Below, piece by piece: positions 1 through 64,000 of a DNA stretch of 64,000 nt. The DNA is from Protoeuglena noctilucae. Lineage: Eukaryota. The DNA is taken from contig OY253674.1 in NCBI GenBank assembly GCA_958009085.1, forward strand, positions 806,001 to 870,000, read 5' to 3'. The notes under the pieces are model-generated. The model searched no databases. It was not told where the DNA came from and saw nothing but the letters and a program-made list of their open reading frames with translations. The position numbers and the translations under genes are program-made. Within the stretch, counting starts at the first letter, position 1, and each line of letters opens with the position of its first letter.

Positions 1-159
1 GAGCCCCTGGCCCTCATCTGCCACCGGGACAACGCCTACCGCGTCGGCAAGGCGCTCGTGAACAGCCTGAAGGAGCTCATCCCGCGCCAGATGTTCCGCA
101 TCCCCATCCAGGCGTGCGTGGGGAGCAAGGCCATCGCCTCGGCGGCCATCCAGCCCTTC

Positions 160-197
<38 letters not shown>

Positions 198-339
198 GTC
201 GCGCAAGAAGAAGCTCCTCAAGAAGCAGGCCGAGGGCAAGAAGCGGATGAAGCAGTTCGGCAAGGTCGAGGTCCCGCAGGAGGCCTTCATGGCCGTCCTG
301 CGCGTCAGCAAGACGACCGAGGACGCAGGGGAAGCGTGA
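1..339 (+). CDS. GUF1: Translation factor LepA/GUF1 (EF-4), C-terminal part; 5' truncated by window
   Basis: LepA C-terminal domain motifs [57 protein letters not shown] at 337-339. Confidence 0.95.
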
Positions 340-398
340 GCGGCGCACGTGCGTTTCGATACCGCGCCTTTAGAGTTCTATTGAAGTCGGATACAGCA

Positions 399-1392
399 TC
401 AGGTCCCCATGCGCTGGGTGACGTTGTCGTACATTTGCGCGGCTCGGTCGAGCTGGGCGTCTGTGACGCGGGAGAGGTTCCCCATCCAGAAGATCTCGGC
501 GGCCCGACTGTAGAGGGGCCCCAGGCCCCGCAGACTCAGGGTGGACCTGCGAGGATGCAACCGGTTGCATCCTACGGTGAGCTGTGACCCGTGGCAGCGT
601 CGTCCATGCACCACCAGGCCCTCAGGCAGCTCGGAAAGGCGGCCTCACCCGAATACAAAGATGCCGTCCGCCTCGTGCTCCTTTGCAACGAGCTCTGTGA
701 CGGGCGAGCCGAGCTGACGTCTCGAGGGATTTCAAAGCTGTGCGTGGAAGGCGCTCGCAGCTGCATGCGGCTTAGCTCACCAGGAAACCTCCCAGCGTCG
801 CGGGCTTCTGGGAAAGAGCGGATGAGCTCGCAGACATGCTCCAAACCCGACGCCTCCGTGGAGACCGCGGCTCGCCCGCCGGAGACGCGCTCGATGTCGT
901 CCACGCGCGATCCGTGACGATCATGAACGCGAACCTGTTGCACTCCCTTGCTCCGCGCCCATTTCAGCACGCGGCTGAGCCCCTCGAGCGTCCTCTCGTC
1001 CCACGCGTTGTGCGCGTCCTGCGCGGTCGAGCAGCCGGGTTCGCCGAGCGTTGGCGGCGCGTTGGATTGCATGTTACATATGGGATATGTAAGTGCATGT
1101 TCCATCCTTAAAAGCGGCGAGAGCTGGGCGAACTCCCGAGCGCACGCACCTCCGGCAGGATTACGCACAGGTTGCGTAGAGGCGGGGGCCGCGACCCCCT
1201 CTTCGGGCCTTCTCTCTTAGGTCGAAGCCCAAGCAGCGCCTTGACGTCCTGCCAGGCGCTCCGGCAGAGAAGCAGAACGGTGACGACCGCGAGCAGCACC
1301 CAGGCGACGAGCCCCGTCAGCGCTGCCGGCGCGGGCGATCGGGAAACGGTCGACGCAGCTTTATTGTCCGCGTGGGACTCCCTTGCGGCCAT
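399..1392 (-). CDS. NUS1: NUS1/NgBR/LEW1-like cis-prenyltransferase (dolichol synthase) accessory subunit, 4 exons
   Basis: N-terminal TM segment (LVAWVLLAVVTVLLL); LSRVLKWARSKGVQQVRVHDRHG; spliced EADGIFVFG-STLSLRG; C-terminal AEIFWMG...YDNVTQRMGT with the terminal RxG motif typical of NgBR/Nus1. Confidence 0.8.
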
Positions 1393-1659
1393 TCACGTCC
1401 AGTGGACAGCCCGGGAAGGGACCTCCCACGTCCAGCGCAGGCGCGGTGGAGCGGGAGCAAAGCTGTTCCTGCTTCAACCGCAGCACTGAACCAAACGGCG
1501 CGAAGCCTGGAAGTGGGCGTGTGCGCTTCTCGCTTCCGCATACGTCGCATCCATCCAAAGCCGCTGACGCTGCCCTGACCGCACTCATGTCAGCTCCGCC
1601 TCGCCAGAAAGACAGCCAGAACTGATGCCGAGCCTGGTGCGCCGCATTCATGTCCATGT

Positions 1660-4600
1660 TCATGCAGGAGCTCCCTCGGCACCCCCAAGCCGCGGCAGGG
1701 CCTCCATCTCGACGTCCGCGTCGTCCGGCACCGCAGGCGCCCGCGCTGCCCTCGAGAACCACCGCAGTTTGCCTTCGCCTGCGCGTCCCGGTGGCTTGCC
1801 CTCCTGCCCGCCGCCCTTAGCCACCCCTCCTCCCGTCGCCAGCTCCCGCATGATGGGCGCCCCCGTCACGACCTCCCCGGGCACCTCGCCTCCCTCCCCC
1901 GCCGCCGCCCCCGCCATGCCAGGGCCCCTGGCCGGCCCTCCCTCCTTGGCCGCCTCCACCACCGCTGCGACCTTCGCCGCCACCTCCGCCGCCTTCGGAG
2001 CCCCCGAGACCTTCGCCTCCTCCGCCACGTCCCTGCCCAGCACCGCACGCGCCACGAACAGCCCCACGTCCGGCGAGTCCCAATACCTGAGGGCCACAGC
2101 ACGAAAGCGCGTTTTGCCAAGAAGCGACAAAAAAGCCCCCAACACGCCTAATACAGAATAAGTGGCCCTTGTTGTGTGGCCTCCCCAGCTTGCATCTCAC
2201 ATGAAATGCGCCGACAGGGCCGAGTAGATGGAGATGGTCGACTCCCCGAGCGTCTCCTGGAGCATGAAGTCCAGGCGGCCCCGGGAGCCCCGCCCGCTCG
2301 TCAGGCAGGGCCCCCCCGCCAGACGGTCCATGAAGCACACGGGGCCGTCGTGGGTGCCGTCGAGGGCGGGCGTTTCTGACACGTCGTCGGCGCTCTCGAC
2401 CACCACGCCGCCCTGCACCTGCTTGCGGAACGACACGGCCTCCACAAGCCACCGGGCGCTGCTCCCGATGCTGGCCAGCCCCTGCGACACGGACTGAGAG
2501 AGGCCGGACGCGCGGTTGTACACGTCCTCCGTCATCTCCGCGAGCGCGTGGTGGATGCGCTTGCCGCCCTTGTGGTAGGGTGCCAGGCAGGCGCGCATGG
2601 TCATGGCGTGCATGTCGACGAGGGGCTCGAGTCGGTAAGCGATGGCGTCGAAGGGGTGGTACAGGTTGTACATCCGGGTCGCCGCCGGGAGGCCGTCGCC
2701 CACGCCGCCAAAGTGCCGCGGCAGCACATGGGCCATCCACTCGCTGCCCAGGCCGCGGCCGTGCTCGGGCGTCACCCCACGCACCAAGAGGAAAAGGCCC
2801 AGGGGGCTCCTGCGACGCCACAGACACGGGACAGGATAAGTACATGCAGCACAACAGACACGGGACAAGAGGAGGACCGTGCAACACGAGCGAGCAAGTG
2901 CTCAACCATCAGTTTGCACAGGGCATGTTAATCAAACGCACCCCACGTTAATCAGCTGGTCCACTTGGAAGTCCAGCTGCACGTAGTCCGTCTGAACGCC
3001 GCCGGGCCCCAGCAAGTGACCACGGCCCCCAGGCATCCCCGAGCTCTCCAGGGTATGACCCCACGCGCGGTGCAGAGCACGCCTCCACGCCAGCTCCTCC
3101 CGCGACTTCCTGGCCTCGTCATCCGTGCCCTCTTCTTCCTTTTCTCGCCCCTGGTCCCGGCCAGACCCGCCCTCCTTGCTCCCTGACACCCGCGCACCCG
3201 ATGCCGACTGCGGGGTGCGCACCCCTGACCCGCCCTCCGCATCCGCCGCCCGCGACCACGGCCATAACCCCTCCAGCGCCGGCAGCAGCGGCGCCGGGCC
3301 GCGCGTGGCGCTCCCGCCCTCCCCGTGCTCCGCGCTCGTCGCTGACCGCGCCTCGTGCAGCTCCTCCTCCGGGCTGCGGCCCGCCCCGCTCGCTCCCTCG
3401 CCCTCCCGCACATGGTCCTCCACCAGCTCAGACACGTGGGCGTCCCTGGCGGCTCTCTCGTGGACCTGCTGCCTCAGAGCCTCCAGCACCGCGTCGACCT
3501 CCGCCACATCCTCGCTCTCCGGGCCCTCCCGGATTGCCGCGTGCGCCGTCATGTCCAGCGACCGCCTGTCGCGCGGGCGAGGGCCCAGCACGCGACGGGC
3601 GCCGTGGTGCGGCGTCAAAGCCACCGACACCGCTCCGTCCCCCGAGGCCGCGTTGAAGTCCAAGTGGAGGCTCACCACACTGCGAGACCGGCCGTGCTGG
3701 CCCGGACCCTGCGGCCCCGCCGGAATCCCGTGGCTCGCCGCCGACCTGAAGTCCCCATCCCAGCTGCCCCCCCGCAGCGATACCTCCACCCCGTCGCCCC
3801 CTAACGAGTCTCGTGCCGCGTTGTCGCCCAGGATGCGCTCCATGTCAGACAGCGTGTCGTCTGCATCGTCTTGCGCACCGTCGCCGCCCGCGTGCCCACC
3901 CTCGCCACAGTCCATGGGCCAGTCTTCGCCACTCTGCGGCGCTGCAGCCCCGCCAGCCCCACCAGCACCCCCGCCCTCGGGCCCGCGTGGGTGCGAGAGA
4001 TCGTAAGCCGCCACGTGGCCCACCCGTGAGCCATCGCCCAGGCCCCTGTCGGGCCCACTGCTGAAGCGCTGCGCCGGCGACGACTGCGCCGATGCAGGTG
4101 CCGTCCCCGGGCCCGCCATCAGCTCCGCCCTGCGGTCCGCGTGCGTCTCGCCCTGCCCGGACTGTAACGCCCCCACCACGCGCCACCCCTGAGGACTCTG
4201 CGACACCCGCAGCGGCGACGCGGGGTGGCTGCCGGCCTCCCGCTGTGCCCCCCGGCCGCTGCCGTCGCGTCCGCCTGCCCCGTCCGCCGCATCCCCGGAG
4301 CGCCTCGCGCGGGCCATCCGCTCCGTGGCCGCCCCGAACGCGCGGTGGGCGGCCGCGGCATAGCGCGGCTGGTTGCAGAGGAGGTCCCACATGGCAACCG
4401 ACCCCAGCGAGTGCGCCACCACGTTGATTGGCCCGGTGAAGTTGGGGTTGCGTCGCACGAACTTGCGGTACATTCGGTTGAGGTTGAGCCCCACGGATCG
4501 CATCAGGTCGGGGCCGTGGACGGGCGACAGGAACAGCAGCACCTCGCCGCCACTGCGGGGGGCCACGGATGGCTGGCTGGCATTAGGGGTTGCTCTTGCT

Positions 4601-6525
4601 GGACAGCCTCACAACATCGACGTATCATGCGGTTTGCCACCCTGGCCCCGGGCCAGATAGCGATGGCGAGCCGCCCCAGGCAAAGCACATGAGGCACCCC
4701 ATCTGTCACAAGCTAGCTGCCTGGTATCTCGCAGCGTGTGCCCGTGGCCTCACCTGAGGGACACGAACTCCCGCAGGCCGCGGACCCCGGGGGGCATGAT
4801 GTGCGGGAGCAGGGAGTCTCCAGGCAGGTTGAGGTTGCGGCGCCACTGGATGGGCAAGAACTCGATCCTGCCCGTCTCCAGGACGCCCTCACGCCCTGCA
4901 AGACACCACGTGATTATGCTTGCCATGCCCTGTCATTTGACAGCTTGCTGACTCCGAAACCAGCGAAGAAAACGCCACCGCTAGCATGACCAGCTGCCCG
5001 ACCGCGACACGAGGCACACCAGCGGTGACGCGGCCACCACTCATCCGTGCAACTTCTCACCGAGCATCTCCAGCACCATCTCGTTGGTGTGCTTGCGCAA
5101 GAGGAGGGTGTCCCCTTTGGCGTCCGCCTGCGCCATCATCTGTCCCACGCCGTGGACCTTCATCACCACGCCTGCCACGCGCTGGGACAGGGCGTGCAGC
5201 TCCTCCAGATCCTCCGCCTTGCCCATGCTGCGAGGTGAGAGCAGCGCGGCGCACATGACATGACAGGGGCACAGGCACACCCACAGCCCTGCCCCCGCCA
5301 GGGTCATTACTCTTTTTTGGCCATTTGACTCTGCGAGCCGTCCAGCTGCCACAGCCCAGTCCCCCCCCCAGACCCCCGCCGCAGCCTCACCTCTCGTAGG
5401 CCCCTGCGCCGTCGCTGTCCTGCGATAACCACCCCCGCCGCAGCCGCAGCCCCGGCGCGCCCCTGGCGATGCTCATGGCGCGCTTCATCCTCGCGACCAC
5501 GTCGTCGACGTGCAGCCACGCCTCTCCCTCGGAGGAGAAGAGCGCGTAGAGGGAGCGGTGCGTGAGCACCGTCAGCTGCAGCCGCGCGGCCACGATGCCT
5601 TCCGGCTGCTCGCGAACCATGCCCATCTCGGGCCGCCACACCTGCGACCGGTACGCCTCCTCCAGCTGGTCCGCGACATTCTCCGACAGCGGCAGCCACT
5701 CCCCGGGGCTGCGCTCCACGAACCAGGTGCCCCGACGGACGCGAAGGGGCTCGCCCTTCCAGTAGCAGTAGGTGGCCCGGCGGCGGTAGAGGTCCACTTG
5801 CTGCGAACACGGCATAGCTTGCGCATGAGACATTCGCACTTTCCATCGACGAGGAGGGGAAATCCGCGCGTCCGCTCACCATGGTGCCCGACCGGACGAG
5901 AACGTGCTTTGCGCAGTCGAAGGGGCGCCGGCCGGTCGCGGTGCGGGGGTCGTCTGTAATGCCATCGTCCGAGTCGCTGTCGAACGTGCACGGGTCGGGC
6001 GCTGCGGCACGCGGAGGGAGCGGTCTGAGTGCGCGGACTGCCGTGCGACAGCTTGCGTGCCCATCCGCCGTCCCTCACCTTCCTCCCCCGCCTCGTCCGG
6101 TTTCTTGTTCGCTTGCGTCCCTCCGAGGCTCGCGTCTGCGACCTCTCCCCACCAGACGCCCTCAATATCTTCCCGCTCCTCGCGGAAGTGCCTGCAGGCA
6201 GCTGCCCTCCCGTCGCCCAGGCGTCCGCATGCCGGGCGCTAAGTGTCAGCGCAGACGACCAGAGCGCAAATGAATTGTCCACGGCGCATGGATTCAGCAG
6301 CATCGCGCACCGCTCGAGCTTCAGGGAGTCCGCCGGTGCGAACCAGAGCCAGTCTCCGCGCTGGGCGAGGTCCGGGGCTGTCCCCGGGGCTGTCCCCGCG
6401 AACTTGGCCTTGGAGAAATACCACCGAATTTTACTGGCCGGCAAAGGGACATGGAGATGCTCCACGCTGCTCTCACGGAGGTGCCTTGTGGGCGCCTGGT
6501 TGTTGGGCGTCGAACCCTGCGACAT
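1660..6525 (-). CDS. DDHD-domain phospholipase A1 (SGR2/PA-PLA1-like), multi-exon
   Basis: VRRGTWF, VHGVGQ, EFLPIQWR, lipase box VVAHSLGSV, spliced NVG-SPLGLFL, DDHD motifs NLYHPFDAIAYRLEP, RLDFMLQ, AHFM-YWDSPDV; GT-AG introns join the frames. Confidence 0.92.
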
Positions 6526-6938
6526 GGCCCGTCACACCGCCTCCCAGACCCTCCTTCCACGCGCTGTGGACGGCGGCGTGCCCAGGAGGTGACTATATCG
6601 CCCGATGTTCTCTGCGTAGCGCTCGCACGTGCCCAAAGCTGCAAAGGCCTCGTTCAATGAGAGCTCCCTGCTAAATGCGTGTCGATGTTGCGAGGGCATG
6701 GAAGCTGCCCTCAGGATCGATCCCCTTGGCTCAGTGCCATGCGACACTGCACGCCTGCACCGCGCTGTCAGAGCGGACACGAAGGACAACGTTGGTAGCC
6801 AGCCTCTGACGAAAACAGATTAGTCGTGACTCCCAAGTACCGCTGCGCATTCTCGCACATCCCGTCCACCCCGTCCTCCGTCACACGTGCAGCGCTCACG
6901 GTGACTGCCGGTCGGTGCCCTCCCGCTGACATCGCTGG

Positions 6939-7682
6939 ATGGCGGCGGTAGGCAGCAAAATCCCTCGGGATGTGGCGGGGAAGGCGGCGGCGTTTTTTCG
7001 GGAGGTGAGGGCTCAGGGCAGCTTCTCAGCCTCTGCGGGATGGCGTCCTGCACCCGGCCGCGCCGCGAGCAGCTCGGTGAGCTTGAAGCACGCATCTGCC
7101 GTCATCGTCCGTCGGCAGCCGCGCATCCTCGCAGGTGATGCGCCTGGTGCCATCGCTGATGCGTCAATACGGCCTCGAGGAGATCATCTCGCCCACCAAG
7201 CTGCGGAGCAACATTCACCAGGAGTTCCGTAAGCACGCGAGCGTCCGGGATCCCCAGTGAGCGAGCCGCCGGGGCCTGGCCGGGCCGCATGAGGGGCTTC
7301 GTAAGACCAGCGCACTGTCGCTGGCCTCGAATGAGCGTTCACTGGCCTCGCGTCGCTCGCAGGGCCGTGGACGTGTTGATTCTGAAGGGTCGCATGGAGC
7401 TGGAGGAGTGCGTGAAGAACTTCAAGCAGCGGCACCACATCATCGCCAACTACATCGTCGCCCCGGGTGCGTTTGCGGCATGCCGCGCTGCCCGCCGCGT
7501 TCAGCGCCGCGCGCCCTGCGAGTCGACGCGTTCGTGTCGCGAGCATGCCGTCATGAGGCTGTATTGGAGACCTGGCGATCTGTCTTGTTGTGGCAGAGAC
7601 GGTCGCTGCCAAGGAGGCCGCCAGTGCCAAGCTCCCTCACTCCGAATTCCTCGAGCGATTCTACAAGGGCGCCCGCGCATAG
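6939..7682 (+). CDS. NDUFA6: Complex I LYR-family subunit NDUFA6 (B14), 4 exons
   Basis: Spliced FFRE-VMRLVPSLMRQYGL...IHQEFRKHASVRDP-AVDVLILKGRMELEEC...KQRHHI...SEFLERFYKG; TAG at 7680-7682. Confidence 0.9.
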
Positions 7683-7765
7683 TACAACAGCAAGCAAGAT
7701 CACGTTAGGGAGCAGGCCGGTCTCTGTGCAGCGCACGTCGGCGCTCGAAGCTGCAACGGGGATAC

Positions 7766-10700
7766 TCAGTGGCCTCCTCTTGCAAAGGGGCTGGCCCAGG
7801 CGTCCTTTCTGACCCCTAGGCCCGGGTCCAGGGCCTGCGCGCGTGAACGGAGACTTGACACAGACGCGCCCGCGTGCCCAGTGATGGCCGCAGCGACACG
7901 CACGGGGGTGACGGAGGGCGGCGCCAGGGCCGTCTCTCCCGGCGCTCGGTAGTAGAACTGCGTCGGGGTCGTCGATCCGAACGCGGAGGGCGCCTTGCCG
8001 GCGTTGATCCAGCGCATAATGTGCGAGGGTCCCTGGGCTGCGGCTGCTCCGGGCGCGCGCGTGGATGCCTCCGGGGACTCGCCAGCGCCAGCGCCAGCGG
8101 CAGGCGGCGCTGGGACTCGAGACCCAGGCGGAGCCGTCTTGATGCCTGAGCGGTCCCCATGAGAGGAGCCGGCTACGCCCTGCGAGGCCGGCGTGGCTCC
8201 AGCACGCGGGGCGGGCGACCCAGCCACGCGGCGGGATGCGCCGGGGGTCCCGGCATGACCCACTGCCCCCGCGGCCAAGGCACGGTCTGTCAGAGGTCGC
8301 AGCGACGCCCCAACGCCCCCGTCCGCCCCAGCCGCACCCCCCTCGTCCCTGCATGTGCACGTGACGTCATCTTGCAATCCCCTGCACCGCATGACGATAT
8401 GCGAAGTTCGGCACAACAGCTCAAACTCAACGCACCTCATTTTGGGAGAGGTCGACGCATCTGCCAGTCCCGCGCTCTTCCCGGCCCTCCGGGGCGACCC
8501 CTCGCCCCAGCTGCCCCGTCCGCTCTGCAACAACCGATCCGCCAGCTCCTGGGCCTGTCGCGCCACCTCCCTCTCCCGCTGAACCTGCAGGCGGCGCCAT
8601 GTCGTCTTGCGATTAATGTGACCCGAAAATGCTGGACTGCCGACTCTTCGCATGTCAGTCCCTGCTCTCACCTGCACCTCTGCCTCCAGCGCGCGGCTGC
8701 GTGCCCGCGACACCTCCTCCTCCAGCTCCCGCACCCGCCCTCGCAGTCCACCCTCCGGCACGTACTTGGTCGGGCTGCTGGGAACAGACGCCTGCCGCGA
8801 CTCCTCCAGCTCTGAGGGCAGAAGCGATGAGTGGCAGCCCAATCGCACCGAAACGTGGGCTGCATTCCAACACCGTGGCCCTCGCTGCATCCCTCTCGCC
8901 TCGGACGCGCGCTCGCAGCGTCGCCAGGGCTTGGTCCCGCTCCTCCAGTTGGCTCGCGAGGCCCTGGACAATCCGCTGCCACTTCCTACTAGCGTCCGCC
9001 TCACCGACACCCACAACCGTGCTGCCCCGCACCGCCAGATCCTGCAATGCGAGGGGCGCCTGATGGTGCAATCTTTGCGGCCGTCGATCGCCAACCCGTC
9101 ATCGACGACGCAGCCCAGGCACGTAAGCAAGTCGCACCTGCCGGTCGCCACCGGTGTCCTTCGCCCCCGCCACGTCTGCTCCCTTCTCAGCCTGTGGCAG
9201 CCCTCGCTGTCTCGAGGACGACACGCGCGCCAGTTCCTCCCGCAGTCCCCGCATCTCCTCCTCATCCTTCGCCATTTGCCGCGCCTTCCCCTCCGCGTCC
9301 TCCGTCAAGATCGCCATCCGACGCTCCAGCGCCTCCATCGCCTCGCGCAGCGTCCTCCCTTCCTCTCGCAGCTCACCCATTGCCCGCTCCGCCTCCTCCG
9401 CTCGCTTCCGCTCGGACGTTACCGCAGCCTCCGCCGCCGCCAGGGTAGCCTCCGCTTCTGCCAGCGCGGTCGCGCGCCGATCGACCTCGCCCCGTACCGC
9501 CTCGGCCTCCGCCCGCAGGCCCTCCGCTTCGGCACGCAGCGCCCGCGCTGCACCCTTGGCCGCCTCAGCTGCACCCTCGGCCTCCCGCAGCTGAGACTCT
9601 AGCAGGTCTGCCCTCTCTCGTGCCTGCCGGAGCCCCTCCACGCGCTCGCCTCCCTCGACCTGCGCCCGCTGCAGTGCTGCCTCTGCCTCCGCAGCACGCG
9701 ACACCGCATCTGCCAGCTTCCGGACCTCGGCCTCGTGGCGCGCCACCAGGGCCTCCCGTTCCGCGTTCCACCCAGCACGCGCCTCCTGCATGCGGCGCTC
9801 CACCTCAGCCGCCGCCCGCCCCGCCGCCCGCTCTTCCGCGCTGCGCAGGTCCGCCTCGGCTTGCTTCCGCACCGCAGCCACCGCCCGCTCGTGCGCTCCT
9901 CGCTCCTCATCTGCTCGCGCCTCGACGTCCCTCACGCGCCCCTGCAGCTCCACCACCTGGTCTGCCACCCTGCCCTTGGCTGCTCGCGTCTCCTGCAGCT
10001 CTCGCAGCAAGGTGGCCCCGGCCGCTCTTTCCTCCGCCACCTCTTTCTTCGCAGCCTCCGCCTCCGCGCGTGTGCTTGCGAGCTCGGACTGCAGCGCCTC
10101 CGCCCTGGGTGCGATGGGCATGCATTGCGACGTGCGGCTCTGTGCGTGCACATGGCACCAGCGGCGCGCTCGCGGGCCTGCGAACCGCACCTGCGCGCCA
10201 GCTCCGCCTCCCGTCCCTGCGCCGCGACGGCCCGCGACTCCGCCTCCGCCAGCGCCCCCGCCACCCTGTCTCGCTCGGCCACTGCTGCCGCCCGCTCCTG
10301 CCGCAGCGACTGCACCGCCTTCTCCAACTCGGACGCCTTGTGCCGCAGCAAGTCCTCCCGGCCCCGCGCCTCCTCCTCTGCATTTTTTGAAGCCTCCCGA
10401 AGGCTCTCCAGTGCCTGCTGGGCCCTGGCCAGGTCGCCGTGCGCGGAGCTCTGCGGCGCAAATGGCCACGGAGCTAGCTGTGGCCTCGTCTACGTCGGTG
10501 CAGACAGCGAGGCAGATTGCGGTCTCCACATCGCCAGGCCCTCCCGGTGCTCGCCCTGGCGCCCTCACCTCCGCAGAGTCCAGCCGCTTCCGCAGCGTCT
10601 CGTAATCCGCTCGGATGCCCGCGATCTCCCGCGTCAGCTGCGCCTCCCGGGCCCTGTGCTCGCGCTCGTTCTCGGCGGCCTCGGCCAGGCTGGCCTGGAC

Positions 10701-11745
10701 GCGCCCGTCTGCAGCGCGCCGCTCCGCCTCCAGCTCCGCTCGCAGCGCGGCAACGACCTTCTGCAGGGCGCTCCTCTCCTCCCGCAGCGCGCTCTTCTCC
10801 TTCTCCTGCAACGCGACACTCTCTGCCGCCTCCTGCACCTGTCGTCCCAATGCCTGCTGCGCCCCCTCTGCGCTGCCCTGCTTCCGGCACAGTGCCTCCG
10901 TCGCGGCACGAAGCGCCTTCGCCTCTTGCTCCAGCTCCTCCGCGTCCCGCACGGCAGCCTTCCTGGCGGCCTCTGCGCCACGCTGCAGAAGACGGGCCTC
11001 CTCTGCTTGCTGCTGGAGCAACGAAAGCAGCTCCCTCTGCGCCGCCGACAGCTCCTCCCGGAGCCGCTGAGACGTCGCCACGGACTCTTCGACGCGGGAC
11101 TGCAGTGCTGCCCGCTCATCCTCGCTCGACTTGCGCTCCTGGACCAGCCTTTCATGCAGCTCAGCCACCCGAGCCTGAGGATGGTCGCTCAACAGAAGGC
11201 TTTGGCAACGTGCATGGACGCGATGTGTTTCCTCAACGGCAACACATGCAGGATATGCGTGCCAATCTGCCGCACGCGCGCTCACCTCCGCTCCTGCCTG
11301 GCTCTCCCGCGCCGCGGCCAACGCAGCCACGAGTTTAGCCACTTCCGCGTGGTGCTCCTCCTCCCTGGCGCGGACAGCAGCTGCACAGATGCAAAGGAGT
11401 CGACAGGTCGATGGGGGGTCGAGGAAAACGGCGCGGTCGAGGAACATCGCGGTGAGCGACGCACCTACGTCAAACTGCGCCTTGACGTCCGCGATCTCCC
11501 GCTCACAGTAGTCCCTGACCCAAGTGACCTCAAGTTCATGGTCCTCGGCCTTCTCGTGCATCGCCGCCACCTGTGCGGGAGTAATGATGGAGCGATGCCG
11601 TCCCAAAGGCATGCGAACCAGTCCCGCCTCGTCGCGCGCGCATAAAGGCACGACTCACCACTTGCGTGAGCTGGGCAACCTTTCGACTGAGCTTCTTATG
11701 CAGCTCATAGCTCAGCTCAGGCCGGGGATTCAGAGGGTCTGCCAT
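7766..11745 (-). CDS. FAM184-like long coiled-coil protein, multi-exon
   Basis: N-terminus ELHKKLSRKVAQLTQV-VAAMHEKAEDHE resembles the FAM184 N-terminal motif (MSKKIAQLTKVI...DEHE); long E/A/R/L heptad coiled coil follows. Confidence 0.7.
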
Positions 11746-11931
11746 GGTTCTACTTCTACGAAGTGCAGGGAGAGCGAAGTGCTCGGAGAGAGACGGCCGG
11801 GCCGGCCCCAAACAGCTGGACCACCTGACCAGCTTGCCGCCAAGACATGCGCGAACGGGGCGTGCCCACTGCAGCACAAAGCACGTCAAGACTGACGAGA
11901 CGACCAAGAGTAAGAAACCCATCCACCACTT

Positions 11932-13091
11932 TCAACGCCAGCTCTCGTCCCTGTGCTGCGCTCGCATCCACTTCGTCGCGCTCCACTTGGTGCCCTTGAT
12001 GACCGGGCAGCCCCCGTGGAGGGAGGCCGGGTCGACGGTGCCGTCGGGGTTGACGCTCCAGAACAGCACCGCGTCCCCCTTGCGCGGCTTCACGGCCAGG
12101 CCCTGCATCGAGCACTCGGAGCCCGTCTGGTCCTTGGGCTTGGGAGCGTTGGGGAAGACCGTCTCCCCGCCCTCCTCAACGTCACTGCGGAGAAGCAGAG
12201 CGTAGGGTAGGTCAGCAAACTCCGCAGGTCCCGGGCCACCGCTAAGCCTCCGAGGGGCACCGCAGCGAGAGAAGGAGCTTTGCTACTTCGACGCCCTCCA
12301 GCCCGCGCGCTCCGTGCCGCCTCGCCTCAGATACATCAGCATCGTGGCCACGCGCTGCCCGCCGTTCGTCGTGTTGATGGTGTCGTGGAAGTAGTCCTGG
12401 TGGGGCTCGTACTTCTGCCCGTCCTCATAGCGCAGGATCTGAATGGCCTCCCCGAAATCCACGGGGATGGCCGAGTACAGAGCAATCCTGCCCTCCACAC
12501 GGCGCACGACGTCGTCTTGGCCGCGTGTCAGGAACATACCGTGGCTCGTGCGCACGGGATCCAGCTTGTCCTCGCCCGTGACCGAGTCGACGACGATGGA
12601 GGGCCGCAGCGCGGGCTTGCCCAGCGCGATGAGGTGGTCGCACTCCTCGTGTCTGCGGCGATGGATTCCTCGCGTTCGGCACTTGCTTCAGGAAGCGTCT
12701 CCCCGGCGCTTAGAAAGCCGGGCGGAGCAGCACGGCGCCCCAACACTCACGTGAGGAAGCCCTCAAAGTGGAAGACGCGCGGGGCCCAGGGGTGCATGAC
12801 GGTTATCTTTGGGACTGGTACCTGCGGACGCCAGCGGCCGTTCATCGAAAAGCGAGGCGCCCAGGCGCAGGCGCGGCATAGTGCACCGCGACAGTTCACG
12901 AGTCCTATGGTCTGGATAAGCACCTGGTCCTGCCCCGCGCCGGTCGTTCCGGGCTGCTGGCTGTCGTGGCTGACTTCCCCGTACCATCCCGGGAACGACG
13001 GCTCCGCGGCGACGCTCCCAGCGAGCATTAGGGCGAACGCGAGCGCCGCAGCCCATCCCCGCCATCCCCGCCGCAACCGCGACGCCCACAT
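11932..13091 (-). CDS. P4H: Prolyl 4-hydroxylase (plant/algal type) with N-terminal signal/anchor, 4 exons
   Basis: PRVFHFEGFLT-HEECDHLI, VRTSHGMFL, QILRYEDGQKYEPHQDYF (HxD), GGQRVATMLMYL-SDVEEGGETVFP, SLHGGCPVIKGTKWSATKW. Confidence 0.95.
12185..12325 (-). other. GC-AG intron in P4H
   Basis: AG|gcgagg...ccgcag|T is the only junction seen that restores the invariant MYLSDVEEGGET. Confidence 0.9.
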
Positions 13092-13506
13092 TGGGTTCCC
13101 GACAATACACGCCCCCACTTCCCGTATGACCTATCAAATTGCTTGCTAGGCAAAGTTTGCTCGAGAATTGCTGTTCTGGCTTGGACCTACGAGCAGCCAC
13201 ACCCACACACATCCGCGTTGCGGATGAAATGCGCGAGGCTGCATGAATTGTCGCGACCGCTGCCTCGTGGGGCCTGAGACCGCGGCCTTGCCGAGTGTCA
13301 CTGTCGCGCCAGATGCGCGCCTGGCACGACCCCTGCCTCAACGCCCGTGCGCCTCCTGGGATTCGCCGCGCTGATGTCGGGCACTCAGCACCACTGGAGA
13401 GGCCTCCTACGTTTCCGCGCTGTGCAAAGCGTGCTGTTGCTTGTTTTCCCACGAAAGCTGGGCTTTCCAGCGGCCGGAGGGGCGACCCTTCGTCCGCCAG
13501 GGGCGG

Positions 13507-16500
13507 ATGGACGGCAGCGGGGATGACAGCAGCCCACGGCGCGCCCTGCTGGGGCTAGCTGAGAGAGCGGTGAGCCCCGTTGTTAGGGCGCCCCACAGAA
13601 CTTGCGAATGGCGTCGCGAACGCGCGCCCGAGTCATCCCACCATCATGTTCTTGACTTGCACTTCGTGCACTGATAGTAGGGGCACCTGCGAACCTCGTG
13701 CTATTTCTATTCGGGCCTCACGCAGGCGTCCCTGCGAGAGCGCATGGCGCGGGACATCGACAAGCTGGGAGCGGCCGCGTTCGCGCAAGCGGTTGTCTCA
13801 TTCGATACCTCGAAGCCCGTCCCTGGGTCTTGGGGCGAGCCTCCCGCCTCGGGAGAGGAGAACGGTGCGGTTTTTGCAACTGCGCGGCTGTGCCCGGTCG
13901 TGGCCGCTCCGGCCGTGGAGCCCTTCAGAACACGCATTCACATGTTGCTCAACGCAGTGGTGGAGGTCAAGCCGGCGCCAGCCGGGAGGCGCCGGCGACA
14001 GGACGCACGCGACGCCGGATACCAGCCATCCGGGCGACTGCGGGGAGGCCCGGAGGTCAGCACGGCCCACACAGAGGAAGAGTGGGCCCATACAGAGCAA
14101 CGATCGCGGCGCACCAACGCGTTGCCCCCGGCGGAGGCGGGCCACGGGGAGCCGAGGGCGCAGCAGCAGGCTAGCTGGCGTGCGGCGCACAGCCACGCCC
14201 ACATGCGGGGGCCTCCCGGGGCCGCTCGTGCCTTGGTGGGCCGCCCGTACGCGACGTCCACACTGCTGGGCGTGTCCCAGGCCGACCCCGTCCGGCTGCA
14301 GCGGCCCGTTGATGGCGCACGGCGCGCGCACTTGGACCTGGCAGCGGTGCGTGCCGAGGCGGAGGAGCGGGTGGGGCCAGATTTCGCAGACATGCTGTCG
14401 GAGGCGAGGGCGGGGGGCCAGGCGGAGGCCGCGAGGCTGATTGGGGGCTTGGAGCGTCAGCTGGAGGACCTGGCGCGGGAGATGACCGACAAGGCGCCGG
14501 CGTTGACGGAGGACGTGCGCCTGGGGCAGCGGCGGCTGGGGACGGACCTGGAGGCGCGCGCGGGGTCCGCAGCCGGGCCGGGCCCGGCGACGCTGCAGCG
14601 CATGCGGAGCCAGGGGCTGATGCAGGCGCGGGAGCCGAGGGACGCGGAGGCGGGGGACGACGTCGTTTGCCGGTCCCCGTTGCGGGAGGTGGGCGGCATT
14701 CGATTCCGCGTGAACAGCGGCATGGAGGGCGCGCACCGGGGCATGGAGGCCGAGGAGGACGGGGAGGGCGAGGAGCGCGTGAAGGCGAGAGTGGCAGACG
14801 CGGCACGGCAGGCGCGGCGGTTCCGGCTGTTGGCCCCGCAAGTGAACGAGGCCAAGAGGCTCGCGCTGGGGCTGCCGATGACGTACGAGGCGCGGAACGG
14901 GCGCAAGCGGTGAGAGGCAGCGAGGCAGGAGTGCTCCCTTGGATGCGGCTTGCGACGGCGCAGCGTCCCAACCCACCCAACGTGTGTGGGCTGTGGTGCA
15001 AGACTCACACGAGGCTCGCTGTCCTCATGTGCAGGAACCCTCAGGGCCAAGGGGAAGAGAAGGGTTACGAGAAGTGTCAGGAGAAGGCCGACGTGGTGGC
15101 GTGTGCCGTGAAGGCTCTGCCGCGTTCCCAGCCGTCGGTGCTCGCGCAGGCGCTGGAGCAGATCCGGGAGGGAGAGGAGCCCACGTTGCCGACGGGCGAG
15201 GGGGAGGGGCAGGGCGGCGGCGGGTCCCGGCCGCCCGAGCACACGGTGTCGCGCGCGTGGATGGCGGTGCGGAGCCGCGTGGAGCTCATGGCCCTCCCCT
15301 CGCGGAAGAAAGTCGACGGCACGGCGCAGGGGGGCTCCAAGTACGACATCAGCGACGTGGTGCAGCGGGCCAAGCGTGCGGAGAAGTTGGTCGGCGACTC
15401 GGGTCTGACGGGCGCTCTGCGCGAGTCCCTGTCCACGCTGGACAGCCTCCGCAAGAGCCAGGCGCAGGTCATCTCGGAGGCCAAGGTCAGCTACTTCCTG
15501 TCCAGCGACCGCTCCCGCGTCACGGGCAGCCTGGCGCGGGGCGCGGCGAACAACCCTGGCGCGCGCACGCCCACGCCCGAGCTGGGCAAGGCCGACGTGC
15601 CCTTGGTGAAGACGGATTTGCGCGTGGGCGACGCGGAACCCGTCCGTGCGGCGGACCCCGTGCGTGTGGCAGCCGGGGGTGCTGCCCTGGACGGGGAGGG
15701 GTCGTCGGATGGGACATACGCCATGCGCGTGTCTGCCGCGGAGTTGGAGAGCGACCAGGAGCTGGACGCGACGCGCTGGAGGGACACGGGTGAGGCGGGG
15801 GGACTGGCCAGGGTTAGGAGTGCTAAGTTGGCGGGTGACTGCTCCTTGGCTTTTGCTGGATGTTCACGGTGTGTCGATGTGCGGGTGCCGCGCAGACTGG
15901 GAGGAGGTGGAGGACCACGTCAACAAGCACAAGGTCAAGGCGGGCGGCAGCGCCAAGCCGGTCACGGGCGCCAGCCGCGCCAGCAAGGAGCTCCGCGACA
16001 TCCTCGTGCGGCTCGTGGAAGCGGTGGGGGGCTCCCGCGCGGAGATTGAGACGTACCGCCGCAAGGTGTTGTACGCCAGGTGAGCTCATCACTCAGCATA
16101 AGTGTGCCGGTGTGGATGCGATCGCTCGACGGGGGCGGCGAGGCTGGACGGGGCGCGCGTCGCAGGAACCACCCGCTGATGACGGACGCGGACGTGGAGC
16201 AGCCGCCTGGGGTGCGCGAGTCGCGTCGGCTGGTGACCGAGTTCCTTGGCCGGCTGCGCATGGGGCTGATGGACGCCGAGCGCATGGGCACCGCCGTTGG
16301 AGCGGCGCTCCTCGGCATCCATGCCGAGGCCAGGGCGTCCCTGGTGGCCGGGCTGGTGCTCCTGGAAGAGGGGCCCATGCTCCACTACTTGCAGGCAAGG
16401 GCCGTGCCGGGCAGTGCTGCTGTCACCCTCTCGGTCTGCTCCTGCGGTGGTCATCCTCACATGTGGGTGCTTGCTTTGCGTCGCTGCAGGAGTCGTACAT

Positions 16501-16597
16501 GGCGCAGCGACAGGTGCAGGAGCAGCGGCGCAACCGCCGAAGACTCGAGGAGATCATGAGGGAGGTTCAGGGGCAGGAGCGCAACATGAGCGTCTGA
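13507..16597 (+). CDS. Uncharacterised helical/coiled-coil protein, about 6 exons
   Basis: Long codon-biased ORFs (13744-14913, ~15030-15790, ~15900-16394) joined by plausible introns; no recognised family motif. Confidence 0.6.
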
Positions 16598-16688
16598 GGC
16601 ACTCTGAGACACGGCATTGCGCGCCGTGGGATGTCTGTTGTAACGCTTCCCACCCCATCGCGATTCAAGCGTGACCTGTGCTACAGCA

Positions 16689-17494
16689 TCAGTACCTGGG
16701 CACGCGCTCGTCCATCAAGGCGTACGCGTCGATGCCACCGGTCACGTTGAACACGCTCGTGAAACCCTGGTCGACGAGGAAGGCGCACATGTTCATGGAT
16801 CGCTGGCCGTGGTGGCAAAGCACAACCGTCTTGGTATCGCGGTCCATGACCGCCATGAACTCCGGCGCCCACAGCTTGAACGACGACAGCGGGTACACGG
16901 AGAAGCCCGGGAGCCGCGCCAGCTCGACCTCGGCGTCCTCGCGCACGTCGATGAGCTGGGCCTCCGCTGCGGCCTCCGGGTCCGCCAGCAGGTCCGCGAG
17001 GTCCTGCGTCGACATGTGCCCGATCTGCGCGGCCTTCCTCTCCCCCTCCACGCGCACCACGTGCGTGCCGAAGTTGGTGTCCACGACGCTCAGCGCCCCG
17101 ACGTCCGCCGCAAAAGCCGCCCTCTCGAACTCCGGGACCATCGCTCCGCGCCCGAAGAAGCCCAGATCACCCCCGCGCGATGCCGATGGGCACTTGGAGT
17201 GCTTGGCGGCCGCGTCCTCGAACGTCAGCTTCCCCGCCTGGATCTCCGCCATCAAATCGCGAGCACGCTGCGACGCGTCGGCCCCCACCAGAAGAATGTG
17301 ACGCGCTCGCACTTCCACGTCCATCCCACGCTGCGCACTCGCACTTACGGACCTCTGCGAGGCAGTCGTTCGTCGCCGCTCGTCAGCGTTCAGCCATCGC
17401 AACGGGGACGCGATGCAGCCGCACCGGCGGCGGGGCTCACCGATGCCGTCCTCGCCACGCCCCCCGTCACGCGCAGCCCGAGTCGGGCCAACAT
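16689..17494 (-). CDS. STR12: Parvulin (PpiC) + rhodanese fusion protein, STR12-like, organelle presequence
   Basis: VRARHILLV, FEDAAAKHSKCPSASRGGDLGFFGRGAMVPEFERAAF, TNFGTHVV (rotamase); LIDVRE, VVLCHHGQRS, NVTGGIDAY (rhodanese); exon 1 MLARLGLRVTGGVARTAS. Confidence 0.9.
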
Positions 17495-17757
17495 CTTGCA
17501 CGACTAGTGTAGTATCCTCGCCCTTTTGCGCGACGGGATGCCTTCTCCGCAGTGCAGGGGTGAGGCAAGGAAGCGAGCCGTGCTTTGTTTGCTTCACGCG
17601 ACAGGATGCCTTATCCGCGGCGTCGGGTTGTAGATAAGGAGGCGAGTGACGCTTTCGCTTGATGGGACGGGAGGATGCACGAGTTCTGGCGCAGGAAACA
17701 CGCCAGCGACATGCCCCTCGGTTTCAATCAAGACCACGCCCACCACCCTAGCAGCTA

Positions 17758-19851
17758 CTACTCGAGGACGGCTACGACGATGCAGATGTCGTCCTTCTTG
17801 CCCCCGCTAAACACCATGTCGAACTGCGCGCTGGCGGCGATGGAGTAGGGCGTCGGGATGGTGCGGTCGAGAGACACCTGGAAGGCACGCCGGGCCAGTT
17901 CCTGCGAGACGGCCGCGGGCGCAAGGCGCTTCCCTGCGTCCGCGAGGCCGTTGACGCACGCGACCACCTCCTCCGAGTGCAGGTTGTCGAACAGCCCGTC
18001 CGTGCCCAGGACCACCACGTCGCCCGGCACGACGCGCTGCCGCAAGTTGAGCGCGTCCTCGGGGCGGTCCGAGTTGTCGTGGTGGCCCAGCTGGTAGGGG
18101 TAGCCAAAGTGGTGCTCCTGCTGCGGCGACCGGAAGCGCTCGTAGTAGCGCTGCCCGGCGCGCGTGCGCTCCTTGGAGTGCCCGCGCAGGTCGCGCCGCG
18201 ACAGGATCATGTACCCCGAGTCCCCGAGCAGGGAGCTCTTGAGGAGGCCCGTCTCCCGGTCGATCACAAGCACCGTCGCCGTGCTGCTGCCCTGCACGTT
18301 CGCGTGGAACGTCTTGTACCAGGCGTTGCCCAGCACGAGGAGCGGGTCGCGCACGCCGTGCTCGATCGCCCACCGCGCCTCCTCCATCAGCGCGCGGCTC
18401 ATCTCCCCAGAGTCGATGCCACGGTGCCGCCACGCGTACACCCCGTCCGCCACCCCAAGCCCAATGACGCCCCCGGTCTCGGTGTTAAAGTACGCGTCCT
18501 CGCCTCCGTGCCCCGCGTTGCGCCGGTTCACTGCGCGCATGCCCGCCGCCACCTTGTCCTGGTGCGGGATGACGGTCGCCGAGATGCGGGCGCTCAGGGG
18601 CCGAGGGAACCGGAAGCCCTCCATGCCCTCGAGCCCTAACTCAGACCCGGGCTTGCTGGGCACCAGGTTGCGCTCCTGCACGCCCTCTGCGGGACGGGGG
18701 GCAAGGGAGGGTGGTTGATACGCCGATGGGCATGTGTGGACGCTCGCCTGGCCTGGACCCCATGCCACAGCCGAGCCCGGCGGTGGCCGCCGCGGCCGCG
18801 ACGCACCCGTGACGCCCTCCGAGTCCTCCCCAAACCACGCGTGGCAGGGGAAGGTCAACGTGGCCTGCCCCGCTCCCGACGGCCGTGAGACAGACACCTG
18901 CTCGAGGAACCAGCCCCCGTCCATGTGCTTGTCCAGCGCCGAGTCGAGATTCCGGCGCTTCACTTGAATCTTGGCGATCTGCCCGAGGTCCCGGTCAGTC
19001 ACGAGAGGGAACGTCACCTTGGACCCTCGGGGCAGGAGCTCCTCCCCGTCCCGGCACCGGCCGGGGATGTGGAGCGTCGCTGCGAGAGGCTGAGACGGCA
19101 AGGGTCACAATGCGCCAAGGGGATTTCATGTTCCCTGGAGCGAGCGTACAGGGCCAGTGGGCGACGCTTGTGCCCCGGCCTCCCACCCCCGACCAGCACG
19201 TCCACGTCCTTGCCCCACACGCTCACCTACAGCACCCGTGGTGCCCACCAGCGTGATGTCCACCGCCGCGACCGTCCCAGCTCCCCTCCGGTCCCCCGTC
19301 TCCACCGTCACTTGCAGCTCTAGGGGGCCCATGGCACGCCCGGGCTCCGTCGCCGCGCCGCCCGACGTCGACGCTTCCCTGGGCATGCCATCGAAGTACC
19401 AGGGGTGACCGCGGAGTCGCGAACGGCGCGGGGCGGGCCGCGGAACGCCTGCACCCGCCCTACCAACCTTGCGTCCGTCTCCTCGACGTCCTGCCTGGGC
19501 ATCGCAGCGAAGCTGGCCGCCAACGACCTCCTGCTCACTCCACGAATCGAAGGTGAAGGGGTCCACGCGCAGCGGTGACCTGCGGAGGGCGTGGGACGCC
19601 GACAAGCATGGGCAGACAGCGCGGTGCTGTCCATGCGCCGACACCGCATCAGCGCGACGAAGGGCAGTCCATGGCGCCGCTTTTCACCTAATCGGTCGAC
19701 AACGCGCGCGCCGATCGAGCGCGGGGCAGCGAGCTCCCGCGCGAGGCTCCCGGATCGCTCGCTCCCCCTGGCGGACGAGTTGAGGGTGGAGACGCCACGC
19801 CACGCGTCCCACGAGTCGTCCCTGCGATTCATAGCCGACACCGAATCGCAT
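17758..19851 (-). CDS. PLAT/LH2 domain + PTC7/PBCP-type PP2C protein phosphatase
   Basis: PLAT: VTVETGDRRGAGTVAAVDITLVG, DLGQIAKIQV, GWFLEQVSV, FPCHAWFG; PP2C: GGEDAYF, GVADGVYAW, GSSTA, LGDSG, FGYPYQLG, VLGTDGLFDN, GGKKDDICIVV. Confidence 0.88.
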
Positions 19852-20581
19852 GGGCGCGCCCCCACCGCCACGCCGAGGGCGTGCCTAATTTGACCCCCGC
19901 GGTGAGGGACGCGAGTCCTGCTCACCCTCGGCACCGTGAGGCGAGCGCCAGGGCCCGACGATCCGGCGTGGTCGCCTCGGTCGACGGCCCACCCAGCCAC
20001 GTGGCCTCCGCGCGCACGCACGCCAAATCCTCCGAGTGATGCTGAGCCCCTGCGCACGGAGAAGCGACCGCGCGCGCCTTCGCACTGGGCAGGCCTTAAT
20101 TTGCGTGCACATTGCCCAGCTTGTCGCGTTTGTGCCGCCCATCGCGAGTATCACGCGCCCATCGCGTGCGCGGCGCAGAAAGCGCGTTGGAGCACCTGAG
20201 CACCCCATGCGCGATGCCCCCGCGTGCGCGCCGGACGCCGGTCGCAGCCGCAAACCCTGCAAGGCTACATGGAGCGAGCGCTTGGCACACATCTTTTGGA
20301 GAGGGCCCCAGCGGAGGAGGCACCCGCGCGAAAAGCGCAAAGCTGGGCAGGAGCGACGTGTCCTGACCCAAGCCGTCCTTTGCGCGGCTCCGGAGTGACC
20401 GCCAGCGGCAGCCGCCGTCCATCATGTCATCGCGGGGCCAGACACGGGGTCGGTCTTGCCAGTCTTTCTGTTTCAAATGTGCGGCCACAGGCCGTGCGGC
20501 CCGAAACGCCGTGAGCGCGGAATCTGAGGGAGGATAGATCCTAGTCGGCCCCAAAGCTGCACGCTTGCCGGTTGGAATCGA

Positions 20582-23328
20582 TCACCAGAGGCCGATAACC
20601 TTCCACCAGACGCTGCCCACGCCGAGCCACACGGCCAGGTAGTAGATGGAGAGGATGAAGCCCAGCTTGTACCAGTCGGCCTGCGGGTGTGATCGACGCG
20701 CATGCTCGGTCGTAGATCTCAGGCTCAGCAGCTGGCTGCCCGCTTCGCTGCCCAGAGCACGGCACGACCTGCGACCTGCGGGACCTTAGGGCCCTCACCT
20801 GGGACACGTAGCCCGAGCCGTAGTAGGACGGGGCGGACCCGATGCCGTAGTTGGTGAGGCACCCCATGAGGCTGGACAGGTAGCCGAGCGCGAGCGCAGA
20901 CGGCATGGCGGGGGCGCCGCAGGCCAGGCACACCGACAGGAAGGCCGTGTACATGGCGCCGATGTGGGCGGCCGCGGAGGCGAAGAGGTAGTGGCTGTAG
21001 AAGTAGATGAGGCACACGATGCCCAGCGCCACCTGCCAGCTCAAGCCCATGCCCCCGATGACCGATGTGACTTGGCTGCAGGCGGGCGACGGCGGGGGCG
21101 CAGGTCGCGGCCCGGTGTCGAGGCGGGCGGCGTCTGGTGCCACTGCGGTGTCGCGGCGCGCACCTGGAGAACCACGGGATGAGGCCGTACTTGTTGAGGT
21201 AGGCGGCCATGGCGATGAGGGCGGCGAACCATGTGAGCGTGTCCCAGGACTCGTTCTGGGACAGGCACTGCTTCCACGTCACCACGTTGCACACCAGCAT
21301 GATGGCCAGGCCCACGATGGCAGCCGCCACCGAGTTGATGCCGTACGCCCCGCCCACGACCCACATGGCCACCGTGATGCCCAGCGCCACGGCGGTGATC
21401 TTCTCGTCGCGGGAAAGGGGGCCCAGCTTCTGCAGCTCCTGCCTCGCGATCGTGGGCGCGTCCGGCGTGTCCTTCACCTGCGAGCGACACGGCGGGGGCA
21501 CGGGCGGTCACGCACCCGCACGTCACCGCAAGGGCTCGGCACCGTGCCTGTCAACACAAGATGCCATCGGGGCGCGGGCGGCCCGTCCAGCGTGCTCGCG
21601 CTCCGCCGCGCGTGCGTCACCTTGGGCGGGTAGAGGACGTAGAGGATGAGGGGCACGGTGAGGAGGCAGATGATGCCCGGGACGATGCCGCCAAGGGCCC
21701 AGGTGCCCCAGGAGATGGTCTTGCCGATGGTCTCGTTGGCGAGGTTGACGGCGAGGGGGTTGGCGGCCATGGCGGTGATGAACATGGCGGAGGTGACGCA
21801 GGTGCACTGGAAGCACGTCTTCATGATGTACGAGCCGAGCTTGTCCTGGGTGCCCTTCTCGGGGTCGGAGCCGCAGGCGATGCAGAGGGCCTTGGCCAGG
21901 GGGAAGGTGATGCCGCCCGCGCGGGCCGCGAGGGAGGGGATGCCGGGGGACAGGAGGGCCTCGGCAAACACCAGCGAGTAGGTGAGGCCGAGCGTGGACT
22001 TGCCGAACGCCGAGACGATCGAGTAGGCGATGCGGTTGCCCAGGCCGGACTTGATGAAGCCCATGGACAGCCAGAAGGCGATGGCGATCAGCCAGGGGAT
22101 CTCGTTCGCGAACGCGGAGAACGCCGCAGAGAACGTCATCGTGTTGGTCAGCACGGCGGCGCCCAGGCCGAAGATGGCCACGGCGCCGAGGGGGATGGGC
22201 TTGGTGATAATGCCCATGATGGTGCCGAGGAAGATGGCGAACAGGTGCCACGCCTGCGGGGGTCGGCGGGGGGCGGGGAGGCGTGAATGTCCTGGACGCT
22301 GGCCTGGGCGGCCCAGACCAGCGGACTGTGTCGAAGGAGCTGCAGATCAAGGCTCGGGTGCGCTGGATGCCCAATCACACCTGGTTGGTGATGCCCGCGG
22401 GGTGGGGGAGGAACCACACAAGGAAGCCCAGGCCGATGGAGAGACCCAGGGACTTCATGTCCGCGCCCCAGGTGAACGGGGGCTCGGCCTTGGCGGCGGG
22501 GGCGGCGGCGGCGGCGGCGGACACGTCGCGGGGCTCGGCGGCGCGCGTCTGCGGGGGGGAAGGGCGCAGGGTCGTGTGCGCGAGAGATGGTTGACGCCTC
22601 CTGCGGCCCCCGAGGCGATCACGAGCGGGAAAGAGGACAGCGCGGATATCGAGCATGATCGCGGAGCGGGCGGGGAGCTGTGAGCAAGGCGGCCGGCGGG
22701 GGCCGCGATAACGATCTCGCCGTGCGCAGGCCTCCCGCGGCGAGCCCTGGGCGGCTCCCCCGCCCGCTCTCGCGGCGCGACACCACGATCGAGGACCTCC
22801 TCGCAATCGCGTGCGGCCGACGGCCGAGGCCGAGGCTACTGGAGACGAGACGCGCCGCGTTGTGATTTCCGCGTGGCAAGCCCCCCCGGGCCGGGGCCGC
22901 CATGCCTGGCGGGGAGGCCCACCCCCGTCCATGCAATCATCCCTCCGAAACACCATGCAGCACAGAGACGAGCAAACTGCGGCGCGACTGGTCACCGGCG
23001 CCGCATGTGTCAAACTTGCCTCCCGCCAACTGCCGCGGCGCCCGGGCGCATCACCCGAGCCCGCGAATGCTTCCACTGATCACCACGAAACCAAAATCAT
23101 TTCGGAAAGCGCGGCATCGGCGAGGAGTCCCTCTCCTCGCGCAAAGCGACCGGTCCGCACCTGCTGGACCACCTTCTCCACCGCGGGCGTCGCGACGGGC
23201 GCGGAGACGAAGCCGGGCTTCATCATCGGCCTCAGCGCGCACGGCAGGCGCGCGGAGGGCCGGGCGGCCTGCGCCCGCATGGGCACGGCCGCCCTCACGG
23301 CGCTAGAGAGCCCCGCTACCGTCGCCAT
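20582..23328 (-). CDS. DiT1: Plastid 2-oxoglutarate/malate translocator (DASS family), with transit peptide
   Basis: IPWLIAIAF, GLGNRIAY, ALCIACGS, MFITAMAANPLA, WDTLTWFAALIAMA, YFYSHYLFAS, GIGSAPSYYGSGYV, WWKVIGLW; Ala/Arg-rich N-terminus MATVAGLSSAVRAAVPMRA. Confidence 0.95.
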
Positions 23329-23775
23329 TCTCCCCCCAGTGCCGAAATTCGGATGTGTGCGCCGGCTGCAGGGGCATCGCATGCGTTTGGCACCCCGGGG
23401 TCCCAAATCGTGCGACAGATTTGTGTTTCGTCCAACGTGTGCGAAAGCACGGCGCTTTGGCGGGCAATCTCGCAGACCACGGTCGCGTCAGTCCCGGTTG
23501 CTTGCCGCACTTGAATTCCTGGCGAGCCAGAGCGATGACGCGCGCAGAGGCGGGGTGGGTGCGACGGTGCAGCCTGCACCCGGCGCCCTGCACCGCCCCG
23601 CGCCGATCCCGCGTCGCCCGAGCGTCCAGCAAAGCCTTTGTGCCCTAAGAGTGCTCCTCATCGTGCGTCATCCTCGCCGGACACTGCGAGGAGGAGCAAC
23701 GGTGAGAGCAATGAGCGCTGCGACAGTTGGGAGCGGTGGGACGTCGCAACAGCCTCTTCCCTGAGCGTGCTACAG

Positions 23776-25490
23776 GTACCTGCAACGCGCGGTGGATGCC
23801 ATCGTCTCGGAGCCGACCCGCGTCGTCGCGATGGACCGCTCCTTGGCCGGGACGGTGCTCGCGGACGCCGTGGGTGCCCGCCCGACAGCGTCCGCCGCGC
23901 CCGACACCACCGGGCCACATCCGTTCACGAGCAGCGGTCGCGTTGTCCTGGGCTGTGGCGCCAACATCGCCCACCTCGCGGAGCTGCGGGCCGCCGCGGA
24001 CGAGGCCGGGCTGCAGCCGGCCATCTTTGCAGCCGCCATGGAGCGGCACGCGGGGATGAGCGTGGCGGACGCGGTGGACAGCGTGGCGAGGTCCTTTGCA
24101 GTGGCGCACGGCCTGCACCGGCCATGGAAGACGCTCCCCGACGTCCCCCTGCCCGACGCGGCGGGCGTCTCGCTCAACGTCGTGCTTGACGAGGGCACAG
24201 TGGAGGGTCTCCGAGGGCCCCGGAGAGACGCCAGCCACGTCGTGGTTCTGGACGGTATCTTTGACGAGAAGGACCGGCGCGAGATTATGGGTGAGGCTGC
24301 GTGCGTTGCCCCACGCGTGCATGTAGGGGGTTTGGGCTGGGTCAGTGGGTGCCAGGTCACTCCGCGGCTTTCGTCGACGCATTGTGGCTCACGGGCGGGG
24401 TGGAGGACGCAGGGCGACCCCTGCCGTCGCGGTGGGCCCTGGCCTGTTCGGATTACAAGGGCGGCGCTGAGACGTGGGGTCTGACAGAGGAGGCGGTGAC
24501 GGAGCTGTTAGAAAGCCCACCCGAAGCCGTGATCCGCATCCAGTCGCGAATTTCGGCCCTGTACCCCGAGGTGACCGTCGCGCCCTGTAGTGCCCATCTG
24601 GCGTGTCTGGTCTGTCCTGCCCGGTCCAGAGGCTGTTATGCCTGCCATGTCTGCCACCCTGTATCACATGTGTCCCCGCAGTACACCATCTGCCTTATGC
24701 CGATGCGTGCCCTGGCGGACCCTGAGGACATCGACGAAGGGGCTGCCGTGCTGAGCCCATTCGTGGCCAATGCGGTCTCGCACGGCGAGCACTACGACTG
24801 GCATCTCGACATGGACCCACAGCAGCTGGCGAGTGGCACGCCTGCCTCGCCTGCGCACTCCGCGCGCCCTCGCACCCGCACGGCCACTCCGCTCTCGGCC
24901 ACCAAACGCGTGCGGCTCAGCTCAGTGTTCTTTTCGCCGCCGCCGCAGCCCCCCGCGTCCCCCTGGGCCACCTACCACGGCCTGTACCCCAACCGTGAGC
25001 CGGACCGCCCTCTCTTCGTGTCGATGCTCATCTACCCGCAAGGCAGCTGGCCCCAGGACTTTGACGCAGAGACGCTCTTCCTTGACCCCGAGACCGGCAC
25101 CGGCGTCTTCTCCCGCCCCGCACCCTACCGCGTGGTCTTGATGGATCAGGACGTCCCGCACCGCATCAGCGGGCCCTCCAAGGTGTGACACAGGGTTTCC
25201 TCCACCAACGCCTCACGCGCAGCGCAGATGGCAGGCAGCGTCGGACAGCCACTGCCATCGGCAGGGCCACCCTCAGGTCGCTCTCGTTGGTTCGCCTTTG
25301 CACCCGCCCTCACGCCGCCCGCCCCTTCTTGTGCGACGCAGCTGGCCGGGTGCCCGCGCTACAGCCTGGTGTGGAAGCTCGTCTTCTGCCCCAAAGTGCG
25401 TGGGGCCTCTCCATCCATCTCCAGGCCAGAGTGGGGGCCGCCCACGCGTTTCGGGTCCGCCGCACCCCCTGCGCCCATGTTCCGCGCCTG
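23776..25490 (+). CDS. 2OG-Fe(II) oxygenase superfamily protein (5' end uncertain)
   Basis: YDWHLDMDP (HxD), VSMLIY...W...AETLFLD, RVVLMDQDVPHRIS (distal His), PRYSLVWKL (RxS). Confidence 0.8.
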
Positions 25491-25685
25491 AGGCAGTCGC
25501 CGGGATTAGTATAGCGTAGTGTCGTCATTGCAACATAGGAGGATAGGCCAGAGGCAGGATAGGTCCCCTAGCATGGCACACGACTTGCCGATGCCCTGTG
25601 ATGTTGCTGGGATGCGCAGCATTGCCACTCGGTCGTTTGCACAGTTGAATCTTTACGCAACAGCAGAAGCGTTTCCGCACAGCAC

Positions 25686-26977
25686 TCAGGTCATGCCCCC
25701 CCTGCCCTTTCGCTGTGCGAGCTTCTCTCGCCAGGATGCCTTGCTCGCCACTGCCTCGGCGGCTCCAGACGCAAGCACACCCAACGCAGCGTCTGCGCCC
25801 GGCACCTCCGCGACCTGCGGGGCCGCGACCGCACCCGCCGAGTCGCCACGCGCGATGCCCGCCTCGCCAAAGATAGCCGCCGCGTGCGCAGCGTCGTCGC
25901 CGGCCCGCGCCCGAACCCCTCGCGACGCCCCAGGCGCCCCGAACAGCGCCCCCACCGCCCCCTCGTCCTCCGCCCTTCCTGCGAGCTTCCAAAGCGCACG
26001 CACTGTGCCGCGCGCCCTGCATCTGCGCCGCCACCGAGCATCGCAGCCCTGCGTCCCGAGCATCAATGCCGGTCACCTGCCAGCTCCTCTTGCTCCTCTT
26101 GAAGGGGCGCAGACGAGTCGAACACGAAACGAGTCCACCCCGCCCCAGACCGCTCCTCTTGCCGCCGCCGGCCGCGCCCCTCCCTCTCCGCCGCCCGCAG
26201 CTGAGCCTCCATAGCAGCCCGCACCCGCTCCCTCCCAGAGCCACCACCTCCAGCCCGCCCCTGCCCGCCGCTTGGCACCCCAGCCTGTCCCCGGCCGTCC
26301 CGGTGCTCCAAAGGTCGCGAGGGACTCGCCCCTTTGTCAGGTCCCGCCCCTTGTGTTCCCCTCCTGCCAGGGGCCCCTGCTCGATTTTCCAAAGTGCCCC
26401 GCGCCCTCCCACCCATCGCGTAATCTGGGCTCCCTCCAGCCCTTCCACCCACCGCATAGTCTGGGCTTCCCCTGGCCCTCCCTCCCACCGCATAGTCTGG
26501 ACTCCCTCTAGCCCTCCCGCCCACCGCGTAATCTGGGCTCTGGCGGCCCCGGTCTTGGCTTGGGCTCGGGCTCCTCGCCGGCTCGTCCCTTGGAGGCAAC
26601 CCGAGCTTCTTCCGCTCGGCGTACATCTGAAATGGGTGAAAGTGGATGAACATGAGCCGCTGTCCTAGTTTCTGAGTGCTCTGCTCAGCCACTCACACTC
26701 TGCTCGCCTTCAGCTTGTCGCGCACGGCGTTGGCCTCCCTCTGCGCCCTGTACGCATCGTGCACCGCCGCTGCGCCTTCATCGTCCCCCGCATCGCCATC
26801 TTGGCTTGCGAAGCCAAGGCCCTGCTTGGCGGAAGTTCAGTTGCGCTCGTTTGCCTTGACGAAGCTCCCGTTCATCTCACAAGCGGGCGATGTGTCGCTC
26901 CTCACCCTCCGCTGACGCGCATTGCGATCGACCGTCTGAAAGTGGCGATAGAGGCGGTCGGCCGTCTCCTCTTCCAT
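25686..26977 (-). CDS. Uncharacterised protein with internal 12-aa tandem repeat, 4 exons
   Basis: Spliced MEEETADRLYRHFQ...RR-GLGFA...DKLK-MYAERKKLG...WTRFVFD...HAAAIFG...SWREK. Confidence 0.6.
26398..26540 (-). repeat. 36-bp coding tandem repeat, about 4 copies (SPDYA[V/M]GGRA[R/G]G)
   Basis: Repeated cc(c)acc/atcgc[g/a]ta[a/g]tctgg units at 36-nt spacing; ORF translation shows the repeat. Confidence 0.85.
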
Positions 26978-27220
26978 GATTTGCACACACTCTCGTCGCT
27001 GTTGATTGACAAAGGATCTCCCTGATGCACCGTCAGCGTCCTCTCACCATGGAAGAGTCAAGACGGATGCGACATTCAGTCCCCTCGCTCAGCCGGGCCA
27101 AGAAATCAATGCTGACATGGCTGACGTGAAACGCCAGCGATGCTGCTCGCTTCAAGCCCACCCGCAGCTGGCGACGCTGCCGGAAATGCTACGAGAGTGC
27201 GCCGGTGAAAACGGCCACCT

Positions 27221-27762
27221 ATGTTTCAGAGTCTTTCGCGAGGGCCGGTGCGCATGATTGCCGGGTCCGCGTCCGCCGCCCACAGGGCGCACGGGCACAG
27301 CCACCATGGCCCTGTTGGGCAGGCAATCGAGAGGAAGCTCAGAGAAGCGCTGTCTCCCAGTGAGCTGGTGATTAGGAACGACTCGCACCACCATGCTGGA
27401 CACAGTGGCAACCCTACGGGCGCGGCCGACGCAGGTGCGGCCTCCCGCGCCGTTCGCCAGGGCGCCCGCATGCATCCTTGACTCCTCCGCTATCGCACCG
27501 TGACCGCGCTGCGCCGCTCGTTCTTTCAGAGACGCATTTCACGGTCGAGGTCCGCTCCGACCGCTTCCACGGCCTGGGCCTGCTGCACAGGCACAGGCAC
27601 ATCAACGAGCTGTTGAAAGAGGAGTTCAGCAAAGGCTTGCACGCTCTCAGGTGCGGTCGTGACGGCGCTCGAGCCCAGCTTGGCCTGCCCTGCGCTTCTC
27701 GAGCCCCTGCCTTTCTTCGTAAACCGTGCAGCATCAAGGCCAAGGCGCCCGGCGAGCCGTGA
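27221..27762 (+). CDS. BOLA1: BolA-family protein (BolA1-like), 3 exons
   Basis: IERKLREALSPSELVIRNDSHHHAGH, ETHFTVEVRSDRF, RHRHINELLKEEF..GLHAL-SIKAKAP. Confidence 0.92.
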
Positions 27763-27842
27763 CCGCAATTAATCGTCAAGATGGACTCTCGTATTGTCTT
27801 TCGAGTGATCTGCAATCGAGCCTGTCTACATCACTCGTCGCG

Positions 27843-30800
27843 TCAGCTTTTGCAAAGGCGAAGCAGATCCAAGGCCTGCTGCCGGAGTGTCTCCGTCGCT
27901 GCGTCGGCCGCCGGCTCCGTTCCTAGCGCCCCGCGGACTTCCGCAGCCACCTCTCCCACGTCGTGCGCGTCCATCCACACCGAGTATTGCCTCGTCGTCA
28001 GGTTCATCGCCTCGTGCGGCATCCGGAGGGACTCGCTGCGCGCGGGCGAGGCGCGCGGGAGCTTGGAAAGCTAGTAGCTTGAAGGTGGTGACAGAGCATC
28101 TGCATGCGCGCTAGCCCTTGATTGCGGCTCACCTGGCCCGTGCCACAGCGAGGTGTGCTGCCAGGACGGGAGGCAGGCCGTCCTTCTTGGCGGTCTCCGC
28201 GAGCCGCGCCGGTTCCACGACGAGTGTCTTCTTCAGAGCCCGCACTGCCAGGTGCACGGGCCCTGTCGCCGCCACGGGCACGATGTGCTGGGACACGAGG
28301 GCCTCGACCTCGCTGACGTCCTTCAGGAGCTGCATCTGGCCCGTGGGCTCGACCCTGCGTGGGCGTCAGGCGGCAATTAGGTGCGATGCGGCAACTGGCG
28401 GTGACGAGAGGGGCCTGGCGCAAGTCGTACCGGAGCATGCAGGTGTGCCGCAGCAACAGCGTGAGGAGCCTGGACGCGAGGTGGGTCGCAATGGAGAGCC
28501 CCAGGGATGGCTGGCTGGGGCGGACCGGGGGCGAGAAGCGCGAGAAGAGGTCGGCGTGGCACTTGGACAGCGTGGCGGCGATTTGGGTCACGAAAGCGGA
28601 CGTCCGCGTCACGGCGCCCGACGCCGCCGCAGAGGGCCCCTCCGATCCGTGCATGTCGCACACGTGAGACTCCAGCCTCTCCAGGTAGCCGTGGTACATG
28701 GGCGCCACGAGCTGCACGGCAAGAGCAAGGTGCATAGGGTCACATCATGCAGATGAGCAAATGCAAGTCTACAGACTGGGCTCCAGCGCACACACGTGCC
28801 CCTATCACACGACCCCCCGCGTACCTGGCAGGCGGATGCCTCCAGGTCCGCCGCTGCGGATGCAAGGACCGTCGCCGCCGCGTCGCCGACTTTGACGCTC
28901 GACGATAACCCCTCAATGCCTCTGTGCACCTCCTGGAGACACCCGAACAGCTGGATGCTCGCAGCTTGGGCGGGGGTACAGGGGCCCGAGATGTCTGAAA
29001 TGTCCACGGGGTCGTCTGCTAGCGCCTCCGAGCGAGCCACCAGGGTCCTGGGGAGTGAGGCAAGAGGTGGGAAGTGAGCAAAGGCAGTTCGCAAGGCAAG
29101 GCACGGGGCGCGTCAGTCTAGCTCACCGGAGCGCGGAGGCGATCTGGTGCGCGACGCCCTCCGACAGCGTGGCGGACCCTTGGCTGCTGCGGACGGCGTC
29201 GTGCATCTCCGCCACGACACGCTGCATGGAGGCGACGGGCGGGAGGGTCCCGCGTCCCGGGTCGGGCATGGCGGCCTGCACGCGGTCCGAGAGGCGGGCA
29301 GCCACCCCGGCGACGTACGCGTCCTGGACCGGGGCGAACACTGCCAGAAACGCCTCCGCGTCCCCGGCCGAGAAGAGCGCCCCCTCCGAGGCCCACTCGG
29401 GGGGCGCCTCCTCGCTGAGTGCCAGGAACACCCCCTCGGCGCTTTGGAGGACTGCGAGGGGGCGGGCCATCGGCAGGTTTTGATGTCATGTGAGGGCAGC
29501 GAAGGTGGCGGCGACACGACGCCGCGAGGTTTGCGTGACCCGGTCCGTGCTCTACCAGCCCCGCTGCTGCGTGCAGGGGATTCAAAACCCATCCTGCGCC
29601 GCTCTGGTCTCGTCGCCTCACCCTTGGAAGCCCGCAACGCCAGCGTCTCCCTCAGTGCCCCACCCCCCGGTCCTGCCAGGGCCTTCGACAGTCGCGAGCG
29701 CACCGACTGCGTCGCATCGGCCCAGAACCGCGCCGATAAGGACTCGCCGCGGCCGCCCGAGTAGCCGGGGGAGTCCCGAGACTGTTGCAGGATACGCTGC
29801 ACACGCCACACCCACAGCGCCCCCTGCTGCACGCGGGCCAGCAGGCTTTGGACGCGCTCCACGGCGCCCGCCGCAGCCTCGGGAGACACCGCGGGCTCAC
29901 TGGCCGCCAGCGGCCGCAGACCTGCCGAGCCCAGCAGCGTGGCGCTGCCTGGGGCGGGGCCCAAGGGCCTGGTATCGAAGGCGGCCTCCGCCCCGCGGTC
30001 CACGTCGCGGGTGCAGCGCCGCAGCAGGGCTTCAAGCGCGTCGGGTAGCTTCCCAAGGTCGCGGAAGACCGTCACGGCGTCGCCAATGTCCGCCTGGCGG
30101 GAGAGGCGAGGAGAGGCGCGGGTGGCGTCGGTACGCCCTGCCTCAAGAGCACTCCGCAGCCTGGACGGTGCTATGGCGCGCTGGCGCCCTCACCTGCGAC
30201 CCCGTGCGGAGACCCGAATCAAAGAGGCCCTGGGCCAGGGTGTGGATGCGGCGCTCGGCGTCAGCCACGGCGCTGCGGTAGGGGTCGGCCGCGGGGACGC
30301 GCTTGAGTTTCTGGGATTCCGCGACGTGCGCCGCGTCGGCGGCGAGGCGCGCGGCCCGGGCCAGGCCCTGGCGGAGCGCGGCGGGCAGGGCTCCCTTGAC
30401 GCTCGGTTCGGCGGTGAGCGCGGACTCGACCGCGTCCATCTCTTGGCGCACGCGGTCCGCGTGCTTGACCAGCTGCGCGAATGCCGCCGCAGCGCCGGCC
30501 GCGTCCATCGCGTGCGACAGGGCCGCGATCCGCGAGGCGAGGTCGCTCTCCGCTGCGCGCAGCTCCGCCTGCCATCGCCCCGACGCGCTCTTCAGGTACT
30601 GGGAGGCCAGGAACAGGCCATACAGGCCCTTCTCTGCCTCGTTCACATGCTGGGCGCTGCAGGCAGAGACGGATACCGGCAAATTCCTTGCTCCACCGAC
30701 GCCTCGACGAGCGCTGGGGCCATCGCGTCGATCCAGCCAAATTTCGCCCCCTCTTGCATCCAGGTACGCATGCGCACACCTCTCAAGCAGGTCGTCGCAG

Positions 30801-31100
30801 TGCTGCGCGACATAGCGGCCGAGGTATCCGCGAATCACACCGAGCGCCCTCTTCAGCGCCTCGCCCTCCTGAAATGCGGAGCTTGCGCCGCCCTGCGGAA
30901 GCGCGACTGGGTTCCCTGACCAAAATCGTGCGAGTTGCTAGCCATAGATGCGCGCAGCACCCACGGCTCGATCCAGGAGGTCGCCCGCACGCGTGATCGC
31001 TCCTCGCCTTGAGAGTCCGCGCGCTGAACTCCAGCGGGTCGAAGCCTCGCGCAAACGGCGCCAAAGCGGGGTCCCCTGCCCACCCTCCCACCCCCCCCAT
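27843..31100 (-). CDS. COG5: Conserved oligomeric Golgi complex subunit 5, multi-exon
   Basis: FDPLEFSARTL, YVAQHCDDLL, VFRDLGKL, VWRVQRIL, RFW, FAPVQDAYV..RLSD, LLRHTCML, MQLLKD; C-terminal PHEAMNLTTRQYSVWMDAH. Confidence 0.8.
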
Positions 31101-31429
31101 CGGTCAGCGCTGTCTTTTAATGACAAGTGAGAAGCAACCCACATCAGCTTCGCCCGATGAAGGCTACCCCCGCAATCAAGACACAGCACGGGTCACATCG
31201 CAGACAGCGCGCCTTCTTTGAATGCATTGATTGCTTCCCAAGGCGTGTCAGGTAGGGCACCCAAAAGGTCAACGACTCCTTCAATTGCTGTCGCGTGGTG
31301 GCTCACCAAGCAGGTCGATGATATCGTGATACTTAGCTGGTGCTGGAAGGCGGCCCATGCGGCCTGTGTGCCCTTCCCCCCTTTTTTCCCCCTCCTGTTC
31401 CCTTCCTCCTGAACGCCCTACACGCCGCC

Positions 31430-33610
31430 ATGAACCCCGAGAGTTACCTCCAGCTGGTTGCGAGGAGCAAGCTGGAGAAGCTCCAGGTGCCTGCGGCGCT
31501 CCATGCGTCATGTGACGGCCAAACACTCAAACTGCCTTGCAGCCCAACCCTGCGCCCCGCGATGGCCGCTTTTCCTTCCAGACTGCCCACAACTGGCATG
31601 ACTTCTTTGATGATGCTCAGGCGAAACTTTCCAGGACTTTCTTCAGCGCAATTCTGGAGGGCAGGACCGAAGACGTCGCGGCAGCCTTGCAGAAATACCC
31701 GACAATCAGGGAAGCCCGGGCAGCGCCTGGGGGCGCCACGCCGCTCATCATCGCAGCGGGAGCGGGCAATTGCGGAATCGTGGAGCAGCTCCTGGAAGCA
31801 GGGGCGTCGCTGGACGAGACAGACGACACCGGTGCGACGCCGCTCATCATGGCCGCCTTCATGGGACGGCGCGACGTCATCCAGCTCATCCTCTCGTCCG
31901 AAGACGCCGAGGCACGTGCCGACCCAAGCCGTGGGCGTTTCCACGCAGCAGCGGGTGGACGCTCTAACCGCCATGGCGGCGCCGACACCCCAGCTCGGCT
32001 TTCGCTGCCGTGATGATGTGAACTCCCCGCCAGCTTCCTCCTCCCGCAGCGCCGGGGCCGCAGCCGGCTGCTGGAGGCCACGACGAGCGGTGGCGAGACG
32101 GCGCTGATGGCTGCGTCCAAGAAGGGTTACGTCAGCTCCATCCGGGCGCTGCTGCAGGCGGGCGCTGACGTCTCTGCGGTATCCGAGGAGGGCCTCACGC
32201 CGCTCGCCTTCGCGGCGGGATCGCTGTGGGCGCCGGCGGTGCAGGAGCTGCTTGCGGCAGGCGCCGACCCGTGCCAGCCCTGCGGACCCGACCGTGTCCT
32301 CCCCGTCATGCTCGCGGCGGCTCACGGCAGCGAGGCCGCCGTCCAGGCCCTGCTGGGCGCTGCCGGGCCCAGGGATTCGAATGCCGGCGACCTCGATGGG
32401 CCGAGACTCCCCCGGGCGTCCCCAGGCGGCGGAGGGGCCAGCACGTCGGGGCCACCGGCAGTGGGGCCCCAAGAGCCCCCAGCAGCCGCAGCCCAGGGAC
32501 CACCGGGGGCAAGAGAGGCCGTAGGCGCTCAGACCGGTGGACACAAAGAAGGTGGTCCCGCAGCTGCGGGAGCATCGCTGCCAGCTCCCGTGGCAATTAA
32601 CCCCGAGGGCTCAGCAAAGGGCCCGGAGGCAGCCATCGGTGGGGACCGGGGTGCCCCTCGCGCTCCCAAGACGGAGGCAGTGGGGCATCAGACCGTGTTT
32701 TACGAGGCCGGGTATGCGTCCGAGTCGCCAGCGTCGGGGAAGCCGCAGACGGCGTCCACGTCGTCGTCGCGCTCTGGCAGTCCCGTCGCCGGGCCCATGT
32801 CGACGGAGGAGGTGCTGCAGATTAGGCGAGGGGCGGCAGGCTCGCAGCATGCTGGCGTTGCGCTGTGAGAGGGCGGGATGCCTGAGGACAGCAGAGCAAC
32901 GCAGTGTCTTCTCTCGGTCGCAGGGACGCCCGCGGCATGACGGTGTTCCTGCACGCGTGTTCGGGGGGACAGCTCAGCGTCGCGCGCCTGCTGCTGGAGA
33001 AAGGCGCCGACCCCAACGTGCGCGACTACGCGGGGAGGGGTTCGGTTTATTTGGCCGCCCAGTCGGGGAAAGTCGAGTTGCTGCGGTGGCTCCTGGGACC
33101 CAGCAATGCCGCGATCGAGGATGCGACCTTGCGCCGGTCTACGCCCCTCTTTGCTGCAGTTGTTCGCGGGCACCTCGAGGTCATTGAGGAGCTGCTCAAC
33201 CGGGGCGCCAGGTGCGTGGGCTGCGGTTGCGTGAGTGCCATGTGACACATGGTGCAAGGGGAGAGCTGTTGCACCTCGGCGACCCCCGCAGGCTGGAAGC
33301 GAGGGACTGGAAGGGCCGCACGCCCCTCGCCAAGGCCGCGTCCCGAGGGATGACGCAGGTCTGCAAGTTCCTCATCGCGAAGGACGCGGACCTCACGGCT
33401 GCGGACGCAGAGGGCCACGTTCCCCGAAACCTGGCTGCCAAGGTGCGGCCGGGCAAGGAGGATGCTCGTTTGAGACCCCCTGATGTCCAAGCGTAGCCTC
33501 GCGACTCTGCGACCCTCTTGTGCATGCAGCATGGTCACCACGAGACTGCCGAGATGCTCAGCAGGGCAGCGAGGGAGGCCTTCATGGCTCCCAACTGGCA
33601 GGAGAACTAG
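31430..33610 (+). CDS. Ankyrin-repeat protein (two ankyrin clusters separated by a low-complexity linker)
   Basis: GATPLIIAA, GATPLIMAA, GETALMAAS, GLTPLAFAA, RDARGMTVFLHAC, STPLFAAV, GRTPLAKAA. Confidence 0.9.
32826..32923 (+). other. GC-AG intron in the ankyrin gene
   Basis: AG|gcgagg...tcgcag|G gives LQIR-DARGMTVF and removes an in-frame TGA. Confidence 0.8.
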
Positions 33611-34053
33611 AAGCGTGATGCGTGATATCATGTGTGGTGCCTCCCTCGAGGCCACTCACCAGTGCCTGGTCTTGCCAAATGTCGAACAACGGCGTCGCTC
33701 CTGCGAGCAACTCTTGCTTATGGCGATTCCAGTCAATCAAAAAGCTCCATGCCTTCGCTTCGTCCAGCAAGTGCAAGACGTTTTCCGGCAGCGACTGGCG
33801 GGCACCGCAGCGACGATTGCAGCAGAGCGCTCCACTACTGCATCAGTACACGATTGCAGGACCTCTAGCAGTATTTACCCACGGAATTTCAAACGCGCGC
33901 GACCACCCTGGCGACGAGTTGACAACCGACGCGTCGGGGACCCCGGCGAGGATCTCTGAGAGCCCCAGCGCTCGTAATTCCACCAAAATAATCGAGCGGG
34001 CCTGACGCTGCGCACAATCGTGGCACGCCCGGAGGGGCACGCGTCGAGGGAGG

Positions 34054-35597
34054 ATGGCAGCCCAGATGGAGGCCCCGCAGCAGCAGGCGGGCGCCAATCA
34101 GGAGGAAGAGCACGTCGTGGAGACGGGACCTATTCCCATCGACAGGCTGCAGGTGGCTTGAGCCCTCGCGCGCGGCGCTGCGGGGGCGAGAGGGAGCAGC
34201 ATGCTCAGCATGACCGCGACGCCCCCGCGACCCCGCCGACCCCCCCGCGCCCAGGAGCTGGGCATCGCCGCTTCGGACATTAAGAAGCTGGTGGATGGAG
34301 GCATCAACACGGTCGAGGGTCTCGCGCACGCGGCGAAGAAAGACCTGCTGGCCATCAAGGGGCTGAGCGAGGCCAAGGTGGACAAGCTGCAGAAGGAAGG
34401 TGCGTGGCTCTGGCGCCCACTGTCTCCGCCTGCCTAGAGCACCTGCTGGCGTGAGCCGCAGCCCCCTCGTGTCGGCCTTGTCCCGCAGCATGGAAGCTCA
34501 TCCCGATGGGCTTCACCACAGCGACGGTCATAGCCCAGCAGCGCGAGGACATCATCCAGATATCCACGGGATCCAAGGTGAGAGCCCTGGTCAGCATGGA
34601 GCCGTGGCTTCCGCACGGGCCGTTCCAGGTCCCCTTCGCGGCATCGGCTGAGCCCCCACCCCTCTCATGTCACCCCTGTGCTCTCCCAGGAGCTCGACTC
34701 GATCCTGGAGGGTGGCATGGAGACGGGGTCGATCACGGAGATTTACGGGGAGTTCCGTTCCGGGAAGACGCAGCTGTGCCACACGCTTTGCGTGACGTGC
34801 CAGCTGCCGATCGAGATGGGAGGCGGCGAGGGCAAGTGCCTGTACATCGACACGGAGGGGACGTTCCGGCCGCAGCGCCTCATCCAGATCGCCGAGCGGT
34901 ACGGCCTCAACCCCCAGGACGTCCTCGACAACGTCGCGTACGCCCGTGCCCACAACACGGACCACCAGACGCAGCTGCTGGTGGCGGCCGCCTCGATGAT
35001 GGCCGAGTCGAGGTTTGCCCTCATCATCGTGGACTCCGCCACGGCCCTGTACAGGTGAGGTCGAGCGGGTGGAGCTGCGTGCGCGTGACTGGTAGCACTA
35101 GCGCGGGTGGCCGATCTGAGAGCGCTGGGTCGTGCCCCACGCCAGCGCAGGTCGGAGTTCAACGGCCGGGGGGAGTTGTCGGTGCGGCAGGTGCACCTGG
35201 GCCGGTTCCTCAGGAGCCTCCAGCGGCTGGCGGATGAGTTTGGGGTGGCCATCGTCATTACCAACCAGGTCGTGGCGGCCAACCTGGACGGTGGGGCCAT
35301 GTTCGCCGGACCCAGGTGCGCTAGGGGCAGACGGCGAGCCTGTTGGGGTCTGCAGTTTGTTTGACGCCGTATGCATGCGACGCTGCTCACGTCAGCTCGA
35401 CCGGTCGCCTGTGGCGCCCACGCAGCGTCAAGCCCATCGGCGGCAACATCATGGCCCACGCCTCCACCACGCGCCTGTGGCTCAAGAAGGGCCGCGGGGA
35501 GACGCGCGTGTGCAAGATCGTCAGCAGCCCGTCCCTGCCGGAGCGCGAGGCGACCTTCGGCATTGGCCCAGAGGGGGTCAACGATGCGAAAGAGTAG
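34054..35597 (+). CDS. RAD51: DNA recombinase RAD51, 6 exons
   Basis: [80 protein letters not shown]. Confidence 0.97.
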
Positions 35598-35856
35598 CGC
35601 ACGCTTGACTGGCTGCGACAGGGCCAGTCGGCCCCGCACTTCTGCAACGCGGAGGCGTTGGCGCCAGCTGTGCCCGATGCTGCGGCCCCTAGGCCTGCCA
35701 TCGTGCTGTGCTCTGTCTGTTTCCGCGTGAGTAGCACTGGAAGCCCGAGACTGATGTGGGATGTGAATGGTAGCGTAAAGGCATTCAATCGCGGCGTGGC
35801 ACAAGTCGCGGATCGCGGCGGCCCCGAGGGGCGATGCGGTGTGTGGCCGCTTCCCG

Positions 35857-37581
35857 TCACGCCCCGCCGGCCCAGGGCGTCCAGCTGCCCCCACTAAGGC
35901 TCCCGAGGTAGGGCCGCGTGCCCACCGATGAGCCCTGGCTGTCGCCCCCGAAGAGTCCCGTCAGGACCCCCGGGGACCCGGACGTGAGGAGCGACGCGAG
36001 TCGGTCGTGCACGTTGGTCTTGAGCGTCTGGATCTCCGACCTCTGCGGGGGCGAGGGCGCGGCGGGGCATCCCGAACACGGCGGTGTTAGTGTGTCACAG
36101 CATCGCGAACGGAGACATGGGATGGGGCGGAGTTGGGAGGGCCCTCAAGGCAAAACGCAGCGTGCCGCACCGCAGCCGAGATGATGGGGAGTACCGTGCC
36201 GCTCCCGGCATCCCCCGAGCCCATCAGCTGGCCCTGTAGACCCCCCAGGAGCCCATCCATTGTCGCGAGGTTGTTGTCTGTCTGAGAGGAGAGGTACACG
36301 GCAAGAAGCACTGCACGGATGACCTTGTCGTATGTGGGGTCCTGCGCGAAAGTGAGTATACTGTGAGTTAGCTTGTGTAAGGATATGAACACGCATGAGA
36401 GGTGCGTGACGATGCATGTCGTGGGACCCATGGACAGGCACCCGCAGCACCTGACTCCATGCGACAGCCAGAGGCGACGCGGTGGCCCCCGAAGGAGCGG
36501 TCCCCTGCTGCAGGGCCGCCAGGTGCGGGAAGCGCTGGGCCAGGATCTCCTGCAGCGTCGGAATCGCCGCCGCTGGGCCAGTCTGCGGGTGCAACTTTAG
36601 AGATGAAGTCACTCACTCGCACGTCTGACGGGGTTGGACCCAGATCATCGCTTAAGGCGCAGCTGGGCACCTGGCCGGTGGCTTGGGCGGGGCTGGCGGG
36701 TCCTGTGGGATCAGACTTGGCAGCCACGGGAACCATGGTTTGGGACGGAGTGGGGGCAGGCGTGGCCGGGGCCGGTGGGGGCTGCCAGGGGCATAGCGTC
36801 AGAGTGAAGCGTCGGAGGATGAGCGGCCGGGTGTCTGCAAGCAAGCGACGATGCGAGCACGCAGTAGGCCGCGCTTGGGGCCCAGGCATGGCACGCATGG
36901 TCTTGTGGCCAGGCCCAGGGTCCCCTCACCTGCGTTGGGGGCGGTGTCTTGCACGTGGAGGGTCCAGGTGCCCTGCGAGCCCCCGCTGCCGGCATCCACG
37001 CTCGTCCCCTGAACCAGAGAAGCGAGGGGCTCCTCTGGCAGCCACTCCCCCGTGAAGGGGGCATACCCGGTGCCGTTCCAGGGGAAAGGCTGGGACGCGG
37101 TGTCGGAGAAGACCGTGCCGACGAGGTCTGCGGTGAGACCGCCTGCGCGCTGGGGCTTGAGGACCGCGGTCGCTGCCTCTTGGGTGGAGCCCGGCGGGGT
37201 GGCGGCGAGGGAGATCTGGGAAACAGAGGGGGGGTCGAGGCCTTTGTCCAAAATTTCAGTGTTGGCATCGGCGTTGCAATAGCTGTGCAATCTCTTGCAG
37301 TCCCTCGCCTCCAGGGCGCCAATCCGCGGGTCGTCGAGGTCCAGGGCGACCTCTAGGGACGCCACGCGGAAGGCGTCGTTCACGGCGATCGAGGCGGACC
37401 AGTGGTAGCCCCCGTCATTCACGAGGTGGTAGACAGTGTAGCTGGGGCACGCCGGGGCGCTAGCGGCGGCCGCTGCCGCCGAGGAGGCCAGCGTCCGACC
37501 CAGGCACACTTGAGCCAGCAGTGCTGCGCCGATCCACAGCCGTGTAGGACGTGGACCCGCCGCTCGCGACCTGGTATGCAT
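35857..37581 (-). CDS. Secreted protein with a proprotein-convertase P-domain-like module, Pro/Thr linker and novel helical C-terminus
   Basis: Signal peptide (LWIGAALLAQVCLG); SIAVND..VASLEVALDL..IGALE-ISL, VFSDTA..APFTGEWLPEEPL, GTWTLHVQDTA..LRRFTLTL resemble the P_proprotein fold. Confidence 0.65.
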
Positions 37582-37886
37582 TGTGAAGCAGTGCCTTCAC
37601 CGTTGAGACGAACGAATAGAGCATGCGCGATAACGGCGGGTTCAGGCTCCCCGAGGGCCGCTGCACACGCGGACGGAGCAACCGGGCGTGCGGGTAAGCT
37701 GATGACCTGCAGTTTTGCTAGGAGACATTGTCGCATGTCGGCTGTCTTTCCGGCTTGCGCATCGGGCGAGTCGACTCTGCCAGTCTGCTGACAACGAGCC
37801 CTCGAAAGGCCGACGGGAGCGACGTCCTCGTCAATCTTGTGGGACAAGTTACATCTCAACTTCACCGGAAGCCTCTTAGCCTCAAG

Positions 37887-38571
37887 ATGTCGACCACAGT
37901 TCAGTGCTCGTGCATTCGGCAGGCCACCTGCCCCCCGCGGGGCCGCGTGCGGGCACGCGCGGTCCCTCAGGTGACCCTAGGCGTGCCGATCTGCCGTCTG
38001 CACTCGTTCGATGCGCTGCGGGAGGGTCTATTGAATCGCTGCCCTGTCCATGCTCCCAGGCGCGGAACGGGCACGGGGTTGAGCGCCTCGGAGCGGGGGT
38101 CCTCGTCGCGCTGACGCTCTTGGCCACGCCACTCCAGACCCACGCGGCAGTGGCGGCCCTGCCGCCGCCGGGGGAGGTTGGCAAGGACCTGTGAGAGCGC
38201 CACGCACGCCCATGTCGGTCTCGTTGGCAACGCAGCATAGAAGCTGGGACGTCCAGCTCGCTCGCCGCAGCCAACGGCGTCGTTCTCGGTGCGCGCAGGT
38301 TGGAGCGCGGCAAGGACGCTGCCCAGGGCGCCAAGAGCGCCTCGGACGCCGCGGCCCGCAAGGCCAGTGAGGCCAAGGACCTCCCGTCGCAGGTGCCCAG
38401 CCCGGGAAACATCGTCGAGGGCATCAAGGAGAAGACCCAGAAGGCCGTGAGTGGGCTGCCGCGCTCGAGGCTCTGCCTATGCCCGCCTATCCGTCCGCCG
38501 CCGACGCGCCTTGGGAGCTGCGGTGGAGCTGCTCCCGCATCCTCCCGCAGATCGAGGGGCCCTTCTCCTGA
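37887..38571 (+). CDS. Small protein with a probable bipartite (thylakoid-lumen-type) transit peptide, 4 exons
   Basis: MSTTVQCSC...RVRARA, hydrophobic LGAGVLVALTLLATPLQTHAA, then a K/A/D-rich amphipathic tail ending IEGPFS*; GT-AG introns keep the frame. Confidence 0.6.
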
Positions 38572-39040
38572 GCTCCGGACGCTCAGCATTGTCATGGCAT
38601 GGCTTGCCACGCGAGCAAGCTTGGGGCAGCGCACCCCCTCACGTGGAGACGCCACGTTCGCTCGCACCGTGGGTGTTGCCGTTGGGCGCCTGGCGCTTTG
38701 CTAGCTGACGAGGACAGCACGTTCCCAGTTCAAAGAGCAGAACGACGAACCACTTCGACCCCCATGGGTCGTGACCTGCCCGGCCACTCGTGGGCCATGG
38801 CAACTAGCGGAAAACGTGACACCTTCTCGCCTATGCAAGGCGTTAGGGACAGGGTGAGGGGGGGAGCACGGCGCACGGCAAAACGGCGATCACACGGCCC
38901 TGCGGGGCTCGCCGCGGATCGTCAGCGCGCGTGGGGCGCAGAGCAGAAAAATGGGCAGGAACCGACTGCACGAGTCCATGGCTCCGCGGAATGAATGGCG
39001 GATGGCCGTGCCTAGAGGACGCTGACGCGGGAAAACTAAC

Positions 39041-40135
39041 TTACTCGCTGACGGGACAGTCTAGCGTGTTGGCTGACAGCCGGACGAGGCATGATGGGGG
39101 GTGGGGGAGGTGGCAAGGGGTCCTGCAGTCCAGCATTCCGTATTTCAGTGCTTCGCGAAGAGTCCGCCGTCCTGCCTCTCCTCTCGCTGCGAACGCGGCC
39201 ACGCAGACCGTTGAGGGCAGCGGAGGGGCAGCGACTGCATGACGCAGGCGGGCCGAGCGTCGCGGCCAGCGCCAGCCCCGCAGCCTGTCACCTCGGTGGA
39301 CGCCAGTGCGTGCTTGCGTTGCATATGGATGGCGCTGAGAGCGTGGAGTTTCGACCGGAGGGGCGAGTCGGCGGACGAGCCCGCAGCCTGCCCTCCCCCA
39401 AGCTCGACGTGCTCCGGAATGGCGGGCATCGCGGTGGAGCGGTTGCCGGAGCGCGAGCGTTTCAAGGAGCTCTGCCGTGCCACCACTGCGTGGGCCGGGG
39501 CGGGCGGTCGTCGCTGCGGCGGACGCAGCAAAGCCGGCGGTCGCTGAGAGATGCTGTGTAACTCTCCACTCACTTGGCACTGACATAAACACCGCGGACT
39601 GGGTCGAACAGAGCGGGGGGCTGTCCTGTTCCATGCGGGTCGTGTCCAGCGCGTCCGACACACGCGAGGACGCCCAGCTGTCCTCGTCGCTCGAGTCCTG
39701 CGTGGGACTTTGTCCGGCAATGAGAGGTCCGGACGGCAAGGAGCAGCGCGGGGCAGTACGGGGCCCTAGATGCGCCGCGCAGGCGCGCCGGGCGCGGCGA
39801 GAGTGCGCAAGGGGGCAAACACGCCCCGGATCCCGAGAGAGCCTTTCCAGACGCCCGCCTCCGCGCCCCCTCACCTCCCGAGCCTTGTTGTTCGTGAACC
39901 ACTTCCTGGGGGCAGAACCGAGGCGGCATGACCGTGGGAGCGGCAGAACCGAAGCCTGGGGAGCAGGCGAAGGCGCGGGCGACACCGGCCCAGTAGCGCG
40001 TGAAAAACGAACAGCGTTATTCCCCAAGCGGGCGGACTAGGCGGCTCGAGCGGTATCCGGGCATGACGCAGGCTCGCACTTTTTGCGGCCCCCTGCGTCG
40101 CCCCGGACGCCCCGGCGGCCGGTTGAACCAACCAT
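39041..40135 (-). CDS. Hypothetical protein (start and exon structure uncertain)
   Basis: Splice-compatible exons ...RKWFTNNKARE|DSSDEDSW..., SSLKRSRS..., LHALSAIH..., EALKYGMLDC; no family recognised. Confidence 0.35.
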
Positions 40136-40682
40136 GCGGTTCGATATCGCATTTCTACCAGCTAGCAACAAAAGAGAGGCCGGATGGGGCACGCGCGGCG
40201 AAAAAGTTACCCCAGCGAAAGCGCTCACCAGTCGCGCCATGACCGCAGCATGTTGTGCTAGACGCAACCGCTGTCTTTTGTCCGATCTTGTGTACCAGGG
40301 CCCCGCGAGGCTGGCTTGGCGCTCCTCCCGAGCGAGATTCTCGAGGCACAGCCTGCTAGCGAGCCTGGCGGAGGCTCGGACCGGCTCAGGCGACTCACGG
40401 ACAGCGTATGGTGCAGCTCCTGGTCAGCCTCTTGTGGGAAATCGGAAAAATATCTCGGACGCCAGAAACGGATATCTTGCAACTTCAAACGCAGCTTTCT
40501 TGTGCTTTCCGCAATGCAACACGGGTCTGCCTCGTGGGCACTGCGCATGTAAACCCCCAGGACTCGCAGACCCCCCCATGCGCCACTACCGTAGCCACGG
40601 CCGCCGAGATCTCACTGCGGGGGCGCCAGGCGAGATCCCATCGCGATAGGACACCAACGACCCGCCGACAGACCATCCAGGG

Positions 40683-42697
40683 TCACCGCAGGCAACTGCA
40701 GCCCGGCGTCCCCACCCCGCGACTCGCCTTGGCCTTCACGACCGTCGTCCACCCGTCGTCCTCCTCCGCCGCGCCTGCCTTGGGCGCCTTCGGGCCGCCG
40801 TCCCTCTTCGCCGGCGGCGCTGCGCCCGCGCCCTCCCGCCTCGGCGCGTCCACGCGCTTCCGCTCCGCGGCAGCGCCCTCCTTGCGGTCCCCCGCACCCC
40901 GGCCCCCCGCCTCGCGCCGCCAAGACCCCTCCCCCGCGCCGCGCCGCGGGCCCTCCGCCTCCTTGCCCTTCTCCTTATCCTTGAACTCCGTGTGGCCCCA
41001 CCGGTCGCCGTCCCCCTTCGGGGAGCCTCCCCGCGGCGGGCCCGCGGTGCGCGCCTCCTGCCCCGGGCGGAACTCGGAGCCCCACTTGTCGTCCTTGTCG
41101 CCGCGGGGCGGTGACCGCTGCCGCGGCGGCGCCTGCGCCGGCGCCGAGGGCTTAAACCCCGAGCCCCAGCGCTCTGCGCTGTCCTCCGGGGTGTGGTGCT
41201 CCGGGAAGCCCCGGCGCTCGCGGCCTCTGCGGGAAGGGGCGGGGGCGGTCCAGCTTGCTCCCGGCCGTGCCGCATGGACCCCGCGCGGACTGCCACGACG
41301 CGCACGGCAGCCCCGCACAGCGCAGCTCAGGTGCCCTCATCAATTGCTCCGCTCCCAGCAGCCCCTCACGTGGGCTCCGTGAAGGGCCGGGGGCCCTCCG
41401 ACACGCGGTCGCGTCCCCAGTTGTCCGACACGTCTGCGCGGCCGTCCGAGGCCAGGCCCGGTCGCCGGTCACCCTTGGCGTCCGCCTTGACCTCCCCCGG
41501 CACGAACTCCTTGTCGCGCTTCCAGTCGTCGACGTCGTCCGCCCTCGGGAGTCCCGCGTCCGCGAACGCCGGGCGCCGCGCCGGCTCCGCCGACGGCTTC
41601 CAGTCCTTGTCGCGCTTCCAGTCGTCCACGTCGTCCGCCCTCTGCAGGCCCGCGTCCGCGAAGGCCGGGCGGCGCACGGGCTCCGTGGACGGCTTCCAGT
41701 CCTTGGCGCGGCTCCAGTCATCCACGTCGTCCGCGCGGCCCAGCGGCAAGTCCGGGCCCCGCCGGGCCAGCGGCCCTCGCCCGCCCTCTGAGGGCTTGAA
41801 CTCCCGGTCCCGGTTCCAGTCGTCCACGTCGTCCGCGCGGACCGAGCTGCCCTCGAAGCCCATGCCCCGTCCCTCCCGCCGACCGGCGAACTCCCCCGGC
41901 CGCGACGACGCGCGGAACTGCGAGTTGCCACGCCAGTCGTCGTCGTCCTCGGCGCGCCCCGCCTCTCCCAGGCTGCGAGCGAGGGCGCGGGACGCGTCGT
42001 GAGAGAGACGGCGCAGGGCGCTGTCCGCGCGACCCTCTCGCGCTGCGGGAACCTGACGAGCCACCCATCCAGGCGCCGAGCCTCACCCGTCGAAGCGCCC
42101 GCGGCGGTCGTCCCGGTCCCGGTCCCCGCGAGACATCGGGGGCCTCTCGCCGGGGGCGAGGCTGTCCCAGCCCTCCTTGTCGTCCCCGTCCTTCGCCTTG
42201 GGAGCCCTCGGGAGCTGCGAGATCAGGTCCCCCATGCCCAGCGAGGGCCCCCCACGCACGGGGGGCTGGTACGCCCCCCTCGAGGCCGTCGGCGCCGCCG
42301 TCGCCGCGAAGTCGGCCAAATCCATCGTCTTCCCCTTGCCCTTCTTGGCGCCCTTCTTGGCGTCTGCCTTGGCCCCCTTACCGCCCGCGCCCTTCTGCGC
42401 GCACGAGCGGCCAGGAAAGCGGTCGCCCCCTGCGCCGGCGGCAGCGGCAGCCACCCGACGGAGACACGGCAGGAGACAGAGAGCGCGCCGCGCACGCACC
42501 TGAGCCGCGGACCCCAGGGTGGGGAAGTCGTTGTCTCCCCCGCGCTTGGCACTAAGGGCCGGGAAGGCCGCGCTGCTGACGGGGGCAGGCTGCGGCCCCA
42601 GCCGCTCGCCCTTCATCTCCGCCTCCTCCACGTCATTCGCCCACGCGCCGCCGGCCTGGGGCAGCCCCCAAACGTTCTCCTCGGCCCACGCGGCCAT
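40683..42697 (-). CDS. eIF4B: Plant-type eukaryotic translation initiation factor 4B
   Basis: GGAWANDVEEAE, DFPTLG, KKGKGKTMDLADF, LPRAPK, repeated RADDVDDW; C-terminal EEDDGWTTV. Confidence 0.85.
41510..41955 (-). repeat. RADDVDDW motif array in eIF4B, including two near-identical 96-bp (32-aa) units
   Basis: Units at ~41510-41604 and ~41605-41700 are highly similar at the DNA level; further degenerate copies extend to ~41955. Confidence 0.85.
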
Positions 42698-43607
42698 CCT
42701 CGCGCCGTGGCCGCCTCGGCAGGCACAGGCGGACCTGCGGGGCCAGGGCCGAGCGAACGAGCGCCTCGAATTCCCGTCGTGCGCGCGAGGGGGGGTCGTG
42801 CGGGGTCCAGGAAGGCCCAACCCCCGAGCCCGGCCCCCAGCAGCCACGACACGGCCTTTTCGCGCGAGGGGGGCATCCGAACACGGAGCTCGCGGCAGCG
42901 TACGCGGCAGGGAAAAAACGGACGCGCGGATGCCGACGGCCTCGCCAAGCCAGCCGCGTGGGGCCAAAAAACCTCTGGGCAAGCGCCGCTGGGTCCCCAG
43001 GGGTCCCTGGAATGCCCCGCGATCCTCGAATTGAAACCCTTATTAGATACGACACGCTCCCGTCGCCGCAGCCCAGCCAGGGGCGCCGGACGCAGGCCGG
43101 CGCCTGGCCGCGGCCGGCGTGGGGAGGAACCGAGCCCATGACGGGCCCCATTAATGCACAGCAAGGCATTTGATCAGGTATGAATCAGGTAGAAGCGCTG
43201 GCCTGCAATTTCACCTGAAAAAGCCGGCTTGGGTTAACTCGCTGCTCGGAGCCACCAGCGATGTCCGGCGCGTCCTCAGCAATGGCGGACGGGGACGGCC
43301 GGGCTCCGGCTTTGCTTGACCCCCGGCTGCATTGCCCTTCTGACACCACCTGCTTCCCCATCTCGCCACGGCATCCAGCCAGGTCGCCTCCACAACCTCG
43401 AAGCGATCGATTGCTCGCACCGACCGCTCGCCTTCCGCGGTTCCCCGGATCCCACAGGCCGACCTGAGCCCGCCCCGCGTCGCTCGCCGCTCTCTCGGTC
43501 CGCACGCATCCCCCGACCCTGCTTTTGTGTGTTGTGCGAGCCGCGCTGACCGTCCGGGCGTCCTGGCCCTCCGACCGTCGCTCCCGCGCTCGGGGATTCA
43601 AACTTCG

Positions 43608-45011
43608 ATGGCCCCGTTCCTCACCCTCTCCGAGCTGCGGCAGCAGCTGCGGGGGATGGGACATGCGGACGCAGACGACGGCGTCATCCGGCGGCTGCTG
43701 CAAGAGATGCGCTTGGAGCACATCGTCCTCGACAACTCGCGCGTCGAGGACGAGCCGGCGCGCCCGGATCGCGCGCAGCCCTCGACGGGCGGGGCGGAGG
43801 AGAGGGCGGAGGGCTCAGGGAAGGCGTCTCGGGCACGGCGGCTCTTCGACACCTCCGGCTCGCTCTCCAGCATGAGCATCTCCGGCAGCCTCGGCGAGCG
43901 CAGCCTCAGGTGAGGGCCGGCCGAGGCCTCCCTTGCGCTTTTCTGCTGCGCACCTGTGACTTCTAGCTGCTAACGGAGGAATGCGCCTTTCCCGCCTCGC
44001 GCACAGCCATTCCTTCCGGTACAGCGACACGGACGAGGACCCGTACGACGTAGCCCAGGGCCCGGCGCGCGCCGCGAGGCAGGCGGCGACGCTGTCCCTC
44101 AACACTCGCGAGCGTCTCGCATCTCTGGCGGCGCGGGCCTCGGGACCCGGCACCAAGGACGCCCCAGGGAGCGCGGACCGGCCGGACCTGCGCAAGGCAG
44201 CGGGCAGCAAGCCCGTCGCTTCGCCCTTCCGATCCCAAGGAGCGGCGAGCCGCGTGCCCCAGCTCGCCGTCGAGGACGCCAGCCTGCTGGCGCTGTCGCC
44301 CCAGGGCCCTGGAGAGGCCCCTGCTATGCGCCCTCGCCCGCAAACGGCCGGGGTCGCGGGGCCCTCGGGCGGGGCCCGCACGTCATTCCTCGACACCTCA
44401 CGAGTCGAGACCATCCCCGGCACAAGCGTCATCCTGCCTTCCAGGTGACCTCCCGCACTGACGGCATCACCCGCCCGCGCTCGACATGGCTATGCCTGAG
44501 GCACGCCATGCTGTCTGCCGCCTTCCCCTGTGTTGCCGACCCCGGAGTCTTGCGCGGTTCCGCGGTCGCAGGGCGGCGGCCGTCGCGGCGGCGGCAGCAC
44601 CGAGGAAAGTGGACCGTGTGGCGAGGAACCAGGCGCTGTTGCAGGCGTGGGGCAAGGACCCCTTCCTGGGCCGCAACGGGCCGAGGAGCGCGAGGGCGCC
44701 GGACGCTGGGAAGCCCGCCAACGCGGGGTTCGCGAAGCACTTCAGCGTCGCACACAAGGCAAGGGTCGCGCCTGAGCTGGCCTGGGGATGGCAGCGATGT
44801 GTGAAAGAGCACAGGCGCCTGGGCACTCAGGGCGACGGCAATCCGCGACTCGCAACTGCAGGTGGAGGATGCGGTGACGCGGGATCGAAAGCGAGCGGGG
44901 GCCCGCGCCGTGCCGAGAGTCAACAACTTCCTGACGCCGGAGGAGCAGCGGAGGGACTCGCTGCGGTGGGAAGTGCGCCGCAAGACGATGGCTCCCCCGA
45001 CCGCCCGATGA
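43608..45011 (+). CDS. HYLS1: HYLS1-like centriolar/ciliogenesis protein, 4 exons
   Basis: N-terminal LSELRQQLRGMGH..DDGVIRRLL; C-terminal KVDRVARNQALLQAW and NNFLTPEEQRRDSLRWEVR resemble HYLS1_C motifs (KtDPV.RY...W; YVVPTEKKR.ALRWEIR). Confidence 0.7.
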
Positions 45012-45099
45012 GGCTGCGTTACTCGTGCCATATTCAATGCCCACGCTAGCGGCGCCCGCTTGCTTGGCTCCCGCGTGTGAACGCCGCAACGCTCGCCCA

Positions 45100-46974
45100 T
45101 CATGCCCGGCCCGGACTGGTCGTGTACTGGGAGCCCCGCGCCCTGGCGCCCAGCCCCCGCGAGAACGTCCCGGCGTCGCGGCGCGGTCTCTCCGGCCGCT
45201 GCATGACCTCGATGGCCTGCTGCCGCTTGAGCTCCTCTGCTTTCCGGTACAGACCGTCCCAGTCCACGTCAGCGCTGCCCCGGCTCCCCAGCCGCACCCG
45301 CTGCCGGCCCCGAATGATGTCCGCTTGCACATCCTGCGCATGCCGCGGCGCGACGGGCCAGGCTGTGATGGCAGCTCTAACTTCAGGCACACACACCGTC
45401 ACTGAGGCAGCCTGGCAGACGCGCCGCTGTCCGACCCACAGCCAGCGGCAAGCACCGCGCGCGCCCTCACCGTCGGCACCCACGTGAAGTCGAACCTCGC
45501 GGCCGCCTCTGCGGCCGTGGGACCCTCCTCGACGTCCATGGCGCGCTCGGACTGCGGAGTCTCTGGGTGGAACGCCTGCGAGAGGAGAGCCTGCGCCCGA
45601 TCCACGTCGCCCTGACCCAGCAGGTCCTCGATCTCCCCCGCGAAGCGCTGCGCGAGGACCCGGAAGCACTGGAACGCAGCCTTGGTCTGATTGAACGTGT
45701 GCCGCCTGCGGGCGACGATGCCACTCGTGAGTCACAAAACCCGTGCTCCTGTGAGTTTGCCTGGTACACATGCGACGCAGCCGGGCTGCGTGGCTCCGTT
45801 GCACCCTTGCTCACCGCCGCAAGACCCGCGAGCGGATGTCCTTGATCCCCGCCAGCTCCGCCATATACTTGGTGTACTGATTGCATCTGTAGCCCCGTTG
45901 GTCCAGCGACGGCCACATCTTGACGATGCACGCGCCGACCTGGGCCTCCACCGGCTCCCGGATCGTGTGCAGCATGAACTTGGGCACCTTGACCGTGTTG
46001 CGCTGCGCCCGGCGGTAGGCCCGGTCCAGGGCCTTCGGCGCCTCCGTTCCCGCGCCGTAGCCGAGACCGACGGTGTTGAGGCCGTCGCCCGTGATGACCA
46101 TCACCCCCAGGCGGTTGGCGACCCCGCCCGGCGTCATGTGCGCGGAGCGGTTCCAGCCCACGATGTACACTTTGGAGCGGCGCTTGGTGCCCGACTCAGA
46201 CTCAAGGGGGATGGGTTGGATGAACTGCCTGCGCAGGAGCCAGGCCCAGGACCGGGTTTGCTCTTGCCATCGGGGATGCCACAGTGTGCATGACGGCGTG
46301 CGCGTCTTCGGCGCGGCGATCCGCAGCGACCTCGCCTGTCCATCAAAAAGCGTCGGAGGCGCTTCCGGCGCTGCGAGTCGTTCGGGATGGCCAGAATCGC
46401 CTGCAGGGCCTTGCGGTCGCCTTCCAGGGCCTCTTCCGCTGTCGTGTCCTGGGCCACGTCCCCCGGCAGCCGTGCACGCCATTCTAGCCGGGGGTCCATG
46501 CCACGGATCTCCGGCCGTTGCACGAACGGGTTGAGCGGGTCCGACTGCAGCCGCCACGAAAGGGATGGATCCAGCCCGCGGGCGCCAGGCAGCGACGCGC
46601 GCGACGCGGACGCGCTGAGCACGCACCTGTGATATCTTGCGCGCATACTGGAGCGCCCAGTCCTCCTCCAAAATGGTCCCCGGAGCCAGAGACTTGTCGT
46701 CCTTGGGCGGCCTCTTGGTCGGCTTCCCCTCCGTCGCGAAAGGCCTGCTTGAGGCCCACATCAATGACGGATGAGTCTGAGAACTCTTGAAGCAATTCGA
46801 CGCGGCCGCATCGCGCACGTGCAGGGCGCTGGCCCACCTTGCAGACCCCGCCCCCCGCAGCAGGGGCCCTGGCCACCCTGATGCGCCGATCCGGCCGAAC
46901 GAAGACGTGGATGCCGTGAGGGAGGAAGTGACCCGCGACAGGGACAGCGCCAGCCGGAGCCTGTCCGCGGCCAT
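45100..46974 (-). CDS. Mitochondrial ribosomal protein uS5m-like
   Basis: Mito presequence (..SSRPFAT); S5 domain RSAHMTPGG..VITGDGLNTVGLGYG...ALDRA..HTI....IVKMWP...G....MAELAGIKDI..RHTFNQTKA. Confidence 0.85.
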
Positions 46975-47473
46975 GGTCGCCACCCCCCCGGTTCTCTTCG
47001 CCCGCTCGCTGCCGACCACAGACGACGACGCGATGCGAAACGCACCACCCCCACACCTTGCCAGGAGAACATGCACGACTTCTGGGCAGGAAACCCTCGC
47101 TTTGCGGCCGAAATGAGCGCCTGACATGTGTCAGAGGGTAAATGCGCTGCCGTCTCGCATTCCCCCGCCTTTGAACGCCTTGCTCGGCATAACGGTGGCG
47201 TGAGTTGTGTGGAGATACCATCGCCGGGGCCCGATTTGTCGCAGGTGGCGCGGGAGGGTGGAATCGAGCGCCGGCCCTTTCGAGGGCGTCCCTGAGCACA
47301 GCGCCAATCGGAGGGTGTCTCATTAGCTGCGTTTAGGGTTACCCACATCGCTCCAGCGCGCTGTGGATTGCCGTCGAGGCGCGGGCAGCCCGGAGCAGCT
47401 CCCGCCTCGCCCCTTGCGCCGCCGGCGCGGCGTGGCCTGACGCGGCCCGCAAGCCCAGGGGGTTTCGGGAGCC

Positions 47474-50400
47474 ATGGACCTGCGGGAGCTGGTGCATGCC
47501 CTTCAGGGCACCATGCATCCCGAGGAGGGCATCAGGAAGGCCGCGGAGGCAGCCCTCTCCAAGGTGCCGCGCCGTCGCGCGAAAAGATCCGGCGGCGTCC
47601 CTTGAATTGTCTGCCCTCGCACGGATTGCAGCTCACTCGCATGCGCCGCGGGCCTGCCGCCGTCCCTGCTGGCGGCCCTAGCCACGGCGCCCGTCTGCTG
47701 TCGTTCTACGCCTCGCCCCTCCCTCGCCGCGCAGGCCAGTTCGCTCCCCGGCTTCGTGTCTGGTCTGCTTCAGCTAACCGTGATGCCCGACACGTCCCTG
47801 GACGTGCGACAGATGGCCTCCATTCAGCTGAAAAACACCGTCATCCGGCACTGGGTGAGGAGCCCGCAGCTTAGGGCCGCCGCCATCGCGACATGGGCCC
47901 AGAGCATCGAGGAGATGACCTGCGCTAGGTGGCGACGCCAGACGCCTCCGGCTGGCCGCAGGAGATCCACAGCGACGGGACAAGCGAGCTGCCCGACGCA
48001 GACCGCGCGACGGTGCGTGCCAACATCATCCCCTGCATCATCCAGTCTCCGCACCTGGTCCGGGCACAGGTGACGTGGCCCATCGCAGGAGTTTGCTGCG
48101 CGCGCCGGCACTCTCTGCCCCAGCTCTCCTGCCTGAGGTCGAATCGCGTGACCCCAGCGTTGGACCCGCAGCTGGTTGAGACGGCGAGGGAGGTCATCAA
48201 CGAGGACTATCCTGGCCGATGGCCGGAGCTGTTGGACGTGATCGACGGGCACCTGAGCAGCGGAGACCAGGGCACCGTCCACGGCGTGCTGTTCGCGTGC
48301 CGCCTGCTGTGCCGGCGGTACGAGTTCAAGGATGAGGAGGAGAGGAGGTGCGCATGTGACACAGACGCATCCACGACTCATTCCTCCCTCGCTCGCGCTT
48401 CCCTCGATCCCTCGCTACCCTCGCGTTGCCTCACGCAAGCCCTGCGGCCTGACCCCCCCTTACTCCGACCCCACCCTCAGTGGCCTGGACGAAGTCGTTG
48501 CTCGCATCTTCCCCAAGCTACTCCTGCTCCTGCGGGAGCTCCTCTCCCAGCCCTGGGCCGCCCTGGCCCAGGCGGACATGATCAAGCTGGTCCTCAAGTC
48601 CTTCTGGAGCGCCAACTACCTGCACGTGCCCAAGCCCCTCGTGGATGCGAGCGTCTTCCTCCCCTGGCTGGAGTCGATCGTGGCTGTGATCCAGCACCCG
48701 GTGCCAGAGGGCCAGCCGGAGGACCTGGACGAACGGAAGCGGTGGTCATGGTGGAAAGTCAAGAAGTGGGCCATGCACATCGCGGGGCGATTGATCAGCA
48801 GGCTCGGGGACCAGGTGGGTGTCGGTGGGTTTGTGAGGACGGGCGTATGCGCCAGGCCAGACATGCAGGACGCCTGCGGTCCTCACCCTCACATAGCTGC
48901 ACCCGAGAGGTCCTCGCAGCGTTTGATTCGCACCTGTCCCTCGTTACCTCCGGGGGAGATGGCCCGCGATGGCCTCTGCATGACACCTTGCCGTTCTGAC
49001 ACATCTCCCTGACACCGCCGCCCCCGCAGTCTTCGCTGACTCAGGAGGAGGACCAGGCGGCTTCGGCGCTCTTCCTGGGCCAGTGCATCCTGCCCCTGAC
49101 TCAGGTGTACCTTCAGATCGCCTCGGAGCTGTCCCGTGGCACCTACATGCACCCCCGCTGCATCAGCCAGGCCATCACGTACCTGTCGGAGGCTGCCATC
49201 GTGCCCCAGTCCTACGAGGTCATGAAGCCCCACATGGAGTCGCTCGTGCTCCACGTCGTCTTCCCTCTCCTGTGCTTCTCGGATGAGGACCGGCAGCTGT
49301 GGGAGGAGGACCCCCAGGAGTACGTCAGGAAGGGGTACGACGTCATTGAAGACCTCTACTCGGAGAAGAACGCAGCCACGGTGTTCCTGGTGAGAGGTTG
49401 GAGGAGCTGTGATGGAACTGCGACTCTCACTCACTCGCTGGGGCTGTCAAGGCGACTCCTCCAAACAGGGACGGGGACCGGCAGTGTGTGTACAGGCTAG
49501 GCGGCGTGAGAGCCGTGATGCTTGCCGATGCCGTCTCTAAGCTGCGCATCGCCCTCCGTGGCATAGGAGCCCGTGAAGCTTGCCGATGCCGTCTCTAAGC
49601 AGCTGCGCGTGACCCCTGGGCTGGTCCGCAGATCGAGGTGGCGGAGAAGCGCCCCAAGGCGCACCTGGGGATGATCCTGGGCCACGTGGCACGCGTCTTC
49701 GGGGAATTCACCGCGGCGGGGTCGGGCGCGACGGAGGCGCAGGCGCGGCGGATGGACGGGGCGCTGCTGGCGGTGGGGGCGCTGGCGACTGTGCTGCGGA
49801 AGAAGAAGGCATACAAGGGCAGCATCGAGCCCATGATCCTGCAGCACGTCATGCCGTGCTTCCAAAATCCCCACGGCTTCCTCCGGTGCGCGCGCGGGAC
49901 TGGGTCTGAGGGGCTCAGCAGGACTGACACCCACGCCGCCACTTGGTGTTTTGTCGAACAACCACCACCTGCCCCCCTCCGCGCGCAGGGCCAAGGCGTG
50001 CTGGGTGGCCCACAGCTTTGCGGACGTGAGGTTCCGCGACGGCCGCGGCAAGGGGCCCACCTTCTCCGCGCTGTGCGAGAACGTCATGCGGTGCCTGGGG
50101 GACCCCGAGATGCCCGTCCGGGTGGACGCGTGCATCGCCCTCAGCGACTTCGTCGAGTGCATCGAGGACGTCCGCGTGCTGCACCCCATCCTCCCGCAGC
50201 TCCTGCAGGCGAGGATGCATGCTCGTGGCACACTGCACCTGGCCACCTGTGCTGCCCCACTGCGCTATGGGTCCTGCCTCTTCGCCCCCGCGCAACCCCG
50301 CGCCTGCGTTCCCGCAGTCGATCTTCGCGCTGATGGCCGAGGTGGAGCACGAGGAGTTGGTAACGACCCTTGAAACGATCGTGGAGCGCTTGGGATCCGC

Positions 50401-52666
50401 CATCGCGCCTTACGCCGTCGACCTGTCCCGGCAACTCTGCGAGGCCCTGGCCAAGTTAGTCTCCGCGGACGACGACGAGAACGAGGCCGGGATCATGGTG
50501 AGCAGCTTGCCTGTCACATTTGCCATCCCACCAGTGCCAGTCGCGTGCCGGTCTCGCTCACACAGCCACAGACCGACACGTCGTGGCGTCGCTCTCTTGC
50601 ATCGTGCGCACTCCGCTGCTCTGCTGCCGGCCTGGCCAGGACGCCTCGCGCTGCTCCACCCCTCGTAGGCGGCCTATGGGTGCGTGAGGGCCATGTCGAC
50701 TGTGGTGGATGCCGTGTCTGACCTGCCTGAGCTCATACCTCAGCTGGAGGAGGTCTTCTTCCCCGTCCTCAAGACCATGCTTTCCGGTGTTCACGGGTGA
50801 GAGCGAGACGCGGCCATTGCTCACGGATGATTACGGTGACGTGACCACGTGTTGCTGTTCGGATGTGTGCGGTCGTCACTGCAGGTCCGCGCTGAGCCCT
50901 GCGCCGCTCTTAACTCCCGCGCCTGCCCCTGCTTGTCTCGTTTCGATGCAGGGACGACTTGATGGAGGAGGTCCTGGAGCTGCTGTCGTACCTCACCTTC
51001 TACAGCACGACCCTGTCGCCGCGCATGTGGGAGCTGTGGCCGATCCTCCTGGACGTCCTGCTCAAGATATCCGTGGACTACTTCAACCGCGTGTTGCCGT
51101 GCCTCGACAACTTCATCAGCAAGGGCAAGGAGGCCTTCTTGTCCAACCCTTACTACCTCTCGTCCACGCACGACCTGGCGCGGTGGGCATTGGAGAACGA
51201 CGACTTCGACGAGTCCACAGCGAAGAACGCGGGTGAGCGTAGTATTTTACAGGGGCGTTGTTGACGTTAAAACATGGGCTGCCCTCGGCTAGAGTGCAGT
51301 GTTGGTATCGGGTCAGCAGTTGTCCGGGTGCCCCTGCCCTGCGACCAAAGCCCCACCGCACCTTTCTCCTCTTTCCGCCCCTCGCAGCAAAGCTCCTGGA
51401 GGCCGTGCTGCAGCAGTGCCGGGGCCACGTGAACAGCTCCGTGGGCCCCTTCCTGCGCATGGTCTACGCGCGACTGCAGAAGCCCTTCCAGCAGGCGTCC
51501 TTCCAGGACTCCCTCATGCTCGTCGTGTTCAACGCGCTCTACTACGACCCCGCCCTGACCCTGCGGGAGCTCGAGGGTATGGGCGCCCTGGGCCCGGTCT
51601 TCACGATGGCCGCCGCGATGGTCCGCGCGAGGAAGTCCAAGAGGCCCAACCGGCCCCAGCACTTCCGCGACGAGTACTCCAAGAAGGTCGTGTGCCTTGG
51701 GCTGACAGGTGGGTCCGCAGACGGGCGCGTGCTTGGGCCTGGGGTGGGTCGTGCTTAGGGATGACATGCGAGAGGAGTGAGAGCAAGTAGATGTCGCAGT
51801 GGGTGCATCATTGTTGCTCTAAGATGGTAACAACAGTTGGTAACAACCCACCAGGGTGCTTTTGCGTGCGACAGCAGTCACCGTCTGTGCTCCCCCCGCA
51901 GCGCTGATGACTGTGGACGACGCGAGCCTGCCGGCTGCGATTGGGGGCAGCGCCAGCTTGGGCGTGGCGTTCGAGATGCTTCTGCAGTTGCTGGGGTTCC
52001 TGAAGGACGACATGGAGAGGGCACGGCTGGAGGAAGAGGCGAGTGGTCCTGTGGGAGCCGCCCGCTGCGCACGCGCTGTGCCCGCGCTGTGCCGGGTGGC
52101 TGCAGAGGGATTCGTTGCAGAGGGTTTGGCTAGCATGCGATGTCCAAGCCGGCACCGTCGACTTGGCCGTGCTTGAGGGGCTGAGGTCGGTCCGCTGCCG
52201 CCGCTTGCAGGCCAGCTCGGGCAGCGGCAGCGATGGGGACGACGACGAGGACCTCGACGATGGGTACGGGGAAGAGGATGGAGCGTTAGGGGAGGACGTG
52301 GAGGTGCAGGACGTGCAGTTGAGCAAGCTGGTGCGGCGGCTGCAGGGTGGCGACCAGGGGAGCAACAGCGACGACACGAGCGATTGGGAGTGGGAGGAGG
52401 AGGCCGAGGTGTTCAGCTGTCCGCTGGACGACATCGACGCCTTCGTGCAGCTGGCGGACTGCATGGAGGCCATGCGGGGGCTGCACCCTGCGCGGTTCGA
52501 GGCCCTGACTGGCAAGCCGGAGCTGCAGGGGGCGCTGCAGGAGGTGTCGTTGTACGCGGACAAACGCCGGCAGGAGATCGCGGCGGAGAAGGCCGCAGAG
52601 CAGGAGGAGGAGGCCAAGAAGCAAGCGAAGAGGATGGCGGGGCAGATGCCGCCCGCGGGCCAGTGA
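47474..52666 (+). CDS. Importin-7/8 (SAD2-like importin beta), about 16 exons
   Basis: IBN_N [66 protein letters not shown]; acidic tail ending PLDDIDAF. Confidence 0.93.
50209..50317 (+). other. GC-AG intron in importin-7/8
   Basis: CAG|gcgagg...ccgcag| restores LPQLLQ-SIFALMAEVEHEELVTTLETIVE, colinear with the family. Confidence 0.88.
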
Positions 52667-52973
52667 CGTCACTTGCGCGGCGCGAGCCGCGGCAACCCTA
52701 GCAGCTTCGTGGCAGCGGACCCTTACGTTTGAAGCAGAGAGGTAGCTGGGGCATGAGTCGATTCATGCGTGTCGTGAGAACGTGGTGTCAGGCGTGGGTT
52801 TTGGAGGGCTTTCCCTCAAGGACAGCCCACTAGTCTCTTCTGCCGGCTGTGCATCGGGCTTGGACAATTCGGCCCGCTTGCTCAGCCAGCGTCGGGGCCG
52901 CCAGGGCTTGCCTGGAGGCGTCCGCGACCACCTGAGCGCTGCCGCGCCTGTCACTGGGAGCCGTGGGGACAAC

Positions 52974-55158
52974 ATGGGTGGCGGGCTCGGCTTCCTTATG
53001 AAAAAGACATGGCACCCTGCCCGGATTCAGAATGTCGAGCAGGCGAGCAGCGTTGCACGAAGCGTTCGAGCTCTTCGATGACGCACGGCTCGCTTGGGCC
53101 GCGGTCGTGCCTCGCGGCCTTTTCATGCAGTAGTGAAGGCCGTCTTCTGTTCGCTCGCAAGCATTTCTGCGAGCCGGCTGCCTTGGCCAAGGTGAAACGG
53201 CTGGGGCGGGTTGTGGACGAGCCGGCGCACAGACGACTGCGCTCTGCCCGGGGCTTGCAGGTGTGGAAGAAGGAGCAGGAGAAGGAGAAGGAGGAGCGCA
53301 AGCTGGAGGAGCTGCGCAAGCAGATCCAGGAGGAACGCGACCGAGATGCGCTGCTGCAGCAGGCAGAGCAGGGCGGCCACCTTGAGCGCACTGCCCGCCT
53401 CGACTGGATGTACATGGGAGGCATGCAGGGCCAGGCAGCGGCCCAGCAGCGCGAGGCGGAGGAGGCGCGCAAGGAGGTGAGCGCAGGGGGCCGGCGCGTT
53501 CTCTTCGCGCCTCCATTGGCTGCGCGGCAAGCTTACATCTCTTCTGTTGTCTATATACGATCGCAGGAGCAACGCGCACCTCTGACCCACACGGAGGCGC
53601 CGGGCAAGGGGTCGCTGCCGACGCTGCCGTCCTTCTACACGGCTGCGACGCCCGCGGCCCAGAACGAGATGTGGCAGCGGATGACGAACGATCCTTTGGT
53701 GGCTATCAAGCAGCAGGAGAAGGCGGCCCTCGAGCGGCTGCGCAGCAACCCGGTCGTCATGAACCGCATCAAGGCGGAGGTGGCTGGGGCGCTGAGCCCG
53801 CGGGCGGGGAGCTCCGCGATGGCATCGGAGAAGAAGGAAAAGAAGGAGAAGAAGGCGAGGCAACAGTTGGAGCGTCGCGTGTTTCAGCAGGGCGAGGTTG
53901 AGGGCGGGGTGCAAAGGCAGAGCTGCGTTGCATGACAGGATGGTGTCTTTTGATTCCGTCTGCAGGACAAGAAAGAGAAGAAGGAGAAGAGGGAGAAGAG
54001 AGACAGGGATCATAGGCGCGACAGGAGGGATTCGCCGCCCCCGGAAGGGCGGTCGAGGTCTCCAGCTGGGGAGCCATGGGGGGAGGGGCAGCGGAGGCGG
54101 TCGCGCAGCCGGGACAGGCGGAACGGGGACCAGTGGTGGGTGCCGAGTGGACACAGGGACGGGCACAGGGACGAGCGAAGGGATGGGCAGAGAGATGGGC
54201 ACCGGGATGAGCGGGGAGACGGTTACAGGGATGGTCACAGGGATGGGAGGCGGGATGACCGGCATGATGGGCACAGGGACGGTCACAGGGATGAGAGGCG
54301 GGACGGGCACAGGGATGAGAAGCGGGATGACCGGCATGATGGGCACCGGGACGGGCACAGGGACGGGGACCAGCGCGCTGGAGAGGCTGGCGCGTTATCG
54401 TATGGACTGAACTTCAACCGTGATGTGGGCGACGCGGAGGTTGCGGGGACGGCCGCGCGCGCTGAGGGGACGCGCGTGAGGCTGCAGGAGGCAGAAGAGC
54501 GTGCGAGGAAGGAGGAAGAGGAGCGGCGCGCCGAGGAGGAGAGGAGGAGGCGACGGTGCGGGGGTTGGGCTGCGCGCTCCGTTGCTTGGCTTGTGCGCTG
54601 GCGCGCGTGGCGGCCATGCTGGCACCGGTCTTGCGCTCTTGCCGTCTGTCGCATTTCTTCCATGGTTGCACGCTGTCAATCATGGTACCCTGGTGCGTCG
54701 ACTTTGCAGGGGCCAGTACCGCCCGGGGCAGATGACCGAGGAGGAGCGGGCACGGAGGCTGGCGGAGATGGCGGGGAACGCGGAGGAGCACGAGAGTTCC
54801 CGAACGCGGCGGCTGCGGATGCTCAAGGAGCAGGTGACTCGCGGGCATGGCATCGTGGATGGGGTGCTACGGAGACGCCGTGCTGTTCAGCAGTCGCTAC
54901 CCTCTCCAGGGCAGTGTGGGCCAATGCATGTTCTGTCGATGGTCAGTATGGCTGACCGTCTGTGTTGCGCTTGTGCAGGAGGAGAGGGAGGCAAAGGAGC
55001 TTGAGCGGAGGATGGCGGAGCGCGATCCTCACCACAAGGGTCGTTTCATGGCAGCAGTCGAGAAGGAGGTCTCTGGGACGGGGGCGGGTGGGGGCACGCT
55101 GAGCGATAGGGTGCGAGGGAGGGCCTTCCTCAGTCAGCGGGGGGCCGGCGACGGATGA
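52974..55158 (+). CDS. CWC25: Pre-mRNA splicing factor CWC25
   Basis: [48 protein letters not shown]-rich and RD-rich segments, [13 protein letters not shown]. Confidence 0.92.
53043..53260 (+). other. GC-AG first intron in CWC25
   Basis: CAG|gcgagc...ttgcag| restores KKTWHP...NVEQ-VWKKEQ. Confidence 0.9.
54145..54372 (+). repeat. 12-bp-based coding repeat (GHRD/ERRD) in CWC25
   Basis: Repeated gg[g/t]cacagggac/gat units translating to [12 protein letters not shown]... Confidence 0.85.
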
Positions 55159-55325
55159 AGTGCTGGGGACGTTGAATGTGCGCATTTCACAAAGGCAGAG
55201 TCGTGGCGTCTATGGTGGAAAGTAACACTGGCAAGCGCTAGAGTACGGCGCTGCTTCGACACGGCCCCGACTGATGGGCGCCGGCGAGAGCGGCCTTCGG
55301 CGGTTTGCTGAGTAGCGGAGGGCTC

Positions 55326-57071
55326 TCAAAGGCCCTCGCTCCGTACCACAAAGCCGACGATAAACGTAGCGAGGAGGGAGAGGGTAAAGGCGCCCGCACC
55401 GAGGGCTTTGCTGGCGGCCGTGTTTTGATCCACAACCACCTGCCGCTCGTCGTCTTCAGCCAGCTGCGAGCATGGATGGGGATGCGAGGGCGTCACGCGC
55501 GGCCTTACTGGAGTGTGGGCCAGTCGACGCAAGTCTCAGCATCCATCAACGGCAGTGACAGGCCTCATCCATCCCAGCGACCCTGGCACCGCGGTGCCTG
55601 AACCCCCACCCCGCCAGGTCTCACGTTGTACAGGTCCATGGCGCCGTCGCTGATGGAGGGCTCGCGAATCACGACGAAGCGCGGGCCCATGGCAAATCCC
55701 AGGAACAGCCCCGCGATGAGGCCGCCGAAGTGGCCCGTGTTGTCGACCTGCAGGCTCGGCACCAGGCCCACCGACAGGCTGGCGACGACGACCATCACAA
55801 TCAGCGTCAACTGAGGGTTGCGGTTCTCGAGCATGGGGTTGCGGAAGAAGTACCCCGCGAGCGCGCCCAGCATCCCAAAGACGGCCCCCGACGCCCCCAG
55901 CGTGACGGTGTCGGTCAGTAGGAAGGCCGCCGTGGCCCCGCTGAGCTGCGAGAGCGTGTAGATGGCCACGAAGACCCACGGGCCCATCACCGCCTCGACC
56001 TCCGGGGCGAGCTGCCACAGAGCGAGGGTGTTGAAGCCCAGGTGCAGGAGGCCCGCGTGCACGAAGCCCGACGTCAGCATCCGCCACAGCTCCCTGCGTA
56101 TGATGCAGAGGCAGCCGTGAGACCGCCGACCCGCGAGATGAGACACCGTGGCATGCGACAAGTCATGGCAGGTCGCTCACCCCCGCAGCACCTCCTTGTT
56201 ATCCTTCGCCAAACCCAGCAAAAAATCATTGGCGACGTCGGCACCGTCTATAAAGGTCTTTGAGATTCCAATCGCATACACGCCCACGACCAACCCGATG
56301 ATGACGTAGGAGAGCGTCGGCTCGGAGAGGGGCAGGTCCACGGGCTCGCCCACCTGCAAGATACAAACGCTCAACACGGGCATGGACCGGCGCGGGCAAC
56401 GCTCTGCTCGCTGCTTGGCCGCCAAGGTCAGGCCCTCCTACGAGGCCCTTGCGAAAGGCGAACGGCGCGGCATTCCAAAGGCGCACGCGCGGCTTGTTCC
56501 GTGCGTCACCTTCGTCAATCTGCCAGTGCGGGCTGTGCTGCGATCCAACAGAAAGGGAAAGCCGCGGTCATCGTCCAGCAGTCCCTGCGTGACGTTGGAC
56601 GCCGTTTTCCGCAGCGGCCGGCCCATGTTTGGCAGGTCCATCCATGACAACGTCACGGACGCTGCGTTTAAAAGGCGTTCCGCCGTCGGGCGCGGGCATC
56701 GCGGCAGGGCGCGCGGCGGGCCGACCAACATGCGCGTGATCGGGTCCCGGCTGCCTCGACAGAGCCCGCCGGCAGAAGGCGCCGTGCTCACCTGTCGTGT
56801 CTGCGACGTTCTTGCTCTTCGCGTCGCTGCTGCTGGCGTCCTCCCCCGGCGCGCCCACGAGGTTGACGATGGTCGAGATGGTCGGGGACGGAGAAGGCGG
56901 TTTCTCAGGTTTCTCAGGCTCGGCACGGGCGCGCCCGGCAAAGCGTGGTCGCATCGGCTGATAGCTCGGCGTGGCGACGCCGGAGAGCGGCGGGGCGAAG
57001 TATAGAAGGGGGGGCGCCTGGACCGTCCGCGAGGCGGCATGCTGGGCCCCGAGGGCCGGCCCGATTCGCAT
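55326..57071 (-). CDS. Rhomboid intramembrane serine protease, probably plastid-targeted
   Basis: ELWRMLTSGFVHAGLLHLGFN, catalytic GASGAVFG, DNTGHFGG; transit-like N-terminus ..RFAGRARA; extra C-terminal TM. Confidence 0.92.
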
Positions 57072-57571
57072 GGGGGTCGCCCTGCCGAGCTAATGTCAGT
57101 CAGATGCCCAAACTGGGGCGAGTCGCTGTATATACGCGGAATGGAGAAAATGCCGCCGTGGTCAGCGCAACGACACCCTGACCATGCAGCGCGCACAGGA
57201 CTGCGACACCCTGGGCGCTGCGACTCCAGACAGGATCAGTTACGCATGCTTAAAGCACCAGCAGGAGCGCGCGCCGAAATGGCTTTGCTTGGTTACTGGA
57301 AACACTTTTCTGACCGTGTCACTGGCACGCCAGTTGCATTTCGAAACGAAGCGAGCGAATGCATGCTTGCGCGGTTCTCGGCAAACATTCGTGCATTGCG
57401 TTGCTCGAAGCGCGCTCTCTCACGCCTCGGTTGCTGAAAACGCCGGGAAGGCTCGTGAGTCCGGCCATGAACGCGTAAATCTGCTCATAAATGCGCGGTG
57501 TGGGGCCCCGCGTCCCCCCTGCGCCCCTGGCTGCGCGGCCCTGAGGAGGCTGAGCTCGGGCGGGCGACAGG

Positions 57572-60500
57572 ATGGACAGGAAGCGGGAGTGGAGCCACGC
57601 GCCCTTTGAGGATGGCAGGGAGGGGGAAGGCGGGCCCCCGCCGCCGAAGCGGGGCCGGCAGGAGTCCTTTGGGCGTGCACCGGTCCCGCTCCCAAGTCCA
57701 GCCGCGCCACCGCCGGGCGCGAGGCCGGCCCTAGGTGAGCCGAAGGGTGTGGGTGTAAGGAGCGCGCGCAGTGCCTTGTTCTCGCGACTGGGGCCCTTTA
57801 GACGCCTGTCAGTCCCACGAATTGGCTGCCGCCCTTGGCGAATTTGTTCTCCGCCCCTCTCTGGCAGAGGAGGGCTGGTCGGCTCGACTGCTTTCCAAAG
57901 ATGCAGTGTTGGGATCACGGGTCCCAGGTCCCGGGCTCCCCAGCTTCCTCGCAACCCGCGCCCATCCGCGCTCGTGTCGCCGTGCCTGCAGTCGGCCGAG
58001 GCCGGGGTCTGGGACGGCCGCCGGGTCCCGGCTTGCATCCTCCCGCCCCCGCGCCGCTTCCCTTGCGGGGCCCCGGCCCTGGCTTGGTGTGGGCCAAGAG
58101 CGGCACCCTCCCTCACAACCGCCACACTCCGGGCCCCTCTTCGAGCCCTCCCCTGCCGCCCTGGAAACCGCGGGACGCCTCCGCGGTCCCGATCCGCCCG
58201 CGAGACGGACCGCCGCCTCGGAGGACCGACGGGCCACCTCCTCCCATGGTACGTGCGCGTGCGTGGGCATGACCAGCAGGTCCAGCCGCACATCAAGCTT
58301 TGCTACTGAAGTGGTCTCTTTGCTATCTCCCGCAGGTCTCCCGGCGTCCTTCCCTGCCCCCGCCGCCCGTGCGGCCTCCCCTGCGGCGGTCCCACGACCG
58401 GGAGCACCCGCGTCGCAGGAGCGCCAGCCCGCCCACCAGCGCGGTGGCCCACGGGAGCACCGACCGGGGGTCGTCGCGCCGCAACTCCCGCGGCCTCTCC
58501 TCCGACATCGAGTCCGGCGGCGCCGAGGCCTCCCAGGACCCCCGCTCGCTGCCTCCGCCGCCGCCGCCGCCCCCGGGCCAGGTCCCTTGGGGCCGGCCGC
58601 ACGGGGCGCGCACCGCGCCGGACGCCGCGCGCGATGGGCGGGGCCCGTGGTCGGCTCCGGTGGGCGGGCGCCCGGTCGCAGAGCGGGACCGGGACGGGGA
58701 CGTGCTGCCCCCGCCGCTGACTCAGGGCCGCAGTCAGACGTGGCCGATCGGCCGCGCAGCAGACGAGGCGGCGGAGGACGAGCCGTCGCTGCCGCCGCCG
58801 CTGACGGTGAGCCTGCGCGGCGCGGGGCTCCTCGGCGTCTCTGCCAGCGCAGGCTGGCGAGTTCTGAGCCGCAACTGCACGCCCTCGGTCGCTGCACCGC
58901 AGTCGCTGCGGCCCCTGGCGCTCACTCCGGTCAAGGGCGAAGAGGGCGCGCGGGGAGCGGAATCCCAGAACGGCGAGGCGCGGCGCAGTCGATCGGAGCG
59001 AGGCCATGGGTCCTTGGGGTCGGCTGTCGACCTCCCAGGCCCGCCCTCGCTGGCAGTCGGGGCATCGAATCCCGCGGAGGAAAGGTCGGCTCTGGCATCG
59101 TCGCGGCCGCTGTTCGGGTCCGGGATGGTCGGGGCGTCCGCCAAGGGCCTCGCGCCCCGGTGGGGCAGCGGGGTGGGCGGAGGCGCCGCGTCGTTCGGCA
59201 CGGGCACAGGCCGCGTGGGCAGGGACGCGCCCAGCGATGCTCACGCGGACGACGGCGCGGAGGGGAAGGGGCCCGGCCGTGGGGGTGGCGGGGTCGGAGA
59301 GGCACGTGATGGGTATGGGGCTGCGGGCAAGAGCAAGGACGAGGTGATGGGGGAGCTGGAGAGCGTGGACGCGGAGATGGCCGCGGAGCACGAGGCGCTC
59401 GCGGCAGTGCAGGCGGAGGAGGGGCGGCTGGAGGCGCTGTCACGGGAGCTGGAGGCCGACCGACAACGCCTGGTGAGCGACGTGTGCGACAAGGGGGCTG
59501 GTATCGGCAGGCAGGGGCTTGGCATATATGTCTAGTGTCAAACAGCACGACGTGAGGGGGCCGTCATCTTGAGGAAGCCTCATGCCACCAGCATAAAGCC
59601 ACCCGCGCTCACGCAGGCCGACTTGGAGAGGAGCCTGCACGTCGCTCGCACGGCTGCCGAGAGGCGGCGCGAGGAGCGAAGGCGGGAGGCGGAGGCACGT
59701 GAGGCGCGGCGGGTGGGGGCGGAGCGGCAGCGGAGGGAGAGGGAGGAGCGGAGGAAGGCGGAGGAGGCGTCTGCTGCCGCGGAGGCCATGCAAGTGGACG
59801 GTTTGGGCGACCAGGTGAGAGCGGCGATGGCGGCGAGCACTGGGGGCATGGCTATCACCACTAAAACATTGAGGATGCCACATCAGCGTACGCTTGCCAC
59901 CTGCAGCCCGGGCCGGTCGCAAGCATCGCCGCCGCCCGCCCCGCGGCGCTCCCGGCCGTCGATTCCCGCACGCGGCACGTGCTGGAGAAGCTGCTGGGGT
60001 CCCTGCGGCTGAGGGACTACGGCGACGTGGACCGCCGCGTGACGCTTCTGGTCGTGCTGCGGAACAACCGAGGCGAGGGGCAGCAGATACGGCAAAGCTT
60101 TGGTATCGTTGATCCTCTCCCTCCTCTGCGCAGCGGGGGTCACCCTCATGCATGGGCGTCTCATCACCCGCAGCGCCCTCATCGACTCCTCTCGCTCTAA
60201 CGCCCGCAGCCAGCGCTTTGGAGCAAACGCTGCGGCTCCTGGATTGCCTGCCTCCCCCCAAGGGCGCGGGCCCTCTGGTCAAGGCCGAGGCGCGGCGTGT
60301 GGTGGACGCCCTGGGGGTTGAGGACCCCGTGGCACTGCCTTGGCCCCCGGCGCTGTACCGCAGCCCCCGCGACGCGCCCGGCTTCGAGCGCAACGCCGCC
60401 GCGCACGAGCGCTGCCGCCACGCCATCCAGGCGGCTCTCCAGGCGAGTCCTCGCTGCGCCCTCCTCACCTGACCTGGCCAGTCACCGCTTTGCTGTCCCT

Positions 60501-63500
60501 GCACATGCACAGCCGTGCAGTTCTCACCAACTAGTCCCCTGTCGGCCCCCGCAGAGTCGCTTAGACGCCCTCCGTGGTCTCCAGAGGGACTTGGCCCTTC
60601 AGTACCGCGTGCTGCGGGCGCAGTGGCGGCAGACGCCCGAGGCCCGGCAGATCTACAGCCCGCGGCCCAAGGACCCGGAGGTCGCTGCGCTGGCGGGGCT
60701 CCCGGCCCTGCCCGGGCGGCGTATCCTGGATTGGAACGCCGCGACGGCGCAGGGGCCCACTCCGTTGGGGCCCCGGCGGGGTGGCGACGGGGGCGCGACG
60801 ACGCCGGGCGCGGGGACCGGACGGCGGGGCCAGGGCGATGCCGGGGCTGGGCCGGAGCGGGGCGCAGCCAGCGGTGGCCGGCGGGGGTCGCGCGGGAGGT
60901 CGGAGGCGGTGGCCCCTCCGACGCCCAGCGCAGCGTCGGCCTTCGACGATCTGCAGTTCGAGAAGCGGCAGGAGGAGGCGCGAGCGGCGCAGGCCACCGG
61001 TGCATGCGTGCGGGGTGCCAGCGGTGGTGGAGCGGTGGTGTGGCCGAGGGGGGGTGTGGGAGAACTACTAGTTCTCTTACCCCATCTCAATTTGAGCCTC
61101 GTTGTATTCACACGTGTGCTTTGCCCACGCAGTTCGTTGCACGGACATGGTCCTCGACCCGTGGGAGTCGCGGAGGCGGTGTTTCCTGTCGCGCAACAAC
61201 CTGGTGGACCCATTGAAGGAGCTGGAGCTGGAGAGGCAGGGGGACGGGAGGCCCTGGACGGCGCGGGAGCGGCAGACGTTCATCGGTGAGTGGCAGGGGG
61301 TTGCGTGTGCGTGGAGGCAACACGTCATGTGCACCCATCTGTGCACCACACGTCTACGTTGTGTATCCCCGCCCATGCTTGTGGTGCTCGTCCGAGCAGC
61401 ACCATGCCATATCATCCGGTATCCGAGAGCTCACGCGTGTCTGAGAATGGTTGAACATCCCTGCCCCTTTCCCTCGCAGACCGCTTCAACCAGTTCCCGA
61501 AAGACTTCCCCAAGGTCGCGGCGGCCCTGCCCGGCCGCACCATGTCCGAGTGCATCATGTTCTTCTACCGCAATCAGAAGAAGCCCGAGTTCGAACCGGT
61601 CCGGAAGCGCCAGCTGCAGCGCAAGAAACTCCAGCCGCGCATCTACGGGGCCGACGTCATGTCGCGCGCCCTCTCGACCAACGCGGGCGCCAGGGCCGCC
61701 CGGGGCACGGCGCGCGCGGAGATGGGCTTCCCGCGGGCCGCGTCGGCGCCGGTCGGGCAGCAGGGGGACGCGCCGCCCTCGTCCCTCACGCCCCCGCCCG
61801 CCCTGCCGCCCCTCTCCCTTGACATGCCCCTCCCGCCCCTGCCCGGCATCGAGGCCTTCTCCTCAGGCGGCCTCGTCTCCCTGCCACTGCCCCTCCCGCT
61901 GCCCCTGCCCCTACCCCTCGACACGGCCAGCGCCCCGCTCCCCACCACCGCACGCCTCCCCACGCCGCCCCCCCGGTCCGCGGCCCAACGGCGTCCCTCG
62001 GGGCCCCAGGCGTCATCCGCGCCCGCGACGACCTCCGCGACCCCCGGCGCCGCGTCGGGGGTCGCGAGCGCGGCCGCAGAGCCTGGGCAGGCTCCGTTGG
62101 TGACGGCCGGCCTTGAGCTGCCGCCCGCACTGCTGGGGCCGGTGCCCCCGATGCCGGGGCTGGGCGAGGGCGCGACGACGCGCGGGCGGCGGAGTCGTGG
62201 CCGGGGGCGGGGCTCCCGGGGTCGCAAAGGGAAGGAGGCGAAGGAAGGGGCGGTTGATTGGATGGGTCAGTTCGGTGGGACTGGGGCGGCGTGGACGCCT
62301 GCTGAGGAGGCGGCGCTGATGGCCTCGGGTGAGTGGAGGGGGTATTCGTAGTGTGGGGGAGGTGTCGATGTTGATGGCAGCGTGGGGTGCGTGGGGAGCG
62401 GGGTGCATGGCACCGTCTGGCTCGCTGCCGCTCCATATCTCAGTCCTTCCTTCTTGCCTATCCTGCAGTGCGCAAGACTGGCCTGGACTTGCAGTTCCTG
62501 GCGCAAGACATGGGGCCAGGGCGGACGGGGCCCGAGTGCATGGCGTACTTCCTCACCCACCAGCAACGGCTCCTCACCGATGTCAACCTGTGGGCGGTGC
62601 AACCCAGGGCCGGTGCGGCCCCGGCAGCAGATGCGAAGGGGGAGGCGCCGCGTTCGGACGCCGGCGCGGTTGCGGGCGCGACTGCGGGTGCGGGGGCAGA
62701 TACGGGTGCGGGTGCATCGCGATCGTCGATGGATGGGAAGGCGCGGCCTCAAGAGACGCGGCCTCAGGAAGGGCCAGGGACTGCGCCGCCGCCGGTGTCT
62801 GCGGCCCAGGGGAGCGCGAGGCCACACTCCGCGCCCGTGCTGGACCGCATTCCCACCGCGGTCCGTCGCAAGTCGGTCGACCGTCCCGTCCTGCCCGGGC
62901 CTGCTCACGGCCAGGTGTTGACTCCCGAGGCGGCCCTGGTGGCGCTGGCGCAGGCGCAGCAGGTGCAGGCGCTGCAGGCGCTGTCCCTGGCCCAGGCGGG
63001 GGTCCCCGGTGGGGCAGAGGCACTGGCGGTGCTGCAGGCAGCACTGCTGACGCACCAGCTGGGGCTCCTGGGGCAGCCGGCGGCCCTGCAGGGCGTGGGC
63101 GCGGCGGGCGCCAACCTGGGCCTGCTCCTCGGCATGGGCCTGGGGCTGCCAGGCATGGTGGGTATGGCGGGTGCGCCGGGGTTCGGCCACGCGGGGGCAG
63201 CCCTGAGTCAGGCCCAGGCGCACGCGCAGGTGCAGGCGCTGATGGCCATGACCACGCAGGCGCAGATGCAAGCGCAGATGCAGGCGCAGCTGCAGGGCTT
63301 CCTGGCCAGCTCGGTGGCCTTTGCCGCGGCGCAGCAGCCAGGCTTGGGGCAGGCGCAGAGCCCGGCCCCGCGCTCAACGACACAGACATCGGCAGCGCCC
63401 GGGGCATCGAGCGCGGCCAGCCACGCTGCACGGGCGAGGGGAGCGGCGCGAGGGGACACTGCGCCCGACACCGCAGCACCGCCACCTACCCTAACAGCGG

Positions 63501-64000
63501 GGTTGCCATCTGCCGGCCCTGCCCAGCCCGTCCCGGGCGGCGTGACTGGCGACGACGATGGCGCGGCGGCCGGGGTGGGGACGGGCGAGGGCATGGATTG
63601 GCAGGCCGTCGTCCCTCGGGAGCGCGAGTCGGGGCAGGCTGCTGCCAGCGTGGCTGCCGGTGCTGGGGAGGCAGCGCCGGACGCCGGGGCGGGGCTAGGC
63701 GTTCCTGCAGAGACGGGGTTGGGGACTGCCCCCGTGGCTGGGGTGCAGATGGCTGGAGAGTCTGGGCCGATGGCTGTGGCAGAGGTCGAGATGTCAGTCA
63801 TGGCAGAGGCTGGGCCGCAGGAGGTGGCTGCAAATGCCGGGCCAGCGGCGGCAGCTGCGCCTGCCTCAGTGGGTGACGGTCAGGTTGGGGAAGCGGCGAC
63901 GGCGCATGGGGACCCGGCCGATGGTCCCGCGCCCCTGGCCGGAGCTGAGGGGTCAAAGAGCGCACCTGGAGTCGCAGTCGACGTCTCTGATGCCGCAGGG
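57572..64000 (+). CDS. NCoR/SNT1/POWERDRESS-type double-SANT corepressor-like protein; 3' truncated by window
   Basis: DMVLD...FLSRNNLVDP...PWTARERQTFI-DRFNQFPKDFPKVAAALPGRTMSECIMFFYRNQK (DAD/SANT1); WTPAEEAALM..VRKTGLDLQFLA..GRTGPECMAYF (SANT2); upstream coiled coil; Q/A-rich tail. Confidence 0.82.

Follow-up and report, generated by a model that had tools for sequence, protein, structure and literature searches.

The 64,000-nt stretch of DNA analysed here (the window) raises the question of whether introns that begin with GC rather than GT are used in it far more often than is usual, and, if so, why. GC-AG introns usually make up ~1% of introns in plants and animals and, as Burset (2000) and Thanaraj and Clark (2001) are said to have found, compensate by a stronger donor consensus. 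An earlier note had named 17 GC donors in the window. GC was found at +1/+2 at 17/17 of these coordinates; the donor strings were as described, with GCGAG at 14 sites, GCAAG at 16395 and 44759, and GCACG at 31912, and exonic AG precedes all but one of them (16/17), the exception being TG at 24829. We regard six of the 17 sites as directly verified, eight as likely and one (26707) as probably a gene end; 8899 and 37308 we class as candidates only.

Introns verified by RNA or homology

The RNA evidence consists of assembled, spliced metatranscriptome contigs, all from runs of one study. Fifteen of 40 joints are listed, and our figures rest on these; the other 25 could shift the RNA fraction. Fourteen of the 15 listed joints resolve to GY-AG introns, 11 of them GT and 3 GC. 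The three GC joints coincide exactly with donors named in the earlier note, and none has a GT-AG placement within the alignment ambiguity, so that GC donor use is borne out at:

46229..46335, minus strand: GC-AG intron in a uS5m-like gene; donor cag/GCGAGG, acceptor CGCAG; spliced contigs in runs X1, X2 and X4
50209..50317, plus strand: GC-AG intron in an importin/Cse1-like gene; donor cag/GCGAGG; spliced contigs in X1, X2 and X4
52039..52210, plus strand: GC-AG intron in an importin-like gene; donor gag/GCGAGT; spliced contigs in X1, X2 and X4

For 46229..46335, GC-AG is the sole canonical placement within the 5-nt ambiguity, and our gene finder (described below) retained this donor even at P(C at +2)=1e-7. 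Gap-free homology across the junction confirms the use of three further GC donors:

12185..12325, minus strand: GC-AG intron in a prolyl 4-hydroxylase (P4H) gene; donor gag/GCGAGG, acceptor CCGCAG
53043..53260, plus strand: GC-AG first intron of a CWC25 gene; donor cag/GCGAGC, acceptor TTGCAG
24829..24948, plus strand: GC-AG intron in a 2OG-oxygenase-like gene; donor ctg/GCGAGT, acceptor CCGCAG

The P4H exons align with PDB chain 2jig_A without a gap, the upstream exon to chain residue 140 and the downstream exon from 142, with the split codon as residue 141. An alternative GT donor in frame, at 12334, has a score of only -4.8, and its use would remove three conserved residues. Exon 1 of CWC25 (52974-53042) aligns with residues 2-21 of the human CWC25 chain 5yzg_X, its last residue falling at 22, and exon 2 (from 53261) begins at chain residue 23; residues 2-25 of exon 2 correspond to positions 14-37 of the Cir_N profile. 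The oxygenase intron is 120 nt long, in frame and stop-free. Here the match is split in two in 73/77 homologues, with a median gap of 40 residues in the query and -1 in the homologue, and in tblastn with P0183-P0186 the gap exactly covers the 40 codons of 24829..24948.

Frequency of GC donors in the window

We modelled the genes of the window with a splice-aware dynamic-programming gene finder trained on the 14 resolved RNA joints only. It placed 93 introns in 20 genes (~5 introns per gene), 78 with GT and 15 with GC donors, a GC share of 16% (Clopper-Pearson 9-25%), and recovered 12/17 of the claimed sites. With P(C)=0.01 it still called 12 GC introns of 95. It erred in fusing the importin gene with CWC25, in missing both the intron at 24829 and the final exon of the oxygenase gene, and in misplacing one acceptor. 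GC donors account for 3/14 of the resolved joints among those listed, and the probability of at least three in 14 is 3.4e-4 at a rate of 1% and 2.5e-3 at 2%. These figures agree with the earlier claim of a rate in this window roughly tenfold over the usual 1%. The same claim had put the share at about 1 in 8 of 120-130 introns; the excess stands and the total does not, and because we count ~95 introns the share is nearer 1 in 6-7. We conclude that the excess of GC-AG introns in the window is real.

Likely, candidate and unsupported sites

Eight further introns are likely to be of the GC-AG type, and the gene finder calls each of them:

53855..53965, plus strand: CWC25; donor aag/GCGAGG
16395..16489, plus strand: donor cag/GCAAGG; called even at P(C)=0.01
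30893..31007, minus strand: COG5 gene; donor aag/GCGAGG
31912..32049, plus strand: ankyrin-repeat gene; donor gag/GCACGT
32826..32923, plus strand: ankyrin-repeat gene; donor tag/GCGAGG
44759..44861, plus strand: HYLS1-like gene; donor aag/GCAAGG; called at P(C)=0.1 and 0.01
60073..60209, plus strand: SANT/Myb gene; donor gag/GCGAGG
60443..60554, plus strand: SANT/Myb gene; donor cag/GCGAGT; used even at P(C at +2)=1e-7

The GT alternatives score at most -1.4 at 53855, -1.6 at 16395, -0.6 at 32826, -3.6 at 44759 and -3.1 at 60073, and the sole one at 31912 scores -4.6. No frame-compatible GT donor was found ahead of the stop at 31007 (minus strand), or at 60443. A stop lies 27 nt beyond the donor at 60443 and 40 nt beyond that at 32826, and at 16395 the coding score falls at the donor. 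On the acceptor side of 53855..53965, RNA contig pieces among the listed joints begin at 53964, which equals acceptor 53965 given the AG ambiguity. Pfam ankyrin matches stop within one residue of the donor of 31912..32049 and resume within one residue of its acceptor. The donor at 44759, graded as likely here, had been called ambiguous in the earlier note.

Two of the claimed introns we class as candidates only, and a third intron, absent from the earlier list, is an extra candidate:

8812..8899, minus strand: claimed GC-AG intron in a coiled-coil gene (FAM184-like in the earlier note); claimed acceptor CCTCAG scores -2.0
37216..37308, minus strand: claimed in-frame GC-AG intron; donor score 4.8; only in-frame acceptor TCCCAG, scoring -2.0
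40615..40727, minus strand: candidate GC-AG intron in an eIF4B-like gene; donor aag/GCGAGT scores 6.4, acceptor 5.1

At both 8899 and 37308 the sole frame-compatible acceptors lack the GCAG that all 15 RNA-supported introns have. For 8899 the gene finder instead pairs a weak GT donor, 8873, with an acceptor at 8810. At 37308 the read-through is open for 507 nt, and no homologues were recovered for it. In the eIF4B-like gene the next 'exon' would be a stop codon alone. The donor claimed at 26696..26707 (minus strand) is not supported and is probably a gene end: reading on past it gives only 4 codons before a stop, there is a GTGAGT 11 nt downstream, and a look for the next exon turned up none that convinced.

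GC-AG introns look like ordinary U2-type introns

Judged by their sequences, the verified and likely GC-AG introns resemble ordinary U2-type introns. GC introns have a median length of 113 nt and GT introns one of 119 nt, over the same range. The acceptors of GC introns are YGCAG, as in GT introns, and the GC donors sit in an almost perfect AG/GCGAG context. In the donor logo, +3 is G in 81% and +4 is A in 87%. U12-type (minor) introns carry a [AG]TATCCTT donor and a conserved TCCTTAAC branch site; this class was ruled out, since every GC donor has GCGAG, GCAAG or GCACG.

GC donors had been proposed to fit U1 better than many GT donors, and in the verified sets they did so on average. At the eight positions other than +2, the match to the U1-pairing consensus averaged 6.33 of 8 for the 6 verified GC donors versus 5.21 for the 14 verified GT donors (one-sided Mann-Whitney p=0.011), and AG/GYGAG was present in 5/6 GC donors versus 1/14 GT donors (p=0.002), although the contrast is inflated because the three homology-tested sites had been pre-selected for the motif by the earlier note. 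The RNA-verified GC donors alone (n=3) all score 6.5.

Explanations for the high frequency

We consider it likely that these are ordinary major-spliceosome (U2-type) introns in which GC stands for GT at ~15% of introns, in 68%-GC chlorophyte DNA. Under this account the high frequency would be caused by mutation bias. C at +2 would cost one U1 base pair, for which stronger pairing elsewhere in the donor could compensate; the GC-biased substitution pressure behind the 68% GC of the genome would also act on the T at +2, and a T-to-C change there would be tolerated wherever the remaining donor is strong enough. The situation would be the same as in other GC-rich algae. We put mutation bias forward as an inference only, because a high GC content does not suffice by itself: M. 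commoda, at 64% GC, has only 1.5-2.7% GC donors (PMC3033335, PMC4815162).

An altered spliceosome would offer a different cause, in which changes at the U1 5' end or in U1C, U6 or Prp8 have ended the discrimination against C at +2, so that relaxed recognition rather than mutation pressure sets the rate. GC content does not by itself predict the rate across species, and the ~15% of GC donors in regular, non-repeat introns here exceeds the 9.7% reported for regular introns of M. pusilla and the 7.7% for Chlorella, and would be the highest share reported for such introns in a green alga. Relaxed or re-tuned recognition of the 5' splice site (U1C, Prp8 or U6), or regulatory intron retention through weak GC donors, could contribute beyond mutation pressure alone, although we think this improbable. 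We likewise hold an altered spliceosome to be unlikely: the verified GC donors are clearly stronger at their other positions, as expected if C at +2 is still costly. Moreover, two other GC-AG-rich algae, Aureococcus and M. pusilla, have a canonical U1 5' end (PMC3033335), which speaks against an altered U1 being required. No snRNA gene was found in the 64-kb window.

Our data come from one 64-kb window of ~68% GC, with blocks of 65-72%, and the excess might be local to it or to very GC-rich regions, the genome-wide share being much lower. We judge this quite unlikely, given that at least 10 different genes, located between 12 kb and 60 kb, contain GC donors, and that these are found alike in blocks from 65% to 72% GC.

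By itself, the AGGCGAG motif is weak evidence for donor use. It occurs 29 times on both strands of the window versus 19.5 expected from dinucleotide content. One could thus suppose that most of the claimed donors are chance motifs in GC-rich DNA and that nearby GT donors are the ones used; this probably applies to 26707, and may apply to 8899 and 37308. This reading is nevertheless highly improbable overall. It is refuted at the 6/17 sites directly verified, and at each modelled GC intron the frame-compatible GT alternatives score at most 0.5, against 2.3-5.8 for RNA-verified GT donors. Moreover, AG/GCGAG lies no more than 20 nt from the 3' end of a coding segment, as drawn by a splice-blind codon HMM, in 7/29 cases, whereas six control heptamers do not gather there (5/151 under the same limit and model).

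In M. pusilla, 79% of GC donors are reported to lie in D-IE1 introners, elements of a mobile and repetitive family of introns (PMC4815162). Such an origin is almost certainly wrong for the GC donors here, since all-vs-all blastn of 94 introns gave no match at E<=1e-3 bar one overlap artefact. That sole match was a trivial overlap of a false and a true model at one locus.

Consequences for gene annotation

The expectation that GT-only prediction mis-models genes was confirmed. When GC was disallowed, the gene finder put GT donors scoring -6.3 to +0.9 in place of 13 GC donors of real genes, and two of its choices, 50170 (for 50209) and 52096 (for 52039), conflict with the RNA contigs. GT-only prediction would damage ~1 intron in 6, hence most multi-exon genes, in this genome. 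ORF callers run through many introns because these are in frame and stop-free. Read-through products of this DNA are present in a public protein collection.

Comparison with other algae

Judged by its protein matches, the source, a very GC-rich marine green alga, is an intron-rich chlorophyte without a close annotated relative: the best named matches, at 47-64% identity, are to Edaphochlamys, a pedinophyte and a trebouxiophyte. GC-AG introns in plants and animals resemble those of the window in being U2-type, with an AG acceptor and a donor consensus that is stronger outside +2; the difference is frequency, roughly tenfold higher here. Chlorella sp. is also a GC-rich chlorophyte, and is intron-rich.

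High GC-AG shares have already been published for several GC-rich algae, which the earlier note had missed. One survey gives 39.6% for Aureococcus, 22.2% for M. pusilla and 7.7% for Chlorella, tracking the highest genomic G+C (Iwata and Gotoh 2011, PMC3033335). The Chlorella figure, about half the window estimate, comes from gene models rather than RNA. In Aureococcus anophagefferens and Pelagomonas calceolata, 14-17% of introns are reported as GC-AG (10.1101/2024.10.30.620910) at a similar GC content, a share of the same magnitude as in the window, but these pelagophytes are stramenopiles and intron-poor (0.2-0.9 introns per gene). Emiliania huxleyi, with 65% GC, canonical AG acceptors and ab initio models skewed to GT, is given 56-60% GC donors, for which its authors blame the high GC content (Feldmesser et al. 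2014, PMC4028052); it differs in being a haptophyte with a GC majority, versus ~15% in the window.

M. pusilla CCMP1545, a marine green alga of ~65% GC, is alike in its abundant GC donors (25.6%; van Baren et al. 2016, PMC4815162), which, according to that report, surfaced only with GC-accepting RNA-seq aligners and were missed by GT-only predictions. Unlike its GC donors, most of which lie in introners, those of the window are in introns that share no sequence, and the window has ~5 introns per gene versus 0.9. With the window, an intron-rich green alga would join the few GC-rich lineages in which GC-AG introns are abundant. Being without introner elements here, it would offer a cleaner case for testing whether GC pressure can account for the trait on its own.

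GC donors in a GC-rich green algal window

The excess of GC-AG introns in the window is real and was read correctly in an earlier note, which had named 17 GC donors, one of them ambiguous, from sequence alone. At every one of the 17, +1/+2 is GC: the donor reads GCGAG at 14, GCAAG at two and GCACG at one, and 16 are preceded by exonic AG. GC content is 65–72% across the whole window, and AGGCGAG occurs 29 times in it against 19.5 expected; since the motif alone is weak evidence in such DNA, we used tests that are independent of it. A codon HMM that is blind to splicing divided the window into 94 coding segments. AG/GCGAG sites lay at most 20 nt from the 3′ end of such a segment in 7 of 29 cases, compared with 11 of 25 for AG/GTGAG and 5 of 151 for six control heptamers. 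The exon-frame coding score drops at most of the claimed sites.

The window contains about 20 intron-rich eukaryotic genes. Pfam identities include LepA, a DDHD protein, prolyl 4-hydroxylase (P4H), a parvulin-rhodanese protein, an SLC13-type transporter, COG5, an ankyrin protein, Rad51, an eIF4B-like protein, HYLS1, uS5m, importin/Cse1, CWC25, a rhomboid and a SANT/Myb protein; an Rfam scan of the window returned no family at gathering score. The source organism is a green alga, and none of its annotated relatives is close. In a PDB search, the P4H exons gave good alignments to P4H structures from Chlamydomonas; the best named matches of the single-exon parvulin-rhodanese gene in a protein search are from Edaphochlamys and Volvox (47–51% identity), and the oxygenase gene has named homologues in a pedinophyte (64%) and a trebouxiophyte (62%). 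Fractions of 0.32–0.52 of the words sampled from 50001–60000 are present in four marine metatranscriptome runs of one study, so the organism is marine and expressed in nature.

Three GC donors are joined in RNA

We placed assembled contigs from four metatranscriptome runs of one study (X1–X4) on positions 44001–64000, and considered the 15 joints listed out of 40. Among those listed, 14 have a single canonical placement, 11 being GT-AG and three GC-AG. The GC-AG joints coincide exactly with claimed donors:

46229–46335, minus strand: intron in the uS5m gene
50209–50317, plus strand: intron in the importin/Cse1-like gene
52039–52210, plus strand: second GC-AG intron in the importin/Cse1-like gene

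Each was found in X1, X2 and X4, and at none of the three does the alignment ambiguity contain a GT-AG option. The probability of at least three GC donors among 14 joints is 3.4e-4 at a rate of 1% and 2.5e-3 at a rate of 2%. Pieces of the contigs imply a fifteenth intron, of the GT-AG type, at 62329–62468. From X3, 42 contigs were placed with no joint at all, including at loci that have spliced contigs in X1, X2 and X4; this library may represent DNA or unspliced RNA of the organism, and we left it out of the count, neither for nor against any intron. A joint from 61912 to 63264 (plus strand) that skips 1351 nt has AC..GC ends and 21 nt on one side. It lies in a low-complexity coding part of the SANT gene, so it is probably an artefact of alignment or assembly and was set aside.

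Homologues place three further junctions

Protein homology places the junction at three more of the claimed donors:

12185–12325, minus strand: intron in the P4H gene
24829–24948, plus strand: intron in the 2OG-oxygenase-like gene
53043–53260, plus strand: intron in the CWC25 gene

At 12325, the alignment with Chlamydomonas P4H (2jig_A) runs to chain residue 140 in the upstream exon and resumes at residue 142 in the downstream exon; the split codon is residue 141, so it is free of gaps. An in-frame GT at 12334 scores −4.8, and its use would remove three residues of a conserved strand. For CWC25, the 23-residue first exon has human CWC25 as its sole PDB match (E 0.18), spanning chain residues 2–21 with its last residue at 22, and the next exon, after the acceptor TTGCAG, begins at residue 23 (E 3e-6). 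Matches to the Cir_N profile agree with this register.

For 24829, the ORF that reads through the intron was searched against 1.84 billion representative proteins. The match was split in two for 73 of the 77 best non-self matches, with a median gap of 40 residues in the query and −1 in the homologue. The commonest end of the first stretch is query residue 49, and the commonest start of the second is 89–90; these codons flank 24829–24948. A tblastn search with four homologues (P0183–P0186) gave the same gap, and brought out a last exon and two GT introns, in frame or neighbouring, that are absent from our gene model. Within this gene (23831–25500, plus strand), a GT-AG intron at about 25183–25341 and a last exon beyond the apparent stop at 25186–25188 were revealed only by alignment with these homologues. 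In CWC25, the C-terminal part (53964–54555, plus strand) is a long run of short Arg/Asp/His/Gly-rich repeats, and contig placement skipped repeats at 53262–53304 and 53827–53858.

A protein search with the ankyrin ORF returned only P0001, an unspliced ORF call from the same DNA, and distant, mostly bacterial ankyrin proteins, which gave no junction test. Pfam searches with single exons of COG5, HYLS1, the SANT gene and the genes at 16395 and 37308 gave nothing usable at junctions. For the SANT gene, a search for longer homologous proteins with the large exon found none, and a PDB search with the two exons flanking 60443 gave chance matches only (E>0.6). A scan of metagenomes with the exon flanked by the 60073 and 60443 introns yielded ten loci at 52–64% identity over about 35 residues, which were unrelated and not used. 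The region round the 60443 junction may resemble an N-terminal motif of NCoR-type corepressors, a likeness that we did not count as evidence.

Frequency of GC donors

We modelled the window with our own splice-aware gene finder, a dynamic-programming model that combines codon log-odds with a length prior and with matrices for donor and acceptor, for which the 14 RNA joints were the sole training set. It permits GT and GC donors with a set probability of C at +2, and its intron penalty was calibrated; before calibration, the window was over-split into 383–609 introns. At a C probability of 0.1 it called 97 introns. Removal of nine antisense overlaps left 93 introns in 20 genes, 78 GT and 15 GC (16%; Clopper-Pearson 9–25%). 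With the probability lowered to 0.01, 12 of 95 introns were still GC, and even at 1e-7 the donors at 46335 and 60443 were chosen. The junction at 62329–62468, outside the training set, was recovered. When GC was disallowed, the replacement GT sites scored −6.3 to +0.9, versus 2.3–5.8 for RNA-verified GT donors, and the substitutes at 50209 and 52039 contradict the RNA. Frame-compatible GT alternatives score at most 0.5 at every modelled GC intron and are absent at four.

The gene finder called 12 of the 17 claimed donors and left five uncalled. It fused the importin gene with CWC25, and consequently missed 53043; it also read through the 24829 intron and misplaced one acceptor. Three extra GC candidates in real genes were proposed (32387, 40727 and 63353), two of them weak and one followed only by a stop codon. 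The candidate at 40615–40727 (minus strand), at the 3′ end of the eIF4B-like gene, is very strong (donor 6.4, acceptor 5.1); the stop would be the first codon after the intron. After corrections from homology, we count about 95 introns, of which 14–19 are GC. The earlier estimate of one in eight among 120–130 introns is thus revised to about one in 5–7 of a smaller total.

Taking all evidence together, six of the 17 sites are verified, eight are likely, two are candidates and one is doubtful. The site at 26707 (minus strand) is probably the end of a gene rather than a donor: read-through lasts four codons before a stop, there is a GTGAGT 11 nt downstream, and no convincing next exon was found. 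At 8899 and 37308 (both minus strand), the sole frame-compatible acceptors are CCTCAG and TCCCAG, without the G at −4 of all 15 RNA-supported introns.

Nature of the GC-AG introns

GC and GT introns have similar median lengths (113 and 119 nt) and share a YGCAG acceptor. In 44001–64000 the acceptor is unusually fixed, with GCAG in 15 of 15 RNA-supported introns and YGCAG in 14; the three homology-verified GC introns have the same ending, and the organism seems to require G at −4 almost without exception. The introns have no sequence common to one another and are therefore not introner elements, and the donor sequences rule out U12-like donors. Among modelled introns, 33 of 94 have lengths divisible by three, and several of these are free of stops (for example 24571–24681, 24829–24948 and 53477–53566), so long ORFs run straight through them. 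The public protein collection contains such read-through ORF calls of window DNA (P0001 and P0182).

With +2 left out, eight donor positions can be compared with the U1-pairing consensus. The mean number of matches is 6.33 for the six verified GC donors and 5.21 for the 14 verified GT donors (p=0.011), and AG/GYGAG is present in five of the six versus one of the 14 (p=0.002). These stronger donors fit the established compensation rule for GC-AG introns, and argue for a persisting cost of C at +2. The probable cause of the excess is GC-biased substitution at +2, which a donor would tolerate if its other positions are strong.

Comparison with other algae

The trait may be unreported for this lineage. 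A literature search pairing GC-AG introns with prasinophyte names found only one euglenid paper, and in a preprint on a 70%-GC pedinophyte genome "splice" is absent and "intron" occurs once, for chloroplast genomes. The excess in the window matters for gene annotation. High shares of GC-AG introns have been published before for GC-rich algae. Iwata and Gotoh (2011; PMC3033335) give GC-AG shares of 39.6% in Aureococcus, 22.2% in M. pusilla and 7.7% in Chlorella, link them to the highest genomic G+C, describe the U1 5′ end as canonical and call the origin an "enigma". A 2024 preprint (10.1101/2024.10.30.620910) reports 14–17% GC donors in Aureococcus and Pelagomonas. In van Baren (2016; PMC4815162), M. 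commoda is put at 1.5% and M. pusilla at 25.6%; in the latter, the share is 9.7% for regular introns and 43.5% for introner elements. In E. huxleyi, 56–60% of donors are GC and ab initio models are biased to GT, according to Feldmesser (2014; PMC4028052).
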